A stretch of 64,000 nucleotides of DNA, taken from Escherichia phage LF82-4. This document shows positions 1 through 64,000 of the stretch, piece by piece. The notes beneath the pieces are model-generated. The model had not been told where the DNA came from and did no database searches. It saw only the letters and a list, made by a program, of their open reading frames with translations. How positions within the stretch are numbered: the first letter of the stretch is position 1; each line of letters starts with the position of its first letter. Made by a program: the position numbers and the translations under genes. Where the stretch lies: the sequence record PV660448, one strand, 5' to 3'.

Positions 1-259
1 GGCCACGCACAAAATCAATCTTACAATCAGAACCGTTGACGAACATCATTTCGGCATTGATATCATTACATAATGCTTTTGCTACGGTTGTTTTACCTGT
101 ACCAGGAGAAGGAGAGTGCAAAATAATATGAGGAAGTTTTCCTTTAGATACTAAAGACTTGAATGTTTCATGGTCATACGCAGGCAGAATACATTCGTCA
201 ATGGAAGAAGGACGATATTTCTGTTCTAGAATGTGTTCTTTGGAATTGATAGTAATCAT
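1..259 (-). CDS. 44: clamp loader subunit gp44, N-terminal part (gene continues beyond window start)
   Basis: Minus-strand translation from ATG at 259-257 reads MITINSKEHILEQKYRPSSIDECILPAYDHETFKSL...SPGTGKTT (Walker A); lies directly downstream of gene 45 as in T4. Confidence 0.85.
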   Translation of the reverse strand, partial: MITINSKEHILEQKYRPSSIDECILPAYDHETFKSLVSKGKLPHIILHSPSPGTGKTTVAKALCNDINAEMMFVNGSDCKIDFVRG

Positions 260-334
260 GTAATTTTCCTCATTATCATTAAACTGGAGGATTTCTCCTC
301 CATAATCGTACTACATTAAACGTAAAGCTTTGAC

Positions 335-1021
335 TTAGAAGTCGTGAGTAGAATCGGCTTCCATTGCAATAACATAACTTACTTGAGAGCTTTCAAACTT
401 GGCTGCAACTTTATCACCAGCTCCCCACAACATTACTTTATAGTTACCTGGCTGGATTTTCATATTAGCCATATTGATTACGAAGTTAAAGTTGTTAGAA
501 CCATCATAATCGGTAAGAGTCAAAGAATACTTAGGACGAGTTAGACCAGAATCTTCAACTTTATTATAGCCATTGATAACAATTTTACCATCTTTATTTG
601 TAATAGCAATTGTATCAATCTGAAGACCACGTGAAACTCGAAGCAATTGTTGAAGGTCTTCAGCTTTAATTTCAGTAATCACAGAAGCCACTGGGAATTG
701 AATTGGCTTATTAGGAAAAACAATGGTGCTCTTGTCGGCAGCAGGCCAATAAACTGTGGAACGTGTGTCCGCAATTTTAATATTGCCATCAGTGTGCATT
801 GAAATTTCAGCATCGTCAGACACTAGACTCAAAATGCTTAAGAAGCTATTCAAATCATAAAGTGCTACGTCAAAATCAATTTCATCAGAGATATTTGCTT
901 CCGCATAAGTGGTGCCATTAACTGCACGAGTCATAATAAATTTACCTTGACTCAGCAGAATGCCGGAGTTAATAGAGGCAAAGTTTTTCAGAATAGCGAT
1001 AGTATCTTTAGACAGTTTCAT
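335..1021 (-). CDS. 45: sliding clamp gp45
   Basis: ORF track 335..1036; start moved to ATG 1021 (MKLSKDT...) preceded by AAGGAAA RBS; sequence and C-terminus ...EADSTHDF match T4 gp45 from memory, 228 aa. Confidence 0.9.
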   Translation of the reverse strand: MKLSKDTIAILKNFASINSGILLSQGKFIMTRAVNGTTYAEANISDEIDFDVALYDLNSFLSILSLVSDDAEISMHTDGNIKIADTRSTVYWPAADKSTIVFPNKPIQFPVASVITEIKAEDLQQLLRVSRGLQIDTIAITNKDGKIVINGYNKVEDSGLTRPKYSLTLTDYDGSNNFNFVINMANMKIQPGNYKVMLWGAGDKVAAKFESSQVSYVIAMEADSTHDF

Positions 1022-1063
1022 TTTATTTCCTTTCAAGACAATTCAAAGTTTATAACAAATTTA

Positions 1064-1480
1064 TTATGCAGCAACCATCTGCTTTTTAATAGCTTCAGGC
1101 AGTGATTCAATATATTCTGGAATTTTAGAAGCAACAATTTCGCCAGCTGCAATTAATTGTTCATCGGCATCAACGCAGTAGAAATCTTCCAGGCGCTCAG
1201 AACCATCTTTATCAAGAACGATTTTTCCACCTGCTTCAATAGAATCTTTAAAGTGCTTACGCATCAGATGAATCCACATATCAGATACATCGTTATCAAT
1301 AAAACCATAAATCATAAAACGAGTTTCTTGTGGCAAAGATTGAAGCTTTTTAGCACTTGCGTCATCACAATGCAGGACCCATGCTTTACGAACACGATTA
1401 TGGTTATGCGGGTTAGCGTCAGTACGGATAGAAGTAACTTTCAGATCAGCAGCAGTGAAACCTTTAGCAGTAGTAAACAT
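1064..1480 (-). CDS. rpbA: RNA polymerase binding protein RpbA-like
   Basis: 138 aa ORF at the position between genes 45 and 46 where T4 has rpbA; assignment by synteny and size. Confidence 0.55.
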   Translation of the reverse strand: MFTTAKGFTAADLKVTSIRTDANPHNHNRVRKAWVLHCDDASAKKLQSLPQETRFMIYGFIDNDVSDMWIHLMRKHFKDSIEAGGKIVLDKDGSERLEDFYCVDADEQLIAAGEIVASKIPEYIESLPEAIKKQMVAA

Positions 1481-1492
1481 ATTATTTCTCTC

Positions 1493-1681
1493 TTATTCGT
1501 AGAAGTCAGTAACTGTCCATGCGGAATTGCGATTAGACATTATTTTATTATACTCATCTTTAAAAGCAGATTTGAGCATTTGTTCAGTAACAATATGTTC
1601 TTCACCTGAAAACGTATTGGTCAAAACATATTTTTTAATTTCAGGGACAACAAGAAGATGTTGTCCGGTTGAATACTCCAT
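1493..1681 (-). CDS. hypothetical protein (T4 45.2 position)
   Basis: ORF track 1493..1693; downstream ATG 1681 preferred because GGAG lies 6 nt upstream. Confidence 0.45.
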   Translation of the reverse strand: MEYSTGQHLLVVPEIKKYVLTNTFSGEEHIVTEQMLKSAFKDEYNKIMSNRNSAWTVTDFYE

Positions 1682-1735
1682 GTTGTTCTCCATTTAATTT
1701 GATGTGGTCATTATAACCACATCGTGTTAAAGCGT

Positions 1736-3424
1736 TTATGAAACAGTCATTACAGTAAATCGTCCAACTTTACTCATCTGAAGATGTTGTCCATAACGTT
1801 GAGGGTCATGGTCTCGATGAGAGATAATGAACACGTTAGTATTTTGTAAACTTCCAAGAATGGTATCTATAGCCTTAACAGCTTCAGAATCTACAGCGCC
1901 GTCAAAAACCTCATCAAGAATCAACGTGTTGATTTTAACACCAGAAACTTTTTCAGCAATATCTCGCCATGTAAACAACAATGCGATATCGATACGTGCC
2001 TTTTCACCTTGACTAAATGAAGCATAACTAAAATCTTCACGACCACGTGATTTTATAGATTCATTGAATTCTTCGTCAATAGAAAACACATAATCAGCTT
2101 CCATGATTTTAAGGTAATGGTTAATCTGCTTGTTGAACAGAGGCACATATTTTTTAATGATAGCACCTTTAATACCAGAATCTTTTAACATATCTGTTAT
2201 AATACCACGATGGTATTTTTCAAGAACGTTATCCGATTTTGTTTTAATGATTTTATCAAGTTCTTTTTGAAGCAAAGCTATCTCATCGGCATGGTCGATA
2301 AATTCCGCCGAGGCTTGTTCTATTGCAGCTTTAACTTTCTTAGCTTTATCAATAGTGGCAATCATTGCTTGTTTCTTGGTACGAATATCAGATGCAAGGT
2401 CCTGTTTAGTCTTAACATTAGCTCTATATTCGTCCACTAGGACACTCAGATTATCTCTGTGACAGGTAAGTTGCTCGAATGAGTGATTACATTCATGAAG
2501 CTTATCGGTAATCTTAGAGACAATAGGATCACCCTGGTGCAACTGTGATGCACAAGTAGGACATGTGCCACCGTCATGATACATCTTAATAACTTTGTTG
2601 TATGAGTCGATTTTAGATTTAATCAAGAATGCTTCTTGTCCTATCTTGTTGAATGCCTCAGTAGGGTCTTCATCAAGAACGATATTAAGTAGTCGCTCAT
2701 TAGCTTCTTCGATTTCCGCTTTTAATGAACGAGCTTCTTTGGCTAGGTCGTCATACATATTCTGTAGACGCGCTACATTATCACCAGATAATTTCTTTTG
2801 ACGTTCGATATTCTCGTTATAAATCTTAATTTGTTGGATAACACCATCTTTCTTAGCATCGAGAACTTGTCCCTGGGAATTAAGTTCTCGAACTTGAGAC
2901 TTATTGATTTTATCCATTTCAGCGAGTGTGCCGACTTCTAAAAGGTCTTCGACAAGTTTTCTACGAGCAGGGGTGCTAAGAGCCATGAAAGGGGTATACC
3001 CTGCCGTCCCAAGCACAACGATCTGTTTAAAAGACGCGTATGACATTCCGATGCTACGTTCAAATTCTTCTTGGAAGTCACGACTGCTGGCAGATTCATC
3101 GAGACGAACACCGTCAACGGAGATTTCGAAAATATTGGGCTTTTGGCCTCGTTTAATGAAGTATTTTTTATCATCGAATTCCATCCAAAGCTCAACTAAG
3201 AGCTCTTTCTTGTTCGTGCTATTAATGATTTGTCCTTTCTTAACATCACGAAATGGTTTACCGAAAAGTCCGAAAGTAATGGCTTCTAACATCGTAGATT
3301 TACCACCGCCATTTTTACCAGTGATTAATGTCTTTTGGACTTTATCTAATTGGATATCAATAGGATTCCCACCTACCGACATGATGTTTTGATAACGAAC
3401 ACGATTTAATTTAAATGATTTCAT
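1736..3424 (-). CDS. 46: recombination endonuclease subunit gp46 (Rad50/SbcC-like ATPase)
   Basis: 562 aa; N-terminal Walker A GKNGGGKST; long coiled-coil middle; C-terminal LILDEVFDG Walker B; synteny with gene 47. Confidence 0.9.
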   Translation of the reverse strand: MKSFKLNRVRYQNIMSVGGNPIDIQLDKVQKTLITGKNGGGKSTMLEAITFGLFGKPFRDVKKGQIINSTNKKELLVELWMEFDDKKYFIKRGQKPNIFEISVDGVRLDESASSRDFQEEFERSIGMSYASFKQIVVLGTAGYTPFMALSTPARRKLVEDLLEVGTLAEMDKINKSQVRELNSQGQVLDAKKDGVIQQIKIYNENIERQKKLSGDNVARLQNMYDDLAKEARSLKAEIEEANERLLNIVLDEDPTEAFNKIGQEAFLIKSKIDSYNKVIKMYHDGGTCPTCASQLHQGDPIVSKITDKLHECNHSFEQLTCHRDNLSVLVDEYRANVKTKQDLASDIRTKKQAMIATIDKAKKVKAAIEQASAEFIDHADEIALLQKELDKIIKTKSDNVLEKYHRGIITDMLKDSGIKGAIIKKYVPLFNKQINHYLKIMEADYVFSIDEEFNESIKSRGREDFSYASFSQGEKARIDIALLFTWRDIAEKVSGVKINTLILDEVFDGAVDSEAVKAIDTILGSLQNTNVFIISHRDHDPQRYGQHLQMSKVGRFTVMTVS

Positions 3425-3669
3425 ATGTATTCTCTTCGAATGAAGTCCTCTACATATTTTAACATGTCATCCCTATCAGCAAAATATTCATCTAGTTCTG
3501 CATACATAACAACACCTGGTGCGTACTCACAGGTAACATACATTGTTCCAAAGAAACGAGGAGTTGATTCCTCGTAATTCTCAGTCCATTCAACGATACC
3601 AATATAACCGTCACCAATACTAAATTCGTGACGATGGATTTCATAGTCAGTCTTCGTCATTATACGCAT
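3421..3669 (-). CDS. hypothetical protein (T4 46.1 position)
   Basis: 82 aa ORF, stop overlaps gene 46 start. Confidence 0.45.
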   Translation of the reverse strand: MRIMTKTDYEIHRHEFSIGDGYIGIVEWTENYEESTPRFFGTMYVTCEYAPGVVMYAELDEYFADRDDMLKYVEDFIRREYI

Positions 3670-3904
3670 CCTCGATACATGCTTCAGCCATTTTAAGAAT
3701 AGAGCCAGGAGTATCGTTGTCCATTATATTAAAGCTAAATTCAATAGCCCAGTCGGTACAGACATGAACGGCTTTAACTTCATTGCCTTCAACACGTAAT
3801 GGCTCAATCCAATACTTGATAGTGTTCTCGAATCCATCATCATCTTTAACGTCTATTTCAACTTCAAGCCCGAGCCCAGCATTGTTAAATTCATCTAAAG
3901 TCAT
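3647..3904 (-). CDS. hypothetical protein (T4 46.2 position)
   Basis: 85 aa acidic ORF between genes 47 and 46. Confidence 0.45.
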   Translation of the reverse strand: MTLDEFNNAGLGLEVEIDVKDDDGFENTIKYWIEPLRVEGNEVKAVHVCTDWAIEFSFNIMDNDTPGSILKMAEACIEDAYNDED

Positions 3905-4920
3905 TGTGTTGCCTCAATATAAAGTTCGTTAGAATATTTGACCAGCGCTTCTCTGTCTTCGTCTGAGATATCTGGAATCGCGTCAATATATTCTTTAATG
4001 ATATCTTGAAGTGATTTAATCTCGATTTCCTGGTCGTCATCAGATTCAACACTGTTATCAACTTTAGAAACCATACGAAGAGAGTGAACTACTTTTTCAA
4101 GTTCAGATTCAAACTTAGTCAACTCTGAATCAATTTCTGATACTATAACACGTACGGCTAGATTAGTATAATCAGAATAATTAATTTTGCCTTTAAACGG
4201 ATAAGTGATTCGTCGATGCCATGTTGTTTCATTAGGAATAAATTCCATACGTTCAACATCAGTGTCAAATACCCAGAATCCACGTGGGTCGTTCTCGTCA
4301 CCTGCAGTAAGGGTCCATGGTGTCCCAATATATTTGACGTTAGCAGCTTCAGAGATTGTGTGGAAGTGGCCAGACCAGACTTGTTTATAGGTCTTTAAGA
4401 AATCAGGTTCAAGCCCATGAGACTTCATTCCTTTATAGAAATAAAAGCCGTTCAGTTCCCAATGACCAACACAATACGCAGCAGAAGAAGTCTTGATGTG
4501 CTCTAAGATTTCACCTGTATTTTCTTCACACATCCATGGAATTAAATCAATCAGACACCCATCGAAATCAACAGTCGTAGGTTTATCATAAATAACAACA
4601 TTTTTACGATGAGACAAAAGCTCTTGGGTTGTATTAGGGTATAAAGTTGTCTTATAAAAAAGGTCGTGGTTACCCAAAATAGTGTTAACGGTTATTCCAG
4701 CGTTTTCAGCCATATCAAATAATTCACGAGTAAACTCCATACAACGTTGTGTTGTGTGAGCTCGTACATCAAATACGTCCCCGTACTGTATCCATGTTGT
4801 TATTCCATTTTTAACAGAATAATCCACCATTTGTTTGAATCCATGACGTTGGATGTTTTGAATCCACTCATCATCCTTTTTTACACCTAAGTGCAAATCG
4901 CCTACGTTAAGAATTTTCAT
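3901..4920 (-). CDS. 47: recombination endonuclease subunit gp47 (Mre11/SbcD-like phosphoesterase)
   Basis: Start at MKILNVGDLHLG (calcineurin-like phosphoesterase motifs GDLH, GNHD); 339 aa, same length as T4 gp47 from memory. Confidence 0.9.
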   Translation of the reverse strand: MKILNVGDLHLGVKKDDEWIQNIQRHGFKQMVDYSVKNGITTWIQYGDVFDVRAHTTQRCMEFTRELFDMAENAGITVNTILGNHDLFYKTTLYPNTTQELLSHRKNVVIYDKPTTVDFDGCLIDLIPWMCEENTGEILEHIKTSSAAYCVGHWELNGFYFYKGMKSHGLEPDFLKTYKQVWSGHFHTISEAANVKYIGTPWTLTAGDENDPRGFWVFDTDVERMEFIPNETTWHRRITYPFKGKINYSDYTNLAVRVIVSEIDSELTKFESELEKVVHSLRMVSKVDNSVESDDDQEIEIKSLQDIIKEYIDAIPDISDEDREALVKYSNELYIEATQ

Positions 4921-5722
4921 ATTGCACCTTAAATTTACCATAAATTATACTGTGATAACTTAAATCAGGAAAACCTTCTGCGACGGCTAAAGGTCTAAAC
5001 TTCTTAGGACTTATTCTACCACATTTTACCCAAAGAGCATATAGTGCTTCATAATATTCAAATAATGGTCCTTTACGAGCTTCAGAAACAGCTTTACGCA
5101 CTTTGTCCTTTATTGACGGGTCTAAATTTCTAAGGGTTTCACTAATTTTGTTTCGATGGGTTTCATTAATAAGATTTCCTTTAAGCCAGCCTTCGGGTTC
5201 AGTCCCTGGGACAAACATTTTCTTTTCTTTGCCATTATTATACCATTTGCGGCCTTTATTGTGACTAGAGGCTTTATATTCAGGAGAACGACCTTTTACA
5301 TTACCTTCAGGTATATAAGGTAGAAAACTTTGTTCTAACGTTTCAGGGTTGTATGAGTGTATATGGCCTTTACCATTATGTGAGCCGTACAATGGGTGCT
5401 CTTCTTTTGGAAGTGATAATCCGAAAAATCCTTTAGGAGCAGCAATTGCTTTATTCATATACATCGGGTTATTGGCAGCATCCACCTTTAGTTGGAGTAA
5501 ACGTTCAGCTTTTGTCGCTTCTTCTCTCGTGGCGTGTTCACTTACAATACATGAATCAAAAAGGTGTGGATTCATTTTTAGTTCAGAATTGTAAATTTCC
5601 TTATATGCTTTTGATAAAACCGTTCCGTGATATCCAGCTTTATGCTTTGCAATACTTGTAGAACCTATATAAAACGGTGGAAGTTTGTCACCATCATAAA
5701 TCGTAAAATATACTATGTACAT
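4907..5722 (-). CDS. putative GIY-YIG family endonuclease (Seg-like homing endonuclease)
   Basis: N-terminus MYIVYFTIYDG...PFYIGSTS resembles the GIY...YIG motif; downstream basic repeats (THRNKISETLRNL) resemble NUMOD-type DNA-binding modules; GGAG RBS before ATG 5722; overlaps gene 47 start by 14 nt. Confidence 0.5.
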   Translation of the reverse strand: MYIVYFTIYDGDKLPPFYIGSTSIAKHKAGYHGTVLSKAYKEIYNSELKMNPHLFDSCIVSEHATREEATKAERLLQLKVDAANNPMYMNKAIAAPKGFFGLSLPKEEHPLYGSHNGKGHIHSYNPETLEQSFLPYIPEGNVKGRSPEYKASSHNKGRKWYNNGKEKKMFVPGTEPEGWLKGNLINETHRNKISETLRNLDPSIKDKVRKAVSEARKGPLFEYYEALYALWVKCGRISPKKFRPLAVAEGFPDLSYHSIIYGKFKVQYENS

Positions 5723-5748
5723 GTTATTCTCCATTTTGTATAGAAATT

Positions 5749-5778
5749 ACTATATCATAGTTTATACTGTTTGTAAAC
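5749..5778 (-). promoter_or_regulatory. early sigma70-type promoter (GTTTACA -17- TATAGT)
   Basis: Minus strand GTTTACA at 5778-5772 and TATAGT at 5754-5749 with 17-nt spacer, upstream of GIY-YIG ORF. Confidence 0.5.
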
Positions 5779-5780
5779 CC

Positions 5781-5811
5781 TAGAAACGGAAAAGGAACTC
5801 CGAAGAGTTCC
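5781..5811 (-). terminator. intrinsic terminator-like hairpin
   Basis: GGAACTC-CGAA-GAGTTCC stem-loop followed on minus strand by U-rich tract. Confidence 0.45.
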
Positions 5812-6023
5812 TATCCACATAGTACACCGTACAGAGGCTCATTTGAACTTTTAAATCGAATGGGCTTGTACGTAATAGTTCCTTCGGCTTTAGCTTTATC
5901 ATAAGACTCTTTAAAACGTCTCATTCTTTCTGCTTTGCCTTTACGGATTTTATCGAAATTTTCAGAAGTCGGGATGTTCGTCATGCATAAGCACCTCTCA
6001 GAAAATGCCTAAATCGATTTCTC

Positions 6024-6245
6024 TCATCGTTTCCACCATTTCTTAACTTGAAATGAATCGACCCACACGAGTTGTTTTGGGTCTGCCTTTACAATAGGCG
6101 GACAAATTTCTGTAATAGAACCGTCGTGATATTCCTTTTCGGAAATTTTAACACAAAGAGGACCTCCCAATTTAAGGGAGAACCCTGCGTTCAGCTTCAG
6201 ACGTTTAAACTTTGTTTGAACTAGCGCCATTAATGATGTCCTCAA
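6024..6245 (-). CDS. hypothetical protein
   Basis: 73 aa ORF from track; overlaps next ORF, start uncertain. Confidence 0.3.
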   Translation of the reverse strand: MRTSLMALVQTKFKRLKLNAGFSLKLGGPLCVKISEKEYHDGSITEICPPIVKADPKQLVWVDSFQVKKWWKR

Positions 6246-6528
6246 TAGCCTGACGAGTAGTAATCCACTGGATTTTAATTAACTTGTCATTGTATGGTTG
6301 TCGTAGAATATCCCGAGATTTCTTAATAGCATATTCGTAAGCTTCGAAGTTGTTTTGAATTGCTGCTTCTTGAGCATGTGCATAAAGACGGTTTAGTTCA
6401 AAACGATTCTTTTTAAGAATCTTTTCGGATTTTTTACGTGCTTCAGCTTCATTTTTCTTTTGGATTTCTTGTAGCATTTTAGCTACTGCATCTTCTGCTT
6501 CTTTATTTTCAATAATCTCGGTAGTCAT
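6205..6528 (-). CDS. hypothetical protein
   Basis: 107 aa ORF, charged helical composition. Confidence 0.45.
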   Translation of the reverse strand: MTTEIIENKEAEDAVAKMLQEIQKKNEAEARKKSEKILKKNRFELNRLYAHAQEAAIQNNFEAYEYAIKKSRDILRQPYNDKLIKIQWITTRQAIEDIINGASSNKV

Positions 6529-6529
6529 A

Positions 6530-6745
6530 TTATCTCATTAAATTAAAATAAAAACGTCCATCCTCTTCAATACAGAACTCGTACTCAACTGGAGTCCCAT
6601 TTATTGAAAATGACACGTCATGTGGGTTCAAAGGGTCGATGTCAAAATTAATTTTAAATTCACGACCCAACAGTTTTACCAAATAAGGGATTGCTTCGTC
6701 AAAAGGTTCTTCTAAGTAGTTAGAGATGTCAATTGTCATCCTCAT
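6530..6745 (-). CDS. hypothetical protein
   Basis: ORF track 6530..6823 overlaps gene 55 end; truncated to internal ATG 6745 ([10 protein letters not shown]...). Confidence 0.35.
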
Positions 6746-7286
6746 ATAAAAAATCCAAACTAGGCGAATCGCTAACAACTTCCTTCTTTTCAGCCCCAGG
6801 AGCTTTATAAGCGGATTCTTCATAATGCGTCATTTTATCGTAGATGTCTTGAATAAACGTTTCATCTACCAACGCTACCATATCATCGTCATGACTGTCG
6901 TAGACATTATGAACGAAGTAACTATATTTCTTTGCAACTTCCTTACGTTCTTTTTTGATACGTTGGACAAAAGCATTAAAACAAGCTCGAGTTATGTATG
7001 CATGTGGGTTATTGTACTTAGTTTCGTCGAAATTATGAAGTCCCTTAATAGAGGCTTCAATCCCATCTGCAATCATCTCCTGCTTCCAAGACTGGGTATA
7101 TCCTGAAAAGTTGAAACGTTTGGACAGGCCTTCGGCGATAAGCATAATTGCTAAACCGATGGTATCATTCTGACGAATAATTTTGTTTGGGTCTTTATTA
7201 TTTAAGAGCTCCTTTTTCCACTCGATTATAGCGGCGAGAAGCTCTTTATTATTCACATAGTTATTTTTAGGTTTTTGTTCAGTCAT
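6729..7286 (-). CDS. 55: late-transcription sigma factor gp55
   Basis: Start at [17 protein letters not shown] with AAGAGGT RBS; 185 aa; sequence matches T4 gp55 from memory. Confidence 0.9.
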
Positions 7287-7358
7287 AAGTACCTCTTGGC
7301 TCAATTCATAGGTCTATTATATCATAATATTTAGAGACCTATCTTAAAGCACGAGATA

Positions 7359-7628
7359 CTATCGGAGCAAACAATAAGCCTGGAATACTTTTTCCATTAA
7401 ACGTTTGAACTCATGGATATCGATATAAAGCTCGGTTAATCCAGCTCCATAAAGAAAATCTAAAAAGTTCTCATGTGTTTCGTTATAGTCGCCTTCGTTT
7501 AATTGAGATACATGAGTTTCCCAAAAACCGACACCTTTAACAAATGGAAAATACGTAACTTTCATAAAGTTGTCGACGTAAAATTCGCCCAGCTTTTCTT
7601 CAGTTATACTGATTCGAGTTAATTTCAT
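7359..7628 (-). CDS. hypothetical protein
   Basis: 89 aa ORF, compact operon spacing. Confidence 0.45.
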   Translation of the reverse strand: MKLTRISITEEKLGEFYVDNFMKVTYFPFVKGVGFWETHVSQLNEGDYNETHENFLDFLYGAGLTELYIDIHEFKRLMEKVFQAYCLLR

Positions 7629-7852
7629 TCTAGTTCCTTTGCTGCAAATAAGGCAGCATCCAATGAATCAAATTGGTCAACGAAATCAATATTCAACGCA
7701 TCGTCAACCGTAGCATATAACCACCATTGTTTGAATTCGTATTCTAGAATAAATCCAGGACCTTCAATCTGAGGAAGACCTAGGCTATTTGTACCAACTT
7801 CGTAACCAGCTAGACGCAGGTCATTAATCAAAGTTTCTGTTAATACGCTCAT
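7625..7852 (-). CDS. hypothetical protein
   Basis: 75 aa acidic ORF, stop/start overlap with neighbours. Confidence 0.45.
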   Translation of the reverse strand: MSVLTETLINDLRLAGYEVGTNSLGLPQIEGPGFILEYEFKQWWLYATVDDALNIDFVDQFDSLDAALFAAKELE

Positions 7853-8181
7853 TTTGCCGCCTTAACAATTTTCAGGTCAACGAATTTTTTCTTACGTTGA
7901 TTTTTCATACGACGGATAGTCTTTTCAGAGATTTCATGTTTCTGATAAGCTTTAGATTCAACACCAAATGCAGCAACGTCAAATTCAGAAAGAATATATT
8001 GTACTAGAATTTCACGAATAGAATTACGTCCAATTTTCTGGTCGTGTTTTTGCATGATTTCATAAAGACGGAATTCCCACGCGTCAAGAACTTGAGGAGT
8101 AACAATACCACCTTTTTCTAGAAGACTAACAACTTTATCGAAAGCGAAAGAGTTCACTACGTTTTTGATTTTAGTAGACAT
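7849..8181 (-). CDS. hypothetical protein
   Basis: ORF track 7849..8220; start moved to ATG 8181 (MSTKIKN) because the upstream ATG lies inside the promoter -10 region; GAGGAAA RBS. Confidence 0.5.
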   Translation of the reverse strand: MSTKIKNVVNSFAFDKVVSLLEKGGIVTPQVLDAWEFRLYEIMQKHDQKIGRNSIREILVQYILSEFDVAAFGVESKAYQKHEISEKTIRRMKNQRKKKFVDLKIVKAAK

Positions 8182-8199
8182 ATTATTTTCCTCTGTTAT

Positions 8200-8244
8200 T
8201 TTATTATCCAACGAGAGCATTATACTCTGCTCTCAAGAGTTTGT
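8200..8244. repeat. 45-nt exact repeat, copy 1 (promoter cassette)
   Basis: TTTATTATCCAACGAGAGCATTATACTCTGCTCTCAAGAGTTTGT identical at 8200..8244 and 38143..38187. Confidence 0.9.
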
Positions 8245-8247
8245 GCG
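8219..8247 (-). promoter_or_regulatory. early-type promoter inside duplicated 45-nt cassette (copy 1)
   Basis: Minus strand TATAAT at 8224-8219; weak -35; -10 sits in loop of GAGAGCA/TGCTCTC stem. Confidence 0.4.
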
Positions 8248-8487
8248 TTATTTCGTGATAAGATAATGTAAATAGTTTGCTTGACGAACACTGATATCAA
8301 CACCCATATCAAAGATACCTTTATAGAACGGGTATTTGTTTTCAGTAGAATCTAGACTAAAAGCCTTTCCGCCACAACTAACGGTAATAGCATCAGTTAA
8401 AGTGTCATATACAAACTTAATAGTTGAGCCGTTCACTACAACTTCAAGACGTTTTTTCGATGTAATAATGTCTAATTCTTGTTCCAT
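8248..8487 (-). CDS. hypothetical protein
   Basis: 79 aa ORF. Confidence 0.45.
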   Translation of the reverse strand: MEQELDIITSKKRLEVVVNGSTIKFVYDTLTDAITVSCGGKAFSLDSTENKYPFYKGIFDMGVDISVRQANYLHYLITK

Positions 8488-8542
8488 GATATTCTCCTCA
8501 AATTGGTAGGAAGAAGTGTTATCTTCCTACCATCATAAACTA

Positions 8543-8755
8543 TTAACCGAACTTTTTAGCGCCTTTCCAGCCTTCGTACATAATTGCGCAAGTCAATAGC
8601 ACAGCATGTTGGCATTCTTTGTATTTGTAAATCCAGAACCAGCGTAAAAAGTCTTCATCCTCAACACCGTTGAGTTTCATATTGGCAAAGAATTCGGCAC
8701 GTTCTTCACGAAGCTTTTGCGATAACATAGATTCAGGATTCATTTTGTATTCCAC
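8543..8755 (-). CDS. hypothetical protein
   Basis: 70 aa ORF; start may be internal (MNPESML). Confidence 0.4.
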   Translation of the reverse strand: MEYKMNPESMLSQKLREERAEFFANMKLNGVEDEDFLRWFWIYKYKECQHAVLLTCAIMYEGWKGAKKFG

Positions 8756-8881
8756 GCCCCATTTTCATCGATGAACTTAATCCAGTCATTTACAGACCAT
8801 TTAGTTGTATCACCCTTTGGATTAACATTTAAAGTATATAATCCTTGCTTAAAAAGCATTCGTTTGATATTCATAATTTCC

Positions 8882-9173
8882 TCAACTGTAACGATAACAT
8901 TCGTTAGCTTTACGTTTGGCTTCAGTATGAGAAGTATTATAATCATACTCTTCTTTACTGTAAACATCTTTTTTCAACTTACGAACTTCTTTGCGGAGTT
9001 GTCGATTCATTTCATTCTTGACTTCAGAATCAACACCTTTCATACGTTTCCATTTATCTGAGCGGAAGATGTTTTCAACCATGTCTTTGTGGCTAACACC
9101 GTCAGGAGCTTTACGCTTACCAAAATAGTCGTAATCGCGAACTTTCAAATCTTTACGACGATATGTTTTACCC
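8882..9173 (-). CDS. hypothetical basic protein
   Basis: ORF track 8882..9202; ATG 9173 preferred (GAGGT RBS); lysine/arginine rich. Confidence 0.45.
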
Positions 9174-9182
9174 ATAAGTACC

Positions 9183-9431
9183 TCAGAGGTTGATTGATAC
9201 AATGCGTTTGATAAAATTCACTTCACTTACTGAAAGGTCTTTAAGTCCGATTGATTCTAAACGCTGAGTAAGCGTCAACATCGGGATATAGTCCCAATGA
9301 GTTTTATTTGCTTGATAAGTACGGACGCCATTAGCAATTTCAACATGTAAATCGGAAATGGTAATGAATACCGGATGCTCGTCATTAACTTTAAGGGTTA
9401 GAACAACCTTCTTTGAATCTAAACTAATCAT
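9183..9431 (-). CDS. hypothetical protein
   Basis: 82 aa ORF. Confidence 0.45.
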   Translation of the reverse strand: MISLDSKKVVLTLKVNDEHPVFITISDLHVEIANGVRTYQANKTHWDYIPMLTLTQRLESIGLKDLSVSEVNFIKRIVSINL

Positions 9432-9610
9432 GGCTTAATTTCCTTCGCAATTGAACAGAAGATACTACGGTCACAAAGCATTTCACCAATTTCTGGGTAT
9501 TTGATTGAACGGTACCAAACATCCAGGCTTGAAACTCTGGTTATCTGTACTGCATTACCGTTGACAGAATAGTACTGGTCAACCTTAATTTCTTTATCTT
9601 CAATTGTCAT
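9428..9610 (-). CDS. hypothetical protein
   Basis: ORF track 9428..9730; ATG 9610 preferred (GAGGAAAACAAA ATG). Confidence 0.4.
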   Translation of the reverse strand: MTIEDKEIKVDQYYSVNGNAVQITRVSSLDVWYRSIKYPEIGEMLCDRSIFCSIAKEIKP

Positions 9611-9744
9611 TTTGTTTTCCTCTATAGCAGATGGTTTAATCTTAACATATCTATCGAGGATGTAAACTGTTTTATGAAAATATTTTTGATTTGAGAGGGG
9701 CACAAGGAGATAGTGAAGTGAAGATTCCAATGGATTATATTAGA

Positions 9745-9777
9745 AATGAGATAAAGAAGACCAGGCGGCACCTGGTC
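9745..9777 (-). terminator. intrinsic terminator-like hairpin after glutaredoxin-like gene
   Basis: GACCAGG-CGGCA-CCTGGTC stem overlapping the stop codon, then U-rich tract on minus strand. Confidence 0.5.
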
Positions 9778-10099
9778 AATCTTCTATGATATCAGAGTCG
9801 TATCCTAATGAAATCAAGGACTTTTTAAACTCTGCAATATTCTTTTGTTTCTTATCATTTAAAAATATGACAGGATAACGAATATTAAGTGAAGTGAATC
9901 CTGCACGTTTAGCAAGAGATACGATTAAAGGACGGTCATATTCAATCTTACCATTATTAGTGAGGACTTTATAAAATGTATAAGGAGCATTGAGCTCCTT
10001 TAAAAGTTTTGTAACAGTATAACATCCTGGACAACGTCCAACTTCTTCAGGGATGCCATAAATTTCAATCTTGTTCTTTAAGTTCGAGTTTTGTTCCAC
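9776..10099 (-). CDS. glutaredoxin-like protein (NrdH-like)
   Basis: CPGC redox motif (GRCPGCYTVTKLL); upstream of nrdG/nrdD; in-frame ATGs lie deep inside the preceding ORF, so a GTG start at 10099 with AAGGAA RBS is proposed. Confidence 0.5.
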   Translation of the reverse strand: MEQNSNLKNKIEIYGIPEEVGRCPGCYTVTKLLKELNAPYTFYKVLTNNGKIEYDRPLIVSLAKRAGFTSLNIRYPVIFLNDKKQKNIAEFKKSLISLGYDSDIIED

Positions 10100-10382
10100 G
10101 AGAAATAATTCCTTGGTAAGCCCAATAAGGAGGATTAACCGAATCCTCACCCGAGTTTTCTTCAGGAAAATAAACCTGGATAACGAAGCCGGATTCATCA
10201 AATGTAAAATAAACTGTAGGCAGTTCACCTAACAATTCGGCACGAGCATTAATTTCTTCGAGGTCTTGTTCACGTCCAGCCCAAAAACTAGGATTTAGAT
10301 TACATTCGTAAAAATAATAGTCATTACCGAACATATCAAACCCCTTCCAACTCTCTACCACGTACCGCTCAAAACTAATCAT
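10065..10382 (-). CDS. hypothetical protein
   Basis: 105 aa ORF, acidic/aromatic. Confidence 0.45.
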   Translation of the reverse strand: MISFERYVVESWKGFDMFGNDYYFYECNLNPSFWAGREQDLEEINARAELLGELPTVYFTFDESGFVIQVYFPEENSGEDSVNPPYWAYQGIISRGTKLELKEQD

Positions 10383-10384
10383 AA

Positions 10385-10600
10385 TTAAGCCTTTTTATCA
10401 AGAACAGAATTCAGTTTGTTAGTAATTTTATCCAGACGCTCATTGAACTCATTAGAAGATAAGCCCTTTTCTGGAGAAATTAAACTAATCACGAAAAATA
10501 CACCAGTAAAAGGAATAAGAAAAATAGCTCCAACTGCCATAAACAGAAAGAATGTTACAGTTGTAAGAAAATCAGCTAAACCTTTACGAAATTTATACAT
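10385..10600 (-). CDS. hypothetical small membrane protein
   Basis: 71 aa, one long hydrophobic segment. Confidence 0.45.
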   Translation of the reverse strand: MYKFRKGLADFLTTVTFFLFMAVGAIFLIPFTGVFFVISLISPEKGLSSNEFNERLDKITNKLNSVLDKKA

Positions 10601-10711
10601 ATTTACCCTTAATTAATTAACCAAGCGTTGATAAGCAAACCATATTGCGAATAAAATTCTGGGCCAAAATGAAAAATCATATCATTTATAGTATCCATAA
10701 TATAATTCAAT

Positions 10712-11182
10712 TTAATCATGTTTCCACACCCCATCGGTATTTGACCAAAGTCGCTGATTATCTGATCCTCGCCACAGCTTTTTGGTCGGAAGATTTTTCT
10801 CATACTTCCCATCAATAATAACATCAACATATTTAAGCATTTTTAGTTGTTTAATATCTTCAAACTTATATCCTGTCCACAACCAAATGCTTTTATTGGG
10901 ATAAAGATTTTTAATAGTTTGAACCACAGAGTGAATCACATCTCGGTTATCAGGATAGAGAGGGTCACCTCCGGTTATAGTCAATCCTTCTATATAATCA
11001 TTATTCAAACATTCAATTAATTGTTCTAGTGTTTCACCAGTGAATGGAATACCATTTCTAGCATTCCATGTTGATTTATTATAACACCCTTCGCATTTAT
11101 GCAAACAACCTGTGACGAAAAGAACGACCCTACAACCAGGGCCATTCACAAAATCGCAAGGATAAAATCTATCATAATTCAT
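10712..11182 (-). CDS. nrdG: anaerobic ribonucleotide reductase activating protein NrdG (radical SAM)
   Basis: CxxxCxxC cluster (CLHKCEGC) near N-terminus; immediately downstream of nrdD with ATGA overlap. Confidence 0.9.
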   Translation of the reverse strand: MNYDRFYPCDFVNGPGCRVVLFVTGCLHKCEGCYNKSTWNARNGIPFTGETLEQLIECLNNDYIEGLTITGGDPLYPDNRDVIHSVVQTIKNLYPNKSIWLWTGYKFEDIKQLKMLKYVDVIIDGKYEKNLPTKKLWRGSDNQRLWSNTDGVWKHD

Positions 11183-12996
11183 TGGTGTTTAACCCTATGC
11201 ATGATTTCTTTATTTTTGCCGAGATTAAATCCACGTTCGTTCGGGTTCCCCAAATAACCGCACGTTCTTCTTATGGTGTTCATCTTTTTAGGATCAGTTT
11301 CTCCACAAACTGAACAAACAAATCCATTTTCAGTAGGAGTCATCTCATGGGTACTTCCACACGTAAAACATTTATCTACTGGCATGTTAACACCAAAATA
11401 ATCTAAATGTTGTGCAGCATAATCCCACACGGCCTCAAGACCTTTTAAGTTATTTTTCATATCAGGAAGTTCAACATAAGAAATGTGACCACCTGTCGCA
11501 ATGAAATGATATGGCGCTTCACGAGAAATCTTTTCAAACGGAGTAATATTTTCTTCTACTGAAACATGGAAACTATTAGTGTACCAGCCTTTATCAGTAA
11601 CATCCTTTACACTTCCATATTTTTCTGTATCAAGTTTACAGAAGCGATAACAAAGGTTTTCAGCAGGAGTAGAATACAAGCTAAAAGCAAATCCGGTTCT
11701 TTCAGTCCACTGTTTAAGACGAGCATTCATTTTAGTTAAAATTTCTTGCCCAATATCACGACCGACAAGAATATTCAATTCGTGAATACCAATGTATCCT
11801 AAAGACACTGAACTTCTACCGTTTTTAAATAACTCAATTATGTCGTCATCAGGTTTAAGACGAACCCCGAATGCACCTTCTTGGTAAAGAATAGGAGCAA
11901 CAGTCGCTTTAACACCCTTTAAAGAACTAATTCTACACATCAAGGCTTCAAAACACAGATCCATTCGTTCATTAAATAATTCGATAAATTTCTGTTCATT
12001 GAACTGTGTTCCAATATAAGAATCTAATGCGATACGAGGAAGATTCAGTGTTACAACACCAAGATTATTACGTCCATCAAGAATTTCATTACCAGTCGAA
12101 TCTTTCCATACGCTCAAGAAACTACGGCAGCCCATTGGAGAAACTGGAACTGAAGAACCGGTAATAGCTTTATTATTCTTAACAGAAATAATGTCAGGAT
12201 ACATTCTTTTGCTTGCACATTCTAACGCAAGTTGTTTAATATCATAGTTCGGATCATCTTTATAAAGATTAACACCTTCTTCAACAAACATAACAAGTTT
12301 AGGAAAAATAGGAGTTATTCCATCACGACCAAGACCTTTAATCCGATTTTTCAGAATTGCCTTCTGAATCATTCGTTCAGTCCAATCGGTTCCCGTACCA
12401 AATGTAATTGTTACAAAAGGCGTTTGTCCGTTTGAACTAAAGAGAGTATTTACTTCATATTCATAAGCTTGGAACGCATCGTATACGTCTTTTTCTGTTT
12501 TAGATTGGGCATAATTCAACGCATCAGCGATTTGCCATTTTTCTGCATCCTCAATATGTTTTGCATAGGTGCGTTTAACATAAGGAGAAAGAACTTTATC
12601 GACATTCGCAAATGTAGTTCCGCCATACTGATGTGAAGCAACTTGTGCAGTAATTTGTGCCATAATTGCAGTAGCAACACCAATCGATTTAGGCGTTTCA
12701 ATTTGAGCATTGCCTAATTTAAATCCATTCTCAAGCATCCCCTTTAAATCGACTAAACAGCAATTAGTAAATGGAAGAGCAGGAGAATAATCAATATCAT
12801 GCATATGAATGATTCCGCTTTCATGCGCATTCATAATAAAAGACGGGACCATATTTTTGGCAATGTGCTTAGACACAATACCAGCCATAAGGTCCCGTTG
12901 AGTTGGAAAAACACGAGAATCTTTATTAGCATTCTCGTTCAAAAGATCTTTATTAGTTTTATAAATTAATCCTTCAATTTCTTTTTCAATTTTCAT
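11179..12996 (-). CDS. nrdD: anaerobic ribonucleoside-triphosphate reductase NrdD
   Basis: 605 aa; C-terminal glycyl-radical motif RRTCGYLG and Zn ribbon CFTCG...CSVCG; single uninterrupted ORF. Confidence 0.95.
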   Translation of the reverse strand: MKIEKEIEGLIYKTNKDLLNENANKDSRVFPTQRDLMAGIVSKHIAKNMVPSFIMNAHESGIIHMHDIDYSPALPFTNCCLVDLKGMLENGFKLGNAQIETPKSIGVATAIMAQITAQVASHQYGGTTFANVDKVLSPYVKRTYAKHIEDAEKWQIADALNYAQSKTEKDVYDAFQAYEYEVNTLFSSNGQTPFVTITFGTGTDWTERMIQKAILKNRIKGLGRDGITPIFPKLVMFVEEGVNLYKDDPNYDIKQLALECASKRMYPDIISVKNNKAITGSSVPVSPMGCRSFLSVWKDSTGNEILDGRNNLGVVTLNLPRIALDSYIGTQFNEQKFIELFNERMDLCFEALMCRISSLKGVKATVAPILYQEGAFGVRLKPDDDIIELFKNGRSSVSLGYIGIHELNILVGRDIGQEILTKMNARLKQWTERTGFAFSLYSTPAENLCYRFCKLDTEKYGSVKDVTDKGWYTNSFHVSVEENITPFEKISREAPYHFIATGGHISYVELPDMKNNLKGLEAVWDYAAQHLDYFGVNMPVDKCFTCGSTHEMTPTENGFVCSVCGETDPKKMNTIRRTCGYLGNPNERGFNLGKNKEIMHRVKHQ

Positions 12997-13466
12997 TTTA
13001 AACTCTTTCTAAGCTGCTTTTTGAATGAAGCTATTAATTGTGTTTTAGTATCAGATTCATTATATTCAAATCCTCTTTGAAGCATCTCGGTCATCATTTC
13101 CTCTTTACCTAGTCTTGAGAACTCTTTAGTTTTGTCTGGAACAAAATTAGGATGGATATTATTATCAGAATAATCTTGTTTCAAATAAGCAAGAAGAGCT
13201 TCAAGCCATTCGAGGTAGTCGACATCACGTCCTTTAAGACCGGAACGGTTGAACTTATGCTTCATTTGACCTTCTGCTGCGTTGCACAGATTACAGAGTA
13301 ATCCACGAACTCTACCGGCTTTTGGCCCGTTTAATTCATGGTCGTGGTCAAGATGGTTACCTTGAACATCAGGGTCTAATTCACGGTGGCAAATAGGACA
13401 CTTACCATTCTGTGCATCATAAAATTTTTGTTTTTCTTCTTTATATTTTGCGCCTGATAATAACAT
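12993..13466 (-). CDS. 49: endonuclease VII (Holliday junction resolvase) gp49
   Basis: 157 aa; MLLSGAKYKEEKQKFYDAQNGKCPIC...HLDHDHELNGPKAG... near-identical to T4 endo VII from memory. Confidence 0.95.
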   Translation of the reverse strand: MLLSGAKYKEEKQKFYDAQNGKCPICHRELDPDVQGNHLDHDHELNGPKAGRVRGLLCNLCNAAEGQMKHKFNRSGLKGRDVDYLEWLEALLAYLKQDYSDNNIHPNFVPDKTKEFSRLGKEEMMTEMLQRGFEYNESDTKTQLIASFKKQLRKSLK

Positions 13467-13501
13467 GATAAACCCTTACCTTAAATAGATAAGGGTATTT
13501 A

Positions 13502-13927
13502 TTAACTTAAACGTCTTTCTAAATATTCAATGTATTCTGCGGCTGCTTGCATCAGGTTACCTTCATAGCCGTCGTTATTTTCTTGTCCAGCTAATTTAGC
13601 TAATGCATAAGAAATTCGTTCACCTTCGAATTCACCAAGTTTACTACCTAGCACATCAGCAATATCAGCCGAATCAATTTCTTCGAGTTCATCTATTGAA
13701 TGGGATTCCCAGAAGCACCAAAGAGAAGTATCACGGTCATAGATGCAAAGTTTCTCACCTGTGTTCAACATCACTTCGATAATGCCATGGTCGCCATAAC
13801 CATCTTCGGTAGTAGTACCAATTACCTTGAGGATTGTTCCTTTCTTTAATTCAGGAAACTTGACTTGTAGTTCTTCGTCTTCTTTAACAATCTTGAACCA
13901 TTTACCGCGAGTTTCAGAAATATTCAT
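13502..13927 (-). CDS. hypothetical protein (T4 pin position)
   Basis: ORF track 13502..14065, start moved to MNISETRGKWF (13927); position after gene 49 corresponds to T4 pin; assignment by synteny only. Confidence 0.4.
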   Translation of the reverse strand: MNISETRGKWFKIVKEDEELQVKFPELKKGTILKVIGTTTEDGYGDHGIIEVMLNTGEKLCIYDRDTSLWCFWESHSIDELEEIDSADIADVLGSKLGEFEGERISYALAKLAGQENNDGYEGNLMQAAAEYIEYLERRLS

Positions 13928-13928
13928 A

Positions 13929-14099
13929 TCAATATTCTCTATAAAAGTTACGATGAGAACGTTTAGCTTTGCGAAGCTGACGTTTAGTAGGACGAACTGT
14001 AAATAGTTGTCCAGAGAAAAAATTCGAATCGGTTTTAATAAGCAAATACCAATCATGCTTGCCATTTTTTAATAAACGGTACAATAATTTAACTTGCAT
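13929..14099 (-). CDS. hypothetical small basic protein
   Basis: ORF track 13929..14126; ATG 14099 with GGAAGAG RBS. Confidence 0.35.
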   Translation of the reverse strand: MQVKLLYRLLKNGKHDWYLLIKTDSNFFSGQLFTVRPTKRQLRKAKRSHRNFYREY

Positions 14100-14227
14100 A
14101 ATAATCTCTTCCCATTTCCATATCAATTAATTCATTTATTGAAGGTTCATCATAACATGGTTCTTCGTCGTTGTAAACCGTTTCGACGTCTGGCTCGACA
14201 GTCTCCCATCGAGCAGAATACCACGGT

Positions 14228-14563
14228 TTAACCCCGGAGTTTATTGAGCTCTTCATAATCAATCCAGGATTCTAGCCCTGACGGCAGGTCACATTCAATG
14301 TTCCACAGAAGCTCTTCAATGGCTTGCAGGCGATTATATTCTTCAACAGTAATAGTAACCATTGTTTCAGGCTTTTTAACCATCATGTCATTCATCAGAA
14401 TGTACAGATCTTCACAAACAGCCGGGTCGTCCCATGTCCATATTTCAGCATCTCGAACCAATGAAGTCGGAATAGAATTTAAAACTTCAAGCTTAGTAGG
14501 AGCGTCAGGACCGAGAAGAGTTGCTACAAATTTATATGCTTTGGCGAAATCAATATCGTTCAT
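14228..14563 (-). CDS. hypothetical protein
   Basis: 111 aa acidic ORF. Confidence 0.45.
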   Translation of the reverse strand: MNDIDFAKAYKFVATLLGPDAPTKLEVLNSIPTSLVRDAEIWTWDDPAVCEDLYILMNDMMVKKPETMVTITVEEYNRLQAIEELLWNIECDLPSGLESWIDYEELNKLRG

Positions 14564-14581
14564 TTAAAATATTCTCGCAGT

Positions 14582-14878
14582 TTATTGTTCTACCCAGGCA
14601 CAGGAAACTTCGAAATCAGGACCACCGTATTCCCAGTGATATTCACCAACAGGAATCCAGTCACCGTGCTCGTTTTCTTCGTAGTCTTCAGGTTCAAGAC
14701 CAACGAATCGCCATTGAACACCTATGATTCGATTACCCATTAATATACGAAATTCACCCCATGGATTATCGATAGCATATTGGATATCGTTCTTAGCACG
14801 AGAACACATTTCTTGATATAACAAAGCTTCTAATTCGCCCTGATCATAAGGGCCCGGGAAAGTTAAATCAATACTCAT
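14582..14878 (-). CDS. hypothetical protein
   Basis: 98 aa ORF. Confidence 0.45.
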   Translation of the reverse strand: MSIDLTFPGPYDQGELEALLYQEMCSRAKNDIQYAIDNPWGEFRILMGNRIIGVQWRFVGLEPEDYEENEHGDWIPVGEYHWEYGGPDFEVSCAWVEQ

Positions 14879-15138
14879 TTAAAATATTCTCGCAGTTGGT
14901 CAAATCCACCAATATGACTTCCATCAGGAGCAAATACTTGAGGCATAGTCAATCCAACTTGTGATTCACGTCCTAGTTTATTCAGAAGCTCGTCAATTTT
15001 TTCTTCATCAAATACACCTTTCTCTGGCATAACATTAATGAATTCGAATGGCTGTTTCTTAACAGTCAGCAATCGTTTCGCATTATCACAATAAATGCAT
15101 TTATGAATAGTAGAGTCATACCCGTACACTTTAAACAT
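14875..15138 (-). CDS. nrdC: thioredoxin/glutaredoxin NrdC
   Basis: MFKVYGYDSTIHKCIYCDNAKRLL with CxxC; 87 aa; matches T4 NrdC from memory. Confidence 0.9.
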   Translation of the reverse strand: MFKVYGYDSTIHKCIYCDNAKRLLTVKKQPFEFINVMPEKGVFDEEKIDELLNKLGRESQVGLTMPQVFAPDGSHIGGFDQLREYFK

Positions 15139-15544
15139 TATTTTTCCTTTCATCGATTAAATATGCAATGCCAAATACAATACATGTAATAAAACCTGTG
15201 ATACAGATAGAAACCAACAACACTGTACCAAAGAACCAAATCAAGTTATCTTTAGTAGTTTGTTTGATATCCATCTCACGAATTTCTATAGCTATCGTAT
15301 CACCTTTATTCAGAAGCGTATAAAACGACGGTGATACACGCCTGTCAAAAACTCGTCCTTGCTCATCTTTATAGACTGCAATAAATTCTAATTTAGAATA
15401 TTTTCCTGTAGATTGGCCTGAGATTAATTCCACTACCTCCACAGGAATTACTTTAGTTTCCATGTAAGTATTCTGACTGTTCCAAATGAATGGAATAACG
15501 GCAAAAACTAAAGCTGCGATAAAACAACGAAGGCTATATCTCAT
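15131..15544 (-). CDS. hypothetical membrane protein
   Basis: 137 aa, N- and C-terminal hydrophobic helices. Confidence 0.5.
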   Translation of the reverse strand: MRYSLRCFIAALVFAVIPFIWNSQNTYMETKVIPVEVVELISGQSTGKYSKLEFIAVYKDEQGRVFDRRVSPSFYTLLNKGDTIAIEIREMDIKQTTKDNLIWFFGTVLLVSICITGFITCIVFGIAYLIDERKNNV

Positions 15545-15849
15545 TATAATATTCTCTCAAATTTGTGGAAGCATTTACGGCATTTCAATTTCAAGTTATC
15601 AGTGGTCCAGTTAACCAGTTGGACTTGGATAGTTCCACATTCCGGGCATGGATGTTTTGCTGCTGATTTGGCAGCATTTTCACGTCGTTCAACCATTTTC
15701 ATTATTTCGTTCCATGCTGGAGGAACGAACTCTTCTTCACCGTGGATTTTATCTCGCTGAACAAATTCAATCTTTGAACTATCGTCAATAAACTTAACCA
15801 AGCCATGATTAGTGCTCATATCAATATCCTCTAAAAGACGTAGTTTCAT
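15544..15849 (-). CDS. hypothetical zinc-ribbon protein
   Basis: 101 aa; CPECG...CRKC four-cysteine motif. Confidence 0.5.
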   Translation of the reverse strand: MKLRLLEDIDMSTNHGLVKFIDDSSKIEFVQRDKIHGEEEFVPPAWNEIMKMVERRENAAKSAAKHPCPECGTIQVQLVNWTTDNLKLKCRKCFHKFERIL

Positions 15850-16799
15850 TATAACACCTCAATGGCATTTCGTAAACCGTCCGCTTTCGCATTCAGAGCT
15901 TTTAACGATTTAGTCTGTTCTTTAATCTGGGCTTCGACTTCTTTCAGACGAGATTTGAGATATTCACGTTCTTCGCTCAAGTTGTCAACTTTTTCTACTT
16001 TAGGTTCTTTAATAGTCTTAAGTTTATACTCGTTAGGGTTCTTCAGCTTAATTCGGGTGCGAGAACTGTATAACATTGAACCGTTATCTTCGGATTCGTC
16101 GAACGTTTCAACAACATCCATAGTCTCTAACAATGTAATAAGTTTATAAGACAATGAACGAACGGTTTTGTTATGCTTATTAATTTCTTCAGCTTTCATG
16201 GTACCGAGATTACGTGAGTAGTAATAAGGAACCTGGATATCAATTGATAATGATGCGTTACCATTACCGGTCGGTTTGAATACTGCAGTAACCCAATCTT
16301 TAACATGAACTTTATTTGTACGACCATCACCGCCCGTGAATAATTTACGAGAATGTTTAAAAAGCATATTCACTTGGTTATTGAATTCACAAGCAAATTT
16401 ATCAGCGAATTTAGTTTCAGGAATGGTAGATAACCAATCAGCCAAATGAGTCTTTTTAACATCATTAATAATAGTGAATTCAACCAAATCAGTTTTAGAT
16501 GTCACAGATTTAATAAAGCTCGGTTTCATAAAGTTTTTAATGTTATCGCGAGCTACAGTAGAAGATAATAAACGAGAACGTTTGAACCATTGAAGCAGTG
16601 TCCCTAATGAATGAGAATACGCATTCTGAGTATCTTTACAGATATGATTTTCTTGACCTGTGTATGTACCAAAATCGCGAAGAATACCACTTACTACATC
16701 TCGGTGTGGAACATCAAATCCTAGTGCACCAACAGCGCGCTGGGCACGAACGTTAGCGATAAGACCGGCAAAGTATTCAATGTAATGTGAACGTGTCAT
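15849..16799 (-). CDS. hypothetical protein with C-terminal coiled coil
   Basis: 316 aa; own early-type promoter upstream; heptad-rich C-terminus. Confidence 0.55.
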   Translation of the reverse strand: MTRSHYIEYFAGLIANVRAQRAVGALGFDVPHRDVVSGILRDFGTYTGQENHICKDTQNAYSHSLGTLLQWFKRSRLLSSTVARDNIKNFMKPSFIKSVTSKTDLVEFTIINDVKKTHLADWLSTIPETKFADKFACEFNNQVNMLFKHSRKLFTGGDGRTNKVHVKDWVTAVFKPTGNGNASLSIDIQVPYYYSRNLGTMKAEEINKHNKTVRSLSYKLITLLETMDVVETFDESEDNGSMLYSSRTRIKLKNPNEYKLKTIKEPKVEKVDNLSEEREYLKSRLKEVEAQIKEQTKSLKALNAKADGLRNAIEVL

Positions 16800-16823
16800 A
16801 ATATTTTCCTCTCGTTAAGATAG

Positions 16824-16854
16824 ATTTATTATACTCCAACCATCCTTGGTTGTA
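16824..16854. repeat. 31-nt exact repeat, copy 1 (promoter cassette)
   Basis: ATTTATTATACTCCAACCATCCTTGGTTGTA identical at 16824..16854 and 17844..17874; partial third copy near 38663..38690. Confidence 0.9.
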
Positions 16855-16857
16855 AAC
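16828..16857 (-). promoter_or_regulatory. early sigma70-type promoter with spacer stem-loop
   Basis: Minus strand GTTTACA, 17-nt spacer containing CAACCA/TGGTTG inverted repeat, TATAAT. Confidence 0.55.
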
Positions 16858-16861
16858 CGTT

Positions 16862-17821
16862 TTATGATTTTAATGCATTCATTGCATTAAAAAGTTTAGA
16901 GTACTGCAACTGGAGATTCGTTACAACACTTTGAGCATCACGAAGCTTAGCTTGTGCTTTGTCAAGTTCAACGGACAGTTGGTCTGCAGTAGCCTTGATT
17001 TGGTTGTAATGATAATCTTCGGCCGGAAGAAGGTCATTAGAAACATTTAGTTTTACTGCCGACAGTTTGCACACATTTGGCAAACCTTTAAACATACCGG
17101 GTTGTGTCGGAGAATATGCGCTTAGAACCTCTGCATTACCGACTGGTGTTGCTGTAATATTGCCTTCAAACAATGCATTTTCCTTTTTAAGATTTTGATA
17201 GTATTCAGAGTCTTTGTGCCACCATGGCGCAGGAACCTTTTTACCAATAGATACACGAGCCTGGATAGCGATATGGCCCTTATTCTTGATAGGGTCGATA
17301 ATATTAAGCTCACGAGAATAAATTGCTTTAATTTGGTGAATATTATCACCTAACACTTCCAACGCTTGGTGGAATACACGAGCAACGTTATCGTTCTTAG
17401 GTTTATATGTAAGAGTGAACTCGTTCTCACTGATAACCATGATTTCTAACTTATCGTAAGTATATTTCAAATGTTTCATGTTAATTGCTTGAGGACGAAT
17501 ACGAGAAGCAATGGCCATCAGATTGTTAAGGTTATTTCGGAACTGTTTAGCGAAATATTGTCCTTCACCGCCGATACAAAAATTACGAAGTTTCTGTTTG
17601 GCTAATAAACGGCTGAACTCACCATTTTTAATGAACTCTTTAACGGGTGTGTTAGTAATGCATTCAAATTGAGTAAACATACGAGAATTAATCCCATAAT
17701 ATGAACAGATTTCCTCAATCTCTTCAGGAGTCTTTACAGGCATACGGATAGGATTAGGTCCTGGAGTATATGCGTTCGAGGTAAATTCTTTGATAAGTTC
17801 TCTACGTGTAATAAAAGCCAT
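16862..17821 (-). CDS. hypothetical protein with C-terminal coiled coil
   Basis: 319 aa; preceded by duplicated promoter cassette. Confidence 0.55.
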   Translation of the reverse strand: MAFITRRELIKEFTSNAYTPGPNPIRMPVKTPEEIEEICSYYGINSRMFTQFECITNTPVKEFIKNGEFSRLLAKQKLRNFCIGGEGQYFAKQFRNNLNNLMAIASRIRPQAINMKHLKYTYDKLEIMVISENEFTLTYKPKNDNVARVFHQALEVLGDNIHQIKAIYSRELNIIDPIKNKGHIAIQARVSIGKKVPAPWWHKDSEYYQNLKKENALFEGNITATPVGNAEVLSAYSPTQPGMFKGLPNVCKLSAVKLNVSNDLLPAEDYHYNQIKATADQLSVELDKAQAKLRDAQSVVTNLQLQYSKLFNAMNALKS

Positions 17822-17843
17822 TTTATATTCCTCATGTTGAAAA

Positions 17844-17874
17844 ATTTATTATACTCCAACCATCCTTGGTTGTA
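17844..17874. repeat. 31-nt exact repeat, copy 2 (promoter cassette)
   Basis: Identical to 16824..16854. Confidence 0.9.
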
Positions 17875-17877
17875 CAT
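17848..17877 (-). promoter_or_regulatory. early sigma70-type promoter (duplicate of 16828..16857 core)
   Basis: Shares 31-nt identical core with 16824..16854; -35 variant TGTACA. Confidence 0.5.
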
Positions 17878-18872
17878 CATTCCTTAAGAAGTTTTACTAC
17901 TTGAATAAGATTAGCTCGTTCTGTTTTATTTTTACCGTTTAAGCCTGCTAATCGTGAGATTTCATCGTCAGTCTGTTGAATAGTTACATTAAGTTCGTTA
18001 ATCAAAGCTTCAAAGTATTTGATTTGCTCAGCATGTTTTGATTCAAATTTCTGAACCGGAATAACGTCTTGGTTCAGTCCATCAATAAGGTCTTTAAGAG
18101 CATCTTCTTGGTTGATATCATATTCAACTTCCTTTATTTCTTCAACGAGCTCGTCTTTATATCTAACGTCTTTTAGTCCTGGTGCTGGTCCTGAAATCTC
18201 TTCTTTAAGAGTACAAACATACCCAATACGGTATCCAATGCCGTCTCGCTTGATATCAACTTCGTCGATAAATCCACAATGTTTAAGTCCAGAGCCGATT
18301 ATGTCAAAATATCCTTGACGACGTCCTTCAAACGTTACACGAACTACTAAGACAGTTTTGCCACCGACCTTTTGAAGCTCACATTTATAAAAGTCCGTTG
18401 AACCTGAATAACGTGGATGAGTTTTAAAGTTCATCTGACGATCTAGGCCCATTTGTAAACGTGCTGTTACGGCCATAAAACGTGTTTGGTTCTCGTTAAG
18501 ATGAGCAACAATCCATTTCAAAGGCATTTTACACTGTTCACGACCGAACAAATCAGTACGTCCTAGATTACGCAGGATGTTGTTAGAGTTAATCATCGAC
18601 AGAACGTTAAGTTTATTCAACGCGCTGAAGATTCCGTCAGCCATTGATTTTCCATAACCTTTACACGCTTTAATAAGTGCTCGCGGCAGATTAGTATAGA
18701 TTTCAGACGGCATATGAAAATCAAATTTACTAGTCAGTAATTGATGAACTTGGATAGCAATTTGCTCATAATTAAGTGCTCTGCGATCGTTATGGTCTTT
18801 AAACCACACTTTAATCTGTGAAGCACATAAACCGTTAATTTCATGTTTTACCGCATCAGATGTAATGCTCAT
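17877..18872 (-). CDS. hypothetical protein with C-terminal coiled coil
   Basis: 331 aa. Confidence 0.55.
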   Translation of the reverse strand: MSITSDAVKHEINGLCASQIKVWFKDHNDRRALNYEQIAIQVHQLLTSKFDFHMPSEIYTNLPRALIKACKGYGKSMADGIFSALNKLNVLSMINSNNILRNLGRTDLFGREQCKMPLKWIVAHLNENQTRFMAVTARLQMGLDRQMNFKTHPRYSGSTDFYKCELQKVGGKTVLVVRVTFEGRRQGYFDIIGSGLKHCGFIDEVDIKRDGIGYRIGYVCTLKEEISGPAPGLKDVRYKDELVEEIKEVEYDINQEDALKDLIDGLNQDVIPVQKFESKHAEQIKYFEALINELNVTIQQTDDEISRLAGLNGKNKTERANLIQVVKLLKE

Positions 18873-18934
18873 AACTATTTCCTCAGATTGAATTGGAACT
18901 CAAAACCATTATAACCCGTCCTTGGGTAAAGCGT

Positions 18935-19462
18935 TTATGCGTGAACCGTCTTTAAACGTTCTTCAAATTTCCGAAGAGTACTAATACGTTCTGCTTTCTG
19001 TTTTGTATAGTTTGCAATACGTTCTGAAGTGAGAGCGTATCGTTCGTTTACTGTTTCTTTCATGAAGTCAGGGATTTCACGAGAAGCTTTAATTTCATCA
19101 AACTTGTCGAGTACTGCCTGGTCTTCAGCGATTAAATTTTCGTACATCTCGATATCTTTCTTGATAAACTCGATATCTTCCTGGGTTACTTTGGATAAAC
19201 GAGACGCTTTATCCTTTTTGTACTGCTCGTTAGTTTCACGAGACCAGAATAATGTACGTTTTTTGTTAGTGTTTTTGTAGACTTCCACAATTCCAACTGA
19301 ATCGATGATAACAATCCAATTCCAGCGAGATTTGAAAATCTGACCTCCGTCCACGGTAATCTCGTTATCATAAGCAACGTCATTAAAGAACTTGCTCTGT
19401 GCTTCAGATTTAAATTTACCGTCGTTATAATTTACCAGGTTGAAAATATCTTTAGCGTTCAT
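18935..19462 (-). CDS. hypothetical protein
   Basis: 175 aa, charged helical. Confidence 0.5.
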   Translation of the reverse strand: MNAKDIFNLVNYNDGKFKSEAQSKFFNDVAYDNEITVDGGQIFKSRWNWIVIIDSVGIVEVYKNTNKKRTLFWSRETNEQYKKDKASRLSKVTQEDIEFIKKDIEMYENLIAEDQAVLDKFDEIKASREIPDFMKETVNERYALTSERIANYTKQKAERISTLRKFEERLKTVHA

Positions 19463-19488
19463 GTTTTACCTCCAGTAGTTGATAGGTC

Positions 19489-19518
19489 TATAATAACACA
19501 ACCATAGACCTTGTAAAC
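19489..19518 (-). promoter_or_regulatory. early sigma70-type promoter with flanking inverted repeat
   Basis: Minus strand GTTTACA -17- TATTAT; arms AGGTCTAT/ATAGACCT. Confidence 0.5.
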
Positions 19519-19520
19519 AA

Positions 19521-19808
19521 CTAAAAGAAACTTTTTTCAGTATTTTTTCCACTGAACCAAACCGACTTCGGGGTTTTCTGTAACTTTTCAGATTTAAGTT
19601 TCTCTTCCTGTTCTTTCTTATATACACTCTTGTCGTACTGGAGCATCTCTATGGCATTCTTTTGCAAACGATCTAAGGTAATTAAGGCTTTAGTTTTTCC
19701 TTTCAAGGAAGAGTCCTGGCGAACCTCCTCGCTATATTGCATTGTAGAACTAACCATACGATGAGCATAGAGTTCGACTGCGGCTTTAATTTTTTGCATA
19801 AAATCCAT
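19521..19808 (-). CDS. hypothetical protein
   Basis: 95 aa ORF. Confidence 0.4.
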   Translation of the reverse strand: MDFMQKIKAAVELYAHRMVSSTMQYSEEVRQDSSLKGKTKALITLDRLQKNAIEMLQYDKSVYKKEQEEKLKSEKLQKTPKSVWFSGKNTEKSFF

Positions 19809-19946
19809 AACATATCCTCTTTGATTTGTACATCATTATTTTTAAATATTTCTATGCCCTCAGTAGGTTCCTGGTGTCCTTCTTTGAGGTAAGCCATATG
19901 ATTATTCATCTTTATGGCTTTTGTTACCTCAGGACTTCCTGTAAGC

Positions 19947-20927
19947 TTATTTCAGTAAAGTTACTTCAGAGATTTCCTCCCAACCATCTTTATCAGTTGA
20001 AATAAAATCTGCCACATAAAGAGCCGTACGTAATGATACATTGCGAAGACGAGACACGTTAGCCTTCATCCAGGACAATGCTTTGTACGTTTCAGCATTA
20101 GTCAAGCCACGTTTCTGCATCATGTCAGTAGATAATATTACATCTTCAACTCGAACCATAATCTCTTCATTAGAGTGTACTCCAAGGTCGAGATACACTG
20201 AACGAGATACTAAAGCTTGAAGGTGCGGAGCAAGTTTCGAACCGCGTTCTAACTCTTTATCGATATCAACGTTTGTAATGAAAACAATAGTACCTTCAAA
20301 CTCAAATTCTTTATCGATACCCTTATCATCAAGATAAGATGATGCAGTGCTCCAGCAAACTTTGCGTTTATCATCAGTATCTAATGCTGCTTTAAGAAGG
20401 TTCAAGATATCTATATCCGAGAATACATCAACATCGTCGATTAAGAGAACGCTGTCTGCATCACGGTTGAGCCAAAGTTGTTCGTAAAGGCCAATACCAG
20501 AGATTTTACCATTAATGCTTTTGTATTTGATGAAACCATTATCATTAGCATTATTAAGCGCTTTATCCAGAGAATACGTCTTACCAATACCAGCTGCACC
20601 TGAAATAATGAGTGAACGAATTTTGCCATCGATAATGCCATTCGTCATCATGTTCATTACTTTAAAGCGTTTGTTGATACGAGTTTTCATATCTTCAGTG
20701 CTTTCAACAACTGCAACTGGTGTCGTCTCAACTCCTTCCATTACGATGTCTGATTTGAAGACCCATACTCCACGTTCAGAACCATCAATCATAACGAAAA
20801 TTTTACCGTCACCTAAGTGGGAACATTCAGGATTAAGCTTTGCTGGGAACCATGTCTTTGTGGCAACATAAGAACCGGAGATTTCATTATTACGATAGAT
20901 ACCTTTTTTGATTTGAACGTTGAACAT
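19947..20927 (-). CDS. putative P-loop ATPase
   Basis: Walker A GAAGIGKT and Walker B LLIDDVD; start ATG 20927 with GGAG RBS. Confidence 0.6.
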   Translation of the reverse strand: MFNVQIKKGIYRNNEISGSYVATKTWFPAKLNPECSHLGDGKIFVMIDGSERGVWVFKSDIVMEGVETTPVAVVESTEDMKTRINKRFKVMNMMTNGIIDGKIRSLIISGAAGIGKTYSLDKALNNANDNGFIKYKSINGKISGIGLYEQLWLNRDADSVLLIDDVDVFSDIDILNLLKAALDTDDKRKVCWSTASSYLDDKGIDKEFEFEGTIVFITNVDIDKELERGSKLAPHLQALVSRSVYLDLGVHSNEEIMVRVEDVILSTDMMQKRGLTNAETYKALSWMKANVSRLRNVSLRTALYVADFISTDKDGWEEISEVTLLK

Positions 20928-21010
20928 TTTATTCTCCAAATTTACTCATTTCGTTTTGATAGGTCTATAATAACATATCCTAAAAACATGTACACTACTT
21001 TTTAAAAATA

Positions 21011-21040
21011 TTTTGACCCCCTAAAGGGCCCGAAGGCCCT
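21011..21040 (-). terminator. terminator-like hairpin after NTase-fold gene
   Basis: AGGGCC-CGAA-GGCCCT stem-loop 3 nt after stop; weak U tract. Confidence 0.4.
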
Positions 21041-21042
21041 TA

Positions 21043-22032
21043 TCATTTATAGTATGAATTGTGGTTTTCTAAGTAGACTTGCTCAAGGAAGTCATCCCAG
21101 AAACTCATATCTACTTTTTGCTGCATACCATTCTTGGCAGCTTGTTCTGACGCATGTTCAACTTGGTCAACGATATCTTCTAGGAATTCTTGTACAGTTT
21201 TAAACGTATGTTTACCAAGCTTAACATCGAGAATAAATGGAGCATCCTGAAGCGGGTAAACCAGGTCGCCGGTTTTGTAAATTTCTAAGAGCTGAAGTCC
21301 ACCACGGCATGCGTGACTCAATGCTTTCCAATCAATGCCTTCATTGGCTTCTGCCTTACGAGCACGTTCACCGTAGTTCTCTTCAAGTTTAACCAGGATG
21401 GCATTGAACTCTTTGTTAGTTAACGTATCTTGGAATTTACGGTCTAACAGACTATAGAATGTTTGCTTACCTGTTTTCTCGTTTTCAGTTTCAACCCATG
21501 AAGCAAATTCACCTATAGGCAAAACATTCTTCATATGTGATAAACGAATTACTGCACCGTTATCAAAGTATTGTCCCCATTCATTAGAACGTTTAAGGGC
21601 TTGACGAAGAACAGCCAGCCGAGAACCCTTGACACCGTATTTAGAAGCTTGCTTACGGACATACCCTAAATAAGATTTCATGTTAGTGGTATAGAAACGA
21701 GACCTGTTATCTTGAATATACTTCCATACATCAGGCAAATCAGATTTAACTACTAGACTTTGTGGAGTGTGAAGCATATCTAATGCGACGGTTTCACCAT
21801 CCGCAGCTAGTTTAAAGAAATATTTGAGACTATATAACTCATGGTCTACGTCGTCTTTTGTGTTCTTAGAAGATGTGTTATTCGTGTTCTTGCTCATATG
21901 TTCTTTAACGTTACCGGTCAAGATATCACGAGCATGAGGGACATAAATTTCTTTAAAATCGACGTCAGACTCAGGAGTAGACGTTCCATAAAGGTGGCTA
22001 CCAAAGTAGCCTTTCATAATTGTTTTCATCAT
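21043..22032 (-). CDS. putative nucleotidyltransferase-fold protein (Pol beta-like NTase)
   Basis: N-terminal YFGSHLYGTSTPESDVDF fits the GS-x(9-13)-DxD signature of minimal nucleotidyltransferases. Confidence 0.5.
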   Translation of the reverse strand: MMKTIMKGYFGSHLYGTSTPESDVDFKEIYVPHARDILTGNVKEHMSKNTNNTSSKNTKDDVDHELYSLKYFFKLAADGETVALDMLHTPQSLVVKSDLPDVWKYIQDNRSRFYTTNMKSYLGYVRKQASKYGVKGSRLAVLRQALKRSNEWGQYFDNGAVIRLSHMKNVLPIGEFASWVETENEKTGKQTFYSLLDRKFQDTLTNKEFNAILVKLEENYGERARKAEANEGIDWKALSHACRGGLQLLEIYKTGDLVYPLQDAPFILDVKLGKHTFKTVQEFLEDIVDQVEHASEQAAKNGMQQKVDMSFWDDFLEQVYLENHNSYYK

Positions 22033-22502
22033 TTAGCCTTATATTCAAGAGTAGGACAGACTTTTTCTTTATGAGCTTTAAGGTATTCACCTATTAATGA
22101 TTTCTTACGTTCAATAGGCTCAAGTCCATTTTTAATTCGTTCTTGGTTTTGTGCAATGAGCTCAATTTCTTTATAATATTTTCTGTCGTTATATTTGTCT
22201 AACAACCAAGACGGACCAATTACCAACCCGGTAGCAATAAAAGCCATGACTGCTACAATTAAAATGCCTACACCAATTGAGGCTGGAACTAATGTCCATA
22301 GACTGCTAAAAACAAAGAATTTAGTTAAAATTTCCTGGCCAATGATTGTGACTGCTGCTAAAATCGCAAATCCAATAATTGAAGCAGCCAATACCGGGAT
22401 TAACGTTTTCCAAAAATAAGCACACAACGTTTTAGGACGATTCCATGTACTATTGAATGCAGCATAAATTTTATAGTGCCAAGAGTTTTCATTGATAATC
22501 AT
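22029..22502 (-). CDS. hypothetical membrane protein
   Basis: 157 aa with three or more hydrophobic helices. Confidence 0.5.
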   Translation of the reverse strand: MIINENSWHYKIYAAFNSTWNRPKTLCAYFWKTLIPVLAASIIGFAILAAVTIIGQEILTKFFVFSSLWTLVPASIGVGILIVAVMAFIATGLVIGPSWLLDKYNDRKYYKEIELIAQNQERIKNGLEPIERKKSLIGEYLKAHKEKVCPTLEYKAK

Positions 22503-22511
22503 AATAATTCC

Positions 22512-23048
22512 TTATTTCAAAGTCGGGATAATAGAATCAAGATAAGCTTTAAGAGCAACTGCTTCGTCTTTGGTAAACGTAGTAATATGTGAACGTAAAT
22601 CATCAATTTGACGAATAGTTACGACATCACCATCTTCATAAGAATTCCGTACATCCAACGTCGTGGTATAGTTTAGAGCTACCGGATTAATAATAAAAGC
22701 ACCACGTCCTTTACCCCATTGAAGTTTAGCCTTTTCGGGTGTTTCAGGTGTTTCAGAATTCAAGAATTCTTTAACCTTATCAACGAATGTTTTCCAATTA
22801 TCAATAGAAAGACACATATCTTCAGTTTCGATATTAGCACCACGTTCCCCACGATAAAAACGAACTTGTAGCTCATTGCCAATACTAGTTACGCTATTAA
22901 ATCCTGAAGGAGCATAAGATAAAATCTCTTCCAATTCCATAGGAAGAATAGTAATACTATCATCTTCTTGAGTGAAAAGATAGGTATTACCGAGTTTTTC
23001 GATAGTCAAGTCACCGAACATTTCAGTTGTTTCAATTACAGTTTTCAT
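22512..23048 (-). CDS. hypothetical protein
   Basis: ORF track 22512..23060; ATG 23048 preferred. Confidence 0.5.
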   Translation of the reverse strand: MKTVIETTEMFGDLTIEKLGNTYLFTQEDDSITILPMELEEILSYAPSGFNSVTSIGNELQVRFYRGERGANIETEDMCLSIDNWKTFVDKVKEFLNSETPETPEKAKLQWGKGRGAFIINPVALNYTTTLDVRNSYEDGDVVTIRQIDDLRSHITTFTKDEAVALKAYLDSIIPTLK

Positions 23049-23393
23049 ATTATTCACCAATTAAAGTTTCAACAAAATTCACCAAATCATTCTGACGAGC
23101 ATCAACTTGCTTTTCATAGAAGTCTCCGCTATCATTTACTGCGTGATAAGCTACATCATTTAAATCAGTATCGGCTTCACGCAAGTCATGGATAAGGTCC
23201 ATCAATTTATTAGCTTGTTCACGGGTCATTTTACCATACTCGTTTCAATAAGATTCACTATGCCGTTTACCATGTTATAAGTAAACATCGGATAATTGTA
23301 TTGTACTACAACATAAGCGATAAGCAAAAGTTTCATTTTGTTCTCCGTTCGTTTTGGTAGGACTACTATAACATAGTCCTACCAAGATGTAAA

Positions 23394-23627
23394 CTACCGA
23401 TTGTGTTTTAAATGTTGATAAAGTTCTTCAACTTGTTTAGGGTCCAAAACAATTAGGTCATTTTCTTGGCGAAGATAAAGCCATCCCTTATCCCCAGGAC
23501 CATTTTTACAAAACATCGCCACCATATCATCATCTTCAGCGCTTTCAGGTAAAAGTTCAAGCACACCGTCTTCAGATTTTCCAGTATAATCGTAAAGCAT
23601 AATATCCTCACATAATCTCGTTAACAT
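23394..23627 (-). CDS. hypothetical protein
   Basis: 77 aa acidic ORF. Confidence 0.4.
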   Translation of the reverse strand: MLTRLCEDIMLYDYTGKSEDGVLELLPESAEDDDMVAMFCKNGPGDKGWLYLRQENDLIVLDPKQVEELYQHLKHNR

Positions 23628-23826
23628 ACATTTGCAATTCGGTGTGAGCGTCGGCCATCTTTTTCATAGCTCTGTTAATGTCGATGTCTCCATCTTCGCA
23701 ACCATGAGCATTTTCCCAATCAGATACCGCATTAGCGTACTCTTCAATCAAAAACATCAACTTAGAAATCTTTTCTTTACGTGTCATAACGTTCTCCTCT
23801 AGTAAGTAAGGTCTACTATAACACAA
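23608..23826 (-). CDS. hypothetical protein
   Basis: 72 aa ORF. Confidence 0.4.
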   Translation of the reverse strand: MCYSRPYLLEENVMTRKEKISKLMFLIEEYANAVSDWENAHGCEDGDIDINRAMKKMADAHTELQMYVNEIM

Positions 23827-23852
23827 CCTGAGGAGAAGTAAACTGCTAAATG

Positions 23853-23882
23853 CAAAAAAGCCCCAACCTTTCGGAAGGGGCT
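23853..23882 (-). terminator. intrinsic terminator (repeated 24-nt hairpin, copy 1)
   Basis: AGCCCCAACCTTTCGGAAGGGGCT with GNRA-type loop, followed on minus strand by UUUUUU. Confidence 0.6.
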
Positions 23883-23886
23883 TTGA

Positions 23887-24444
23887 TTAGTTTTTGTAAT
23901 ATCGTAAAGGGTTGATATGGAATGAAAGCATTGCGCGTGGAATAGGACGTCTCAAAAGACTCTTAAGTTTCCAACCACAGTAAACACGCAGATAAAATGT
24001 AATACCACCAACCTTAAGATAAGGTATAGCAGCGAATAATCCCCATGCAGACTCGTTCCAAACTAAAAGATATCCATGATGTGCTGGGTCAGGAGATCCT
24101 GATTTAGTTTCGGCGTTGCCTTTATAGTGCCATTTTGATGAAGCTTCGCGACCTAAAACATGATACGAAAAATTATATGCTTTGTTGCGCCATAACCAAG
24201 CTACGCGTTGAGCATATTTACCTATAACAGGAATTTTACGTATTTTAGACCAACGTTCAACATGGCCACGGTCACCATCGATAGGATTATCGTAAGTCAT
24301 CATCCAGTCAAAGCCATAAGGTAGTTTACCGGTTTTTTCACTATGGAATGGAACTACAAATGGTGCTAGAATAATTGCTAAAATCGCTGCGATCCAATCT
24401 ATAGGAACAAGAACAACCCAACTTACATATTTTAAAAATTTCAT
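23887..24444 (-). CDS. hypothetical membrane protein (T4 rI.-1 position)
   Basis: 185 aa; N-terminal transmembrane helices; own late promoter TATAAATA upstream and hairpin terminators on both sides. Confidence 0.55.
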   Translation of the reverse strand: MKFLKYVSWVVLVPIDWIAAILAIILAPFVVPFHSEKTGKLPYGFDWMMTYDNPIDGDRGHVERWSKIRKIPVIGKYAQRVAWLWRNKAYNFSYHVLGREASSKWHYKGNAETKSGSPDPAHHGYLLVWNESAWGLFAAIPYLKVGGITFYLRVYCGWKLKSLLRRPIPRAMLSFHINPLRYYKN

Positions 24445-24462
24445 ATATCCTCTCTTAGTTTA

Positions 24463-24470
24463 CAAGGATA
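24463..24470 (-). promoter_or_regulatory. late promoter TATAAATA for membrane protein gene 23887..24444
   Basis: Minus strand TATAAATA 19 nt upstream of ATG 24444. Confidence 0.55.
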
Positions 24471-24474
24471 TTTA

Positions 24475-24505
24475 TACAAAAAGCCCCAACCTTTCGGAAG
24501 GGGCT
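24475..24505 (-). terminator. intrinsic terminator (repeated 24-nt hairpin, copy 2)
   Basis: Identical 24-nt hairpin directly after rI stop, U tract follows. Confidence 0.6.
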
Positions 24506-24511
24506 AGTAAA

Positions 24512-24814
24512 TTAGATAGATGTAGGCTCTAATTTTATTTTCATGAACTCGGCAAATTGTCTGGCGGTTTTTATGCCTTGTTCATGACATTCAAATGCAT
24601 CATCACAGGGGCTATTTTTGTAATGCTTTGCCATATACTTATAGAATTTTTCAGAGTTCTCGACATTTTGAATTTCAAACAAAGTATATACGTTTTTAAT
24701 CCCTGATTCCATAAAGTTATCAAAGTATGGGTCAATATGTGCAGTACCAACGATAGGAGTTGTTGCTGCAAAAAACCCCAGCATCGCCATGACAGCTATC
24801 GCTCTTAAGGCCAT
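24512..24814 (-). CDS. rI: lysis inhibition regulator rI (antiholin)
   Basis: 100 aa; signal-anchor MALRAIAVMAMLGFF...; motifs DPYFDNFMESGI and KNSPCDD...C match T4 rI from memory. Confidence 0.8.
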   Translation of the reverse strand: MALRAIAVMAMLGFFAATTPIVGTAHIDPYFDNFMESGIKNVYTLFEIQNVENSEKFYKYMAKHYKNSPCDDAFECHEQGIKTARQFAEFMKIKLEPTSI

Positions 24815-24826
24815 ATAGGCCTCCTG

Positions 24827-25039
24827 TTAATTTTGGCCAGTATTTATTTTTCGCCTTTGGACGGCCTTAACATCTGTGAGGTATTTTTCCAGCTTGCGCT
24901 TGCGTGTATAATCAGCTTTAGAACCAGTTTGACGGATATCCTCGTTTAAATGAGAAATAGAATGTCCTAATTCTCTTCGGATTTCATCCAATTGGGTTAC
25001 AGTAAGATTACGAAGTTGTCTTTCGTTTAATTGCTGCAT
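24827..25039 (-). CDS. hypothetical protein (rI.1 position)
   Basis: 70 aa basic ORF between tk and rI. Confidence 0.45.
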
Positions 25040-25063
25040 ATATACCTCTTGGTTAGATATTAG

Positions 25064-25071
25064 TATTTATA
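25064..25071 (-). promoter_or_regulatory. late promoter TATAAATA upstream of rI.1/rI
   Basis: Minus strand TATAAATA 25 nt upstream of ORF 24827..25039. Confidence 0.5.
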
Positions 25072-25648
25072 ACAACCCTGTCAAATCATTCCAATGCTTC
25101 CGGCATAATGACACATATCTATCGGTATCACCAATTTCAATTTGACTGCCATCTGTAATTGGAAGTCCGTCTTCCGTGACTCTAGCTACCATTGTGGCCT
25201 TTTTACCACAATGACAGACACCTTTAAGTTCAACAAGCTTATCGGCAATAGCCATTAATGCTTGAGAACCTTCAAATAGATTACCTTTAAAATCTGTTCG
25301 TAGTCCATATGCCATTACCGGCACATTGTATACGTCAACAATACGACTAAGTTGATACACCTTTTCAGTAGTTAAGAACTGAGCTTCGTCAACAAATACG
25401 CAGTGAATATCCTTTTGTGCTGCAGCCCATTTATAGAATTCAAAGATATCCATGTCTTTTGTAATTATATTGGCATCCTGACGAATACCAATACGAGAGA
25501 CTATTTCACCTTTTGAATTACGAGTATCAATAGCCGGTTTAAGAACTAATACACCCATGCCACGTTCTTTATAGTTATGTGCGGCAGTAAGTAATGAAGC
25601 AGACTTACCAGCGTTCATAGCGGCATAGGTAAAAATTAAACTAGCCAT
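25067..25648 (-). CDS. tk: thymidine kinase
   Basis: 193 aa; P-loop AAMNAGKSASL; C-terminal zinc motif CHCGKKA...CRKH. Confidence 0.95.
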   Translation of the reverse strand: MASLIFTYAAMNAGKSASLLTAAHNYKERGMGVLVLKPAIDTRNSKGEIVSRIGIRQDANIITKDMDIFEFYKWAAAQKDIHCVFVDEAQFLTTEKVYQLSRIVDVYNVPVMAYGLRTDFKGNLFEGSQALMAIADKLVELKGVCHCGKKATMVARVTEDGLPITDGSQIEIGDTDRYVSLCRKHWNDLTGLL

Positions 25649-25838
25649 AAGAGTCCTTAGTTAAATTTTCTAAATATGTTTCTAAATCATTTTCAGCTTT
25701 ATTGATAGATTTTACTAATTCGTAGTATGTTTCGGCATCTCCATATTCAGAAGATATTTCAAAAGACAAATCCTTTTCTAAACTAATAATTTCACCAACT
25801 AAAAATAATATTTCGTTCTTTTGTTCGCGAGTAATCAT
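25641..25838 (-). CDS. hypothetical protein
   Basis: 65 aa acidic ORF. Confidence 0.4.
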   Translation of the reverse strand: MITREQKNEILFLVGEIISLEKDLSFEISSEYGDAETYYELVKSINKAENDLETYLENLTKDSYG

Positions 25839-26026
25839 AATGAATTTATATAATCAATAAGTTCTTGCTCTTTATCGTCAAAATCTTTACACAGTTCTTC
25901 GTATTCGTCAGTATTAAAAGGACCGCATTCATTACAAACTTTTTCCAATTCGCTATTTTTATCCATAACTTCGTGGATAAGAGAAAAGAGTTTGTCTTTT
26001 TGTTCTTTACTTAAACTCATAACCAT
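25835..26026 (-). CDS. hypothetical protein
   Basis: 63 aa acidic ORF. Confidence 0.4.
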   Translation of the reverse strand: MVMSLSKEQKDKLFSLIHEVMDKNSELEKVCNECGPFNTDEYEELCKDFDDKEQELIDYINSL

Positions 26027-26244
26027 GTCACCTTTAAACAGTATTCTTCTACATGCTGTTTACGACCTTTCTTATCAATAAAGGTATATTCAACGAATGT
26101 TCCAATGTAGTCTTTATCGACATCATGTGGACTATTAATTGGACATTTAGTACGACAAATGCGTTCCCATTGACGAATAATTACTGCTTTATTTTTAGGA
26201 TCAAACGGATGTGGGTAATGCACATTCATAATAATGGTTCCCAA
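26017..26244 (-). CDS. hypothetical protein
   Basis: 75 aa ORF. Confidence 0.4.
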   Translation of the reverse strand: MGTIIMNVHYPHPFDPKNKAVIIRQWERICRTKCPINSPHDVDKDYIGTFVEYTFIDKKGRKQHVEEYCLKVTWL

Positions 26245-26723
26245 TCAACAATCACAATTTCTAGTTTAGTGGAATATGTATCAAGAATTTCTTCAATGAT
26301 ATCCCAGTTTCCACCACCTATACCTGCACCAATTCTTGGCATGTAAATCACAGGCTTTGCTATCTTATTCTTTCCGAATTTATTTAATTCTATTATACAA
26401 TTCATTAAAGCAGAGTACTCAAAATTAGGTCCGGGCTCAAACTGTGTATAAAGATTAAAGCAATAAGCTTTATGGGTCTTAAAATATTTTTCATAAACCG
26501 AATAGGAACCGAGTTTAGACTCGTCTCCGAATTCGGTTTGAAGTTTATCGGCTTCTAAAATTTTTGGATAAGCCTTTGCTAATTGTCCTGCTACACCAGC
26601 GCCCATTGTATGAAAACAATTGCACCCATGAGCAATATTATTACCTTTAGAAAACAGGGCGACAATATCGCCCTTGATATAGTTTTTAATCACTTGCTGC
26701 AAGTCCTCTAGTATAAGAGTCAA
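26226..26723 (-). CDS. putative macro-domain-like protein (ADP-ribose binding/processing)
   Basis: 165 aa; glycine-rich motifs MGAGVAGQLAKAYP and PRIGAGIGGGNW resemble the two signature loops of macro domains; assignment by motif only. Confidence 0.45.
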   Translation of the reverse strand: MTLILEDLQQVIKNYIKGDIVALFSKGNNIAHGCNCFHTMGAGVAGQLAKAYPKILEADKLQTEFGDESKLGSYSVYEKYFKTHKAYCFNLYTQFEPGPNFEYSALMNCIIELNKFGKNKIAKPVIYMPRIGAGIGGGNWDIIEEILDTYSTKLEIVIVDWEPLL

Positions 26724-27033
26724 CTAGACGGTCCACCATAGAATTGCATGCTGCCTTATCTTTAGGTTCCGCCACCGAGCATTCTAATATTTGCCATTTT
26801 TTATAGTATCTTTTAATTAAGGTAGACGCCTTGAACCTACTAGACGCCCCATCTTTTTCTCCGTCTTTATATGCATATAACAATTTTTGTGAAAAATCTA
26901 CTTTACACTCTTGACTTTTACCACAATAATCAGACGCCGTTCTGTTTGTATACTCCGTTACATCAGTATATGTAGTATTAGCAAGAGCGTTAAATGAAAC
27001 CAAGCCAACTATTAAAGCCAACATTTTGGTCAT
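26686..27033 (-). CDS. hypothetical secreted protein (T4 vs position)
   Basis: 115 aa with N-terminal signal peptide MTKMLALIVGLVSFNALA; several cysteines. Confidence 0.45.
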   Translation of the reverse strand: MTKMLALIVGLVSFNALANTTYTDVTEYTNRTASDYCGKSQECKVDFSQKLLYAYKDGEKDGASSRFKASTLIKRYYKKWQILECSVAEPKDKAACNSMVDRLVDSYTRGLAASD

Positions 27034-27572
27034 TCTTTTATTTCCAGTAGTTTATTTGATTTAAGGTAATTAGCCTTTTCTAGGACTTCAGAAGCATATT
27101 TACTTCCAGCACTTGTCTTCCATCCAGCATTATATGAGGATATGGCTTTCCTTATATCCCCGTTATGTATATTTAACCAATAAGAAAATTCGATATAAGC
27201 CCATCTTGCTGAATTAGACCGCTTAGATAGCATTTTCTTAATTTGGGCATCAGTCATATTATAACCAAGCTGGTTAATTCTTGCCCTCATTGTTGGTAGA
27301 TAATTTTGGAACATTCCATACGCATGGTGACCTTTCTTATCTTTAAGATTAATACCGGCAGATGATTCCTGCCATAGTATTGCGGCCATTATGTATCCAA
27401 GTCCTTTCTTATGCATATTTTCATGCGTTTTAAATTTTCCATCCTTAGAAAACTGTTCCCCAAACTGATAAGCATAATTCAAGTTATCGAGTTGGACATT
27501 ACTAAAAGTATGCTCGGAGCTATGTGCTGATAACGAAAGAGCAAATAGACCAGCGAGTAGTGCTTTTCTCAT
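27030..27572 (-). CDS. putative periplasmic lytic transglycosylase
   Basis: Signal peptide MRKALLAGLFALSLSAHS; catalytic-type ES motif (ILWQESSAG) and AYNAG-like motif typical of SLT domains. Confidence 0.65.
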   Translation of the reverse strand: MRKALLAGLFALSLSAHSSEHTFSNVQLDNLNYAYQFGEQFSKDGKFKTHENMHKKGLGYIMAAILWQESSAGINLKDKKGHHAYGMFQNYLPTMRARINQLGYNMTDAQIKKMLSKRSNSARWAYIEFSYWLNIHNGDIRKAISSYNAGWKTSAGSKYASEVLEKANYLKSNKLLEIKE

Positions 27573-27580
27573 GTTTACCT

Positions 27581-28039
27581 CTAGATTTTAATCACTGCTT
27601 TAGAAGCTTTTCCTGGTAGTCGTTTACTGTTAATAATAGCCATTCTGCATTGAAGAGTCTTCATTTTGAATGCTGGATTTTCGCGACAAACTGTAAGTCC
27701 TAACCAAAGATTTCCATCAGTTATTTCTAAACGGCCTGGGCGATATTCGACACCTTCGACAAAATCTTCATCAACATCTGGACGTGCCGGCATTGATAAA
27801 AATTCTGCAACTTCTTTAGCATGATTTTTTACTTTATGAAATAATTCAAAAACGTAATTCTCATCTATTTCTCTCTGGATGGCACGATCTAAGAGATGTT
27901 GAGAATACTTGATATGAAAGCCTGGTAGTCCAAGAGACTTTGCAGCATCTTTTATACCGGCATTTATTTTGCGGAACTCCGTTTCAAAGATTCGACGGAG
28001 TTTATTACGGCGGATAAAAACTTCCGAATTGATAGTCAT
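27581..28039 (-). CDS. regB: endoribonuclease RegB
   Basis: Start MTINSEVFIRRNKLRR...; C-terminus LQCRMAIINSKRLPGKASKAVIK matches T4 RegB from memory. Confidence 0.9.
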   Translation of the reverse strand: MTINSEVFIRRNKLRRIFETEFRKINAGIKDAAKSLGLPGFHIKYSQHLLDRAIQREIDENYVFELFHKVKNHAKEVAEFLSMPARPDVDEDFVEGVEYRPGRLEITDGNLWLGLTVCRENPAFKMKTLQCRMAIINSKRLPGKASKAVIKI

Positions 28040-28095
28040 TTTGATTTCTCCTCTAGTTGACAAGTCTATAGTAACACAACTAGAGGAGAAGTAAA

Positions 28096-28395
28096 CTACT
28101 CTTTGAAAGGAATTAACTTTTTAACTGCTTTAGATACTTCGTCACGAACCTGATGGAAGTTCTTGAGCTGTTCAAGGCGTTGTTCGTAATACGCAATCTC
28201 ATCTTCTTCAAGACAATCGTCAGCGTCTTCTTTCAGATATGCCTTGTACTCATTAAAGAGGGCCCATAGGCGGTTCTCAAAGTCATCAAGGCTTTGAATT
28301 TTCTTGTGCTTCGGAACAAGGCCAAAAGGATTGCTTTCAGTTATGCGTCTAGATGCTTCATAATGAGTTCCAAAGCCTGATAGGATTTGAGCCAT
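28096..28395 (-). CDS. hypothetical protein
   Basis: 99 aa ORF. Confidence 0.45.
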
Positions 28396-28661
28396 TAGTA
28401 TTTTTCCTCAGGTCGAAATACTGCACGACAGGCCCACATGCTGGCTTCTTTTAGATGTTGCTTAGCATACTTAAGAGCCTGTACTGCATCCATATCTTCT
28501 TTGGTTTGTTGCTCTGTTTCATTTTCTTTCAAGATATATGCTTCTTCAATCAGAGCATCAAACAACAATCCAAGACGGACTTCTGCATCTTTAATAGCGT
28601 TCACTTTACCGATTTTATCGTCGGTATGCGGCTTGTAGCCTTTGATGTCTTCAATCGACAT
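28395..28661 (-). CDS. hypothetical small protein at T4 vs.4 (Acb2) position
   Basis: ORF track 28395..28829 truncated to ATG 28661 (GAGGAAA RBS); 88 aa helical protein; assignment by gene order after regB only. Confidence 0.35.
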
Positions 28662-28875
28662 AAGGAATTTCCTCATCGGTGACAAGGTCATATTCGACCA
28701 ATTGGATAGGCTCGTTAATACCATATCCACGTACAGTGATATCGGTTGTCGGATATTTTCCAGTAATATCACCCATTCTAAATGCTTCAGTGAATGATTG
28801 CTCACCTGAGCAACTAAACCAGGCGGCAAAACATTTTAAAACATCTTCAGACCCTTCTATAATCAATTTAGCCAT
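28651..28875 (-). CDS. hypothetical protein
   Basis: 74 aa acidic ORF. Confidence 0.4.
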   Translation of the reverse strand: MAKLIIEGSEDVLKCFAAWFSCSGEQSFTEAFRMGDITGKYPTTDITVRGYGINEPIQLVEYDLVTDEEIPYVD

Positions 28876-29237
28876 TATAGACTCTCAGTAAAGGTACGAG
28901 CGATAACGTCGCGCTGCTGTTCCGGAGTCAGAGAGTTAAAGCGAACTGCATAACCGGATACACGAATGGTCAGCTGAGGATATTTTTCCGGATGCTTAAC
29001 TGCATCTTCCAGAGTTTCACGACGCAGAACGTTAACGTTCAGGTGTTGACCACCTTCAATTTTAACTTTAGGTTGATGTTCAATTTCAATTTCACGGGCA
29101 TGTAAACCGTAGAAAATTTCCGGGTCTACAATAGCGTCTTCTTTAAAAGTCTTAGAGACGATAATCCGGGCTTGAGTACCATCTTCAAAATAAATAGTGC
29201 CTTTATGTACACCTTCAAGAATTTGATATGCTTTCAT
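28875..29237 (-). CDS. autonomous glycyl radical cofactor (GrcA/YfiD-like)
   Basis: 120 aa; C-terminal glycyl-radical motif [13 protein letters not shown] as in pyruvate formate-lyase C-terminus; T4 is known to encode such a homolog. Confidence 0.8.
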
Positions 29238-29243
29238 ATAACC

Positions 29244-29552
29244 TCAATTAGAAAATAAATTTATCCAAGTTTTTTCTTTAATCAAAAATGGGTCGGAATT
29301 AAACGCCATTAAACTTTGAGTGATTAATCCCTTAAACGGCCCATCAATAAATTCCATTTTGAAATGCGGAATACTAGTCATCAACCGTGCATTAGGAGCA
29401 GTACAAAGAACCTGCTGCCCCGCGAAAGGACCTTTAGTCAAACTGTATCGTTTAGGTTTAAAATGGTAAATCTCATAATTTTCTACAAGAGCCCTTTTAT
29501 TGCATACTGGGCTGTTATAACAATATTCAAAAACTTCAATAGTGGTCATCAT
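29244..29552 (-). CDS. hypothetical protein
   Basis: 102 aa ORF. Confidence 0.45.
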   Translation of the reverse strand: MMTTIEVFEYCYNSPVCNKRALVENYEIYHFKPKRYSLTKGPFAGQQVLCTAPNARLMTSIPHFKMEFIDGPFKGLITQSLMAFNSDPFLIKEKTWINLFSN

Positions 29553-30088
29553 TGCATTCCAATCACAAAAAATTGAGGACGAGCATTACCGCCGATGCAA
29601 TATTTGCTTTTGCAACAGTGTTGGACTGTTTTAATATGGACATTGTAAATCTTATCCATATCAGGAGCTTTAATAGGCTCGTCAATTATGTACAGAATAC
29701 GAGAAAGCGTTAATCCACGGAATTTAGAACCTTCATTGCCAATAAAACTACGGACAGAATCGGTAAATAAACGGAATCGAATATCATCGCTAGAATAACG
29801 AGAAAATTCTTTTTTAATGTTGCCAGCAGAAATTTTAGCATAGGCTGAAGTATTAGAAAGAACAATAACTGTTCCACCATCATACAGCCAATTAGCAGCA
29901 AAGTTAGTCACAGCAATTGATTTACCTGATTGTCGGCCGCCGTCTAAACGAAGTGTACAGTACTGCTTGAGTACGTCTTCAAACGGTGGGATATAACCGT
30001 TCTTACAAATTTCTTCTACTCTAGCATCAGAATGGTGTGTAAAAGCATTCATCAGGGATAGATAAGGTCCAGTTAAAAATGTTCTCAT
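29549..30088 (-). CDS. putative P-loop NTPase
   Basis: 179 aa; Walker A-like GGRQSGKS and Walker B-like ILYIIDEP. Confidence 0.45.
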   Translation of the reverse strand: MRTFLTGPYLSLMNAFTHHSDARVEEICKNGYIPPFEDVLKQYCTLRLDGGRQSGKSIAVTNFAANWLYDGGTVIVLSNTSAYAKISAGNIKKEFSRYSSDDIRFRLFTDSVRSFIGNEGSKFRGLTLSRILYIIDEPIKAPDMDKIYNVHIKTVQHCCKSKYCIGGNARPQFFVIGMQ

Positions 30089-30201
30089 TTAGTTTCTCTT
30101 TTAGGTTGGGCCATTCCGTGGCGCATGAATTGTCCATTTCTGTATTTACCCCTCTAAGTAATTATGAATATACTATCACAATTCTAGGAGAAAGTAAACT
30201 G

Positions 30202-30504
30202 TTATTTACCTTTAATTACTTTAGCTGCTTCGATAGCCGCTTGCTGAAGGTCATCCATAGACATACCGAATTTAGAAGCAAAGTTATCAATTTTCTTTTC
30301 GACAGCATTCAAAGGCTTGGCCTGTTTACCTTCATTAGCGCCAGGAAGAGCGAGAATACGCTCTTTGTCAATATAAAGGCTTACAAGTTTCTTACGGTCT
30401 TTATCGGACAAATCATGAAATGAATGGGCCTTTTTATTTATAGCGGCTTCTAATTTACCTGCACTCACTCGCGCTTCAGTAATAAATTCTTGATATGTTT
30501 TCAT
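30202..30504 (-). CDS. internal protein (capsid-targeting-sequence bearing)
   Basis: N-terminus MKTYQEFITEA matches the conserved capsid targeting sequence of T4 internal proteins IPI/IPII/IPIII. Confidence 0.65.
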   Translation of the reverse strand: MKTYQEFITEARVSAGKLEAAINKKAHSFHDLSDKDRKKLVSLYIDKERILALPGANEGKQAKPLNAVEKKIDNFASKFGMSMDDLQQAAIEAAKVIKGK

Positions 30505-30568
30505 TTTTTGTTTCCTTGTTTGTTTTGATAGAGTAATTATACCATATTAATACTTAAGCGTAAACAAT

Positions 30569-30829
30569 TTAAGCTTTACCGCCAGAAATAATTCCGAAGT
30601 TGTTAAAATCGTATCCAATATCGTCAACATCTACTTTAGGATTTACTACAACATAAGCAATTTCACTACGTTTTGCATAGGTGTTGATTTCTTTACCATC
30701 GCCACCTAAGAAAGAATACCCATTACGTTTTAATGAGCCAAAGTCTTCGGCATCACCAATGAAAGCTTTAACTTTAAATTTAGGACCTTTGGCATCTGCT
30801 TCAATGATAAATTCTTGATACATTTTCAT
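30569..30829 (-). CDS. internal protein (capsid-targeting-sequence bearing)
   Basis: N-terminus MKMYQEFIIEA. Confidence 0.65.
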   Translation of the reverse strand: MKMYQEFIIEADAKGPKFKVKAFIGDAEDFGSLKRNGYSFLGGDGKEINTYAKRSEIAYVVVNPKVDVDDIGYDFNNFGIISGGKA

Positions 30830-30835
30830 TTTTCC

Positions 30836-31249
30836 TTAGTAAATTGATTTACCATAGTATTTGTACCAAGTAGGACGTTGAGCAATTTTTTCATCTAAGC
30901 GTGCTTGACTTATCGCAACGGACGCTTCGGACGGGACATAATTATTACGAAATTCGGCAGGGATGTCGGAAATATCCTGGACTGTCGTGTCCTTGATTTT
31001 GAAACCACGTTTCAAGCATTCAGCGATTAGCTCGATTTGTCGTAAACGTAAAAATTCAAGTTTGTCGTAAAAGAATGTTACGTGACCTGTGCCTAAGATA
31101 AATGTTGGAGAGATTTTAAAATCCTTTACACGTTTACCGTTTTGGACATGTTTACGGACTGCACTAAATACGCGTGGTAATTCACGATACTCAGCCATAA
31201 GATGTTGATCGGTCAGTTCAGAAACAAGTGTTAAATTGATACGAGTCAT
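30836..31249 (-). CDS. denV: endonuclease V (pyrimidine dimer DNA glycosylase) DenV
   Basis: Start [28 protein letters not shown]; near-identical to T4 DenV from memory, 137 aa. Confidence 0.95.
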
Positions 31250-31307
31250 AATTTCCTCCAAGTAGTTGATGAATGTATAGTATCAAAACCCTTGGAGGAA
31301 GTAAACA

Positions 31308-31589
31308 CTATTTTTCTGAAGCGCCTGAAATATATTTTTCAAGACGTTGTTTCATCAGCGAGCCGTTCTTAGCGATTTCTTCCGGTTTATCGCACATACG
31401 TAACAAGGCTTCAAGCTTAGCGATATCGCTGGTACGTTCAAATTTGCGAGTATCTATCTTACTAGCAAGTTCAGAAATACGTGCTAATAGACTTTCGGCT
31501 TCAACCAAAGCTGCACCTAGCTTAGTTGCAAATGTGTCAGTAGCTTCGTTAAGAATAGATTCTGATAAAAATTCACTATATGTTTTCAT
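31308..31589 (-). CDS. internal protein-like (capsid-targeting-sequence bearing)
   Basis: Start at [11 protein letters not shown] (ATG 31589). Confidence 0.6.
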
Positions 31590-32074
31590 ATATACGCTTT
31601 CCAAGTTCCTGTTTTAAATGTTGAGATTACGCGTTTCGCGCGATTAGGTGTCTGACGATACCATTTAGATTGGGCGAGATTTACTGCCGCTTCATCCCAA
31701 CGTTTCTGTTGAAGCATACGAAGAGAATTAGTAAAACCAGCAACGCCTGCTACACCCATTTGGAAGACCATATTGACCAATGCACATCGACGAACCGCGT
31801 CTAAAGAATCATATACCGGTTTAAGTTTAGCATTACCCAAGATTCCGCGAACGGCTTTATCGACGTCTTCGTTAAATAGCTTTTCAGCCTCATCAAGGGT
31901 AATTGTACCGTTGCATTTACGACCGATCATTCTGTCAAGTTCAGCTTTAGCTACGGCTAAAGACGGGTTCTTTGTTACTAAATGGCCTATGCCAATCGTC
32001 CAAAAGCCTTCAGTGTCTTTGTATAAAGTCAGTCTAAGACCTTCGTCATTACGAAGCATTTCAAATATATTCAT
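31586..32074 (-). CDS. e: endolysin (T4 lysozyme family)
   Basis: [28 protein letters not shown]; catalytic E11, D20, T26 context conserved; C-terminus differs from T4 lysozyme. Confidence 0.95.
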
Positions 32075-32108
32075 AATACCTCCCACGTTTATAGGAGGTA
32101 TTTATTAC

Positions 32109-32567
32109 TTATAGGATGGTAGTGAGCACCTTGTATAACGATTTGCCCATTACATATTCCCATTGAGAAGGTTTAATTAAAGCGAATGCATCAAATTCAG
32201 GAATCTGTCGTCCGTCTGGGAATGTATGATAGGAATTACAAACACTGTTTCTGAATTGCTCATGCTCTACAGGGATGGTATATAGGAACAGATGAATATT
32301 CTTATTGTCTGAGTAATGATGTTCACCTAGGTCTTTCAGGAAGGCAGGGTCATATTGTGTAAACCCAGTTTCTTCTTCGCATTCACGAATAGCGGCTTCA
32401 ATAGGAGATTCGCCAGGTTCGACACGGCCTTTAGGAATATCCCACCGATGAGCTAATGCACCTTTAGGACGAGAACCAGTTACACGACCCATGAATAATT
32501 CTTTATTTTCGGTAAGGAAAATAATACCGGCAGATAGTTCTTTCACTTTATTTTTCTTACTCATCAT
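32109..32567 (-). CDS. nudE: Nudix hydrolase NudE
   Basis: Nudix box GRVEPGESPIEAAIRECEEETGF; directly after lysozyme gene as T4 e.1. Confidence 0.85.
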   Translation of the reverse strand: MMSKKNKVKELSAGIIFLTENKELFMGRVTGSRPKGALAHRWDIPKGRVEPGESPIEAAIRECEEETGFTQYDPAFLKDLGEHHYSDNKNIHLFLYTIPVEHEQFRNSVCNSYHTFPDGRQIPEFDAFALIKPSQWEYVMGKSLYKVLTTIL

Positions 32568-32793
32568 CTCGGTCCCATGATTTGGCCATTAATTCAGACA
32601 TAAATTCTTCAATGCGCGTTTCTTTAGATGGACTTTCACTATTAGAGACCGCAAGTTTGTAATCTGCAATAGGACGGAACAAATCAAGGTCCATATTAAG
32701 ATCGTCTTTGATTTGTTCTTCAGATACGTCTTTATCATACGTATACAAATAACTATCACCCGATTCTGATTTAACGTAAATTGCTATGCTCAT
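32557..32793 (-). CDS. hypothetical protein
   Basis: 78 aa acidic ORF. Confidence 0.4.
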   Translation of the reverse strand: MSIAIYVKSESGDSYLYTYDKDVSEEQIKDDLNMDLDLFRPIADYKLAVSNSESPSKETRIEEFMSELMAKSWDRDDE

Positions 32794-33188
32794 CTCAAAT
32801 TCCTACATTCGGTAATAAAACGTTCAACTTCATTATTCTTGGCCTTTATCTTGTCTTTACGTTCCTGTAAACTACTTTTAACAAGATTAATAATGATGCC
32901 TATAGTACCTCCACCAATAATACCACCAATAATACTTACGATAGTAGATGCTAATAATATAGCGATAATATCTGGTATGGCAAAGGCACTTACTTTAGTA
33001 CTAAAAAACCATACCGACGGTACAAATATAATCCATCCTGTTATCCATTGGCACTTATTGAAAAACTTTTCAAGCTCAGCTTGAGTTGTTCTTATTACTT
33101 CATCGATAGGTTGATATCCATTAATGTATCTGTTCACGATAATACCTGCTGGCTGGTCGATTTTAAATTCTTGACAAATACGTTTCAC
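32790..33188 (-). CDS. hypothetical membrane protein
   Basis: 132 aa; central glycine/isoleucine-rich hydrophobic stretch. Confidence 0.45.
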   Translation of the reverse strand: MKRICQEFKIDQPAGIIVNRYINGYQPIDEVIRTTQAELEKFFNKCQWITGWIIFVPSVWFFSTKVSAFAIPDIIAILLASTIVSIIGGIIGGGTIGIIINLVKSSLQERKDKIKAKNNEVERFITECRNLR

Positions 33189-33269
33189 TAAGTAGGATGG
33201 ACATCCTGTCCAATCTACTGAATAGTACGAAATACCTTCATTACTTAGACCAATATGTTTTGTTAATCA

Positions 33270-33956
33270 TTACCAGCCTTCCATAGGGAATTCCAGATAA
33301 ACTTGAGCATTGACACGAATTTCATTGGTAATCTTTTTAACTCGGTCTGTATTACGAGATACACGTCCGAACCAACGCCATCCATTACTAATTGCACGAG
33401 AACCAGTGTGCCATGTTTGCCAATCAAACTGAAGAAGAGTACGGTCCGGAGCTTCCCATTTCTCTAGTTCACCTTTTTCAATTTTTTCGAGGACTTCTTT
33501 GTGCCATTGGCGATAGATAAGTTCGCCATCAGGAATCTGACTGAACTCTGCAGTTCCTGTTGCAAAATGAGTAGGACACACGTCAGCGTTAACAAGACCA
33601 AGAATATGTTCAGAATGGTAACGAGGGTTATCATAGTCAGGTTGTCCTGCAGTAATAAAGTGTTGGCCGACTGGAATATCAGGGCGAGGAACATCGTCAT
33701 GGTGATATCCAGGAATAGCAGGATACCAACCAGGCATCAGCATATGAACCCGAGAATCAAATACAACATGTTGATTAGTCCAATCAATTGGGAGATTGGC
33801 AATAAAGCTACGAGTAATAGGACCGCCGTTATCCCAAGCAAAACTCAAATCACAGTTAAAGAACATTGGTTCATTTTTGATTTGGTCATTTTGTACGTTA
33901 TGAGCAAAACCACCTACTGCGCGAGCTTGACTATTAAACACTTTAGAACTATTCAT
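33270..33956 (-). CDS. hypothetical protein (His/Asp-rich, possible metal-dependent enzyme)
   Basis: 228 aa; HHDD and later His residues plus R-x-S near C-terminus could form a 2-His-1-carboxylate site; speculative. Confidence 0.45.
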   Translation of the reverse strand: MNSSKVFNSQARAVGGFAHNVQNDQIKNEPMFFNCDLSFAWDNGGPITRSFIANLPIDWTNQHVVFDSRVHMLMPGWYPAIPGYHHDDVPRPDIPVGQHFITAGQPDYDNPRYHSEHILGLVNADVCPTHFATGTAEFSQIPDGELIYRQWHKEVLEKIEKGELEKWEAPDRTLLQFDWQTWHTGSRAISNGWRWFGRVSRNTDRVKKITNEIRVNAQVYLEFPMEGW

Positions 33957-33957
33957 A

Positions 33958-34263
33958 TTATTTTCCTCGACATTCTTTAATGAAATTTTCTAGATTGGTA
34001 GATTCAATAGCTTTTTTACGAGCTTCTGCATGTTCTTCTTCAGACAATTTACATTTATAATTAACCCAGACGTTATGGTCAAAACTAGTCGTGGCATATA
34101 ATAACAATGCTCCAACGAATAGCAAAAACGGCGATAAGAATACAAAACCAGGAACACCATCCATATCGTAAGCCTTTTGTAATACTGCAACAGAAAGGGC
34201 TGCGTAAAAAGGTGATGCAAATATTGTTAAAAGACCAATTCGGTTGGTTTCGCCTAATTTCAT
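33958..34263 (-). CDS. hypothetical membrane protein
   Basis: 101 aa, two hydrophobic helices; own early promoter upstream. Confidence 0.45.
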   Translation of the reverse strand: MKLGETNRIGLLTIFASPFYAALSVAVLQKAYDMDGVPGFVFLSPFLLFVGALLLYATTSFDHNVWVNYKCKLSEEEHAEARKKAIESTNLENFIKECRGK

Positions 34264-34292
34264 AATATTCTCCTCATGTTTTTAATAGGACT

Positions 34293-34322
34293 ACTATAAC
34301 ATAGTCCTATAATTGTGTAAAC
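34293..34322 (-). promoter_or_regulatory. early sigma70-type promoter with flanking inverted repeat
   Basis: Minus strand GTTTAC -18- TATAGT; arms ATAGGACT/AGTCCTAT around the -10. Confidence 0.5.
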
Positions 34323-34334
34323 AGTTTTGTGAAG

Positions 34335-35291
34335 TTATTTGAAAGGTTTTACCATATGGAAATTTTGTTTGAAACGTTTGACGTAATCATTTTTGCCGAG
34401 CTTATGATACATAGCCACTACTTCATAATAGTTCTCGTATGCGTACTCACGGAACCATCCGGAGGTGATGCTTGTACAGACTTTTTCCAATGCCATCATA
34501 AAACTGGCTTCAGGGTTAATTTTAAAGTTATTAGGAATCTGAGAACGTTCTAATGCTAATACACATGATTCTTCGTATACACCGGCCAATTTGACCATTT
34601 CTGGTAATGATTCGAACTTCTCGCGTGAGGTCATGACTTCAGAACCATCTTTCATATAAAATGTATACGCTGGACGGTCTGTTAGTGCAATGGCTTCATG
34701 AATAGTATCATGGTCATATGTATAGATGTCATCTTTAAAGAACGCACTTTTAGAAGTGTCAAGAACCGGGTGAGCATAGTTCAAAGTTTCTTTCTGGCGT
34801 TTCAACATAATTTCAGTAAGTTCATCGTTCAGTGTAACACCTTTACCACGAAGATACTGAATATGGTTCATAGTCTTTAAAAAGAATGGATTATTTTTCT
34901 TGAAACGATGAGACATCTTAATTGCAAGACATATCTCAGGAGTTGCCCAGTAAAACCCAGTCAAACGGTCTTTAGTCAAATTTTTCTTGGCGTATTTTAA
35001 AAGGTCATAAGAAGATGTGAAATCTTCAGGAGTGAGTTCACCGACTAATTCACGGACATTAGTGATTGCCGGAACAATATATGCTTCAAAATGAGTTTCA
35101 CGTCCATTATGGAAGCATTTGAAAACTTGGACATCAGGGTTATCTTGGTGAACATATACACCCATCATTTGATTTTTGAATACATTCCAAGAACCTTGGT
35201 CCGCAATAAAGTCCCAATCACTATTTTTGATAGCGCTAGAATCAATAAGGCCATGGTAGTGAAGTGCACGAGAACCAATAACTAACATCAT
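34335..35291 (-). CDS. hypothetical protein
   Basis: 318 aa; N-terminal IGSRALHYHG...SDWDFIAD weakly resembles a nucleotidyltransferase GS...DxD motif. Confidence 0.5.
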   Translation of the reverse strand: MMLVIGSRALHYHGLIDSSAIKNSDWDFIADQGSWNVFKNQMMGVYVHQDNPDVQVFKCFHNGRETHFEAYIVPAITNVRELVGELTPEDFTSSYDLLKYAKKNLTKDRLTGFYWATPEICLAIKMSHRFKKNNPFFLKTMNHIQYLRGKGVTLNDELTEIMLKRQKETLNYAHPVLDTSKSAFFKDDIYTYDHDTIHEAIALTDRPAYTFYMKDGSEVMTSREKFESLPEMVKLAGVYEESCVLALERSQIPNNFKINPEASFMMALEKVCTSITSGWFREYAYENYYEVVAMYHKLGKNDYVKRFKQNFHMVKPFK

Positions 35292-35316
35292 AATATTTTC
35301 CTCGAATTTAGATTAC

Positions 35317-35556
35317 TTAAATTTCGCGACATGCGATATTATATTCATCCCAGAGGTCGTCATGTGAAGCCTCTACCAATGGAACGATTGTACCATTTAT
35401 ATCTTCATTATAAGGGCAAATTGTACAGTGCGCATCTTCGAATCGGATGCCTTTGTGTTCAGATTTTTTATAACGCATATCGAATATCTTTGCAAACTTT
35501 TCACGAGTAATAGTTTTAGCAACTACTTCGGTTCCTATACTTTCGTAATAAACCAT
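35317..35556 (-). CDS. hypothetical cysteine-containing protein
   Basis: ORF track 35317..35568; ATG 35556 with GGAG RBS. Confidence 0.4.
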   Translation of the reverse strand: MVYYESIGTEVVAKTITREKFAKIFDMRYKKSEHKGIRFEDAHCTICPYNEDINGTIVPLVEASHDDLWDEYNIACREI

Positions 35557-35618
35557 TGTTGTCTCCATTTAATTTGATAGGACTACTATAACATAGCCCT
35601 ATCTTGTTGTAAACTGTT

Positions 35619-35816
35619 TTAGCAAGAATAACTAGATGATACCCAGCCTTGAACAGTGATACTATTGTGGGATAATGAGATCGCGTCCTGGAGATTCAGA
35701 CCTGCATTATCTTCAATCCACAATGTAACTTCTTCACGCTCTTCGGTTGCAATCTGGAACAGGTTTTCTAGAGCAGCTACGGCCGTACGTACAGCACAAT
35801 CTAATTCACGAGACAT
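35619..35816 (-). CDS. small protein, paralog family member 3 (C-terminal WVSSSYSC)
   Basis: 65 aa; shares C-terminal motif with two upstream ORFs. Confidence 0.45.
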   Translation of the reverse strand: MSRELDCAVRTAVAALENLFQIATEEREEVTLWIEDNAGLNLQDAISLSHNSITVQGWVSSSYSC

Positions 35817-35825
35817 ATGATTTCC

Positions 35826-36098
35826 TTAACAAGTGTGAGAAGATGCAACCCAACCACCAGTTTCGAGGCTCAGGTTGTAGTCGTATTGGTAAACGTCAGC
35901 CCATTCGGCATAACCGTTTTTTGTACAACGTTCAAGATCGGCTTTAAGATGTCCGGGTGAATGATAGGTTCCACCCATACCATAAGCTGGGTACAAGTTG
36001 AATGTTGTGTTTTGTTTATCAGCAATTTCTTTGGCAGCCTCAATAGCTGCATAGATTTTTGCTACAGCTTCAGCCAGTTCGGTTTGTTCTTTAGACAT
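35826..36098 (-). CDS. small protein, paralog family member 2 (C-terminal GGWVASSHTC)
   Basis: 90 aa; starts MSKEQ; shares architecture with 36108..36413. Confidence 0.5.
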   Translation of the reverse strand: MSKEQTELAEAVAKIYAAIEAAKEIADKQNTTFNLYPAYGMGGTYHSPGHLKADLERCTKNGYAEWADVYQYDYNLSLETGGWVASSHTC

Positions 36099-36107
36099 AA
36101 TGATTCC

Positions 36108-36413
36108 TTAGCACAACGCAGAAGATGAAACCCAAGCACCTTCAGTAATAACGTATCCATTACCTTCACGCTTAACATCGCCGCCATTATTTTCAATTTC
36201 ATCTTTCATCCACTGGGATACGATTTCACCCTTAGGATAATAAGTACGACCGCTACCATAATCACCTACAGAAAATGATACGGCATATTGGTCTGCGATC
36301 TTTGTTGCTTCTTCTTCGATACGTTCAGCTTGATTCAGAAGTTTATAAATTGCATCTGAAGCGGATTTGGCATCATTAAACTCTGGTACTTTAATTTCAA
36401 TAATCTTACTCAT
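36108..36413 (-). CDS. small protein, paralog family member 1 (C-terminal GAWVSSSALC)
   Basis: 101 aa; starts MSKII; early-type promoter just upstream. Confidence 0.5.
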   Translation of the reverse strand: MSKIIEIKVPEFNDAKSASDAIYKLLNQAERIEEEATKIADQYAVSFSVGDYGSGRTYYPKGEIVSQWMKDEIENNGGDVKREGNGYVITEGAWVSSSALC

Positions 36414-36511
36414 TTTCTACATTCCTTAATAAAGTTTTCGATTGTTTCATTTTCACGTTTAGCTAGGAGTTCATTATAACTAATCATTTGAGAAGCGTAA
36501 ACAGCATAAAT

Positions 36512-36934
36512 TCAGTTAAGGCTTTTGCATCTTATTTCCTTAACGAATTCCATAGCTTCTTCATATTCATACTTTTTAACAGCTTCATCATACTGAGCTT
36601 GGGCTTTTGCGCACTGAACTTTCCATTCTCTTAATCGGGCTCTGTGATGACGGCCTTGGTACCAATATCCCATCCAGTTAATAGGCATTAATAAAAATGG
36701 TACAATAAGTGGTGCGACGAACATTAATGAAAATGCTGCATCAGACGATATAACTTCACTAGAATCTAAAACGGCTCCTATAATCATAAAGATTAAAAAT
36801 GCTAAAGCTAAAATAGGGCCAAATAGTACTTCATTTGGGATTAATTTACGCTTGTATTCATACGCCCAGGGCTTACTTGGCATGTACAGGGTTGGCTTTG
36901 ACATATTCTCTACATTCCATAATAAATTGCTCAA
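36512..36934 (-). CDS. hypothetical membrane protein
   Basis: 140 aa, two or three transmembrane helices followed by charged tail. Confidence 0.45.
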   Translation of the reverse strand: MSNLLWNVENMSKPTLYMPSKPWAYEYKRKLIPNEVLFGPILALAFLIFMIIGAVLDSSEVISSDAAFSLMFVAPLIVPFLLMPINWMGYWYQGRHHRARLREWKVQCAKAQAQYDEAVKKYEYEEAMEFVKEIRCKSLN

Positions 36935-37475
36935 GGATTAAATTGTTAGTGAAATTAGGACTAACAACCATAGTTTCATAAAGCGCATCAATAGCACTTA
37001 AAGCATCAACTCTCTTAAGCAAAGGCTTGCCTTCATACATAGTTTCAGAATCGACGATTAACGTAAAGTAGTATTTTTTATTATCGACTAGAACTTCTGT
37101 ATCGATATAAAACATATTAGACCTCAGAAGCTTATCTCTAAAACCATAATAATCTTCAGAGCGTTCGCTGATATATTCCCATTCAGTGTTTAAACAACAA
37201 ACAGACCACGTAGGAGCAACGAAATCAGTGAATCTAATATCATAGTCTGCAACTAGTTTAGCAATAGCTCCGATATCATGAATCATAATACCTGGGGCTA
37301 ATAAAGATTTTCTGCTATGGCTAGCCGTTTTCTCAGTGGTTTCATAAGAAGACGACCAATACCATTTACGTCCGGTTGCAACATATCGTAATGAATCAAC
37401 TAAAGACGTAGGTGGATTTACCTTATCTCGGAACTCTTCGAACATTGAGTCAATATCATTATTTTGGTTTCGCAT
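36873..37475 (-). CDS. hypothetical protein
   Basis: ORF track 36873..37496; ATG 37475 with AAAGGAG RBS. Confidence 0.5.
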   Translation of the reverse strand: MRNQNNDIDSMFEEFRDKVNPPTSLVDSLRYVATGRKWYWSSSYETTEKTASHSRKSLLAPGIMIHDIGAIAKLVADYDIRFTDFVAPTWSVCCLNTEWEYISERSEDYYGFRDKLLRSNMFYIDTEVLVDNKKYYFTLIVDSETMYEGKPLLKRVDALSAIDALYETMVVSPNFTNNLILEQFIMECREYVKANPVHAK

Positions 37476-37524
37476 GTTAACTCCTTTATTATCCAAAAGG
37501 AGGACCGGAGTCCTCCGTATTATT

Positions 37525-38118
37525 TTATTTCAAAGAGTTAATATATTCTTGTACATCAGCAGAAGTGGTTTCGACACCGGCTGGAGTGCCATTGAACGTT
37601 TCAACACGAGTCAGAGTGTCTTCGATATCAACCTTAGTCAGTGCAGCGATTTCAATCACATCATCAGCCGTAGAGATACCAAGGGCATTGGCTGCTCGAG
37701 TTTCACGAATGTATTCGAGTTTGATTGCCAGGTTCTGACGAGCATCATCAAGTTCAACCACCTTACGAGCAATTTCAATTCGCATAGCGGCATACCCATC
37801 AGCTTTTGTATTAAGTTGTTCGGCAGTTCGACGATACAGAAGACCAAGCTTAGCATGCATGGTAACATCTTGTCCTTCAGCCAGGAGCTTACGAATTTCA
37901 CGTTCCTTAGAAGCGGCTTGCTTGTTCTTTTCATTAACAAGTTCGCGAATACGTTTTTCTTCATTAATAGATTTAACAGAAGCCGTTTTTAGTTCTTTGA
38001 TTTGGGTAATCAACTTATCTGCAGCTGCGTTATACTGTTCTTCGACAGTCAGATTTTTAGCCATAGCAGTACCCAGTTTAGTGCGGATGAATTCAACAAG
38101 TTTCTTCAGTGTGTTCAT
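37525..38118 (-). CDS. hypothetical coiled-coil protein (PspA-like composition)
   Basis: ORF track 37525..38133; ATG 38118; long heptad-repeat helices; driven by the duplicated 45-nt promoter cassette. Confidence 0.5.
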
Positions 38119-38142
38119 ATTATTACCTTTCAATTGGTGGTT

Positions 38143-38187
38143 TATTATCCAACGAGAGCATTATACTCTGCTCTCAAGAGTTTGTAA
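38143..38187. repeat. 45-nt exact repeat, copy 2 (promoter cassette)
   Basis: Identical to 8200..8244. Confidence 0.9.
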
Positions 38188-38191
38188 ATTA
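38162..38191 (-). promoter_or_regulatory. early-type promoter inside duplicated 45-nt cassette (copy 2)
   Basis: Minus strand ATTTACA -17- TATAAT; identical core to copy at 8200..8244. Confidence 0.5.
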
Positions 38192-38416
38192 TTTTTTAAT
38201 CAAATTGACATAAAACTTGGCATCTTCGGGGTGCATGCCTTCGCAGTATTCTTCAACCATGAACTTCTTAACAGCTTCATAAGGACCACTCAGATTAAGC
38301 TCAGTTGTCCAGAACTTGGAATCTTGTACTGAATCGATACGAACTTCAGGGTGACGGTTGCGAATAACTTCTTCTGTGTATTCATAATCAACGACATCAA
38401 TACTAACTTTAGCCAT
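38189..38416 (-). CDS. hypothetical protein
   Basis: 75 aa acidic ORF. Confidence 0.4.
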   Translation of the reverse strand: MAKVSIDVVDYEYTEEVIRNRHPEVRIDSVQDSKFWTTELNLSGPYEAVKKFMVEEYCEGMHPEDAKFYVNLIKK

Positions 38417-38645
38417 TTTGTTTTCCTCTTGATTTGATGTGATTACTATAACATAAACTTACTTAGATGTAAACTATTTCAACATCACCTTTAGCTGCTT
38501 TATAACCTTCGGCCCAAGATACAACAGAGTTTTTATCTGAGGATTCAAATTCAGGCATTGGACTTTCACCAATATTCACACAGTATGTTTCTTCATTTTC
38601 ATCGAACCAAATAATTAAAGTAGTCATTTTGTTTACTCCACTGTA

Positions 38646-38666
38646 GTTGATAAGTCTATAGTATCA
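38646..38666. repeat. 21-nt repeat, copy 1
   Basis: GTTGATAAGTCTATAGTATCA identical at 38646..38666 and 39018..39038, both in promoter regions. Confidence 0.85.
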
Positions 38667-38695
38667 CCATCCTTGGTGCTTGTACATCATTATTT

Positions 38696-39001
38696 TTAAT
38701 TTTTCCAACTTAACAACTTGTAGTGTCCTTCATTCGTACGAGGTTTATCCCAATAGATATTAATAAACGATGTCTCACCAATAGAAGTCGGCGGTTTTTT
38801 CTCTACAGTAAGACCTTCGCTTTCTAACCACTCAATGACTTTTGTAGATAAAGCTAAAGAAACATGTAATGGACAACGACAGTATTTTTCACCTTTAGCT
38901 GAAGACTCGTACATCATTTCTAAAATACGTTTTTGCACTTTTTTAAAAATAGTTTCAGCAGATTCTTCAGATTTTTTATTCAGTTCAGTGTAAAGACTCA
39001 T
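38696..39001 (-). CDS. hypothetical protein
   Basis: 101 aa; CRCP motif; GGAG RBS. Confidence 0.45.
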   Translation of the reverse strand: MSLYTELNKKSEESAETIFKKVQKRILEMMYESSAKGEKYCRCPLHVSLALSTKVIEWLESEGLTVEKKPPTSIGETSFINIYWDKPRTNEGHYKLLSWKN

Positions 39002-39017
39002 AATATTCTCCTCTGCG

Positions 39018-39038
39018 GTTGATAAGTCTATAGTATCA
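39018..39038. repeat. 21-nt repeat, copy 2
   Basis: Identical to 38646..38666. Confidence 0.85.
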
Positions 39039-39087
39039 TGTCCTTAGAAGAAGTAAACAACTTTTTAAACTTTTTCTGCCCTAGATA

Positions 39088-39117
39088 CCAAAAAGCCCCA
39101 ACCTTTCGGAAGGGGCT
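39088..39117 (-). terminator. intrinsic terminator (repeated 24-nt hairpin, copy 3)
   Basis: Identical 24-nt hairpin at 3-prime end of tRNA-like RNA region, U tract follows. Confidence 0.6.
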
Positions 39118-39119
39118 AA

Positions 39120-39430
39120 GCCTTGCGGCAACCTTGTCGGGGTTTCCACCTACTAGGTAAGTGTTTGTACGAAACGCCGGGATTCGAACCCGGTTATTAA
39201 GCAGTTGACGCTACTCAATATTTTTAAAAGGCCATATCTCGACCATATCCGAACGTTCCGTCAAAAACGCTACTCGGCTTACGGCAAAGATATTTCCTCG
39301 AATCGATAATTCTGTGCGCCGTTTCTGCTGTGATGTAAGGGGATATTAACGAATCATAAAGATTTATTAAGACCAGTCCTTACTCAGGGAACATCAGTCC
39401 GACGACTTACCGGTAGCGACCCGGCTTCTT
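39120..39430 (-). ncRNA. non-coding, tRNA-like RNA region (possible remnant tRNA or T4 species-1/2-type stable RNA)
   Basis: About 310 nt with no ORF; minus strand contains canonical T-arm CCGGGTTCGAATCCCGG followed by CGTTTCG that pairs with upstream CGGAACG, but the intervening 58 nt do not fold into a standard D/anticodon arm; followed by a hairpin terminator. Confidence 0.3.
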
Positions 39431-39773
39431 ATTTTGGCATATCATCAATTTGCTCTCGACGCCGACGCCATAGATTAATCGCTTCATAAACACATTCAGC
39501 ATTTGGTATATGGCGACAATAGTATAGTGATTCGCGTTTCTGGAACCGATGTTGCAATGGGATTTCGTTTAAAAGGTCTTTACGGTCAAAGTATTCAAAA
39601 CTAGTTAACCCGGAACGGTTTTTAAGAAACTTCCAATGGCCAAATTCATTTTGGAAATAAACGTAATCAGCGTGTTGATATAATGAATTAATCAACCGGT
39701 CGGAAATAACTGTATCCTGTTCGTTAAAATAAAACGTTAAATCATGAACTACCAGATAAATATTGCCTTTCAT
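39429..39773 (-). CDS. hypothetical protein
   Basis: 114 aa ORF between segB-like gene and RNA region. Confidence 0.45.
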   Translation of the reverse strand: MKGNIYLVVHDLTFYFNEQDTVISDRLINSLYQHADYVYFQNEFGHWKFLKNRSGLTSFEYFDRKDLLNEIPLQHRFQKRESLYYCRHIPNAECVYEAINLWRRRREQIDDMPK

Positions 39774-39780
39774 ATTTTCC

Positions 39781-40449
39781 TCACTTAAATTTTAGTTTAT
39801 AGCCTTTAATCCAACCTTCCGGAATAGGATCGGTTTTCTTAATTTTCTTAGATTTCTTTTCTTCTAATGAATGAATCCACATAGTACCAAACTGGGAATT
39901 TTTCTCGCCTTGTTGGTGTTTGTTCCTGGCGTGGGTATCTTTCATTTTAGCAATAGTTTCGGAAGTATGATTTTTATTTAAAAACGACTTAGTGCTAGAG
40001 AATTTTTCTCTGTATTCAGGTAAAGTCCACAGATGCTTTAATTTCTCTGAACCCATTTTACGATATTTTTCTTGAAGCACTTCATCAGAATCAAATCTCT
40101 CTTTAAAAGCTTTGGCTCCTTTAATAGAGGCTTCTTTCTTTTTATAATTAAATTCGTAAGTATTTAAATGGTCCCAACCACCTTCGCCACCAAGTTTTAA
40201 ATTATATACGTCAGAACGATTCAAAAATTCTTCGTTTACGATATTTTTCTCGGCTTCAAACATCTGCTCTTTAGTGTCAAAGAATTCTAAAATTTCTTTA
40301 TTAAAATTTTCTATACCATACTTGTCTTGGGCTCTTTTTAATAATTTACCAGAACCCATATATCCATCATCTAAATTTTCGGTAGAATGAGCGCCTATAT
40401 AGATTTTATTATTAATTTTATTTGTTATTTTATAAGTGTAATGGAACAT
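39781..40449 (-). CDS. segB: GIY-YIG homing endonuclease (SegB-like)
   Basis: N-terminus HYTYKITNKINNKIYIGAHS is a canonical GIY-YIG motif; 222 aa; sits between tRNA genes as T4 segB does. Confidence 0.75.
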   Translation of the reverse strand: MFHYTYKITNKINNKIYIGAHSTENLDDGYMGSGKLLKRAQDKYGIENFNKEILEFFDTKEQMFEAEKNIVNEEFLNRSDVYNLKLGGEGGWDHLNTYEFNYKKKEASIKGAKAFKERFDSDEVLQEKYRKMGSEKLKHLWTLPEYREKFSSTKSFLNKNHTSETIAKMKDTHARNKHQQGEKNSQFGTMWIHSLEEKKSKKIKKTDPIPEGWIKGYKLKFK

Positions 40450-40490
40450 AAATATCTCCTATTTCTAAGAGTATTTATGTTCCCAAAATA

Positions 40491-40562
40491 TGGCCCTGGC
40501 TGGTTTCGATCCAGCTACCTATCAGTTATGAGCTGACAGCTCTCCCATTGAGCTACAGGGCC
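40491..40562 (-). tRNA. tRNA with CAU anticodon (elongator Met or lysidine-modified Ile)
   Basis: Minus strand 72 nt folds as a cloverleaf: acceptor GGCCCTG/CAGGGCC, D stem GCTC/GAGC, anticodon stem GTCAG/CTGAT with loop CTCATAA, T stem GCTGG/CCAGC with loop ATCGAAA, discriminator A; no encoded CCA. Confidence 0.85.
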
Positions 40563-40656
40563 TTAATAACTTTCTATTATGAAAGGCACTTTAGAGCACC
40601 TTTGGTAATAGAGGGTAGATTAATAATAACACATAATTCTTAAAGCAAATTACGTT

Positions 40657-40947
40657 TTACCATACCATATTAATGTAATTATACTCAATACATTCAAGAT
40701 TTAAAGGATTCTTGAAAATATCATATTCAAGAGGACCTTTTTCTGTTTCAATAAAGAAATCAAAGTTCACACTATTAAATTTGCGGTCTTCCCAAAGTAA
40801 TTTAACCTGTGAAGATGAACGGTCGACGTAAACCTTTTCAACTTCAAAGTGGGTCAAAATACCATAGTAATCGACTAGTGCTTTAGCTGCACGTTGATCG
40901 CTTTCATATCCATTCTCAACGGATTTTACCTTAGCATAAAGAATCAT
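40657..40947 (-). CDS. hypothetical protein
   Basis: 96 aa ORF. Confidence 0.45.
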   Translation of the reverse strand: MILYAKVKSVENGYESDQRAAKALVDYYGILTHFEVEKVYVDRSSSQVKLLWEDRKFNSVNFDFFIETEKGPLEYDIFKNPLNLECIEYNYINMVW

Positions 40948-41324
40948 GAATGTTCCACCACTTCAAAGGTGTGAGCATCAACAATATGATACCAGTCAAA
41001 ATTTTCTTCTGCGTTTTTATAAATTTCGCGAAGAGCCTCAACAGTTTTTCCTGTAGCAACAAGGTCGTCAATACCACCAAGAGGATAACAGTCATAACCA
41101 GCAAACAGAAGGAAATTAATAGTTTCTGTAGGTTCTGGATGCAAAACACCATTATCATCTACCACTTCAAAGAAAGTGTAAGAAGGAGTACAAGTTTTAA
41201 TCCAAGCCCATGCTTGAGCTGCTGAATCAAATGGTCTGCGTATCAAACGACAATCAGGGTCTTTAGAAGGATTTGCTTCAAAATCCGCATATACGTGATA
41301 TTTCATTTTACTCACCTTTTGCAA
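40944..41324 (-). CDS. hypothetical protein
   Basis: 126 aa acidic ORF. Confidence 0.45.
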   Translation of the reverse strand: MQKVSKMKYHVYADFEANPSKDPDCRLIRRPFDSAAQAWAWIKTCTPSYTFFEVVDDNGVLHPEPTETINFLLFAGYDCYPLGGIDDLVATGKTVEALREIYKNAEENFDWYHIVDAHTFEVVEHS

Positions 41325-41493
41325 TTTTATCCATAACGATAGCGATTAAGCCGATTAGAAATGCTACTACCAATGAGATAGAATTTTCTGTTGTTGTCAG
41401 TAGTCCACAAATGAATCCTACAAACATCGAAAAACTAAAAGCCATTGAAGCAATTACTACAGCAACATTACGAATCAGTTCAGCGCGTTTCAT
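41308..41493 (-). CDS. hypothetical small membrane protein
   Basis: 61 aa with two hydrophobic helices. Confidence 0.4.
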   Translation of the reverse strand: MKRAELIRNVAVVIASMAFSFSMFVGFICGLLTTTENSISLVVAFLIGLIAIVMDKIAKGE

Positions 41494-41562
41494 TTTATTC
41501 TCCTCAGTAGTTGATAGGGTAATAGTATCACTACCCTATCTAAAAGTAAACGGTTTTATAAA

Positions 41563-41871
41563 CTATTTTATTCCGCGTGATGCAATCGTATTCTGCCGTT
41601 TAACACCAGTTTGTTTAAAGTCATGACTGTCGATTTGATCGGTGCGAGCAACTCCGAATGATGATTTAATCTTAGCTTTAGATCCTTTAGTTATAGAAAT
41701 AAACATCTCGGAAGACCCTTTCTTAAAGTCTGATGCAGATACTTCAACACCGTTCTTAGCAAGTGACCTCAGAATTGCATCCGCGTACTCATCATCAAGA
41801 CTCGCTTGAGTATTAATAACAAATGTCTTTGGTGCAGCCGCTTCATTGATAAATTCTTTATAGGTTTTCAT
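41563..41871 (-). CDS. internal protein-like (capsid-targeting-sequence bearing)
   Basis: N-terminus MKTYKEFINEA; own early promoter-stem-loop upstream. Confidence 0.6.
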   Translation of the reverse strand: MKTYKEFINEAAAPKTFVINTQASLDDEYADAILRSLAKNGVEVSASDFKKGSSEMFISITKGSKAKIKSSFGVARTDQIDSHDFKQTGVKRQNTIASRGIK

Positions 41872-41901
41872 TTTATTTTCCTAATTAATTTTGATAGGAC
41901 T

Positions 41902-41931
41902 ACTATAACATAGTCCTATTAGCATGTAAAC
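41902..41931 (-). promoter_or_regulatory. early sigma70-type promoter with flanking inverted repeat
   Basis: Minus strand GTTTAC -18- TATAGT with TG extended -10; arms ATAGGACT/AGTCCTAT. Confidence 0.5.
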
Positions 41932-41934
41932 TAC

Positions 41935-42222
41935 TTACAGAAGGGTTTTTGCAATAATTTTAAGCTGAGCTACAGAAATATGCTTAGCTTTAAACAGTGC
42001 AGTCTCTTCAGCCGGAGAGATAACAATAGTAGCGCCATCTTTCTTAGCAGACCATCCATCCCCTAAGTAAACAGTACCTTTTACTTCTTCGCCATCAACC
42101 AGACTAATCATTGGTTTACCCTCACGTCCTTTATTTGCTTTAATAACTTCGGAAGTAAGGGTCGCTTCGGTCAGAGTAGAAACGTTAGCATCAGGTGATA
42201 TAAATTCTTTATAGGTTTTCAT
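41935..42222 (-). CDS. internal protein-like (capsid-targeting-sequence bearing, IPI position)
   Basis: N-terminus MKTYKEFISPD...LTEA; 95 aa; located just upstream of 57B/57A as ipI is in T4. Confidence 0.6.
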   Translation of the reverse strand: MKTYKEFISPDANVSTLTEATLTSEVIKANKGREGKPMISLVDGEEVKGTVYLGDGWSAKKDGATIVISPAEETALFKAKHISVAQLKIIAKTLL

Positions 42223-42299
42223 TTTATTTCCTTGAGGTTGTTTATTTTATAGGATGATAGTAACACACCATCATCCTTATGTAAACTGTTTTGTGAAAA

Positions 42300-42985
<686 letters not shown>

Positions 42986-42989
42986 TTTA

Positions 42990-43724
42990 TTACCTTAAGA
43001 TTTTTTCAATTTTAGAATAAAGCTCTTCTAACGAGCCGTCGTTTGTAATAACTAAGTCGCCTTCTTCAATAGGCAACCCAGCTTCTGTAATATGTTTATC
43101 AGTGGATTCCGTACCAGAGCGAACCACATGAATAACTGTAGCACCCATCGCTCTAGCGGTTTCCATTTCATGGACTTGTCGTGTATCGGTCACAACGTAG
43201 TAATCGAAATCACTTCCAATATAATCCATATAGTTTAATGCAAAAAGCTTAACCCAATACATACGGTCAAATAAATTAACGACAACATCCGTACCGAGGG
43301 CTTGCATAAGACGGCGGATCGACCATGTGTCGTTGATATTATTTATAGCTTCACGCAGGGCTTCATATGGTTTAATATCTAGATATGAATATCCACCTTC
43401 TAACGATGATAATACTTTAACATTATTAATTGGTAAATATTGACTTTGCAAATAAATTAGCGCTTCTTCCAATAATTCAATAACATCCAACTTATTGAGA
43501 TTTAATGGTGTTTCACGGTCGTATCCAATGCCTTCAAAGTATTCGTATTTCAACTCTGTGAATACATCAGGATTTTCAGCATGTCTACGTCCCCAGGCTA
43601 TTGCTAGAGCGTCTTTAATTGGATATGCTAATTGGTATTTTACGGATTTAAAGTTTGAATTGATGTAATCAGCAGTAGTGTCTTTACCACTACGTTTGAT
43701 GCCACTTAAAAAGATTAGCTCCAT
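42990..43724 (-). CDS. 1: deoxynucleoside monophosphate kinase gp1
   Basis: MELIFLSGIKRSGKDTTADY P-loop; 244 aa; ...MGATVIHVVR...GLPIEEGDLVITNDGSLEEL matches T4 gp1. Confidence 0.9.
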   Translation of the reverse strand: MELIFLSGIKRSGKDTTADYINSNFKSVKYQLAYPIKDALAIAWGRRHAENPDVFTELKYEYFEGIGYDRETPLNLNKLDVIELLEEALIYLQSQYLPINNVKVLSSLEGGYSYLDIKPYEALREAINNINDTWSIRRLMQALGTDVVVNLFDRMYWVKLFALNYMDYIGSDFDYYVVTDTRQVHEMETARAMGATVIHVVRSGTESTDKHITEAGLPIEEGDLVITNDGSLEELYSKIEKILR

Positions 43725-43777
43725 AGGTTTTCCTCATATAATTTATAAGTGATTATAACATACGGAGCTAGAAGCGA

Positions 43778-44362
43778 TTAACGCAAGGAAGGGTGTCTAG
43801 AAATGGATTTAGATTCGGCTGCTTGACGAGGCTGTTGAGATACAATGACTTCGCCGTCTTTTTCTATCGTCATATACGCGTAGTGAATAGTTGCTACGCA
43901 CGTAACGGCAGGATCAGAATCTTCAGTGTAACTAAATTCAATTTCGCTCAAATCAGAAATCCATGGTTTATAGAAATTTGCCGTCAAAACGACTTCAGTC
44001 TTATTGTTGTTTAAAATGTGCAAAGTAACAAACTCAGGACCATCGGCATGGGCTGTATTATGACCGGTTATATAGTTATTAGTGCTGAGCATCCATTTAT
44101 ACATGTTCATCCAGGACGTCATGTCTTCATCAACTATAAATCGTACAATAAAAGGGTCATATTCAAATGTAGTGCCTGCGCGCATTGCACGTCCTAACCC
44201 CATTGTGCCTGTCACAGTTTCAACAACAGGAATTCTCACACCTGGCAATGGTGCCGTTTGGGCATTGAGCACAAAACCTGAAGTTCGTGTACTATCTGGG
44301 ATATCCACAACAAAGTTTGTTATATTTGTTTGGTTAAAAATCTGTCTCGTTGGACGAGTCAT
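43778..44362 (-). CDS. 3: tail tube terminator / sheath stabiliser gp3
   Basis: 194 aa from ATG 44362 (GAGGTG RBS); position between genes 1 and 2 as in T4. Confidence 0.65.
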   Translation of the reverse strand: MTRPTRQIFNQTNITNFVVDIPDSTRTSGFVLNAQTAPLPGVRIPVVETVTGTMGLGRAMRAGTTFEYDPFIVRFIVDEDMTSWMNMYKWMLSTNNYITGHNTAHADGPEFVTLHILNNNKTEVVLTANFYKPWISDLSEIEFSYTEDSDPAVTCVATIHYAYMTIEKDGEVIVSQQPRQAAESKSISRHPSLR

Positions 44363-44464
44363 AAGCACCTCAAAAACGCTTTAATAAAAATACAGTATAA
44401 TGGTTTTAGGTCTCTTCCATTAATCCGGTTCAACAGAATATCAGAAGAACGGAAGAGAATAGAA

Positions 44465-45286
44465 TTAAGATTTCCAAACAGTATTCGCAGAGAAACGTTT
44501 TCCTTTTGACATAAATTGCTGAGTAGGTAACATGATTATGTTAGCCCAGTCTTTAGGAGCGATTTCTGTTATTGTTCCTCTAATGTGGCCTGGCAGGTAT
44601 GCTTTAATCATTTTGTCAGCACCTTGAAATCCTTTCACCTTGCTCCAGTCTATCTTCAACTTTGTGTTATTAGTAATAGTAGTTGTGCTAGCATATTGCT
44701 TCAGCAATTCTTCAAGAAACTGTTGACGTGCTTTAGGTGGGATATAGTGCAAGTTTAACCCGTACATCAAATTATGTTTACCTAATCCTAAATAAATAAT
44801 CAAAGGATATCGGTCCCAGTATGGCAGAGTATCTTTATGTTTAGCATCATACACGTAAGTATAAATTTTGCCTGGTGTAGGCTTGACTACTTTGTGACCT
44901 TTTACACTTTTCTTAATTGTTTCAACAAACCACTTAGATGATTTGTTGTTTACTGCTGCGCCTTCATTTCTAATCTTTTCTCGTATTGAACTGCGAAACG
45001 AGTTTATCATCAGAAGTTGTCGTTCTTGCTTATTGAGTTTATTTTTAGGTTTGGATTCAAGCGTTTCAATTTTCTGTGCAGTCTTAATAGATGATGCATA
45101 TCTAGACATTGCAGATGTAAACGACGAGTATTTTATTCCTTTTGATTCTGCAAATGCTTTTGCAGTGATTCCTTTCTCTTTAGCTTTCTTGTATTCTAAT
45201 CCTATCTCAATCCATTTTCTTTCATTCATAGACTGAGCAATCTTAGGGGCTTGTACGCCTTCAGATATAATTTGGAATATGCTCAT
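44465..45286 (-). CDS. 2: DNA end protector protein gp2
   Basis: 273 aa basic protein; synteny 3-2-4 and size match T4 gp2. Confidence 0.8.
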
Positions 45287-45288
45287 AA

Positions 45289-45738
45289 TTACCCCTTGTA
45301 TCCGAGTTTCCTAAGTCCGTCTTCGGTTAGAACTCGAAATTTTATATTTCTCTTTTCTGCGACAGCAGAAGCAGCTTTCCATTTGTCGCAGTTCACAGAC
45401 CAGGTGTATATTTCATTCATATAACGTTTCTTTGCTGCGGTCGTAAGATTTGCAGGCTTAATAGGTGGTTGAGTTTCTTTCTTTGGTTTTATTTCTACAA
45501 AGAACTCTTGACCTGATGCATCTTTCATCCATATGTCCATATAGTATCGACGTTTCTTACCTTCAGCATTACAAAAATATGGAATTACGGCTGTTTCACT
45601 ACCCCATGCAATAATTTCCGGATTTTTATCCAACCATTCGAAAAAGAATTTTTCCCAGTTTGAACGATACGTTATTTTGGTATGGTCTCCACGGTATTTT
45701 TTTAAATTTTTTGGGACCCATTTACCAGAGTAGGCCAT
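45289..45738 (-). CDS. 4: head completion protein gp4
   Basis: [18 protein letters not shown]...; 149 aa; matches T4 gp4 from memory; late promoter TATAAATA 27 nt upstream. Confidence 0.9.
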
Positions 45739-45749
45739 GTTGTCCTCCT

Positions 45750-45757
45750 TATAAATA
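45750..45757 (+). promoter_or_regulatory. late promoter TATAAATA for genes 53 onward
   Basis: Exact T4 late consensus TATAAATA 43 nt upstream of gene 53 start. Confidence 0.6.
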
Positions 45758-45764
45758 GTATTAT

Positions 45765-45772
45765 TATTTATA
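45765..45772 (-). promoter_or_regulatory. late promoter TATAAATA for genes 4-2-3
   Basis: Minus strand TATAAATA 27 nt upstream of gene 4 ATG; divergent from the gene 53 late promoter. Confidence 0.6.
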
Positions 45773-45799
45773 CCAATTTAATATTGGAAGGAGACTATT

Positions 45800-46375
45800 T
45801 TGTTATTTACATTCTTCGACCCAATAGGATATAGTGCTAAAACAGTTGATAAGAATGCACCTACTATTCCTATGACAGACATATTTCGTAACTATAAAGA
45901 GTACTTTAAACGTGTTGCTGCCAATTATAGATTACGTTCTTATTACATTAAAGGCTCTCCACGTCCTGAAGAACTAGCAAACATAATTTATGGCAACCCT
46001 CAATTATACTGGGTCCTTTTGATGTGTAATGATAACTATGATCCGTATTATGGTTGGATTACATCTCAGGAAGCAGCGTATCAAGCGTCTATTCAGAAAT
46101 ATGCAAATGCTGGCGGAGACCAAATTCTTTACCATATTAACGAGAATCGTGAGAAATTTTACAATTTAGTTTCATACCCAGACGAGCCTTTAGTGTGGTA
46201 TGATAAAGGTGATGAAGCTCGTAAGTATCCGCAATATAAAGGACCTTTAGCTGCAGTAGATACTTATGAAGCGGCAATATTAGATAATGAAAAACTTCGT
46301 AAAATAAAAATTGTTGCAAAAGAAGATATAAACTCGTTTATTACTGATTTGATTCGTGAGATGGAGATTGCATAA
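45800..46375 (+). CDS. 53: baseplate wedge protein gp53
   Basis: MLFTFFDPIGYSAKTV...; TTG start 6 nt after GGAAGGAG RBS; late promoter upstream. Confidence 0.85.
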   Translation: MLFTFFDPIGYSAKTVDKNAPTIPMTDIFRNYKEYFKRVAANYRLRSYYIKGSPRPEELANIIYGNPQLYWVLLMCNDNYDPYYGWITSQEAAYQASIQKYANAGGDQILYHINENREKFYNLVSYPDEPLVWYDKGDEARKYPQYKGPLAAVDTYEAAILDNEKLRKIKIVAKEDINSFITDLIREMEIA

Positions 46376-48108
46376 TGGAAATGATTAGCAGTAGCCTTAA
46401 TTGGTTCGTGGGTGTTGTTGAGGACAGAATGGACCCATTAAAACAAGGGCGAGTTCGAGTTCGAGTCGTTGGTCTTCATCCAGCACAGAGAGCACAAGGT
46501 GATGTACAAGGTATTCCTACAGAAAAACTTCCGTGGATGACTGTTATTCAACCTATTACGTCTGCATCAATTTCAGGTATTGGTGGTTCTGTTACAGGTC
46601 CTGTTGAAGGAACTCGAGTATATGGTCATTTCTTAGACAAATGGAAAACAAACGGGATTGTACTTGGTACATACGGCGGAATCGTACGTGAAAAGCCTAA
46701 TAGACTTGAAGGTTTTTCAGACCCGACTGGCCAATATCCGCGACGTTTAGGTAATGATACGAACGTATTAAACCAAGGTGGTGAAGCTGGTTATTATTCA
46801 AACTCTAACGTAATTCAAGATAACAACTTGGATTATGGTATAAACCCAGATGATACAGATTTGGCAAATATTCCAGAAGATGATGACCCTAATTTTACAA
46901 TAACAGAAATGTTACGTCGTGACGAAGGACTTCGTGATAAAGTGTATTGGGACCATCTAGGGTATCCTACAGTAGGTATTGGACACCTTATCGTAATGGA
47001 AAAGACCCGAGATATGTCTCGAATTAATAAATTGTTATCTGACCAAGTAGGGCGTGAAGTAACAGGAAATCCAGGGACTATTACATTAGAAGAAGCAACA
47101 GCGTTATTTGAGAAAGACCTTGCTAAGATGCAGAAAGATATTCGTTCTAATTCTAAAGTAGGTCCTGTTTATGCCAAAATGAATAGGTCTCGCCAAATGG
47201 CATTAGAAAACATGTGCTTCCAAATGGGTGTTGGCGGTGTAGCAAAATTCAATACTATGCTTAAAGCAATGGCCGCAGGCGATTGGAAAACTGCATACAA
47301 ATCTGGGCGTGATTCGTTATGGTTCCAACAGACTAAAGGACGTGCTTCACGCGTAACAACAATTATTTTAACTGGTAACATGGAATCATACGGTGTTCCT
47401 GTTAAAACACCACCTTCGCCTGGTGTTGGTGCCGATTTAGTTACTAGAAATACAGATCCAGAAGATCCGGCTAGTCCTCCTGTTCCATTAGATTCACGTA
47501 TCCTTTTTAAAGAACCGGAATCAAGTTATCGTGGTGAATACCCGTATGTTCATGCTATGGAAACAGAAAGCGGACATATCCAAGAGTTTGACGACACTCC
47601 AGGTAATGAACGTTATCGCTTAGTTCATCCGACAGGGTCATATGAGGAAGTTTCTCCATCCGGTCGTCGTACTCGTAAAACTGTAGAAGACCTTTTTGAC
47701 ATCACTAATGGCGATGGGAACTTCTTGATTTCTGGTGATAAACTTGTTAACGTTGGTGCTAATGAAATATATTATAACATGGCAGACCGCCTCCATCAAA
47801 TAGATGGCAGCGACACAATCTTTATTCGTGGTAACCAAACTAAAACTGTTGAAGGCGATGGAACTCTTTACGTTAAGGGCAATATCAAAATAGTTGTTGA
47901 CGGAAATGCAGATATTCTTGTTAAAGGTGATGCTAAGACTCAAGTTGAAGGGAATCATGACTATACTGTCAATGGTAATGTTAAATGGACTGTCAATGGT
48001 AATGTTGATATGACTGTTGCTGGCAATTGGTCTGAGACAATGACTACAATGAGCTCAATAGCTTCAGGACAATATACTGTTGACGGATCTCGTATTGATA
48101 TTGGGTAA
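46375..48108 (+). CDS. 5: baseplate hub and tail lysozyme gp5
   Basis: 577 aa; central lysozyme domain (DEGLRDKVYWDHLGYPTVGIGHL) and C-terminal beta-helix V-x-G repeats ending VDGSRIDIG. Confidence 0.95.
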   Translation: MEMISSSLNWFVGVVEDRMDPLKQGRVRVRVVGLHPAQRAQGDVQGIPTEKLPWMTVIQPITSASISGIGGSVTGPVEGTRVYGHFLDKWKTNGIVLGTYGGIVREKPNRLEGFSDPTGQYPRRLGNDTNVLNQGGEAGYYSNSNVIQDNNLDYGINPDDTDLANIPEDDDPNFTITEMLRRDEGLRDKVYWDHLGYPTVGIGHLIVMEKTRDMSRINKLLSDQVGREVTGNPGTITLEEATALFEKDLAKMQKDIRSNSKVGPVYAKMNRSRQMALENMCFQMGVGGVAKFNTMLKAMAAGDWKTAYKSGRDSLWFQQTKGRASRVTTIILTGNMESYGVPVKTPPSPGVGADLVTRNTDPEDPASPPVPLDSRILFKEPESSYRGEYPYVHAMETESGHIQEFDDTPGNERYRLVHPTGSYEEVSPSGRRTRKTVEDLFDITNGDGNFLISGDKLVNVGANEIYYNMADRLHQIDGSDTIFIRGNQTKTVEGDGTLYVKGNIKIVVDGNADILVKGDAKTQVEGNHDYTVNGNVKWTVNGNVDMTVAGNWSETMTTMSSIASGQYTVDGSRIDIG

Positions 48109-48111
48109 TAT

Positions 48112-48627
48112 ATGGCACAAATACTTCCTTTAAATACCGACTTAGGAGAAGACATGGAAGTGGCGTCTATTGACGTCCTTTTTACTCCTCAGCTAGAAAC
48201 GTCCGAAACTTTAGTGTCAATAAATATAACAGATTATGAACCGACACAAGGCATTACGGTAGATGGTAATCGTTTATATGGAACATATGAAAGTGTGTTT
48301 AGCTTTTCTTCGGATGCATTGAAATATCGATTAAATGATGATTTTAAAACTGCATCTTCATGGGATGATTTACCGAAAGATGAATCCGCACAGTTATATT
48401 TGTGGAGAGCTCCTCAGAATCTTCGTAAAGTGTTTAGTTATACGGTTGAAATGATTTATAACTACCAAGAAGAAAGTTCATCAGGCGGCACAAGAAGTGA
48501 CTCTGGTGCAGAACCTCCACCGGCTCCAGTACAAAAAACTCTTACTAAGGTTTATACAAAAACTATAGTAGGAAATTGGAGCAAATGGGCACAACAATTA
48601 CGAAACTATGTTTATATGAGGCCATAA
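48112..48627 (+). CDS. 5.1: hypothetical protein gp5.1
   Basis: 171 aa ORF directly after gene 5 as in T4. Confidence 0.6.
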
Positions 48628-48629
48628 AA

Positions 48630-48923
48630 ATGTCTGGCTTAAGTTACGACCAGTGCGTTACAACAGGTCATGAAGCATGGCCTCCTACGGTAATTAACGC
48701 TTCTCAATCTAAAGTATTCACCGGTGGTATTCCTGTTCTTGTAGCAGGAGACCAAATAACACCTCATACAGAAATTAAAAAACCATACGAGACTCATGGT
48801 GGTGTTACTGAACCTCGTACATCTAAAGTATATGTCACCGGTAAAAAGGCCGTTCAAATGGCTGACCCAATTTCATGCGGGGATACTGTTTCTCAGGCCT
48901 CGTCAAAAGTCTTTATCAAATAG
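48630..48923 (+). CDS. 5.4: PAAR-repeat baseplate spike tip protein gp5.4
   Basis: 97 aa from [16 protein letters not shown]; PAAR-like motifs; ORF track upstream extension rejected. Confidence 0.75.
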
Positions 48924-48931
48924 GAATTAAA

Positions 48932-50902
48932 ATGGCAAACACTCCTGTAAATTATCAATTAACCCGAACAGCGAATGCTATTCCCGAGATTTTTATCGGG
49001 GGCACATTTGCCGAAATCAAACAAAACATTATCGAATGGCTCAATGGACAGAACGAATTTCTTGATTATGATTTTGAAGGTTCGCGTTTAAACGTATTGT
49101 GCGACCTTTTAGCATATAATACTCTTTATATCCAACAGTTCAGTAATAGTGCGGTGTATGAAAGCTTTATGCGCACTGCAAACTTGCGTAGCTCTGTTGT
49201 ACAAGCGGCTCAAGATAACGGATACCTGCCTGCATCTAAATCGGCAGCACAAACAGAAATTATGCTCACATGTACGGATGCGTTAAATAGAAACTATATC
49301 ACTATTCCGCGTGGTACTCGTTTCCTGGCGTATGCTAAAGGTACTTCTGTTAACCCGTATAACTTTGTTTCCACCGAAGACGTCATTGTAGTTAAAGACA
49401 AAAATAATCAATATTTCCCACGTCTTAGGTTAGCTCAGGGACGTATTGTTCGTACTGAATTAACATTTGATAAATTAAAACCTATCATTATTCGTGATAA
49501 GAACATTGACCGTAATTTGGTTAAATTGTATGTTGACGGAGCAGAATGGATTAACTGGACTCGCAAATCGATGGTTCATGCTGGTTCTACTTCAACCATT
49601 TATTATATGCGAGAAACTGTTGACGGGAACACTGAATTTTATTTTGGTGAAGGTGAAATCTCTATTAACACATCAGAAGGTGCTTTAACATCTAACTACG
49701 TTGGCGGCCTTAAACCTGTCCAGGGTTCTAAAATCGTAATTGAATATATTTCTACTAATGGTGCTGAAGCAAATGGTGCAGTAGGATTCTCTTATGCTGA
49801 TACATTAGCTAATATCACAGTTATTGGAATTAATGAAAACCCAAGTAATAACCCTGACTTCGTTGGTGCGGATGGCGGTGGCGACCCTGAAGATATTGAA
49901 CGTATCCGTGAATTAGGTACAATTAAACGCGAAACTCAACAACGATGTGTGACTGCGACAGATTACGACACATTCGTCTCTGAACGATTTGGTTCTATTA
50001 TTCAAGCGGTTCAGACATTTACGGATTCATCTAAGCCTGGGTACGCATTTATTGCTGCTAAACCTAAGTCTGGGTTATATTTGACTTCCGTCCAACGAGA
50101 CGATATTAAAAATTATCTTAATGAGTATAACTTAGGGACGATAACTCCTGTTGTTATTTCTCCTGATTATTTGTTTATTAAAATGAATATTCGCGTTACG
50201 TATGCATTGAACAAATTACAGGAATCTGAACAATGGTTAGAAGGCCAAATTATTAATAAAATCGACCGGTATTATATTGAAGACGTGGAAATTTTTAACT
50301 CGTCATTCGCAAAATCTAAAATGCTAACGTATGTCGATGACGCAGATATTTCTATCATTGGTTCGTCTGCGACTATTCAAATGGTTCGCGAGGTACAGAA
50401 CTTCTACAAAACACCTGAAACAGGTATTAAATACAATAACCAGATTAAAGATAGAACATTAGAATCTAACGTGTTTTCATTTGATAGTTTACGCGTTGAC
50501 CCTGAAACGGAAGCTACTATTAAATACGACGTTCGCATTGTAGGTTCAGATAGAAATGACCGTGGCATTGGACAAGTTATCATTGGCCCGTTTGCAGATG
50601 GCGACGTTATAGAAAATGCTTATATTCAACCATATACTGGTGACGATTTTAATAAACTTCATGTTACGGACGGAAGAAACAAATATTACTCTATAGGTGA
50701 AGTAAATTATCCTGCTGATTCAATTTATTGGAATATAGCTAAAATTGATTTAACTTCTGATAGGTTTGAAGTTCAAACTATTGAACTCTATTCAGACCCA
50801 GCTGATGATGTTATCTTTACTAAAGACGGGTCATTAATTGTATTTGAAAATGACTTACGTCCGCAATATTTAACCATAGATTTGGAGCCTATTTCACAAT
50901 GA
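48932..50902 (+). CDS. 6: baseplate wedge protein gp6
   Basis: Start MANTPVNYQL after AGGAAT RBS; 656 aa; synteny 5-6-7. Confidence 0.9.
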   Translation: MANTPVNYQLTRTANAIPEIFIGGTFAEIKQNIIEWLNGQNEFLDYDFEGSRLNVLCDLLAYNTLYIQQFSNSAVYESFMRTANLRSSVVQAAQDNGYLPASKSAAQTEIMLTCTDALNRNYITIPRGTRFLAYAKGTSVNPYNFVSTEDVIVVKDKNNQYFPRLRLAQGRIVRTELTFDKLKPIIIRDKNIDRNLVKLYVDGAEWINWTRKSMVHAGSTSTIYYMRETVDGNTEFYFGEGEISINTSEGALTSNYVGGLKPVQGSKIVIEYISTNGAEANGAVGFSYADTLANITVIGINENPSNNPDFVGADGGGDPEDIERIRELGTIKRETQQRCVTATDYDTFVSERFGSIIQAVQTFTDSSKPGYAFIAAKPKSGLYLTSVQRDDIKNYLNEYNLGTITPVVISPDYLFIKMNIRVTYALNKLQESEQWLEGQIINKIDRYYIEDVEIFNSSFAKSKMLTYVDDADISIIGSSATIQMVREVQNFYKTPETGIKYNNQIKDRTLESNVFSFDSLRVDPETEATIKYDVRIVGSDRNDRGIGQVIIGPFADGDVIENAYIQPYTGDDFNKLHVTDGRNKYYSIGEVNYPADSIYWNIAKIDLTSDRFEVQTIELYSDPADDVIFTKDGSLIVFENDLRPQYLTIDLEPISQ

Positions 50903-53900
50903 CAGTAAAAGCGCCAGCAGTCACGAGTCTCAGATTATCTAAATTGTCCGCAAACCAAGTTCAAATTCGCTGGGATGAGGTTGGCGCTAATTTCTACTAT
51001 TTTGTGGAAATAGCTGAGACCAAAACAGCTAACGGGGAAGCAATTCCCCGTAATAGCTATAGATGGACTAATTTAGGATATACCGCTGATAACAATTTCT
51101 TTGAGTCTGGTTTAAATTCATTAACAACATATATGATGCGTGTGGCTACAGCAGCGGAGGGATTTGAGCAGTCTGATTGGAGATACACCGAAGAGTTTGA
51201 AACATTTGAAATAAACGCTTACACATTCCAACATATGATTGAAATGCAATTAGCTAACGAGTTTATTTCTGAAAAATTTACAAAAAATAATACAAGCTAC
51301 GTTGATTTTAATAATGACACGATCATGGCAGCACTGATGAGCGAGTCGTTCCAATTTAGTCCTGCATACACCGATGTGTCATCGATTAGAAATTTTATAA
51401 TTGGTGAAAATCAGTATCATGAAATCCAGGGGCATATCCAGGATGTATGTAAAGATATAAATCGAGTATATCTAATGGAATCTGAAGGAATTCTTTACCT
51501 TTTTGAAAGATTCCAACCTATTGTAAAAGTGTCTAATGATAAAGGCCAAACATGGAAAGCGGTTAAATTGCTTAATGACCGTGTAGGATATCCACTTTCA
51601 CGAACCGTATATTACCAATCAGAATATACGACGTATTTGCTCGGCTATGATAAGATTTTTTACGGGCGTAAATCATCCGATATTCGTTGGTCTGCTGATG
51701 ATGTTCGTTTCAGTTCACAAGACGTAACATTTGCTAAAATCGGGGACCAATTAAATTTAGGTTTTGATGTAGAGATTTTCGGTACATACGCGTCATTACC
51801 AGGAAACGTATCACGTATTGCAGAAGCTATTACTTGTAATGATGACTATGTTTATATTGCGGCCAGAGATAAAGTTCGCTTCGTTAAAACCAGTAACGCT
51901 CCTATTGATTCAGATCCATTATCTCCGACCTATTCCGAACGGTTGTTTGAACCTGAGATGTTTACAATAACAGGCAACCCTAAAGCAGTTTGTTATAAAA
52001 TGGATTCTGTTGGTGGAAGAATATTCGCTCTTATTATTGGTGAAGTCGAAAACGTTAATGACGACCCAAGAACAAAGCCTATTTTGGATTCTGTTGATAA
52101 AGGTGTATACGTTTTAGACCATGACGCTGGAACATTTAAAAGGATATTTGGTAATACTGAAGAAGAACGCCGTCGTATAGAACCGGCTTTCACCAATATG
52201 TCTACTGACGGTGTTGAGCTTTATATCTCTTCTAGTAATTTTAAATTTTTAGAATCTGATATTGTTGACGACCCGGAAACGCAATCTAAGTATGGACTTT
52301 TAGGAGCGGTTAAGTATGAATATCCTAGAGAATGGCTCGCAGATAAACATTACCATATGATGATTTTCGCATCAAACGAAGAAAGTAATTGGGAAACTTT
52401 TTCACCAACTCCTATGCAGTATTATGCAGAACCTTTCTTTAGTTATTCTAGAAAATCAGGCACACGTTCTTGGATTAATAACTCTGATAGAGCGGTAGTG
52501 ATTTATTCTGATTTGCTTTACACAAAGGTAGTGGAAAGCTACCCTAGCACTTCACCTGATCGTAAAGTTCACGAATACTGGAATGATGGCGATTGTAAGA
52601 TTGTTATGCCGAATATAGAATTCACTGGATTTAAAAAATACGCGTCTGGTATGTTGTTTTATAAATCATCAGGTGAAATAATTTCATATTATGATTTTAG
52701 TTATCGTGTTAGAGATAACGTTTCTATAATTTGGAAGCCCACTAACGTATTTTTGACCGCCTCATTACAAAACCAAGAAAAAGAAACTTCTTGGGTTCCT
52801 GTTGAAGAGACAGGTCTAGCTGACCCGGATTTACGCCCATTACTCACTACAATGATGCCAGAGTCTTATCTGTTGGATAATACAAACTTTGAAGCATTTT
52901 GTGAAGCGTATATTCAATATCTTTCTGATGGATATGGGACTCATTATAATAACTTATTGAATTTGATTAAAAATAAATACCCGCGAGAAGAACACGCATG
53001 GGAATATCTTTGGTCTGAAATTTATAAACGGAACATTTATTTGAATGCTGAGAAACGTGATTTAGTTTCTAGGTTCTTTGAGTCCAGAAGTTATGATTTT
53101 TATTCTACTAAAGGAACTGAAGCATCGTATAAGTTTTTGTTTAAAGTTCTTTATAACGAAGACGTTGAAGTAGAAATCGAGTCATCTGCTGGAACAGAGT
53201 ATGATATCATAATTCAATCTGATTCTATAAGTGAAGATTTGGTTGGACAAACTATATACACCGCTACAGGTAGATGTAATGTTACATATTTAGAAAGAAG
53301 CTATTCTAAAGGTAAATTACAATGGACTGTGACTATTCATAACCTTTTAGGTAGGCTTTTAGTCGGTCAAGAAGTAAAAGCCGAAAGACTAGCAGATTTT
53401 GAAGGTGAAATAGTTCGCGGTATTAAAGGTAAAGAACTTGCCCAAAACACTATCGATTATTTTAATCGTGGTAGAGCTTATTACGTCATGAAAATAAAGT
53501 CAAATCTTCCATCCTCTCGTTGGAAATCTGACGTACTACGTTTTGTACATCCGGTAGGATTTGGATTTATTGCAATAACCTTATTAACAATGTTTATTAA
53601 TACAGGATTAACGCTTAAACATGTTGAAACTATTATTAATAAATATAAAAATTATAAGTGGGATTCCGGACTGCCTACGGAATATGCAGACCGCGTCGCT
53701 CGTTTAGACCCTCAAGGTAATGTAGAATTCAATCCTGTTACAGGTGAAGTAATTTATGATGCTGGTCCTTATGCCGGTATCGAATACCCTTTACCTGCAA
53801 ATTATAATGAAGAAAATGATAACTCTATTTTCCAAGGACAATTACCGTCCGAACGACGCAAGCCGATGAGCCCATTATTTGATGCATCAGGTACAACGTT

Positions 53901-53997
53901 CTCTAGATTTAGAGAGCTTGTTAATGAAAGATTGTTAGATAACGTGGGAAATCCTAGAGACCCGATTAATCCACCACAGGTTAAATTAGATGAATGA
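50899..53997 (+). CDS. 7: baseplate wedge initiator gp7
   Basis: 1032 aa, same length as T4 gp7; ATGA overlap with gene 6. Confidence 0.9.
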   Translation: MTVKAPAVTSLRLSKLSANQVQIRWDEVGANFYYFVEIAETKTANGEAIPRNSYRWTNLGYTADNNFFESGLNSLTTYMMRVATAAEGFEQSDWRYTEEFETFEINAYTFQHMIEMQLANEFISEKFTKNNTSYVDFNNDTIMAALMSESFQFSPAYTDVSSIRNFIIGENQYHEIQGHIQDVCKDINRVYLMESEGILYLFERFQPIVKVSNDKGQTWKAVKLLNDRVGYPLSRTVYYQSEYTTYLLGYDKIFYGRKSSDIRWSADDVRFSSQDVTFAKIGDQLNLGFDVEIFGTYASLPGNVSRIAEAITCNDDYVYIAARDKVRFVKTSNAPIDSDPLSPTYSERLFEPEMFTITGNPKAVCYKMDSVGGRIFALIIGEVENVNDDPRTKPILDSVDKGVYVLDHDAGTFKRIFGNTEEERRRIEPAFTNMSTDGVELYISSSNFKFLESDIVDDPETQSKYGLLGAVKYEYPREWLADKHYHMMIFASNEESNWETFSPTPMQYYAEPFFSYSRKSGTRSWINNSDRAVVIYSDLLYTKVVESYPSTSPDRKVHEYWNDGDCKIVMPNIEFTGFKKYASGMLFYKSSGEIISYYDFSYRVRDNVSIIWKPTNVFLTASLQNQEKETSWVPVEETGLADPDLRPLLTTMMPESYLLDNTNFEAFCEAYIQYLSDGYGTHYNNLLNLIKNKYPREEHAWEYLWSEIYKRNIYLNAEKRDLVSRFFESRSYDFYSTKGTEASYKFLFKVLYNEDVEVEIESSAGTEYDIIIQSDSISEDLVGQTIYTATGRCNVTYLERSYSKGKLQWTVTIHNLLGRLLVGQEVKAERLADFEGEIVRGIKGKELAQNTIDYFNRGRAYYVMKIKSNLPSSRWKSDVLRFVHPVGFGFIAITLLTMFINTGLTLKHVETIINKYKNYKWDSGLPTEYADRVARLDPQGNVEFNPVTGEVIYDAGPYAGIEYPLPANYNEENDNSIFQGQLPSERRKPMSPLFDASGTTFSRFRELVNERLLDNVGNPRDPINPPQVKLDE

Positions 53998-54994
53998 TTC
54001 AAGTGTTGTCTATCGTGCGATAGTTACTTCAAAATTTAGAACTGAAAAAATGTTGAATTTCTACAATTCAATAGGTGATGGTGATAATAAAAACACCATC
54101 TTTATAACGTTTGGTCGGTCTGAACCATGGGCTGCTAATGAAAATGAGGTGGGCTTCGCCCCACCGTATCCAACAGACTCGGTTTTAGGTGTAACAGATA
54201 TGTGGACTAACATGATGGGTTTAGTTAAAGTTATCCCATCTATGTTAGACTCGGTTATTCCTAGACGTGACTGGGGAGATATTCGTTATCCGGACCCTTA
54301 TACATTCAAAATAAATGATATAGTCGTATGTAATACAGCCCCATATAATGCCACTGAAGTCGGAGCTGGATGGTTAGTATACCGTTGCGTAGATGTTCCT
54401 GATGTTGGGATATGTTCTATTGAGTCTCTCGACAACAAAGAAGAATGTCTTAAATTAGGCGGTAAATGGACTCCATCTGTTAGGTCTTTAACCCCTCCTG
54501 AAGGCCGTGGAGATGCTGAAGGGATTATCGAAGTTGGTGATGGATATATATGGGAGTATCTTTATGAGATTCCACCTGATGTGTCTATAAACCGATGTAC
54601 TAATGAATATATAGTCGTTCCATGGCCGGAAGAAGTTAAAGAAGACCCTGCTCGTTGGGGATATGAAAACAATCTAACCTGGCAACAAGATGATTTTGGC
54701 CTTGTGTATAGAGTTAAAGCAAACATAATTCGTTTTAAAGCCTATTTAGACTCAGTTTATTTCCCTAATGCAGCACTGCCTGGTAATAAAGGATTTAGAC
54801 AAATTTCTATTATCACAAACCCGTTGGAAGCTAAACTCCGTCCTAATGACCCTAATATAAAAGCTGAAAAGGATTATTATGACCCCAGAGATTTACAGCG
54901 TCATTCCGGTGAAATGATTTATATGGAAAACCGTCCACCTATTATTATGGCAATGGACCAAACCGAAGAGATCAATATTTTGTTTATGTTCTAA
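53990..54994 (+). CDS. 8: baseplate wedge protein gp8
   Basis: 334 aa as T4 gp8; followed by hairpin terminator. Confidence 0.9.
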   Translation: MNDSSVVYRAIVTSKFRTEKMLNFYNSIGDGDNKNTIFITFGRSEPWAANENEVGFAPPYPTDSVLGVTDMWTNMMGLVKVIPSMLDSVIPRRDWGDIRYPDPYTFKINDIVVCNTAPYNATEVGAGWLVYRCVDVPDVGICSIESLDNKEECLKLGGKWTPSVRSLTPPEGRGDAEGIIEVGDGYIWEYLYEIPPDVSINRCTNEYIVVPWPEEVKEDPARWGYENNLTWQQDDFGLVYRVKANIIRFKAYLDSVYFPNAALPGNKGFRQISIITNPLEAKLRPNDPNIKAEKDYYDPRDLQRHSGEMIYMENRPPIIMAMDQTEEINILFMF

Positions 54995-54998
54995 TTTA

Positions 54999-55020
54999 GG
55001 GAGACTTCGGTCTCCCTTTC
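54999..55020 (+). terminator. intrinsic terminator after gene 8
   Basis: GGGAGAC-TTCG-GTCTCCC followed by TTTC. Confidence 0.6.
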
Positions 55021-55023
55021 GTG

Positions 55024-55031
55024 TATAAATA
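55024..55031 (+). promoter_or_regulatory. late promoter TATAAATA for gene 9
   Basis: Exact TATAAATA 26 nt upstream of gene 9 ATG, just after the gene 8 terminator. Confidence 0.65.
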
Positions 55032-55056
55032 GTATAAACTATTAAGGATTAGCCAC

Positions 55057-55920
55057 ATGTATATTCAAACTCCAAAACAATTGATTGACGTTGGCGAAAT
55101 TGGTAACGCTTCTACAGGCGATATCCTTTTTGACGGCGGTGTTAAAATAAACAATGATATAAATGCTATTTACAATGCGTTTGGCGACCAACGAAAAATG
55201 GCAACTGCTAATGGGACAGGACCAAATGGACAAATAATCCATGCTACTGGATACTACCAAAAAGGAGGTCCTACTGATTATTTCACCCCTGTTCCAGTAG
55301 GAAGTAGACACGACATAGATGCTTCCACCGGTGGTGTTATTGTTACTGTTGCTAGAGGTGAACTCGGTGATTCCGTGGAATTTATAAATTCAAACGGGTC
55401 AATTTCGGTAAACAACCCATTAAGTATCCAAGCATTAGATTCTATTAAAGGTGTTGCAGGTAATTTAGTTATAACCACACCTTATACTAAAGTTACTCTT
55501 CGTTGTATTTCTTCTGGTACAGGCGGCTCAATATGGGATTATTCTACAGAAAGTATGTTTAGTCATACCGAAATTCCTGTAGACGGGACATGGAATATTA
55601 TTTCAGACTATGTCAATATTCCTCTATTTTATAAAACTGAATATAATGCTGCTAAACTTTTGGTTACATGCCAATCTGCCAACGGCAGAAAAATTAAATC
55701 ATGCGAAATAAATATTCTAATAGATACAATTAATTCAAGAGTTATTTCAACCGAATACGCAGTGATGCGCGTTGGTAATGATAACGAAGAAGATGAAATT
55801 GCGAATATTAGTTTTTCGATAATTAACAATTTTGCCACTATGACAGTTTCTTCACATATAAATGGTCTTCGAGTGGCAGCTAAAGTTATTTCAACTCAGA
55901 AAATTAGGGTCGCTCAATAA
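55057..55920 (+). CDS. 9: baseplate wedge tail fiber connector gp9
   Basis: MYIQTPKQLIDVGEIGNASTGDILFDGG; 287 aa; late promoter TATAAATA 26 nt upstream. Confidence 0.9.
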   Translation: MYIQTPKQLIDVGEIGNASTGDILFDGGVKINNDINAIYNAFGDQRKMATANGTGPNGQIIHATGYYQKGGPTDYFTPVPVGSRHDIDASTGGVIVTVARGELGDSVEFINSNGSISVNNPLSIQALDSIKGVAGNLVITTPYTKVTLRCISSGTGGSIWDYSTESMFSHTEIPVDGTWNIISDYVNIPLFYKTEYNAAKLLVTCQSANGRKIKSCEINILIDTINSRVISTEYAVMRVGNDNEEDEIANISFSIINNFATMTVSSHINGLRVAAKVISTQKIRVAQ

Positions 55921-57734
55921 TGAAACAAAATATTAAAATTGGGAACGTCGTTGATGACGGACAAGGCGATTACCTTCGTCGTGGTGGTGCAAAAATTAAT
56001 GAAAACTTTGATGAGTTGTATTATGAATTAGGCGATGGCGAAGTTCCATATTCCGCTGGTGCCTGGAAAACATACCATTCTTCAGATGGACTTAATTTAG
56101 CTGCTGAATGGGGTAAATCATACGCAATTGATACTTCAACAGGGCGTGTTTCTATAAATTTACCTAAAGGAACAGTGGAAGATTATAATAAAGTAATTAG
56201 AGCCCGTGATGTATTCGCCACGTGGAATATTAACCCTGTAACATTAATTGCTGCCAGCGGTGATACTATTAAAGGTTCTTCCAGCCCAGTAGAAATCAAT
56301 GTGCAGTTTTCAGACTTAGAATTAGTTTACTGTTCTCCTGGGCGCTGGGAATACGTTAAAAATAAACAAATAGACAAAATTACTAGTTCTGATATTAGTA
56401 GTGTAGCTCGTAAAGAATTTTTAGTCGAAGTTCAAGGTCAAACTGATTTTCTTGATGTATTTGGGTCTGTTTCTTATAATGTGAATAATATCCGTGTAAA
56501 ACATCGTGGTAACGAATTATACTACGGTGATGCGTTCAGTGACAATAGCGACTTTGGTTCTCCAGGAGCTAATCCCGGAGAAATCGTTGCATTAGATGGT
56601 AAAAACATCCGTTTAAGACAACCATGTAATATTGGCGACACCGTACAAATTGAAACCTTTTTGGATGGGATTACACAATTACGCAGTTCTTATTCTCGCC
56701 GCCAAATACGTATTTTAGATTCAAAATTAACAACCCGTCCTTCCTTAGAAGGAAGTGTATATGTCGCTGATTTGTCAACTTTGAAATCTATTCCTTTTTC
56801 CGCATTTGGAGTTAATCCTTCAGAACCGGTCAATACCAATTCTTTAGAAGTTCGTTTTAACGGTATTCTTCAAGAATTAGCTGGTACTGTTGGTTTACCT
56901 ATGTTCAGATGTGAAGGAGCTGACGCAGAAACTTCTACTGAGTGTTCAGCTTTAGGTGGGACTTGGGTTACATCTAACACAGATTATTCTATTGAATATG
57001 ATGATAACGATGCAACTATCGCACGTGCTTTAGTCTTTGACCGTAAGTTTGAAGACCAAGACATTATTGATATTACATGGTTTAATAACGATTTAGGCAC
57101 TTTATTAAGTATCGATGACATTTTAGATACAACTGATGAAAGGTATGTCGCACAAGGTGCAACCGTAAATGTGACAGGCGATGTGGCTTTGACCGATTTC
57201 AATAATATCGGATGGCCTAATGTAGAACCTGTTCCGACATATAGCAGGGAATTCTCGTCTATTGCAAATATTTTTAACACTATTTACCCTGTCGGTACTA
57301 TTTACGAAAATGCGGTGAACCCTAATAACCCAGCCACATATTTAGGATTTGGCTCTTGGAAATTATGGGGACAAGGAAAAGTATTAGTTGGATGGAATGA
57401 CGATATTAGCGATCCTAATTTTGCATTAAATAATAACGACCTTGATTCTAGCGGGAATCCTACACATACCGCCGGTGGAACAGTCGGAACAACGTCTAAC
57501 ACACTAACTAATTCTGATTTACCTCCTACTCAAACTGACGAGAAAGTTCTTATTTCCGATGAGAACGGTACAATTATTATTGGTGGTTGTCAATACGACC
57601 CTGATGCAGAAGGTCCTATATACACCAAATACCGTGAAGGCCACGCCACAACGAATAGTACACACATACCGCCTCAAGCTGTAAATAATATTCAACCGTC
57701 AATTACCGTATACCGTTGGGTAAGGATTGCATAA
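55920..57734 (+). CDS. 10: baseplate wedge protein gp10
   Basis: 604 aa; N-terminus shares the [21 protein letters not shown] motif with gp9 start; synteny. Confidence 0.9.
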
Positions 57735-58393
57735 TGACCATACTTAGTACTAAAGCGGGAGTAATATCCCGCGAAGCAGATTTTTTAGGATTTAGAAAAA
57801 ATCCTACTCAAATTGATATTTTAAACAACCAAGGCGTAGGTTCTGTAACTATTTCTCAATTGGCAAAAGGATTCTATGATGATAACGTAGAATCTGCAAT
57901 AAACGATGTTCATAATATTGCTAGAGCAGATGTAGGAACAGTTACAATTAACACCTCAGGTGTATCTCCTGAAGGAACTTCACAGGTAGATTATTGGTCC
58001 TTTAGTGGAAGTGTAACTGACCCTAGTTTGCCCGATGGAAGCCCTGTTATTGTAAAAGTTTATGGACTTCCTGTTAATGCTACTGTAGGTATGACCGCCG
58101 ACGAATTTGTTGTACAATTACGTACTACTCTCCGGAATGCGATTTCCGACCAATTGGCTATTGCAGAGTATAAAGATGACCCCACTGTTGGGACTAAATT
58201 ACAAATAACATATTTAGATAACCAAAGACACGTACTCCCAACGTATTCCTCTTATGGTATCACGGTTTCTCAAGAAATAGTGTCTCAGGCTAAGTCCGGG
58301 TACGGCACTTGGAATTTACTAGGTGCGCAAACCATTACTCTTGACAACCATATTTCACCTACAACCTTTTATTATTTTGTGAGAACCGCATGA
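57734..58393 (+). CDS. 11: baseplate wedge short tail fiber connector gp11
   Basis: 219 aa from [13 protein letters not shown]; start overlaps gene 10 stop (TAATG). Confidence 0.85.
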
Positions 58394-59940
58394 GTAATAA
58401 TACATATCAACACGTTTCGAACGAATCTGTATATGTTGAATTTGACCCGGTAGGGTCAAATTTTGATAGTTCAATAACCAATGTCCAGGCAGCCTTAGCC
58501 TCAATTAGCGCGTATGGTGTTAAAGGTGTTCCGGACGCAAGTGAAGCAGAAAAAGGTGTAATTCAATTAGCGACAGAACAAGAAGTTCTTGATGGATTTA
58601 ATAGTACTAAAGCCGTTACACCCGCCACATTAAATGCAAGACTTCAGTATCCGAACGCGTCAGAAACACAATACGGTGTAACTAAATATGCAACACAAGA
58701 GGAAGCCATTGCCGGCACTTTAGACACTGTTTCTATTACTCCGCTTAAATTAGACAAAACTATTGATAACACGTTCTCTACTCGTTATTCCACCGAAACA
58801 ACTAATGGTGTTATTAAAATTGCAACTCAAACCGCTGCACTTGCCGGGTCTGATGATACCACGGCAATGACACCGCTTAAAACTCAGCAATTAGCAATAA
58901 AATTAATTTCTCAAATAGCTCCTAATAACGACCCGGCTTCAGAATCTATTACCGGTGTTGTGCGTTTAGCTACGGTGGCTCAAACACGTCAAGGAACTCT
59001 TCGCGAAGGATATGCAATTTCCCCATACACCTTTATGAATTCTGTTGCAACACAAGAATATAAAGGTGTTATACGTCTAGGAACACAAGCGGAAATTAAT
59101 AGTAATTTAGGAGATGTTGCTGTAACAGGTGAAACGCTAAATGGTAGAGGAGCTACCGGTTCTATGCGTGGAGTCGTAAAATTAACGACGCAGGCCGGTG
59201 TTGCACCCGAAGGCGATAGCTCTGGAGCATTAGCATGGAACGCAGATGTAATTAATACACGCGGTGGGCAAACTATTAATGGTTCTTTAAATTTAGACCA
59301 TCTAACAGCAAATGGAATTTGGTCACGTGGCGGAATGTGGAAAAACGGTGACCAGCCGGTTGCAACAGAGCGATATGCATCTGAACGTGTTCCTGTTGGA
59401 ACAATTCAAATGTTCGCAGGTGATAGCGCTCCTCCAGGTTGGGTTTTATGTCATGGCGGGACCGTTTCTGGGAACCAATTTCCAGACTATCGAAATGTGG
59501 TTGGAACGAGATTTGGCGGTGATTGGAATAATCCTGGAATTCCAGACATGCGCGGTCTTTTTGTTAGAGGAGCTGGTACAGGCAGCCATATTTTAAATAA
59601 TCGCGGTCAAGATGGCTATGGAAAGGATAGATTAGGTGTAGGATGTGACGGTATGCATGTTGGTGGTGTCCAAGCACAGCAAATGTCATATCATAAACAC
59701 GCTGGTGGATGGGGCGAATATCAACGTCATGAGGCACCATTCGGAGCATCCGTATATCAAGGTTATTTGGGTACTAGAAAATACGCTGATTGGGATAACG
59801 CGTCATATTTCACAAATGACGGCTTCGAATTAGGTGGTCACCGCGACGCAACAGGCACTCTTAACCGTGAAGGACTTATCGGATATGAGACTCGTCCATG
59901 GAATATATCTTTAAATTATATTATTAAAGTCCATTACTAA
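58390..59940 (+). CDS. 12: short tail fiber protein gp12
   Basis: 516 aa; repetitive VTKYATQ / VIKIATQ / VVRLATVAQ / VIRLGTQ / VVKLTTQ beta-helix repeats; C-terminal His-rich receptor-binding region. Confidence 0.9.
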
Positions 59941-59949
59941 GGGTAAAAA

Positions 59950-61392
59950 ATGATCGAATTAAAAAGTCTACCATACGTTGATGGCCCTCCTGATGTGGGT
60001 CAAAAACGCTTAAACTGGATTAAAAATTCAGAAGAAATAACTGGCGCTGATACGTTATACGGTTCTGAAGGAGTAATGAACCGTCCAATAACAGAAGTTC
60101 AACGAAATGTAGAAACAATTAACGATAACGTTAAGACTATCGCAGAATCTTTAGATACCGCTAATGCTGATATTGTCACAATTAAAAGTATCTTGGATGT
60201 TTCTGGTGATGTAGATGCTTTAGCACAAATTGGACATAACACTGATGATATTGAAGTATTAAAACACACTGTAAATTCACACGGTGTTGATATTTTAAAC
60301 ACTGAAGAAAAACTAGATGATACTATTGCTAATATCGGAGTAGTTAATCCAGAAACAGATTCGGTGTATCGTACGGTGCGTAACGACCTTCTTTGGATTA
60401 AAACCGAATTAGGGCAATATACTGGACAAGATATTAATGGTGTCCCAACCGAAGGTAATGAAAGCACCGGTATGAAACGACGTATTATTACTAACAGTTC
60501 AGTGTTGGTTGACCAAGGCGTTCGTTTAACCGAGTTAGAAAATAAATTTGCCGATTCTGATGTTGGGGCTCTGACAACCGAAGTTGAAAACCTCCGTCAA
60601 GAAATAGGTCCTAGACCATCGTTAACAGTACCGGTTTACACTCGTTTATCCGGTATTGATTCATCCATTTCTATCCAAACTAGAGATATTGCGGCATTAA
60701 AAGATTTTGTTGGATATCCTAATTCAACCGCTATTAAAACTCAAGTCGAGGCCAATCGTCTTTCTATATCAACAATAAATTCAGACATTAACTCGCCTGG
60801 CGGTATTAAACCACGTTTGACAACGTTAGAAACTACTATAGGCTCTCCAGATTTACCAACTACTCTTCAGGGTAAGATCAAATTAAATACCGATTCCATT
60901 TCAGGTATTAACACAGTTTTAGGTGTTGATTCTTCTAGTGGTTTACGTTTTAACGTAGCATGGCTTAATCAGGTGGTTGGCGTTGATTCAAACGGTGGAC
61001 AACCTGAACCGGCCGATTCACTTTTATATAGGACTCGTATTCTTGAAACTGGTGTTACCGACCTAGGCAATAACATTCAAAACGTTCAAACTGAATTGGG
61101 AACTAATTCGTCTGGTATTAAAGGACAAGTAACTAGTTTAAATAAACTTATAAGCGGCACCAACCCAAACGGTCAAACCATAGAAGAACGTGGTATATTG
61201 CCAACAGTTAAAAACCACGACACGACAATTACGGATTTAACTACGCGTGTTACCACTTTAGAAACAGACCTTGCTGCAGCAGAAGCAGAAATTCAAGCCC
61301 TTAAAGAGGCTGGATATATCGAAGATGCTCCTTCAGACGGTAAATTCTATGTTCGTAAAGATGGTGCTTGGGTTGAACTTCCTACAGCTTAA
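59950..61392 (+). CDS. wac: fibritin (whisker antigen control protein)
   Basis: 480 aa segmented coiled coil; C-terminal foldon GYIEDAPSDGKFYVRKDGAWVELPTA. Confidence 0.85.
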   Translation: MIELKSLPYVDGPPDVGQKRLNWIKNSEEITGADTLYGSEGVMNRPITEVQRNVETINDNVKTIAESLDTANADIVTIKSILDVSGDVDALAQIGHNTDDIEVLKHTVNSHGVDILNTEEKLDDTIANIGVVNPETDSVYRTVRNDLLWIKTELGQYTGQDINGVPTEGNESTGMKRRIITNSSVLVDQGVRLTELENKFADSDVGALTTEVENLRQEIGPRPSLTVPVYTRLSGIDSSISIQTRDIAALKDFVGYPNSTAIKTQVEANRLSISTINSDINSPGGIKPRLTTLETTIGSPDLPTTLQGKIKLNTDSISGINTVLGVDSSSGLRFNVAWLNQVVGVDSNGGQPEPADSLLYRTRILETGVTDLGNNIQNVQTELGTNSSGIKGQVTSLNKLISGTNPNGQTIEERGILPTVKNHDTTITDLTTRVTTLETDLAAAEAEIQALKEAGYIEDAPSDGKFYVRKDGAWVELPTA

Positions 61393-61398
61393 TGAAAA

Positions 61399-61412
61399 GG
61401 GCCTTCGGGCCC
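61399..61412 (+). terminator. stem-loop after wac (terminator or mRNA stability element)
   Basis: GGGCC-TTCG-GGCCC hairpin 7 nt after wac stop; no clear U tract; sits just 5-prime of gene 13 RBS. Confidence 0.35.
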
Positions 61413-61424
61413 TAAAGGATTTAT

Positions 61425-62351
61425 ATGTCAGGTTATAATGCACAAAACCCTAAAGAATTAAAGGATGTAATATTACGTCGTTTAGGCGCTCCTATTGTAA
61501 ATGTTGAATTAACTACAGACCAAATTTATGATTGTATTTCACGAGCGTTAGAACTTTACGGCGAATACCATTTTGACGGGTTGAATAAAGGTTTCCATGT
61601 ATTTTTTGTTGATGACGAAGAAAAATACCGTCATGGCGTATTTGATATGCGTGGTTCTAATGTATTTGCTGTAACAAGAATTATAAGAACAAACGTTGGC
61701 TCTATTACTTCAATGGATGGTAACGCAACTTATCCATGGTTCACCGATTTCCTTTTAGGAATGGCTGGTGTTTCAGGTGGTATGGGCAGTAATTGTGGTA
61801 AATTCTACGGCCCGAACGCTTTTGGCGCTGACCTCGGATATTATTCTCAATTAGTATCTTATATGGGTATGCTTCAAGATATGATTGCTCCTCTTCCGGA
61901 TTTTTGGTTTAACTCTGCAAACGAGCAATTAAAAGTAATGGGTAACTTTAGACAGAAAGATGTCATTATCGTTGAATCGTATGTTCGCTCTTATATCGAG
62001 ACCCATAAGATGGTAGGAAATACAGTAGGGTACGGTCAGGTCGGTCCTCGTGATTCATGGTCTATTTCTGAACGTTATGATAATCCAGACCATAATTTGG
62101 TAGGACGTCGAGTTGGTGAAGATCCTGCAACTAAACAAGGCGCATATAACAACCGCTGGGTTAAAGATTATGCAACTGCATTAGCTAAAGAGCTTAACGG
62201 ACAAATTCTTGCTAAACATCAAGGTATGATGTTACCAGGCGGTGTCACTGTTGATGGTGTTCGATTAATTGAAGAAGCCCGTTTAGAGAAAGAAGCTTTA
62301 CGAGAAGAGTTATATTTACTAGACCCTCCTGCAGGTATTTTGGTAGGTTAA
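61425..62351 (+). CDS. 13: neck protein gp13
   Basis: 308 aa; synteny wac-13-14-15. Confidence 0.85.
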
Positions 62352-62352
62352 T

Positions 62353-63117
62353 ATGGCAACTTATGATAAAAATCTTTTCGCCAAACTAGAAAATCGTGGT
62401 GGGTATTCTAAGACAAATGAGACTGAAATCCTCAATCCATTTGTCAATTTTAATAACTACGAGAATAGTCAGACATTAGCTGATGTTCTAGTGGCAGAAA
62501 GCATACAAATGCGCGGTATTGAATGTTTTTATGTTCCACGTGAATATGTTGCTGTGGATCTTATCTTTGGTGAGGACCTTAAAAATAAATTTACTAAAGC
62601 ATGGAAATTTGCTGCGTATCTGAACTCTTTTGAAGGTTATGAAGGAGCGAAATCGTTCTTCAGCAACTTCGGAATGCAAGTTCAAGATGAAGTTACATTA
62701 TCTATTAACCCGGGTCTTTTCAAACACCAGGTCAACAATCAGGAGCCTAAGGAAGGTGATTTAATATACTTCCCAATGGACAACAGTTTGTTTGAGATTA
62801 ACTGGGTTGAACCATATGACCCGTTCTATCAAGTAGGTAAAAATGCGATTCGTAAAATTACTGCAGGCAAGTTTATTTACTCTGGCGAAGAAATCAATCC
62901 GGTGCTTCAGAAAAATGAAGGTATCAATATACCTGAATTTAGTGACTTGGAACTTAACCCTGTTAGAAATCTTGACGGTATCCATGACATTAATATCGAT
63001 GAATATTCTGAAGTTGAGCAAATCAATTCAGAGGCAAGTGAATACGTTGAACCATATGTAGTAGTTAACAACCGTGGTAGACAAAATTCACCATTTGACG
63101 ATGGGTTTATGAATTAA
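62353..63117 (+). CDS. 14: neck protein gp14
   Basis: 254 aa; synteny. Confidence 0.85.
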
Positions 63118-63166
63118 TAAATAGATAAGATAAAGCAAACACCGGTCGAAAGGCCGGTTAGGAGAA

Positions 63167-63991
63167 ATGATGTTTGGTTATTTTTACAACTCGTCGTTCA
63201 GGCGATATATCACAATGATGGGCGATTTGTTTTCAAATATCCAAGTTAACCGTCAATTGACTACAGGCAATAAATTAATTAGAGTTCCTATTACGTATGC
63301 ATCTAAAGAGCACTTTATGATGAAACTTAATAAATGGACCTCTATAAACTCACAAGAAGATGTGGCTAAAGTCGAAACTATTCTACCACGTATAAATCTC
63401 CAAATGGTAGATTTCGTTTATAACCCGACTTTTAAAACGAATATATTGAATAACTCTCTTTTGAGTAAATCGACTAAGGATATTGTAGACCAATACAACC
63501 CATCACCAATTAAAATGATTTTTGAACTGAGCATCTTTACTCGTTACGAAGATGATATGTTCCAAATCGTTGAGCAAATTATTCCATATTTTCAGCCGCA
63601 TTTTAATACGACTATGATTGAGCAATATGGGCAGGATATTCCATTTGAAAGGGATATTAAAGTCGTATGGATGGCAGCAGCAATGGATGAACAAATAGAC
63701 GGTGATAATTTATCCCGTCGACGTTTAGAGTGGTCATTAACATTTGAAGTAAATGGATGGATGTATCCTCCGGTAGGCGCAGCTGAAGGCCTTATTAAAA
63801 CGACTTATCTTGATTTTCATGCTAATGAACGAGACCTTCAAACAGCCGCCAGCGTTTTTGAATCAGTTGATACAGAAATTAAACCGAGAGACGTTGAAGC
63901 ACAAGATTGGAATGGTGAAGTTGAACAAACTTATACTCATGATATTCCAATCCCGACTCCACCAACCCCTCCTGGTCCTAGAAAACAATAA
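63167..63991 (+). CDS. 15: tail sheath stabiliser / tail terminator gp15
   Basis: MMFGYFYNSSFRRYITMMGDLFSNIQ...; 274 aa; AGGAG RBS; matches T4 gp15 from memory. Confidence 0.85.
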   Translation: MMFGYFYNSSFRRYITMMGDLFSNIQVNRQLTTGNKLIRVPITYASKEHFMMKLNKWTSINSQEDVAKVETILPRINLQMVDFVYNPTFKTNILNNSLLSKSTKDIVDQYNPSPIKMIFELSIFTRYEDDMFQIVEQIIPYFQPHFNTTMIEQYGQDIPFERDIKVVWMAAAMDEQIDGDNLSRRRLEWSLTFEVNGWMYPPVGAAEGLIKTTYLDFHANERDLQTAASVFESVDTEIKPRDVEAQDWNGEVEQTYTHDIPIPTPPTPPGPRKQ

Positions 63992-64000
63992 GAGGTAAAT

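Follow-up and report, generated by a model that had tools for sequence, protein, structure and literature searches.

A 271-aa ORF located just upstream of gene 47 in Escherichia phage LF82-4 is very probably a selfish free-standing Seg-type GIY-YIG homing endonuclease inserted at this position. This reading covers the nuclease domain, a two-hairpin linker, a C-terminal helix-turn-helix, homing, and an absence of alpha-gt unrelated to the insertion. It was reached by analysis of a 64,000-nt stretch of the phage DNA, referred to below as the window. The endonuclease allele is new; its kind, a homing-endonuclease insertion, is already known.

The longest minus-strand reading frame in the ORF list (4907..5734, 275 aa) begins at an upstream ATG at 5734, which is an alternative start. 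The ATG at 5722, giving 271 aa, is the likely start, since a GGAG Shine-Dalgarno (5729..5732, minus strand, from the sequence) is located 6 nt 5' of it and since the gene call of P0001, a public-assembly protein of 271 aa 100% identical to the ORF product, agrees. The endonuclease CDS thus delimited (4907..5722, minus strand, 271 codons plus stop) lies directly upstream of gene 47 (3901..4920, minus strand), its stop codon falling 14 nt within that gene. A 271-aa ORF as the first gene after gene 47 had been noted in a first-pass annotation, and this stands; the end given there, 5778, does not apply to the ORF itself, which ends at 5722, the remainder including the 5' UTR and a -35 box. The small hypothetical ORFs reported beyond it are present as well, and are the conserved a-gt.2 to a-gt.5 (DUF5486, DUF2654, DUF5491).

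Codons 1–98 (5429..5722, minus strand) encode the GIY-YIG catalytic domain. The AF2 model of the ORF (mean pLDDT 87.8) has a beta-beta-alpha-alpha-beta-alpha N-terminus containing the three-stranded sheet flanked by helices, of about 90–100 aa, and its top PDB matches are the I-TevI catalytic domain. T7-I8-Y9 and Y18-I19-G20(-S21) are invariant in 38/38 homologues, and the family-invariant residues of the domain include Y9, Y18-I19-G20-S21, Y31, G33, E73 and N90. The ORF keeps the full set of 17 family-invariant residues, the proposed catalytic Y9, Y18, E73 and N90 among them. In hhalign, the 38-member family aligned with a set composed of T4 I-TevI, SegA to SegE, SegG and the window's own SegB-like gene with a probability of 96.8% (E 2.5e-10; residues 12–95 versus I-TevI 10–95). 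E75 of I-TevI is the catalytic Glu and N90 the structural Asn of the GIY-YIG superfamily. In the ORF, N90 is matched to N90 of I-TevI, and E73 lies no more than one or two alignment positions away from E75; the YIG of the ORF aligns, in the profile alignment, with Y17-V18-G19, and the Tyr-to-Tyr spacing is 9 residues compared to 11 in I-TevI. The I-TevI segment 24–32 (R27 region) is an insertion relative to the ORF and to T4 SegA to SegE. For R27, the conserved Arg in the first helix of the superfamily domain, no clear counterpart emerged, the basic candidates being K/R26 (37/38 sequences) and R66 (36/38).

Direct searches of Pfam, NCBIfam and PDB, with the ORF alone and as a profile, gave scores that were all below threshold. 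In Pfam the ORF had no match at E<=1 and the PF01541 gathering score was therefore missed; 18 of the 38 homologues gave weak GIY-YIG matches only (best E 4.7e-4). Since the profile-profile and fold tests are positive, this failed recognition is a sensitivity limit of one model. An NCBIfam RelB match (E 0.005) was set aside as noise. Membership of the ORF in the GIY-YIG superfamily thus rests on profile-profile comparison and predicted fold, which, together with the invariant motifs, bear out the GIY...YIG-like N-terminus initially perceived in the sequence.

A different identity is suggested by existing labels: the ORF matches PHROG 10820, named 'HNH endonuclease', with an E of 4e-75, and the RefSeq annotations of the ECO4, QL01 and fPS-90 homologues point the same way. 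Fold and profile rule this out and leave it next to no probability. The family aligned with the HNH proteins MobB to MobE with a probability of only 11%, and the fold searches yielded no HNH structure; in BFVD (45 matches at E<=1e-3) no named match is called HNH, these being GIY-YIG, NUMOD, Seg-like, intron or unspecified (homing) endonucleases, or 'uncharacterized'. Between the Seg and Mob proteins, both proposed earlier as candidate homologues, the comparison is thus positive on the Seg side, where pairwise similarity to SegG is also found. PHROG 10820 and the many RefSeq records that say 'HNH' call for correction, the family being GIY-YIG.

Downstream of the catalytic domain, a motif search identified two Seg-type beta-hairpin modules (codons 117–182; 5177..5374, minus strand), GKGHIHSYNPETLEQSFLPYIPEGNVKG and GRKWYNNGKEKKMFVPGTEPEGWLKG. 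They carry the motif G..W/H..N..P[ED]G..KG at aa 117–144 and 157–182, the model places strands at 121–134 and 159–170, and T4 SegB and SegE have this motif C-terminally. This two-hairpin segment is probably a DNA-contacting linker. The helical C-terminal domain (codons 187–271; 4910..5164, minus strand) combines NUMOD3-like helices, ETHRNKISETLRN and KDKVRKAVSEARKG as judged by eye, with a homeodomain/Myb-like helix-turn-helix, and is presumably a sequence-specific DNA-binding domain. The ORF thereby shows the layout of Seg-type endonucleases, in which a nuclease domain is followed by a linker and a separate C-terminal predicted DNA-binding domain. The NUMOD-like basic repeats of the first-pass annotation are only partly borne out: the NUMOD3 profile (PF07460) did not match the ORF, while it did match 15/38 homologues in the equivalent linker region (best E 7e-30).

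The ORF is carried by an 866-bp cassette (4924..5789) absent from endonuclease-free Mosigviruses, as delimited by blastn against LF82-1, mar005P1 and MRostami-2023e and by the junction sequences. LF82-1, a close relative without the endonuclease gene, served as reference. Window positions 1–3600 show no difference from it and positions 5790–33147 are 99.81% identical; the cassette stands in place of 45 bp of LF82-1 that comprise a MotA-box middle promoter and the gene 47 Shine-Dalgarno. Among 706 matching phage records, not one contains the cassette. Its upstream junction falls in the T-run of the intrinsic terminator of a-gt.2 (5793..5812, minus strand; 8-bp stem, TTCG loop and T-run, found by terminator scan), LF82-1 homology resuming at 5790. 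We are therefore dealing with a presence/absence polymorphism at a precise intergenic junction between collinear, near-identical genomes. Near the two ends of the cassette there is an imperfect direct repeat of 18 nt, probably due to chance, since its 3' copy encodes a conserved protein motif. Elsewhere in the window, another mosaic patch extends over 33249–39066 (94% identity).

The cassette also contains a putative sigma-70/T4-early-type promoter (5749..5777, minus strand), recognized by consensus match as (G)TTTACA, 17 nt and a TG-extended TATAGT; it has 10/12 consensus matches plus the TG, and a GTTTAC -35 box. The cassette of Mosigvirus AV116 shows the same arrangement of terminator and GTTTAC-N17-TATAAT. 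No Rfam family, late promoter (TATAAATA) or MotA promoter was found in the scanned cassette. By analogy with T4 SegA to SegG, this early-type promoter, with a predicted transcription start at about 5742, would drive the endonuclease gene. Insertion also deprived gene 47 of its resident middle promoter, of MotA type, and of its ribosome-binding site; transcription of gene 47 would now have to pass through the endonuclease gene, and its translation to start from an AAGGTG site within the 3' end of the latter.

Gene 47 itself, encoding an SbcD/Mre11-like recombination nuclease, was identified by tblastn with T4 gp47 (76% aa identity over 339 aa), PHROG 100 and Pfam Metallophos, and the gp47 catalytic motifs are kept among the invariant columns. 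Compared to LF82-1, its nt 1–379 carry 140 nt differences (37%) and 52 aa changes, against 11 nt differences in nt 380–1020. Change-point analysis placed the breakpoint with a 2dLL of 245. The mismatch profile thus shows the first ~380 nt of gene 47, adjoining the cassette, to be foreign as judged by nucleotide comparison (codons 1–127; 4541..4923, minus strand). Such divergence is found strictly on one side of the cassette, immediately next to it, and the other 27 kb are 99.8% identical to LF82-1. AV116, which carries a second endonuclease allele (62% aa identity), repeats the gene 47 pattern with a different 5' segment.

Seg-type enzymes perform site-specific double-strand cleavage leaving a 2-nt 3' overhang, the carrying allele being resistant, and their genes show super-Mendelian inheritance in mixed infection. 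In the mechanism we propose, the endonuclease would introduce, during mixed infection, a double-strand break within or close to the 5' part of gene 47 in the allele that lacks its own gene. Resection would follow, then repair from the endonuclease-carrying genome, by which the recipient would acquire the endonuclease gene and the adjacent part of gene 47. The diverged tract fits such co-conversion during homing, with which it is consistent without being proof of it. Both the general mechanism of free-standing endonucleases and co-conversion have been described (PMC2988022). Cleavage activity, target site and current mobility of this endonuclease are what we infer by analogy.

Alternatively, ordinary homologous recombination between co-infecting T-even phages, in a region that is generally mosaic and with no break by this endonuclease, could have brought in the cassette along with the 5' part of gene 47, the ORF being a passenger: a once-mobile gene, inactive or decaying, or kept as a DNA-binding regulator. 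MRostami-2023e, a Mosigvirus without the endonuclease gene, has likewise exchanged the first ~340–380 nt of its gene 47 (breakpoint at nt 339), and the breakpoints coincide with a very conserved block, PWMCEEN, of a kind that would favour crossovers. For these two reasons, the tract boundary may come from ordinary homologous recombination rather than break repair. The same explanation can draw on the other mosaic patches in the window, such as the one noted above, and on the decayed or split homologues, unannotated or in two pieces, of KPV15, ESh34 and IME08. Nevertheless, the ORF is intact with 17/17 family-invariant residues and has its own predicted promoter and RBS, the divergence is confined to the side of the cassette, AV116 repeats the architecture with a different allele, and an exchanged tract in a gene-free phage is predicted by endonuclease-driven marker exclusion (PMC2988022). 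Recombination with a passenger ORF is therefore an unlikely account. A cleavage site at the shared breakpoint around nt 380 was considered and dropped, given the similar breakpoint in a phage without the gene and a block that is simply very conserved. Homing-endonuclease insertion, as first proposed for this ORF, is borne out by the near-identical Mosigviruses lacking the gene, the exact junction and the adjoining diverged tract.

The insertion had also been connected with the loss of alpha-gt. As announced in the first-pass annotation, alpha-gt is not found in the window: tblastn of T4 alpha-gt, beta-gt and gp42 over the 64 kb gave only chance-level matches (best E 0.012). That best match, to alpha-gt at 37209–37388, was dismissed as chance; it recurs in LF82-1 (E 0.042), where it falls within a conserved gene whose function is unknown. 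A search for 47.1 in the window found none, and the ten large ORFs of the nrdC-tk region contain no glycosyltransferase domain. The claim that the ORF occupies the alpha-gt site is not supported. Insertion took place at the 5' edge of gene 47, equivalent to the T4 47.1 slot. The Tequatrovirus ECO4 retains both 47.1 and alpha-gt upstream of its endonuclease homologue, so that the ORF is no replacement of alpha-gt, and in endonuclease-free relatives gene 47 is directly followed by a-gt.2, also without alpha-gt.

The phage is an RB69-like Mosigvirus, and members of this genus attach arabinose to a modified cytosine rather than glucose to hmC. The complete LF82-1 genome has no alpha-gt and no beta-gt, its only gp42 relative is a thymidylate-synthase homologue (25% identical), and between uvsX and gene 43 it carries an arabinose cluster of the RB69 type. 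On its left side, a contig identical to the window continues into that cluster. The missing alpha-gt is a trait of the whole Mosigvirus genus, unrelated to the insertion. For RB69, absence of alpha-gt and beta-gt and an arabinosylated cytosine derivative have already been published (PMC6024577; PMC13326640). The different modification system predicted earlier is thus real and already known for the genus, but it is not indicated by this ORF; nor does the ORF bear on restriction sensitivity, as had been proposed, the modification being the genus-typical arabinosylation pathway.

The first-pass annotation had named beforehand a divergent glycosyltransferase as the contrary outcome. Functional replacement of alpha-gt by such an enzyme could be suspected from the position of the ORF between gene 47 and a-gt.2, the place of alpha-gt in T4, and from a BLASTP match to alpha-gt (E 0.31). 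It is ruled out, with a negligible probability in our estimate, by the fold, the relatives and ECO4: no GT-A or GT-B (Rossmann) fold appears in the model or fold searches, relatives without the ORF share the modification cluster and lack alpha-gt, and in ECO4 a homologue and alpha-gt are present together at the locus.

AV116, IME08/QL01, ECO4, KPV15 and a metagenomic contig all have a homologue directly upstream of gene 47, and the gene-47 site is common to those of Mosigvirus, Dhakavirus and Tequatrovirus, which documents a conserved homing site just upstream of this gene. This gene-47-associated clade (PHROG 10820; AV109/AV116 WPK35584, IME08/QL01, ECO4 YP_010068296, KPV15) belongs to the same family as the ORF and occupies the same site. 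Identity over the aligned parts is 54–69% (55% for KPV15, 62% for AV116 and ECO4, 68% for IME08/QL01), with full-length alignments in the AV109 group only. No phage record exceeds 62% aa identity to the ORF over its full length, and the best public protein besides P0001 reaches 69%. The ORF and several homologues share a 'KVQYENS' tail, read from the gene 47 start. By contrast, the Tequatrovirus/Dhakavirus homologues have about 205 aa, compared to 271 for the ORF, and lack the C-terminal helical domain, and the IME08 homologue has the resident MotA middle promoter where the cassette has its own early-type promoter. The nuclease domain is widespread, with ~1,050 cluster representatives at E<=1e-30, and adjoins gene 47 in 3 of the best 80 IMG/VR loci; the gene-47 clade is small.

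In ECO4 the insertion lies at the gene 47 start codon itself. ECO4 and QL01 gene 47 differ from the nearest alleles without endonuclease gene (T4 and L117, respectively) by clustered, silent changes at nt 9–18, the next difference in ECO4 being only at nt 124. Among 49 gene 47 starts compared, some adjoining an endonuclease gene and others not, no nucleotide rule for the target site held across genera; there were only the within-genus clusters at nt 9–18.

The insertion provides a clean natural case in which ~380 nt of an essential neighbour came in together with an endonuclease gene, the outcome being a chimeric Mre11-like nuclease with 52/127 N-terminal residues changed. For RB69-like phage therapy and typing, it accounts for the local identity drop in otherwise 99.8%-identical genomes. 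A bolder and rather doubtful extension is that the gene-47 clade represents an uncharacterised, still-active Seg lineage targeting the gene 47 start across at least three T-even genera. Such a lineage would cause the catalytic N-terminal ~127 residues of gp47 to be exchanged repeatedly, in cassette fashion, and through marker exclusion it would leave this footprint also in phages finally lacking the endonuclease gene. It would moreover place gene 47 under an early-type promoter in exchange for a MotA middle promoter, so that a selfish nuclease would diversify and re-time the exonuclease thought to resect its own breaks.

Among T4 endonucleases, the best pairwise match is SegG (gene 32.1, between 32 and 59), with 30% identity over the N-terminal 116 aa (E 7e-7). 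Both carry the unusual YIG version 'K(T/L)PP(Y/F)YIGS', and both are free-standing genes in an intergenic position, with a gene for recombination or replication as neighbour. Co-conversion starting from a cleavage site remote from the endonuclease gene has its textbook example in SegG (PMC2988022). It is nevertheless shorter (210 versus 271 aa), resides at a different locus and has a different C-terminal region, whereas the ORF has two hairpin modules and a SegA-like helical C-terminus. SegA, located between uvsX and beta-gt, shares the modular layout of the ORF but shows weak similarity (N-terminus, E 0.002; C-terminal helical domain, E 1.8e-4; identity ~27%), a different insertion site, and the Pfam-type Seg motif DG-YMGSG where the ORF has G-YHGT. 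I-TevI (PDB 1LN0/1MK0) is encoded by the td intron, in contrast to the free-standing ORF, which has no zinc finger and, like the T4 Seg proteins, is missing the helix bearing R27 and H31. Finally, T4 mobB (HNH), between alpha-gt and a-gt.2, has an unrelated fold, a different exact site and no sequence similarity to the ORF, but it is also a selfish endonuclease gene in the 47-to-55 interval, which makes this interval a hot spot for such genes.

The window comes from a T-even phage that megablast assigns to the RB69-like genus Mosigvirus (about 146 records at 95-99% identity). On its minus strand, genes 45 (335-1036), 46 (1736-3424) and 47 (3901-4920) lie on one side of the endonuclease ORF, and the conserved small genes a-gt.2 to a-gt.5 (5811-6745), gene 55 (6729-7304) and, beyond it, nrdG and nrdD on the other. 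The ORF (4907-5722/5734, minus) encodes 275 aa from its first ATG. A GGAG stands 6 nt ahead of a second ATG (5722); together with the gene call made for the identical public protein, it supports this ATG as the probable start, giving 271 aa. The stop codon falls 14 nt within gene 47, and the ‘KVQYENS’ tail that the ORF shares with several homologues is the gene 47 start read in another frame.

The first-pass annotation had suggested a homing-endonuclease insertion. Comparison with LF82-1, a close Mosigvirus relative without the endonuclease gene, supports this, with a flank pattern as in homing. Positions 1-3600 are identical in the two phages and 5790-33147 share 99.81% identity; in between, 866 bp (4924-5789, the cassette) replace 45 bp of LF82-1. 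The cassette was present in none of 706 matching records, and the top protein match among 50,697 phage records, from the AV109 to AV118 group, reached 62% over the full length. The sole identical copy of the protein occurs in a Logan assembly of SRR33571401; that assembly matches window 1-8229 at 100% identity and probably represents the same phage. Judged by these comparisons, the allele is new, its nearest known relatives being 62-69% identical; the kind of element is already known.

An imperfect 18-nt direct repeat (15/18) near both cassette ends (4936-4953 and 5753-5770) is probably due to chance, since its 3′ copy encodes the conserved SYHSIIY motif. Elsewhere, a 712-bp segment of LF82-1 (L008 40492-41204) carrying a 208-aa hypothetical gene (L008 40537-41163) is missing from the window at the 39066/39085 junction, and a mosaic patch at 33249-39066 shows 94.2% identity to LF82-1, against 99.8% in the neighbouring 27 kb.

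Adjoining the cassette, gene 47 nt 1-379 carry 140 differences from LF82-1 (37%; 52/127 residues), compared with 11 in nt 380-1020. Free-standing endonuclease genes home with co-conversion of flanking markers (PMC2988022), and a cassette with a foreign gene 47 flank is the pattern that would be expected of such an event. Mosigvirus AV116 has a second, distinct endonuclease allele with its own diverged gene 47 segment of about 380 nt. As a caveat to this reading, the 5′ segment has also been exchanged in MRostami-2023e, a Mosigvirus without the endonuclease gene (breakpoint nt 339; 104 differences from L001 before it and 13 after); its segment is yet another version. Marker exclusion may have left this footprint, or the exchange may simply reflect homologous recombination. 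A very conserved block adjoins all these breakpoints. The 5′ part of this Mre11-like nuclease gene behaves as an exchangeable cassette within Mosigvirus. The new endonuclease allele is accompanied by a neat natural tract of putative co-conversion, and gp47 is chimeric.

Directly upstream of gene 47, homologues occur in AV116 (Mosigvirus), IME08 and QL01 (Dhakavirus), ECO4 and many others (Tequatrovirus), Klebsiella phage KPV15 and one metagenomic contig. In ECO4, two ATGAAAA copies flank the insertion and the endonuclease gene start mimics that of gene 47. Compared with their nearest alleles without the endonuclease gene, ECO4 differs at gene 47 nt 9, 10, 15 and 18 (the next difference being at nt 124) and QL01 at nt 9, 12, 15 and 18, which hints that nt 9-18 may contain part of a putative recognition or cleavage site. 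A wider comparison of 49 gene 47 alleles gave no target rule valid across genera. The annotation of the IME08 gp47 CDS overruns by 84 nt into the unannotated endonuclease gene.

The cassette starts just past the a-gt.2 terminator (5812-5793, minus) and carries a predicted T4-early-type promoter (5777-5749, minus; (G)TTTACA-17-TGnTATAGT, by consensus match), a layout shared by the AV116 cassette. The 45 bp replaced in LF82-1 hold TTTGCTTTA-11-TAGAAT, which we take from the T4 consensus to be a MotA-type middle promoter, and the Shine-Dalgarno of gene 47; both are therefore lost in the window phage. Expression of gene 47 presumably requires read-through together with an AAGGTG site located in the endonuclease gene. 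The IME08 endonuclease gene lies downstream of the same putative MotA-type promoter.

As a single-sequence query, the ORF gave nothing useful in Pfam, NCBIfam or PDB, and PHROGs places it in phrog_10820, labelled ‘HNH endonuclease’. Profile-profile comparison matched residues 12-95 to the T4 GIY-YIG enzymes I-TevI, SegA to SegE and SegG (96.8% probability, E 2.5e-10), as against 11% for the HNH Mob proteins. The HNH identity was therefore rejected, and the GIY...YIG-like N-terminus noticed at first pass is borne out. Invariant there in a 38-member alignment are T7, Y9, G11, Y18-I19-G20-S21, Y31, G33, E73 and N90. The misnomer, at odds with profile and fold, extends to RefSeq entries of ECO4 (L007 2992-3615), QL01, fPS-90 and others, and is now spread across many phage records.

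Two Seg-type hairpin modules (aa 117-144 and 157-182), also seen in T4 SegB and SegE, precede a helical C-terminus like homeodomain-type DNA-binding domains and resembling that of T4 SegA. NUMOD3 was found in 15 of 38 relatives and was not detectable in the protein itself. Among characterised enzymes, T4 SegG comes closest (30% identity across 116 aa). With about 1,050 representatives of 50%-identity clusters at E<=1e-30, the nuclease subfamily is a large one, and some T-even genomes, such as QL01 (L018/L081) and vB_EcoM_005 (L017/L082), hold two members at different loci. Its ‘KLPPFYIG’ domain occurs in 161 IMG/VR contigs, joined to varying C-terminal regions; 3 of the best 80 adjoin gene 47. 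A second free-standing GIY-YIG gene in the window (39781-40449, minus) is a SegB orthologue (76% aa identity to T4 SegB) near tRNA-Met (40491-40562). Here 698 bp (39793-40490) stand for 82 bp with a tRNA-Arg gene in LF82-1, so the window phage has the SegB gene and lacks tRNA-Arg at that position.

T4 has the order 47, 47.1, alpha-gt, mobB, a-gt.2. Tblastn confirmed that alpha-gt is absent from the 64-kb window, as are beta-gt and gp42. The proposal that the ORF takes the place of alpha-gt is not supported, as ECO4 keeps 47.1 and alpha-gt intact upstream of its endonuclease gene and relatives without that gene also lack alpha-gt at the gene 47 locus. Neither glucosyltransferase is found in the complete LF82-1 genome, whose sole gp42 relative is 25% identical. 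Instead, its uvsX-gene 43 interval holds a cluster of thymidylate-kinase, glycosyltransferase, TS-homologue and arabinose-5-phosphate-isomerase genes, and a gene the size of ORF003c lies beside rIIA. Contig L009, identical to the window, extends leftwards past gene 43 into the isomerase gene; its SIS-domain ORF beside the DNA polymerase gene (12703-13323), 99.98% identical to the annotated arabinose 5-phosphate isomerase of LF82-1, is direct evidence for the RB69-type sugar pathway in the window phage.

Since relatives without the endonuclease gene lack alpha-gt and carry the RB69 system, the absence of alpha-gt is an already known genus trait independent of the ORF, and altered glucosylation as a consequence of the insertion is likewise not supported. 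The LF82-1 cluster corresponds to the published RB69 system, whose product was first described as arabinosyl-hmC (PMC6024577); more recent work describes it as arabinosylated 5-hydroxycytosine, synthesised by gp48 together with the gp45-55 cluster (PMC13326640).

Follow-up and report, generated by a model that had tools for sequence, protein, structure and literature searches.

The window, that is, the whole 64-kb stretch of Escherichia phage LF82-4 DNA that was analysed, comes from a T-even (Mosigvirus-like) phage. An exact-match search finds the 45-mer TTTATTATCCAACGAGAGCATTATACTCTGCTCTCAAGAGTTTGT twice on its plus strand, at 8200-8244 and 38141-38185; the first-pass annotation had recognised this exact duplication, with the second copy placed 2 nt too far along (38143..38187). 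The window holds no third match even when up to 3 mismatches are allowed, and such matches are neither expected by chance nor found in dinucleotide-preserving shuffles (0/100). Exact identity spans 45 nt, and a looser similarity (82%) reaches 78 nt. The cassette features and both downstream genes, which are early genes homologous to T4 55.2 and e.6, all lie on the minus strand. The features at the 55.3/55.2 junction are the following:

8248..8487, minus strand: gene upstream of copy 1, a diverged allele of the 55.3-position gene
8200..8244, minus strand: cassette copy 1, the exact 45-mer, lying after the 55.3-like gene's stop codon and before the ribosome-binding site of the 55.2 homologue; coding strand ACAAACTCTTGAGAGCAGAGTATAATGCTCTCGTTGGATAATAAA
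8242..8247, minus strand: -35 hexamer position of copy 1, CGCACA (3/6 against TTGACA), of which ACA alone lies inside the repeat
8213..8234, minus strand: hairpin of copy 1, GAGAGCA / loop GAGTATAA / TGCTCTC, from fold and covariation
8219-8224, minus strand: -10 box TATAAT of copy 1, inside the hairpin loop
8199..8209, minus strand: RegB/S1 site of copy 1, GGATAATAAAA, 11/11 against GGAKRAYARAA (PMC1702504; PMC3014915)
7849..8181, minus strand: gene downstream of copy 1, T4 55.2 homologue (DUF7570)

Those at the junction of the Frd3-family gene and e.6 are:

38189..38416, minus strand: gene upstream of copy 2, Frd3-family protein; T4 has e.7 at the same position
38141..38185, minus strand: cassette copy 2, the exact 45-mer, lying after the Frd3-family gene's stop codon and before the ribosome-binding site of the e.6 homologue
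38160..38188, minus strand: promoter of copy 2, complete and of sigma-70/T4-early type, TTTACA, 17 nt, TATAAT (11/12 consensus positions)
38154..38175, minus strand: hairpin of copy 2, with the -10 box inside it, from fold and covariation
38141..38150, minus strand: RegB/S1-type site of copy 2, GGATAATAAA; over 11 nt (GGATAATAAAC) it matches GGAKRAYARAA at 10/11 positions, the eleventh base being C
37525..38118, minus strand: gene downstream of copy 2, T4 e.6 homologue (phrog_1203, function not assigned)
37485..37516, minus strand: promoterless "half cassette" before the next gene, with hairpin GGAGGAC-TCCG-GTCCTCC, TTTT, then GGATAATAAA

Read along the coding strand, both copies begin 3 nt past the TAA stop codon of the upstream gene and comprise, in order, the last 3 bases of the -35 box, a spacer of 17 nt, TATAAT within the loop of a hairpin of 7 bp, and GGAUAAUAAA(A), which is the RegB/S1 endoribonuclease site consensus. 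The 3' end is followed by a ribosome-binding site and an ATG, with GAGG 8 nt before the ATG at 8181 in copy 1 and AAGG 8 nt before the ATG at 38118 in copy 2. The initial observations that TATAAT lies within a GAGAGCA/TGCTCTC stem, and that each copy stands before the ribosome-binding site and ATG of unrelated genes (ORFs 7849..8181 and 37525..38118), hold at both sites. The RNA cleavage site, which makes up the 3' third of the repeat, had been overlooked.

This layout is that of the PeSLs (promoter-early stem-loops), described in T4-like phages by Arbiol et al. 2010 (PMC2839356) and Comeau et al. 2014 (PMC4122927). A PeSL consists of a stop codon, -35 and -10 boxes, a stem-loop mostly between the boxes or overlapping the -10, a Shine-Dalgarno sequence and an ATG; promoter activity, terminator activity and recombination between copies have been demonstrated (PMC2839356). 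PeSLs and the LF82-4 cassettes are alike in being intergenic from the upstream stop codon, in their sigma-70-like -35 and -10 boxes with a 17-nt spacer (a full pair in copy 2), in a stem-loop over the -10 (a placement that is among the two commonest in PeSLs) with Shine-Dalgarno and ATG after it, and in being repeated within a genome beside small variable early genes at indel or replacement junctions. A cassette-ORF-cassette arrangement is also common to PeSLs and the LF82-4 cassette family, in which SP18 and two environmental contigs have one ORF between two copies about 410 bp apart. The differences concern the stem, which is A/G-rich and lacks a U-tract in LF82-4 as opposed to GGGG/CCCC in PeSLs; the spacing, since the LF82-4 copies lie 30 kb apart whereas PeSL copies flank one ORF; and the RegB/S1 module of the LF82-4 subfamily, which is unmentioned in both PeSL papers (PMC2839356, PMC4122927).

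The T-even PeSL consensus is TTTACW N17 TAYWAT (PMC4122927). Describing the repeat as a promoter cassette suits copy 2, with its TTTACA-17-TATAAT, and is of doubtful strength for copy 1, which combines a perfect -10 with CGCACA at the -35. Of the -35 box, the exact repeat takes in no more than the final 3 nt, copy 1 has no TGn element, and the promoter scan leaves it uncalled; lacking a good -35, it may be a weak promoter. In other alleles of site 1 the -35 box reads TATACA or TGTACA. The T-even early promoter consensus has 15 matches in the window, every one of them on the minus strand (15/15) and overlapping a stem (15/15). When both copies were read directly, the late box TATAAATA was absent from the required position in each, as was a MotA box (TGCTTtA), which would stand 11-13 nt ahead of the -10.

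The closest T4 counterpart lies upstream of motB. This region (GTTTACAAACTCTTGGGACCAGAGTATAATGGTCCCGTGGAGTATAAAA) is 84% identical to the LF82-4 cassette and homologous over its whole length, and motB-type homologous regions occur in hundreds of T4-type records. As judged by this alignment, the cassette and the T4 motB early promoter are paralogues; the GGAG in the motB leader serves as the model substrate of RegB. Both share the -35 TTTACA, the spacer start AACTCTTG, AGAGTATAAT in the hairpin loop and, after the hairpin, GGAG or GGAU followed by an A-rich 7-mer. They differ in the stem arms, through compensatory changes (GGGACC/GGTCCC in T4 motB, GAGAGC/GCTCTC in LF82-4), in the RegB core (GGAG in T4 motB, GGAU in the LF82-4 copies), and in the downstream genes, motB in the one and the 55.2 and e.6 homologues in the other. 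In T4, the GGAG of motB mRNA is cut efficiently by RegB, and reverse-transcriptase stops map the motB promoter (PMC1702504), as seen by primer extension (legend to Fig. 5 of that paper).

The RegB/S1 recognition element is an 11-nt sequence, GGAGAAUAAAA (GG*AGRAYARAA), in which a GGAU core is accepted only if the 3' part is strictly A-rich. The window contains 5 matches to GGAKRAYARAA, where 1.1 would be expected, and 4 of them are on the early-transcript strand; it also encodes the nuclease:

27581..28039, minus strand: regB (Pfam REGB_T4, E = 1.5e-68), the endoribonuclease predicted to cut the cassette GGAU

RegB cuts GGAU less well than GGAG: of 30 intergenic GGAU tested in T4, those at ORF 55.2 and motB.2 alone were cut, and in RB69 one GGAU site is cut (PMC1702504). 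For the window copies, the predicted unpaired probability of GGA is 0.2-0.6, whether the transcript reads through or starts at the cassette; the RegB GGA is predicted to be masked only in GGAG (motB-type) members, with no consistent prediction for the window copies.

The T4 55.2 leader, at the same locus as copy 1, consists of a hairpin plus GGAUAAUAAAA and is cut by RegB (PMC1702504). It shares with copy 1 the 11-mer GGATAATAAAA directly after the hairpin; unlike that of copy 1, its hairpin has a TTCG tetraloop, then a T-run, and no -10 box, and the T4 junction thus has no promoter. It is possible, if on balance doubtful, that site 1 is likewise an RNA-processing signal made of hairpin and RegB site, with TATAAT a passenger of little activity and copy 2 the only working promoter. 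The T4 junction, where just a TTCG-loop hairpin precedes TTTTTGGATAATAAAA, argues for this, as do the status of its GGAU as one of only two RegB-cut intergenic GGAU in T4 (PMC1702504), the CGCACA of the uncalled copy 1, and the half cassette at 37485..37516, where a promoterless hairpin plus GGATAATAAA repeats the hairpin-plus-site architecture found upstream of T4 55.2. On the other side, copy 1 keeps a perfect TATAAT, and other site-1 alleles (Mosigviruses, a Marfavirus) have the usable -35 boxes TATACA, TGTACA and TTTAAG. T4 early promoters also gain strength from upstream A/T-rich elements, which counts against a site 1 devoted to processing only.

The predicted fold of the 45-mer has an energy of -12.6 kcal/mol (z = -3.2), with the 7-bp stem around the -10. 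Covariation was assessed in 16 distinct family members, which come from six genera (five of the Tevenvirinae, plus Marfavirus). Stem positions pair in 98.2% of cells, and 5/7 pairs show changes on both sides, i.e. compensatory ones; 0/500 shuffles reach the observed level, and slid controls are 41-51% paired. The alignment holds 8 G.U cells and 0 A.C cells, which points to a structure of the sense strand. The terminator scan does not call the cassette hairpin an intrinsic terminator (it has no U-tract, and GUUGGAUAAUAAA comes after the stem), whereas the adjacent hairpin at 37499-37516 is called by the same scan; the PeSL-type label of terminator is therefore unsupported for both copies. We consider it distinctly unlikely that the inverted repeat acts as DNA, whether by binding a dimeric regulator or a recombination protein or by forming a cruciform with the -10 exposed. 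The -10 box lies at the centre of the dyad, dyads of 10-13 bp sit at the same place in many of the window's other early promoters, and Arbiol et al. raised the speculative idea of a DNA-binding protein that recognises the stem (PMC2839356). Yet the arm sequence covaries instead of being conserved, which argues against a sequence-specific operator, and pairing confined to the sense strand fits RNA or one DNA strand, not a symmetric cruciform.

In related genomes up to four copies of the cassette can be detected, and across phages it stands before at least 6 different downstream genes. The proposed 45-mer search returned exactly two copies in the window and placed the cassette at the same loci in relatives. 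LF82-1, the closest sequenced genome, has 4 family copies, at 55.2, e.6, ndd and in the pseT region, 3 of them with one common stem, and no cassette copy at motB. Two complete metagenomic genomes have the arms GAGAGA/TCTCTC at 55.2 but GAGAGC/GCTCTC at e.6; in the sister genomes the cassettes of these two loci differ at 3 positions. The first-pass annotation had attributed the identity to recent copying or strong constraint; since the two loci of the sister genomes are non-identical, the perfect identity in LF82-4 reflects recent copying and not constraint. Purifying selection on an optimal promoter, maintained independently or reached by convergence with no recent copying or recombination, would fit the near-invariance of ACTCTTG, AGTATAAT and GGA across the family. 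We regard this as very improbable, as sister genomes have functional variants with other stems at the same loci, the stem positions are free to covary and are nevertheless identical between the LF82-4 copies, and the 45-nt identity stops abruptly at both edges, one of them within the -35 box. A collapsed-repeat assembly artefact, named beforehand as a possible refutation, can be practically dismissed: at 45 nt the repeat fits within a single sequencing read, and both loci carry the cassette with their distinct flanks in many independent genomes and metagenome contigs, among them LF82-1, O157 typing phage 3 and several IMG/VR contigs.

Divergence jumps at the cassette edge at both sites. At site 1, identity to other Mosigviruses is 73-75% in the upstream gene and 95-96% on the cassette-downstream side; at site 2, an environmental relative has an unrelated upstream gene, yet 99% identity downstream. 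Together with the non-identical sister copies, this jump indicates, at the level of sequence comparison, that the cassette was recently copied or gene-converted and has been a place of recombination. The suggestion that such repeats are potential substrates for module shuffling is supported, as cassette edges coincide with mosaic junctions. The coincidence does not prove that the cassette mediated the exchange, because mosaic junctions tend to survive at gene boundaries with or without a cassette. The 30 kb between the copies hold a long block of early genes, so any exchange that survived would more probably have been gene conversion than deletion.

Altogether, we favour, with a probability of roughly 0.8, the reading that the 45-mer is a composite PeSL-class early regulatory cassette of the motB family, spread or homogenised by recombination or conversion. 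Host RNA polymerase would start early transcription at the cassette, and the RegB/S1 site would begin about 4 nt after the predicted transcription start. Read-through transcripts from upstream would fold the hairpin, leading to attenuation or 3' end protection, and RegB would cut GGAU just past it and separate the cistrons; on the cassette's own transcript, the same cut would remove the triphosphate 5' end and might speed early mRNA decay. We infer all of these activities in LF82-4 from homology and consensus. Homologous recombination or gene conversion between copies would spread and homogenise the cassette, and its edges could serve as junctions for swapping neighbouring gene modules. Copy 1 was probably converted recently to the copy-2 sequence, and a tract that ended inside the -35 box would explain its poor -35, so that copy 1 may act chiefly through its hairpin and RegB site, with weak promoter activity; the donor might have been site 2 or the ndd copy, or the sequence might have been imported by recombination with another phage.

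In T4 genes such as e and 49, a promoter also lies inside a hairpin, and long and short transcripts fold differently (PMC3014915). As in the cassette, the read-through RNA has both arms and the promoter's own transcript lacks the 5' arm; the promoter of e and 49 is late and the hairpin masks the ribosome-binding site, in contrast to the early promoter of the LF82-4 cassettes. We speculate, while holding it rather unlikely, that this PeSL subfamily is a three-part mobile unit under concerted evolution across tens of kilobases, with the promoter set inside a covarying hairpin so that the origin of transcription decides RNA fate. Read-through RNA would fold the hairpin, with the RegB site masked through pairing to the conserved ACUCU spacer in members of the GGAG type, whereas cassette-started RNA would expose it at the extreme 5' end; RegB cleavage would then strip the triphosphate and act as a decay timer for each early gene acquiring the cassette.

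The cassette type is already published as PeSLs and is an ordinary phage element copied before several unrelated early genes, and the present understanding of T4 biology is unaltered by these findings. They offer a clean, well-delimited case of T4-like phages moving ready-made expression signals among early genes, in which the match between copies 30 kb from each other is best explained by recent conversion. To the PeSL picture they add that the -10 stem is kept by compensatory changes across genera and that one subfamily carries a RegB cleavage site. A practical use is that the cassette exposes a wrong start codon in public annotation, namely an ATG within the -10 loop.

The first-pass annotation had described a promoter cassette duplicated 30 kb apart in front of unrelated genes. 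This duplication is real and its interpretation essentially correct: the window contains two exact occurrences of the 45-mer TTTATTATCCAACGAGAGCATTATACTCTGCTCTCAAGAGTTTGT, at 8200-8244 and at 38141-38185 (the second interval had been placed 2 nt off), and none arose in 100 shuffles. No third copy is present in the window at up to three mismatches. Identity between the two copies is exact over 45 nt, with weaker similarity (82%) over 78 nt (repeat family D12). By its sequence, the window belongs to a T-even phage, with 100% identity to Escherichia phage LF82-1 across 7000-12000 and, across 36500-39500, ~96% identity to genomes of Mosigvirus, O157 typing phage 3 among them. Since the genes around both copies all lie on the minus strand, the cassette has to be taken in reverse complement, ACAAACTCTTGAGAGCAGAGTATAATGCTCTCGTTGGATAATAAA.

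Genes flanking the two cassette copies
8248-8487, minus: gene upstream of copy 1, at the 55.3 position
7849-8181, minus: gene downstream of copy 1, T4 55.2 homologue (DUF7570)
38189-38416, minus: gene upstream of copy 2, Frd3-family (Pfam PF05798, E = 1.3e-38), where T4 has e.7
37525-38118, minus: gene downstream of copy 2, T4 e.6 homologue

T4 keeps frd.3 in its frd region; the Frd3-family gene at 38189-38416, far from the frd region, is a small early gene at a different locus. The public annotation of the 55.2 homologue (LF82-1 XUL00375.1, record 113352-113723, 123 aa) starts at the ATG of TATAATG in the hairpin loop (window 8218-8220). The ATG at 8181, which is preceded by a GAGG ribosome-binding site, aligns with the T4 55.2 start and yields 110 aa, is more likely to be the true start.

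Each copy begins 3 nt past the TAA of the upstream gene and forms a 7-bp stem (GAGAGCA/TGCTCTC) with an 8-nt loop that contains the -10 box. The TATAAT stands at 8219 in copy 1 and at 38160 in copy 2. As RNA the 45-mer is predicted to fold at -12.6 kcal/mol (z = -3.2), as DNA at -6.3 kcal/mol. Three bases outside the repeat supply the rest of the -35 box at copy 2, which thereby reads TTTACA-17 nt-TATAAT (11/12 in a consensus scan), so that this copy would act as an active early promoter; copy 1, with CGCACA at the -35 position and no promoter called by the same scan, would be a weak one. The final 10-11 nt of the 45-mer read GGATAATAAA(A), and a ribosome-binding site and ATG follow 20-25 nt beyond each copy. 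A canonical intrinsic terminator was rejected because a U-run is missing 3' of the hairpin, and none was called by scan at the cassette. Readings as a middle or a late promoter fail at both copies, where neither a MotA box nor TATAAATA, respectively, stands at the required spacing. Rfam places no family over either copy; across the whole window its sole gathering-level match is a tRNA.

The cassette is one of many promoter-plus-stem elements in the window. The early promoter consensus T[TGA]TAC[AT]-N17-TA[TC][AT][AG]T has 15 matches, 15/15 on the minus strand; a stem of 5-13 bp overlaps every one of them, and several 10-13-bp stems bracket the -10 box (also repeat families D1-D9).

Early promoters with 10-13-bp dyads around the -10 box, e.g. 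ATAGGACTAT-gttata-GTAGTCCTAT
23349-23400, minus
34277-34328, minus
35569-35620, minus
41506-41557, minus
41886-41937, minus
42241-42292, minus

A 31-mer pair that had also been singled out is indeed duplicated, its copies lying 1020 nt apart with 88% identity over 43 nt, and represents a second duplicated early promoter cassette (16812-16863 and 17839-17881, minus). It combines GTTTACA or TGTACA, 17 nt and TATAAT with a stem, CAACCA-AGGA-TGGTTG, that lies inside the spacer, a PeSL (promoter-early stem-loop) layout different from that of the 45-mer. A hairpin-plus-T-run, AGCCCCTTCCGAAAGGTTGGGGCTTTTT, which has intrinsic-terminator features, occurs three times on the minus strand (23846-23882, 24469-24505 and 39081-39117; 76-92% identity over 37 nt). 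A length difference of 0.5-0.7 kb from relatives within 36.5-39.5 kb was considered as a cassette event and rejected, as it maps near 39.0-39.1 kb, where a one-ORF indel separate from the 45-mer lies between a terminator-like hairpin and the promoter that follows. An ORF present in most relatives (208 aa in LF82-1; LF82-1 L005, 3612-4238; O157 typing phage 3 L007, 3607-4071) is missing from the window at ~39000-39120, and phage ECO111 5-P shares the shorter arrangement. This one-gene indel is bounded by regulatory hairpins, namely the repeated terminator-like hairpin and an early promoter. Nearby, 38500-42500 holds a single tRNA gene, tRNA-Met at 40491-40562 (ARAGORN, Rfam); in LF82-1 the annotation lists a tRNA-Arg next to a tRNA-Met, and in T4 the corresponding region encodes eight tRNAs.

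Relatives of the cassette were detected in 716 records by blastn against phage genomes. An ungapped alignment of 16 distinct members was assembled from T4, Mosigvirus, Gaprivervirus, Dhakavirus, Kanagawavirus and Marfavirus genomes and from IMG/VR and metagenome contigs. A degenerate-pattern search of IMG/VR returned mostly chance matches and few true members; a metagenome scan likewise gave mostly chance matches, but supplied useful complete genomes. Family members precede at least six kinds of gene (motB, 55.2, e.6, ndd, a SP18 gp277-like ORF and a pseT-region ORF). Across the alignment, 98.2% of the cells of the 7-bp stem are paired and five of the seven stem pairs have changed on both sides, values reached by 0/500 shuffles; in a control with partner columns slid, pairing was only 41-51%. 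The 3' arm matches in each of seven stem variants (GGGACC, GGGGCC, GGGATC, GGGAGC, GAGAGC, GAGAGA and GAGGAC), and an eighth, GGGGTC/GACCCC, was found outside these. The stem contains 8 G.U and 0 A.C cells, which indicates that pairing is kept on the sense strand. This pattern favours an RNA (or one-strand) structure over a sequence-specific operator or a symmetric DNA cruciform.

T4 and its close relatives carry one detectable copy, immediately 5' of motB (GTTTACAAACTCTTGGGACCAGAGTATAATGGTCCCGTGGAGTATAAAATC). This element is a textbook T4 early promoter, for which reverse-transcriptase stops have been reported (Durand et al., 2006, legend to Fig. 5; PMC1702504). Its stem arms differ from those of the window copies through compensatory changes. 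The cassette is paralogous to the T4 motB promoter with its RegB leader. A motB copy was expected in LF82-1, and none was found in the first 150 kb.

The motB GGAG is the model substrate of the endoribonuclease RegB (PMC1702504), and an 11-nt consensus, GGAGAAUAAAA or GG*AGRAYARAA, is common to strong RegB/S1 sites (PMC1702504, PMC3014915). In T4 this GGAG, within GGAGUAUAAAA, occupies the cassette position, which fits the positions given for the motB[denV] chimera (PMC1702504). Intergenic GGAU is cut in 2 of 30 tested T4 cases, ORF 55.2 and motB.2 only, and at one site in RB69 (PMC1702504). Upstream of T4 55.2, a TTCG-loop hairpin is followed by TTTTTGGATAATAAAA, whose 11-mer is identical to that of window site 1, the 55.2 locus. 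The T4 55.2 leader has two GGAUs, and we infer which of them RegB cuts from the published demand of GGAU cleavage for a strict A-rich 3' sequence (PMC1702504). In the window, GGAKRAYARAA was observed 5 times against 1.1 expected, 4 of these on the early-sense strand, and site 2, the e.6 locus, fits 10/11 positions. The 3' module of the cassette is thus a predicted RegB site.

Further elements of the putative RegB system in the window
27581-28039: regB
37485-37516: promoterless version of the cassette, hairpin-TTTT-GGATAATAAA

Beyond the features, homology, covariation, distribution and junctions observed here, the literature documents that the T4 homologues act as promoters and RegB substrates, and that PeSLs of RB49/phi1 have promoter and terminator activity and recombine. 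RegB may cut the cassette GGAU, at 8206-8209 in copy 1 and 38147-38150 in copy 2, between its second G and the A. As RegB can act without any nucleotide 5' of GGAG (PMC1702504), even the cassette's own transcript, starting ~3 nt before GGA, should be cut, which would lead to loss of its triphosphate end. The hairpin might work on read-through RNA, either by attenuating it or, once RegB has cut, by protecting its 3' end. In read-through RNA alone, the conserved ACUCU spacer might hide the RegB GGA; folding of motB-type (GGAG) members, with GGA unpaired probabilities of 0.02-0.07 vs 0.35-0.95, fits this idea, but folding of the window's GGAU copies is inconsistent, and such masking therefore stays speculation.

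The first 150 kb of LF82-1 contain four family members, which match the window 45-mer at 45/45 (55.2), 44/45 (e.6) and identically for 32 nt (ndd), the pseT-region member being more diverged. GAGAGA/TCTCTC is found at the 55.2 locus of NRG-P0074 and of two complete metagenomic genomes, and these two metagenomic genomes have GAGAGC/GCTCTC at e.6. Both versions pair, so function does not demand perfect identity of the window's two loci; recent conversion or recombination is the best explanation for this identity. Orthologous loci of other genera have other stems and three loci inside LF82-1 share one, a pattern that would be expected of within-genome homogenisation or lineage-specific spread.

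Compared with other Mosigviruses, site 1 shows 73-75% identity over the 300 nt upstream, where differences cluster in the ~55 nt next to the cassette, and 95-96% over the 300 nt downstream. At site 2, the upstream gene of an environmental relative (contig L015) is unrelated, and the join falls exactly on the -35 box; the downstream sequence is 99% identical. In Shigella phage SP18 (L177; copies at 701-732 and 1108-1139) and two environmental contigs (L016, L147), a single 112-aa ORF lies between two cassette copies ~410 bp apart. This ORF is gp277-like, sits between ndd.1 and ndd, and its two cassettes have differing compensating stems, GGGAGC/GTTCCC and GGGGTC/GACCCC. The same cassette-ORF-cassette layout yielded mini-circles in RB49 (PMC2839356).

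By its structure the cassette fits the published description of PeSLs (PMC4122927; PMC2839356, section 14 and legend to Fig. 2) and belongs to this known class rather than to a new one. Neither PeSL paper (PMC2839356, PMC4122927) mentions RegB or gene conversion, so that the RegB module and the evidence for covariation and homogenisation constitute small additions to it.

Follow-up and report, generated by a model that had tools for sequence, protein, structure and literature searches.

Glycyl-radical genes of a T4-like Mosigvirus and an apparently host-derived tract in vs.6

Introduction

Two small proteins, Y06I of phage T4 (the product of vs.6) and YfiD/GrcA of Escherichia coli, are the biochemically validated spare parts for pyruvate formate-lyase (PFL) that has been cleaved by oxygen (Wagner et al., 2001, as cited in PMC8683613), and according to that source both are activated in vitro by the host PFL-activase (PFL-AE) and both rescue the cleaved enzyme. 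Within YfiD, residues 61-127 form a structured plug and residues 1-60 help in binding and activation. The activase is selective, since the PFL-loop peptide RVSGYAV receives the radical from PFL-AE and the loop peptide from a ribonucleotide reductase (RNR) of class III does not (PMC13450708). T4 also has its own class III RNR, NrdD, whose glycyl residue Gly580 appears in the title that PMC13450708 lists for Young et al. (1996) and occupies the same position in the phage described here. NrdD/NrdG and Vs.6/Y06I are, in other words, already known as textbook T4 genes. T4 nrdD carries a group I intron, and we know of no in vivo phenotype for vs.6. Further afield, psbA of cyanophages and other auxiliary metabolic genes of host origin have reportedly undergone intragenic recombination between host and phage (Zeidner 2005; Sullivan 2006).

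Here we compare these systems with a 64,000-nucleotide stretch of DNA from Escherichia phage LF82-4 (PV660448; the window), which belongs to a T4-like Mosigvirus and whose relevant features are collected in Table 1. Our reading, to which we give a probability of roughly 85%, is that the window holds two separate and known glycyl-radical functions, the NrdD/NrdG reductase and the Vs.6 spare part, and that vs.6 is a mosaic whose 3' tract has been overwritten with host sequence.

Table 1. Features of the nrd and vs.6 loci, with positions in the window
Feature	Position	Strand	Basis
nrdG, radical-SAM activase of class III RNR, 156 aa	10712..11182	-	TIGR02491, PF13353, PF04055
nrdD, anaerobic ribonucleoside-triphosphate reductase, 605 aa	11179..12996	-	PF13597, NF006732, TIGR02487
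NrdD glycyl-radical loop RRTCGY, residues 576-581, Gly580 codon 11257-11259	11254..11271	-	Translation
vs.6 phage-specific 3' end, ACTGAGAGTCTATAATG	28873..28890	-	Sequence read, comparison with grcA
vs.6 (T4 Y06I ortholog), 120 aa, GrcA/YfiD-type autonomous glycyl-radical cofactor	28875..29237	-	PF01228, 6OWR, phrog_1209
Putative host-derived tract, 169 nt, encoding the PFL-inserting structured domain	28891..29059	-	Comparison with E. coli grcA
Motif RVSGYAVRF, residues 92-100, Gly95 codon 28953-28955	28938..28964	-	Alignment to GrcA Gly102, PflB Gly734
vs.6 5' half, codons 1-60, phage-type	29058..29237	-	GC3 0.22, dS/dN, alignments
Shine-Dalgarno GAGG, 4 nt upstream of vs.6 ATG, overlapping the vs.7 TGA stop	29242..29245	-	Sequence read
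Promoter match of sigma-70 type (TTTACG-17-TATAAT plus TG), upstream of vs.8	30536..30564	-	Consensus only

Two glycyl-radical systems in one phage

A first-pass annotation of this DNA had recognized NrdD, by its RRTCGY loop, and the radical-SAM activase NrdG, and both are borne out by family scores above the curated cut-offs. The NRDD catalytic domain identifies NrdD as a class III RNR (PF13597, 572 bits; NF006732, 905 bits, cut-off 657; TIGR02487, 567 bits, cut-off 326), its RxxCGY loop lies in the context ...NTIRRTCGYLG... downstream of a four-cysteine cluster (CFTCGS...CSVCGE), and NrdG scores as an equivalog (TIGR02491, 199 bits, cut-off 126) with its CxxxCxxC cluster motif at C26-x3-C30-x2-C33 (C26LHKC30EGC33). 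NrdD is 100% identical to that of phage LF82-1, and in architecture, Gly580 loop, C-terminal cysteine cluster and activase motif the pair resembles that of T4. Unlike T4 nrdD, the gene here is uninterrupted, with no group I intron in Rfam searches and no homing endonuclease, and it is likewise intact where that of the close relative SHSML-52-1 is split by a homing endonuclease gene. Together NrdD and NrdG provide the phage with dNTPs in the absence of oxygen.

The third gene, vs.6, is carried on the minus strand like the other two, at a distance that had been put at 17 kb, a figure that is close for nrdG (17.7 kb) and too long for the start of nrdD (15.9 kb). Its neighbours in the tk-vs-regB-denV early region are vs.7 and vs.5, and the order vs.8-vs.7-vs.6-vs.5-vs.4 is that of T4 and of SHSML-52-1, so that its position is conserved. 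The promoter match upstream of vs.8 is a possible start for a vs.8-vs.7-vs.6-vs.5 transcript, with the proviso that the promoter scan of the region gave no more matches than expected by chance. At the other end of vs.6, changes relative to grcA that are shared across the lineage provide vs.5 with a GAGAG Shine-Dalgarno sequence and a stop/start overlap (TAATG), and they may serve its translation.

Vs.6 itself is a stand-alone glycyl-radical domain protein of ~14 kDa (Pfam Gly_radical PF01228, 67 bits, cut-off 22) that matches the GrcA structure 6OWR with an E value of 1.9e-42 and the phage family phrog_1209 over its full length (residues 1-120, 210 bits). The motif RVSGYAVRF had been noticed before and is present, though not at the end of the reading frame, which continues for 20 residues beyond it. 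HMMER alignment places Gly95 on GrcA Gly102 (6OWR) and on PflB Gly734 (1H16), with PflB residues 696-759 aligning to Vs.6; the glycine context is fully kept, and residues 61-120 match residues 68-127 of E. coli GrcA without a single difference. The N-terminal half can be aligned to GrcA as well, at only ~35% identity and with 7 residues fewer, and Vs.6 further differs from the bacterial protein in lacking its 23-residue start and in being expressed from phage signals in a phage operon. Because this half has diverged, Vs.6 stays below the cut-off of the NCBIfam bacterial GrcA equivalog TIGR04365 (158.6 bits over residues 18-120, cut-off 170), and we therefore file it in the phage Vs.6 branch. 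The earlier statement that T4 encodes a GrcA homolog is correct, and the reading frame is its ortholog: Vs.6 and T4 Vs.6 share their length, their neighbours, 113 of 120 residues (94%, no gaps) and a host-like 3' tract, and differ by seven substitutions, of which the N-terminal half holds six (R73H is also present in T4), and by two synonymous tract changes private to the window phage. The proposed conservation of the spare part among phages likewise holds, with homologs in 1588 phage records that include T4-like, T5-like and jumbo phages and that RefSeq names GrcA.

Is Vs.6 then a component of a nucleotide metabolism set, as was first suggested? All three genes are present, and the set as a description overstates the link, for the Vs.6 loop is of the PFL type. 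One could go further and place Vs.6 in an nrd module, either activated by phage NrdG or repairing oxygen-cleaved phage NrdD, a view encouraged by the co-occurrence of three glycyl-radical system proteins within one phage, by the presence of nrdD in those vs.6 phages that could be checked (IME-CF2, Cognac and PMBT31 are on both lists) and by Aeromonas phage AsFcp_2, in which the homolog adjoins nrdC and nrdH. We consider it very improbable all the same: no similarity to the phage NrdD could be detected in Vs.6 (E 2.4), for which reason we rejected it as an NrdD spare part, its loop is RVSGYAV and not RRTCGYLG, loop sequence sets activase specificity (PMC13450708), its last 60 residues are those of host GrcA, and 16 kb with ~35 unrelated genes lies between vs.6 and the nrd genes. 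Vs.6 is outside the nrd unit.

The role first proposed for it, as a spare part for an oxygen-damaged host enzyme, is supported through T4 Y06I by the in vitro rescue described in PMC8683613. Host PflA (the PFL-activase) would place a radical on Gly95 of Vs.6, the structured C-terminal domain (residues ~61-120) would substitute for the glycyl-radical domain lost from host PFL on oxygen cleavage at Gly734, and the N-terminal half would aid docking and activation. Once the phage has shut off host transcription the cell would make no further GrcA, and the phage copy could keep PFL working in the micro-oxic gut, sustaining acetyl-CoA, ATP and formate, which would be the probable benefit of Vs.6. 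Formate, the reductant of formate-type class III RNRs, would be the sole plausible coupling of Vs.6 to NrdD, which makes any link between them at most indirect. A different role would be that of a decoy, which titrates the PFL-activase or occupies PFL and so redirects pyruvate flux, the N-terminal half altering the outcome relative to GrcA. That half, which corresponds to the binding and activation segment of YfiD, is under purifying selection (against T4, dS 0.449, dN 0.056 and dN/dS ~0.12), and a diverged but constrained sequence does fit a phage-specific property. The decoy is nevertheless improbable, as GrcA has an identical catalytic plug and the 94% identical T4 Y06I is reported to reconstitute PFL activity in vitro (PMC8683613).

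A host-like tract within vs.6

The 169-nt tract differs from the common E. coli grcA allele at 2 of 169 nucleotides (28977 and 28965), both differences being synonymous and private to the window phage. When window positions 10000-34999 were compared by megablast with 5426 E. coli genomes it was the only match, and it is the only E. coli-like DNA within the 50 kb of the window that was scanned. We considered pflB and tdcE as donors and rejected them, since grcA gave the single megablast match per genome; PflB matches with 82% DNA identity and ~78% protein identity. Compared with T4, the tract is an island of 97-100% identity between flanks of 62-90%, and over 185 nt T4 vs.6 itself has 98.4% identity with E. 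coli grcA. Synonymous divergence (dS) from E. coli in the tract is 0.049 for the window and 0 for T4, against 0.40-1.2 between hosts, and GC3 in the window gene changes from 0.22 in the 5' half to a host-matching 0.39 in the tract.

The pattern extends to other phages, with seven T-even phages at 1-6 differences per 171 nt from E. coli grcA and 15-33 from other enterobacteria, and three T4-like contigs of IMG/VR at 169/169 identity to an E. coli allele. Klebsiella T4-like phages have a K. pneumoniae-type tract in place of the E. coli type, as seen in phage TU02 (9 differences from K. pneumoniae, 19-35 from others), whose GC3 goes from 0.22 to 0.64 and again matches the host, and reciprocal searches sort the phages by host type. 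By these comparisons vs.6 is a mosaic of an old phage-specific 5' half and a 3' tract that is a near-exact copy of host grcA, and the mosaic suggests that the structured domain has repeatedly undergone gene conversion from host to phage. Homologous recombination with the host chromosome would have overwritten the tract at least twice, leaving the E. coli type in Tequatrovirus and Mosigvirus and the K. pneumoniae type in Jiaodavirus. Our search of the searchable literature, a scope to which older T4 reviews do not belong, found no prior description of this mosaic.

The protein sequence of the domain is invariant from E. coli to Pasteurellaceae, which speaks for strong constraint at the protein level, and one might ask whether the DNA identity could have arisen by convergence or by constraint (from codon bias or mRNA structure), or even as an assembly artefact, with no transfer at all. 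This is hardly credible when 14-38 of 171 nt differ in bacteria whose protein sequence is the same, when GC3 of the tract fits each host and not the phage, and when the tract occurs in >630 independent phage genomes, the T4 reference included.

Host matching has its limits. Only two host types of tract were found, and a search of the phage collection with the grcA tracts of Salmonella enterica and Enterobacter sichuanensis returned none at >=95%; tracts of Salmonella or Enterobacter type are absent from the collection. The E. coli type persists in Tequatroviruses that were isolated on Salmonella or Yersinia, and the homologs of T5-like phages, Pseudotevenvirus, Aeromonas phages and Erwinia jumbo phages, at 64-84% identity, show no tracking of the host at the DNA level; host matching is therefore not needed for retention of the gene. 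One IMG/VR locus, 91% identical to Yersinia grcA, was not counted, as it has the appearance of a bacterial grcA lying on a "viral" contig, with a bacterial-type VRVEGG context and a match from residue 24 only.

These limits bear on how often the host has served as template. A single E. coli grcA capture might have spread among T-even genera by phage-phage recombination, followed by a second capture in Klebsiella phages and no ongoing host-templated conversion, in keeping with the high mosaicism of T-even phages (PMC2993671), the two host types, the E. coli type kept in phages isolated on Salmonella or Yersinia, and one interior site (G to A) common to two Mosigviruses. We regard this as possible though unlikely, because the island of identity between window and T4 ends <=~10 nt from the points where homology to the host stops at either end, nearly every interior difference is private, in a star pattern with the E. 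coli allele at its centre, several phages lie only 0-1 nt away from E. coli, and the same codon-61 breakpoint recurs in a Klebsiella phage. A more far-reaching possibility, at about even odds, is that recurrent homologous recombination with host chromosomal DNA during lytic infection keeps the PFL-inserting domain in step with the local host grcA, and that the N-terminal half is a phage-specific module for docking and activation that evolves on its own.

Discussion

The likeness to cyanophage psbA is evident, in that a lytic phage has its own copy of a labile host protein that could not be replaced after shut-off and appears to have exchanged gene segments with its host. The differences are that in vs.6 of T-even coliphages the exchange would affect just a single structural domain of the 120-aa protein, and that the tract donor can be assigned to a species, E. 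coli or K. pneumoniae. The value of this locus lies in the host-identical 169-nt tract and not in the gene set, since the tract suggests that even T-even phages, which contain hmC and degrade host DNA, acquire host chromosomal sequence by homology, and since it pins donors at the species level. With synonymous markers in grcA, the tract offers a simple handle for measuring gene conversion from host to lytic phage, and the mosaic would split the protein into a part that allows no drift away from the host and a phage-specific N-terminal half. If recombination with the host does recur in this way, a gene of virulent phages undergoes concerted evolution with its host counterpart, with the E. coli allele in E. 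coli phages and the K. pneumoniae allele in Klebsiella phages, and the vs.6 tract would be a tractable, natural reporter of DNA flow from host to T4.

The vs.6 gene and its protein

The 120-residue ORF is assigned as the ortholog of T4 vs.6 (protein Y06I), to which it is identical at 113 of 120 residues and whose neighbours it shares, so that the first-pass annotation was right to see in it a GrcA homolog like that of T4. The glycyl-radical motif on which that annotation relied is present, with 20 further residues following it rather than the motif ending the protein, and the glycine context is kept on alignment, since residues 61-120 match E. coli GrcA 68-127 without a single difference and PflB Gly734 lines up with the loop. 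In RefSeq the ortholog is called "autonomous glycyl radical cofactor GrcA", and PHROGs carries phrog_1209 as a family of unknown function. The search for homologs gave 1588 phage records spanning T4-like, T5-like, Aeromonas and Erwinia jumbo phages, in agreement with the conservation that had been proposed. Genomic context varies across these families, the homolog adjoining tRNA genes in the T5-like phage HdH2 and Aeromonas phage 44RR2.8t and nrdC/nrdH in AsFcp_2.

According to PMC8683613 (citing Wagner et al. 2001), E. coli YfiD/GrcA and T4 Y06I are the only spare parts to have been validated; PFL-activase places the radical on them, and in complex with oxygen-cleaved PFL they restore its activity. 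YfiD residues 1-60 are disordered and help binding and activation, and residues 61-127 form the structured plug. The N-terminal half of Vs.6 is under purifying selection (dN/dS ~0.12).

The 3 kb surrounding the ORF match Escherichia phage LF82-1 at 100% and Shigella phage SHSML-52-1 at 98.6% identity; both phages are T4-like, and the latter is a Mosigvirus (Straboviridae, Tevenvirinae). The minus strand holds every gene of the span. Two genes downstream of vs.6, the vs.4 ortholog has a Pfam hit to Acb2_Tad1_hairpin, a sponge fold of the anti-CBASS/anti-Thoeris kind; here a mechanical ORF call gives 144 aa from a TTG start, exceeding the annotated 88-aa gene. A weak PHROG match (E 6e-5) links residues 45-137 of the vs.8 ortholog to phrog_2, the terminase large subunit family; the two may have an ATPase or nuclease-like segment in common, or the match may be due to chance. 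The 64 kb contain a single tRNA gene, and the corresponding place in SHSML-52-1 holds tRNA-Arg and tRNA-Met.

Features of the window discussed in the text
Feature	Position	Strand	Product or length	Remarks
nrdG	10712-11182	-	156 aa	Above NrdG equivalog cut-off; C26xxxC30xxC33
nrdD	11179-12996	-	605 aa	PF13597 and NCBIfam NrdD equivalogs far above cut-offs
vs.4 ortholog	28395-28661	-
3' end of vs.6	28873-28890	-	~15 nt	GAGAG and TAATG
Host-like tract	28891-29059	-	169 nt	vs.6 gene nt 179 to ~347
vs.6	28875-29237	-	120 aa	RVSGYAVRF at residues 92-100; Pfam Gly_radical match
vs.8 ortholog	29549-30088	-
tRNA-Met(CAT)	40491-40562	-

Relation to the anaerobic ribonucleotide reductase

Both NrdD and its activase NrdG are present as first annotated, with family matches above cut-offs and intact motifs: RRTCGY occupies NrdD residues 576-581, its glycine at 580 holding the same position as in T4 NrdD, and a cysteine cluster (CFTCGS...CSVCGE) lies upstream. 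The nrdD gene is uninterrupted, unlike that of the close relative SHSML-52-1, which a homing endonuclease gene splits in two, and unlike the nrdD-A/nrdD-B arrangement with I-TevII in Yersinia phage PST; an Rfam search of the window found no group I intron.

Grouping nrdD, nrdG and vs.6 into one anaerobic nucleotide metabolism set overstates their link. The three genes are not one functional module, because direct comparison found no similarity between Vs.6 and the phage's own NrdD, the Vs.6 loop is the PFL loop, and PFL-AE is active on an RVSGYAV peptide and not on a class III RNR loop peptide (PMC13450708). The vs.6 ORF does lie far off, at 15.9 kb from nrdD rather than the 17 kb first given, with ~35 genes in between (endonuclease VII, the nrdC cluster, tk, vs, regB and others). 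NrdD is more widespread than vs.6 homologs (2925 records versus 1588), and the vs.6 phages that could be checked for nrdD, namely IME-CF2, Cognac and PMBT31, also have it. PFL makes formate, which T4-type NrdD uses, and a metabolic link via formate, which may operate during infection, is the only plausible coupling of Vs.6 to NrdD. E. coli class III RNR takes hydrogen from formate (Mulliez 1995, as listed in PMC13450708), and PMC13450708 itself raises the possibility that PFL formate is consumed by a formate-dependent RNR.

A host-like tract within vs.6

The gene set of NrdD/NrdG and Vs.6 is already known; for the DNA-level mosaic and host tracking described here, no description was found in the literature searched, a scope outside which lie older T4 reviews and Wagner 2001, where prior mention is possible. 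Aligned to E. coli grcA, vs.6 shows a sharp break: nt 1-178 are poorly alignable (~50% identity), and the tract that follows carries 2 differences from the common E. coli allele (28977 and 28965), both synonymous. In the final ~15 nt, differences from grcA that are common within phage lineages produce a GAGAG that looks like a Shine-Dalgarno sequence and a TAATG that looks like a stop/start overlap, both of which would serve translation of vs.5 and may determine where the tract stops on its 3' side. The 5' half has a GC3 of 0.22 and the tract one of 0.39, versus 0.43 for the same tract in E. coli and 0.24-0.31 in neighbouring phage genes.

Synonymous divergence (dS) in the two parts of vs.6
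Comparison	Region	dS
Window vs T4	5' half	0.449
Window vs T4	Tract	0.049
Window vs E. coli	Tract	0.049
T4 vs E. coli	Tract	0
RB32 vs E. coli	Tract	0.024
E. coli vs Citrobacter	Tract	0.40
E. coli vs K. pneumoniae	Tract	0.57
E. coli vs Salmonella	Tract	1.2

Window and T4 differ in the tract at 2 synonymous positions versus ~14 expected at 5'-half divergence (binomial probability ~1e-5, our own calculation), and when they are aligned, the tract stands out exactly as an island at 97-100% identity, with flanks at 62-90%. Megablast of window 10000-34999 against 5426 complete E. coli genomes matched nothing but the tract, at one place per genome and always in grcA; window 35000-59999 gave no match to complete E. 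coli genomes, and nothing else in the 50 kb scanned is E. coli-like. In 638 phage records the tract reaches 95% identity or more to E. coli grcA (T4 reference 98.4%), and three IMG/VR T4-like contigs match an E. coli allele at 169/169 positions.

Two host types and the origin of the tract

In TU02, a T4-like Klebsiella phage of the genus Jiaodavirus, the breakpoint also falls at codon 61, as in the window, and the tract has Klebsiella-type residues (LLDAVEH), a GC3 of 0.64 versus 0.66 in K. pneumoniae, and, over 171 nt, 9 differences from K. pneumoniae grcA compared with 25 for E. coli and 19-35 for other genera. Searching with the K. pneumoniae tract returned 106 phage records at 95-99%, apparently Klebsiella phages, and 527 at 80-90%, apparently E. 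coli phages. In its 5' half the window gene is homologous to the TU02 gene (dN 0.20) and not to the host genes, and the change is therefore replacement of a tract, with whole-gene capture rejected; tract composition and divergence follow the hosts, and transfer ran from host to phage. The E. coli-type tract may instead stem from one capture followed by spread from phage to phage, but the borders of the identity island are also those of host homology, the private differences form a star-like pattern, and separate host-templated events are accordingly the favoured reading of these alignments.

Only the E. coli and K. pneumoniae types were seen, with no Salmonella-type or Enterobacter-type tract in the phages searched; the E. 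coli type persists in Tequatroviruses that were isolated on Salmonella or Yersinia, and homologs from T5-like phages, Pseudotevenviruses, Aeromonas phages and jumbo phages do not track host DNA and depart from host GrcA at several residues. Retention of vs.6 therefore does not require an exact match to the host. Two IMG/VR T4-like contigs, L118 (174 kb) and L119 (142 kb), have LLDAVEH in the plug and DNA only 84% identical to any host grcA sampled, which could reflect older conversion or protein-level host matching. A 19-kb IMG/VR "viral" contig, L130, carries an apparently bacterial, Yersinia-type grcA (91% identical to Y. artesiana) in a bacterial VRVEGG context and is probably a host fragment or prophage flank. 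Two PLSDB records that served as a source of host grcA, CP125156.1 (5.4 Mb, K. pneumoniae) and NZ_AP026896.1 (4.9 Mb, Aeromonas caviae), are whole chromosomes filed as plasmids, a data-quality trap.

A proposed role in infection

As shown for the T4 ortholog, PflA would activate the spare part, which would then rescue cleaved PflB; what this phage itself offers is orthology, a motif and plug domain that are intact and identical respectively, an N-terminal half under purifying selection, and a host-derived tract. The phage may supply its own spare part since host grcA would not be inducible after shut-off, and T4-type homologous recombination with host DNA fragments could maintain the tract. 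The phage would gain from this via ATP, acetyl-CoA, and formate for NrdD.

Follow-up and report, generated by a model that had tools for sequence, protein, structure and literature searches.

Three consecutive genes of Escherichia phage LF82-4, encoding proteins of 316, 319 and 331 aa, are very probably remote tandem paralogues. We further consider it fairly likely that they form an array of ancient, fast-diverging copies of a family confined to T4-like phages, expressed early and likely directed against host defences, in which the repeated promoter cassettes act as patches for recombination. We propose the paralogy because profile comparisons, two bridging proteins, motifs collinear over the full length and Foldseek searches with an AlphaFold model agree in linking the proteins.

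Genes of the array and their T4 counterparts

The window (the whole stretch of 64,000 nucleotides analysed, record PV660448) was assigned to Mosigvirus, i.e. to an RB69-like T4-type phage; it shares 100% identity with Escherichia phage LF82-1 and ~97% with other RB69-like phages. The three ORFs follow one another at 15849-18872, exactly as the preliminary description had placed them, and all lie on the minus strand (Table 1). Their orthologues are annotated in RB69 (NC_004928) as nrdC.6, nrdC.5 and nrdC.3; the correspondence to nrdC.3-nrdC.6 of RB69 and T4 is one-to-one, order and strand are kept, and identity to the RB69 proteins is 91-98%. In BLASTP comparisons with T4, the 316-aa protein aligned with NrdC.3 over 316 aa (56% identity), the 319-aa protein with NrdC.5 (26%, E 9e-11) and the 331-aa protein with nrdC.6 (29%, E 2e-18), the latter also matching the set of T4-type NrdC.6 proteins at 29-33% over ~300 aa (E down to 1e-26). 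The 319-aa protein spans the whole DUF7235 profile (PF23882; positions 1-307 of 307, E 1.8e-119, 399 bits, the cut-off being 30), and NrdC.5 of T4 and of VR7 obtain similar scores. PF26897 is carried by all close homologues of the 316-aa protein and PF26899 by homologues of the 331-aa protein. Both of these genes resemble their families over the full length and lie where expected, the former at the syntenic site upstream of nrdC.2 and the latter downstream of nrdC.8. Mosigviruses differ from T4 in that nrdC.4 and nrdC.1 are missing and an nrdC.7-like membrane protein adjoins nrdC. Database entries present these genes as unrelated hypothetical proteins, and the label "thioredoxin" is often wrongly applied to them.

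Table 1. Positions in the window of the array genes, their C-terminal segments and the elements of the intergenic cassettes.
Feature	Position	Strand	Details
316-aa gene, nrdC.3 orthologue	15849-16799	-	91% identity to RB69 nrdC.3, 56% to T4 nrdC.3
Amphipathic C-terminal helix, 316-aa protein	15852-15977	-	residues ~275-316, end ...GLRNAIEVL
Early sigma-70 promoter, 316-aa gene	16828-16856	-	TTTACA-N17-TATAAT, 11/12 matches
Spacer hairpin, copy 1	16837-16852	-	CAACCA-AGGA-TGGTTG inside promoter spacer, then GGAG
319-aa gene, nrdC.5 orthologue	16862-17821	-	DUF7235 (PF23882) member, 26% identity to T4 NrdC.5
C-terminal heptad-rich segment, 319-aa protein	16865-17035	-	residues ~263-319, end ...KLFNAMNALKS
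Early sigma-70 promoter, 319-aa gene	17848-17876	-	TGTACA-N17-TATAAT, 10/12 matches
Spacer hairpin, copy 2	17857-17872	-	identical to copy 1, inside -35/-10 spacer
331-aa gene, nrdC.6 orthologue	17877-18872	-	98% identity to RB69 nrdC.6, ~29-33% to T4-type nrdC.6
C-terminal helix-turn-helix, 331-aa protein	17880-18032	-	residues 281-308 and 313-330, end ...NLIQVVKLLKE
Degenerate cassette, 331-aa gene	18908-18930	-	TTTACC-N11-TATAAT, core CCAAGGACGG
Promoter-like site upstream of nrdC.8	19490-19517	-	TTTACA N16 TATTAT with TG, consensus match only

Similarity among the nrdC.3-nrdC.6 proteins

Pairwise BLASTP among the three window proteins detected no similarity, and PHROGs and Pfam assign them to three separate families. 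Profile comparisons nevertheless suggest that nrdC.3, nrdC.4, nrdC.5 and nrdC.6 form one superfamily specific to T4-like phages, with solid support for nrdC.3/.4 and moderate support for nrdC.5 and nrdC.6. The nrdC.3 and nrdC.4 families matched each other with hhalign values of 96-98% (HMM E 1e-7 to 1e-10), and of 97-98% after removal of the C-terminal 60 aa. Two single-copy proteins serve as bridges. The first, of 315 aa and from Klebsiella phage R3_1, aligns in register with the N-terminus of nrdC.3, nearly all of nrdC.4 and the C-terminus of nrdC.5 (hhalign 97-99% against nrdC.3+4 and 93-97% against nrdC.5), and the 335-aa protein of Enterobacter phage IME523 connects the R3_1 protein with nrdC.6 (hhalign 90%, E 1.5e-6; BLASTP E 1.5e-7 to 8.6e-4 against the nrdC.6 family). 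When the last 60 aa were removed, nrdC.3+4 together with the bridges matched nrdC.5 at 72-86% (E 3e-5 to 5e-7), and all of them matched nrdC.6 at 60-74% (E about 1e-5 to 3e-5). These coiled-coil-free alignments to nrdC.5 and to nrdC.6 involve the same motif block, and the motifs are collinear over the whole length of the four families.

For nrdC.5 and nrdC.6 the connection relies on the two bridging sequences and on hhalign values (60-97%) that shift with the composition of the alignments. A clean nrdC.3 HMM reached nrdC.5 at no better than E 0.019, and an nrdC.3+4+5 HMM reached nrdC.6 at only E 0.018-0.14, a range that takes in the value of a decoy (0.12). Coiled-coil segments alone yielded spurious values of E ~0.004 in the decoy test; at E 0.004, the merged profile matched a window ORF of 109 aa, a hit that was dismissed as coiled-coil noise and served as the warning level for matches of this kind. 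An out-of-register match between nrdC.3 35-139 and T4 NrdC.5 161-272 (HMM E 1.7e-15, hhalign 97.6%), suggestive of domain shuffling or an internal repeat, was also rejected: it vanished once P0033, a natural nrdC.5/nrdC.3 fusion protein present in the original nrdC.3 alignment, was removed, and is thus an artefact of a chimera. All conclusions are drawn from clean alignment sets without P0033, and a search for internal repeats in each family was negative. When the three proteins were concatenated and compared with 1.84 billion representatives, only 11 clusters were returned, all of them close relatives or fragments, and hence no remote bridges; a scan of IMG/VR for the locus gave two near-identical loci only.

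The preliminary description had each protein end in a heptad-rich helix, which agrees with the heptad scores of all three proteins and with the AlphaFold models of the 316- and 331-aa proteins. By a crude score, the best 28-aa heptad window falls within the last 50 residues in every case and is equalled by just 0-2% of shuffles; the 319-aa protein also gave weak Pfam coiled-coil matches. In the models, the C-terminal helices occupy residues 275-315 of the 316-aa protein and residues 281-308 and 313-330 of the 331-aa protein, and all four families terminate in the helix motif h-x-x-[AV]-h-x-x-L-K. The models (pLDDT 50.9 with 29 homologues for the 316-aa protein; 67.8, with ~80-88 over the N-terminal 150 aa, for the 331-aa protein) have their secondary-structure elements in the same order. 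Foldseek comparison of the 331-aa model with BFVD produced 14 matches at E<=1e-3, exclusively to T4-like-phage proteins of 280-378 aa, among them an nrdC.3 representative (E 4e-4, probability 0.99) and an IME523 protein (E 1.5e-7), which we take to be the 335-aa ORF, its length being the same. Two of the BFVD targets were also matched by the 316-aa model. TM-scores of the two models to their BFVD matches are 0.2-0.5, those of the 316-aa model being ~0.2, and the matches of the latter were used as corroboration only. Sequence searches against the PDB gave no match. Together, the profiles, bridges and Foldseek matches favour the earlier suggestion of related but diverged proteins, for which pairwise profile and structure comparison had been proposed as a check. 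One-to-one orthology with unrelated T4 genes had been named as evidence to the contrary; the orthology with nrdC.3, nrdC.5 and nrdC.6 is indeed one-to-one, but these T4 genes are themselves remotely related.

Promoter cassettes and turnover of genes

An early promoter had been described before each gene, and near-consensus sites do precede the 316- and 319-aa genes, the former being the top site in a 10-kb scan. The identical 31-nt core attributed to these two was confirmed: TACAACCAAGGATGGTTGGAGTATAATAAAT is found at 16824-16854 and 17844-17874, overlapping both promoters, and a 25-nt part of it has two copies in the window where none is expected. The description does not hold for the 331-aa gene, whose upstream region lacks canonical promoter geometry; its degenerate cassette has an 11-nt spacer containing ACCC-AAGGAC-GGGT, and the promoter scan made no call there. 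Judging from the sequence, this gene probably depends either on read-through transcripts that begin at the nrdC.8 promoter or on a weak start with a -10 element only.

The repeated cassette is an element of the PeSL (promoter-early stem-loop) type known from T4-type phages (Arbiol et al. 2010, PMC2839356; Comeau et al. 2014, PMC4122927). As in PeSLs, a sigma-70-like early promoter and a stem-loop occur together in intergenic spaces of the hyperplastic region, and the cassette is repeated within the genome and located at an indel junction (in phage ESCO47, see below). The copy preceding the 316-aa gene conforms to the PST/T4 consensus TTTACW-N17-TAYWAT, whereas that of the 319-aa gene reads TGTACA; the spacing of ~17 nt is found for two of the three genes. 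Published PeSLs have their stem-loop upstream of the promoter and arms of G- and C-tracts, whereas the window cassette has it inside the -35/-10 spacer, with a conserved AGGA loop and a short stem containing A/T. The terminator-like T-run of PeSLs is absent after the stem, the terminator scan made no call at the two hairpin sites and, by sequence alone, the stem-loop does not resemble a terminator.

Stems of 5-8 bp around the AGGA loop are present in 9 of 11 cassette variants; pairing is kept in 89% of cells, with compensatory changes in four of the six pairs and a covariation score of 0.60, compared with 0.15 in shuffles (0/500). The hairpin has low thermodynamic stability (-6.9 kcal/mol, z about -0.6 to -1.2, no better than shuffles), and a search of Rfam with the element matched no family. 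Transcription from its own promoter starts downstream of it, so that only read-through would transcribe the hairpin. In the copies preceding nrdC.3, the window nrdC.5 and VR7 nrdC.4, the stem is followed by GGAG.

Mosigvirus ESCO47 is without the middle gene, nrdC.5, and retains one cassette. This cassette is a hybrid: its left flank is that of the upstream copy and its right flank that of the downstream copy, and the switch from one to the other falls in the shared core, as expected for a product of recombination between the two cassettes. It thus appears that nrdC.5 was gained or lost at the repeated cassette in this related phage, in keeping with the recombination at promoter cassettes that had been put forward. 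T4 nrdC.5 differs from that of the window in having no cassette of its own and directly following nrdC.6. Copies of the nrdC.3-6 family number one in Marfavirus and Kanagawavirus and two to four in T-even genera (two in ESCO47, three in the LF82-4 window, four in T4).

Possible anti-defence role of the array

T4 nrdC.5, expressed alone from a plasmid, restores plating on cells with Dsr1, a SIR2 (sirtuin) defence (Srikant et al. 2022, PMC9391042), and T4 nrdC.1, from the same region, inhibits Septu (bioRxiv 10.1101/2025.11.20.689424). The 319-aa protein resembles T4 NrdC.5 in its full-length DUF7235 match, early gene and C-terminal helix, and its gene has the same position, between nrdC.6 and nrdC.3/4; identity is only 26%, and the Dsr1 activity is known only from the T4 allele. 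Given the activities of NrdC.5 and nrdC.1, the array is most likely to be a diversified set of anti-defence genes, and the three genes would then most likely be functionally related as anti-defence factors. The Mosigvirus versions of nrdC.6, nrdC.5 and nrdC.3 would be anciently duplicated tandem paralogues with a common plan, in which an N-terminal domain of ~150 aa, entirely helical, is followed by a small alpha/beta domain in the middle and, after a flexible linker, by an amphipathic helix at the C-terminus that presumably drives oligomerisation. Host sigma-70 RNA polymerase would transcribe the genes right after infection, the 316- and 319-aa genes from their own PeSL-type promoters and the 331-aa gene most likely through read-through. 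Each paralogue may be tuned to a separate target among host anti-phage immunity proteins and neutralise it, while the cassettes, as short homology patches, would allow recombination to remove or insert single genes with the expression of neighbours intact. A more specific version is possible, if doubtful: a battery of paralogues built on one scaffold, with a variable N-terminal recognition domain and a constant C-terminal oligomerisation helix, each copy neutralising a different host defence protein and the cassettes being exchange points. Such a battery would have arisen in T-even phages by duplication of a single ancestral copy and subsequent diversification, NrdC.5 targeting Dsr1 and the remaining copies other effectors, possibly also NAD+-depleting ones.

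It is improbable that the genes are three unrelated ORFans of common size and early expression, whose coiled coils and biased composition produce the weak similarity. The negative BLASTP results, the three separate families, the weak clean HMM links and the one seemingly strong link that proved chimeric would fit this explanation, but the bridging proteins match in register over their full length, the signal survives loss of the last 60 residues with the same motif block in both comparisons, the Foldseek matches are all to T4-like-phage proteins of the same size, nrdC.3 among them, and the order of secondary-structure elements is equal in both models. Somewhat less unlikely are paralogues with another non-essential early role in host takeover, for example as a hetero-oligomer held together by the C-terminal helices. 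The motif shared by four families could mediate mutual association, T4 NrdC.5 is the sole family member with an assigned activity, and solved structures give no hint of mechanism, no structural similarity having been found. An obligate complex is hard to square with a copy number that varies freely from one to four and with the rescue of plating on Dsr1 cells by T4 NrdC.5 alone, and the extreme divergence of the array (26-56% identity to T4 orthologues) beside conserved neighbours (77-83% for nrdC.8 and nrdC.10) suits an arms race better.

The intergenic repeat could conceivably, though we hold this only as a tentative alternative, be primarily an RNA element (a 3′ stabiliser, an attenuator or a processing signal for upstream transcripts), with gene gain and loss incidental. 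In different phages and at different positions, compensatory changes preserve the stem, the hairpin would be present in read-through transcripts only, and the GGAG that follows several copies is possibly a RegB-type cleavage site; the stem-loops of RB49 PeSLs have moreover been shown to terminate transcription (PMC2839356). The missing T-run and terminator call, the low stability and the lack of an Rfam match speak against it, and the ESCO47 junction shows that recombination at the element occurs; both roles are compatible.

For most genes that make up the hyperplastic regions in T4-like phages, a function has yet to be assigned. If the four DUF families are truly one, nrdC.3, nrdC.4 and nrdC.6, along with divergent alleles, become concrete anti-defence candidates, as do the single-copy Klebsiella and Enterobacter phage proteins, all of them relevant to predicting host range and designing phage therapies. 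In addition, the locus offers a clean natural example of promoter-cassette recombination adding or dropping a gene, and it has a covarying hairpin inside a promoter spacer.

A similar organisation is seen in the internal-protein (IPI-IPIII) locus of T4, a variable accessory array in which one terminal module is conserved and the remainder varies; its genes are shuffled among relatives of the phage, and single members act against particular host defences. The likeness lies in the variable array with a conserved terminal module (see also the discussion in PMC4122927), and there is no sequence relationship between the two sets. Internal proteins are packaged into the virion and have a common N-terminal capsid-targeting sequence, whereas the nrdC.3-6 proteins, for which no evidence indicates packaging, have in common a C-terminal helix and, as far as the models suggest, a fold.

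Gene order and orthology of the array

The three consecutive ORFs of 316, 319 and 331 aa reported in the preliminary description are indeed present, all on the minus strand. The window belongs to a T4-type phage of the RB69-like group. Over the 3 kb of the array, identity is 100% with Escherichia phage LF82-1 and its siblings and ~97% with Shf125875, PhAPEC2 and further Mosigvirus genomes. RB69 itself is a Mosigvirus by classification, and its copies are annotated under the same names, nrdC.3, nrdC.5 and nrdC.6. In BLASTP searches against T4, the 316-aa protein corresponds to NrdC.3 (56% identity), the 319-aa protein to NrdC.5 (26% identity, E-value = 9e-11) and the 331-aa protein to NrdC.6 (29% identity, E-value = 2e-18). 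In the direction of transcription, the array is followed by nrdC.2, an nrdC.7-like membrane protein and the nrdC thioredoxin, and is preceded by nrdC.8, nrdC.9, nrdC.10 (P-loop ATPase) and nrdC.11 (nucleotidyltransferase). This order is unlike that of T4, the nrdC.7-like membrane protein being directly upstream of nrdC. Both nrdC.1, the reported T4 anti-Septu factor, and nrdC.4 are absent from the window; NrdC.4 is missing in Mosigviruses.

Features of the nrdC.3-nrdC.5-nrdC.6 array and related sites in LF82-4
Feature	Position	Strand	Remark
331-aa ORF	17877-18872	minus	orthologue of NrdC.6
319-aa ORF	16862-17821	minus	orthologue of NrdC.5
316-aa ORF	15849-16799	minus	orthologue of NrdC.3
Gene order unlike T4	15131-15544 and 14875-15153		nrdC.7-like membrane protein directly upstream of nrdC
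Linker of 331-aa protein	~18063-18200		residues ~225-270
Promoter, 316-aa gene	16828-16856		TTTACA-N17-TATAAT
Promoter, 319-aa gene	17848-17876		TGTACA-N17-TATAAT
Promoter-like match	15848-15876	minus	TTTACG-N17-TATAAT, upstream TG
Cassette upstream of nrdC.8	19463-19522	minus
Cassette upstream of nrdC.10	20940-21000	minus
Cassette remote from array	38650-38700	minus	TGTACA, spacer with CACCA-AGGA-TGGTG, TACTAT
Third AGGA hairpin	38665-38678	minus

The Pfam family DUF7235 (PF23882) matches the 319-aa protein and the NrdC.5 proteins of T4 and VR7 end to end, PF26897 and PF26899 are borne by homologues of the 316-aa and 331-aa proteins, respectively, and PHROGs assigns the three proteins to three separate families. 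Membership of these families is very limited: when the concatenated proteins were run in a full HMMER search of 1.84 billion cluster representatives, only 11 clusters were retrieved, and no relatives of the three proteins were found among solved structures. Many phage GenBank records label homologues of nrdC.2-nrdC.11, including the three array genes, as 'thioredoxin'. We found no thioredoxin domain in the homologues so labelled, and the labels appear to be an annotation error propagated from the 'nrdC.x' locus names.

Relationships among the array proteins

Direct BLASTP among the three window proteins produced no match. Profile comparison, however, related them to each other with graded confidence, and all three are very probably remote paralogues. 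NrdC.3 and NrdC.4 are clearly homologous (HMM E-values of 1e-7 to 1e-10 with a decoy set of 321 ORFs; 96-98% by hhalign), and their match persists without the last 60 residues. The other families are connected by two bridging proteins. The first is a 315-aa protein that Klebsiella phage R3_1 (Marfavirus) encodes in a single copy at the syntenic location. It aligns in register with three families, namely, with the N-terminus of the 316-aa protein (E-value = 1.7e-5), nearly the whole of NrdC.4 (8e-6) and the C-terminal end of DUF7235 proteins (2e-8 to 4e-5); its hhalign scores are 97-99% against NrdC.3 plus NrdC.4 and 93-97% against NrdC.5. The second, a 335-aa protein of Enterobacter phage IME523 (Kanagawavirus), is linked to the R3_1 protein by tblastn against the whole phage collection (2e-7) and to the NrdC.6 family by BLASTP (1.5e-7 to 8.6e-4) and hhalign (90%, 1.5e-6).

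The merged profile continued to match NrdC.5 (72-86%) and NrdC.6 (60-74%) once the coiled coil was taken out, in both cases over the same motif block (~residues 50-150). In the joint alignment, the motifs are collinear over the entire length: N-terminal TRxxYIxxF, SRLL...I.NF, F...F.......L...ASRL..G.D.Q..FK, a long helix, PV..E.H..QI (in NrdC.5 and NrdC.6) and terminal L..A[IL]..LK. Profiles, bridges and collinear motifs support the proposal of a related but sequence-diverged array. The preliminary description had contrasted this with one-to-one orthology to unrelated T4 genes; the orthology holds, whereas the unrelatedness very probably does not, given the profile links among the families.

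The C-terminal heptad-rich helix proposed earlier was recovered as well. Crude heptad scoring places the best window of 28 residues within the last 50 residues of all three proteins, with 0-2% of shuffles scoring as high, and AlphaFold places long C-terminal helices in both modelled proteins. The 331-aa model has a pLDDT of 67.8 (~80-88 for the first 150 residues), the 316-aa model a weaker 50.9. At these pLDDT values, the elements follow one another in the same order in the two models: a helical N-domain with a helix pair (~118-149), a beta-hairpin (~162-180), a long helix, another hairpin, a disordered linker and the C-terminal helix.

The NrdC.6 linker of Mosigviruses contains a segment of ~40 aa (..VCTLKEE.., ..DALKDLIDGLNQDV..) that is missing from T4-type NrdC.6 and is similar to the corresponding linker of NrdC.4 (..VVTLREV.., ..TTLEDLIDNLNNE..), possibly reflecting an old exchange between paralogues. 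The T4 reference nrdC.6 (T4 locus L001, 5067-5894) is annotated as 275 aa and is retrieved by tblastn in two pieces, while close relatives encode 295 aa; therefore, it appears to be C-terminally frameshifted or truncated, lacking the terminal helix.

Promoter cassettes and recombination

Each gene had been described as having its own early promoter, which is true for two of the three. The site just upstream of the 316-aa gene ranks first among the sigma-70-like sites of a 10-kb scan, the 319-aa gene is preceded by a near-consensus site, and sequence comparison confirmed that the two cassettes share an identical 31-nt core. By contrast, the 331-aa gene has a shortened relative (TTTACC, 11 nt, TATAAT; core CCAAGGACGG) that lacks canonical spacing and an extended -10 and was not called by the promoter scan. 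A further promoter-like match lies within the last codons of the 316-aa gene, its -10 overlapping the nrdC.2 stop/start junction; it may be fortuitous, because the T4 equivalent reads TATTGA.

The cassettes fit the concept of PeSLs, the promoter-early stem-loop cassettes of T4-type phages (Arbiol et al., PMC2839356; Comeau et al., PMC4122927). That of the 316-aa gene conforms to the PST/T4 consensus TTTACW-N17-TAYWAT, and that of the 319-aa gene deviates at one position of the -35 hexamer. Unlike in published PeSLs, however, the stem-loop lies within the spacer. Hairpins of the form N-CCA-AGGA-TGG-N' occur between the -35 and -10 hexamers in array intergenic regions of T4, RB5, RB69, VR7, P8, ESCO47 and the window, with varying stems (CAACCA/TGGTTG, TTATACCA/TGGTATAA, TGCCACA/TGTGGTA, AGCCA/TGGCT, ACCCA/TGGGT, CTTCCA/TGGAGG). 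Despite differing sequences, 89% of the cells pair, and compensatory changes affect four of six stem pairs. The covariation score is 0.60, compared with 0.15 in shuffles (0/500) and 0.02-0.21 in slid controls. The window contains three perfect AGGA hairpins whose stems reach 5 bp or more (0.55 expected), all on the minus strand within promoter spacers. Hairpin stability is low and not significant by itself, no T-run follows, and no Rfam family was found. The third hairpin belongs to a cassette of the same design, with a start codon ~45 nt downstream; this cassette is remote from the array and suggests a genome-wide class of promoters with an AGGA hairpin in the spacer.

The suggestion that genes are swapped by recombination at the cassettes finds support in Mosigvirus ESCO47, where the middle gene is absent and the left and right flanks of the single cassette are those of the upstream and downstream copies, respectively, exactly the leftover expected of recombination inside the shared core. 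In addition, P0033, a 299-aa ORF called on a 167-kb contig, is a natural fusion of NrdC.5 residues 146-272 with NrdC.3 residues ~141-309; its start corresponds to NrdC.5 Met146, and the in-frame junction with NrdC.3 falls at the microhomology ..KFNKVN|MLFKH.. A frameshifted nrdC.5/nrdC.3 remnant is present in phage ACG-C40 (L003, 6805-7219). The fusion and the remnant show that deletions within the array occur in nature. A seemingly very strong match of NrdC.3 to T4 NrdC.5, out of register, was an artefact of P0033 in the alignment and vanished on its removal.

A different cassette (...GTTATTATAGACCTATCAA...) is common to the regions upstream of nrdC.8 and nrdC.10, where T4 has its own common version (GGTACTATACAACTATCAAC). 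As the copies are more alike within a genome than between genomes, their sequences suggest concerted evolution.

Possible role of the array

The original observation was largely correct and its interpretation is supported. The genes were already known in GenBank as RB69-type nrdC.3/.5/.6, and the cassette type had been described. In the literature searched, we did not find the grouping of the four families as one superfamily, the ancestor-like single-copy state of other genera or the covarying spacer hairpin, three points that we consider of moderate interest.

The best functional lead for the window proteins is T4 nrdC.5, which, when expressed by itself, lets a T4 deletion mutant plate again on cells with the Dsr1 sirtuin defence (PMC9391042). 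From the same region, T4 nrdC.1 inhibits Septu (bioRxiv 10.1101/2025.11.20.689424). Early expression, dispensability in laboratory hosts, a variable copy number (1 to 4) and divergence far above that of flanking genes (26-56% versus 77-83% identity to T4) all fit an arms-race accessory array, and we therefore propose that the array is anti-immune. The variable N-terminal and middle domains would recognise host immune proteins, and the conserved C-terminal helix would oligomerise the protein; target binding and oligomerisation are what we infer, the present data supporting only the promoter-like sequences, the paralogy and the recombination junction. The cassettes would drive immediate-early transcription and supply homology for the gain and loss of single array members.
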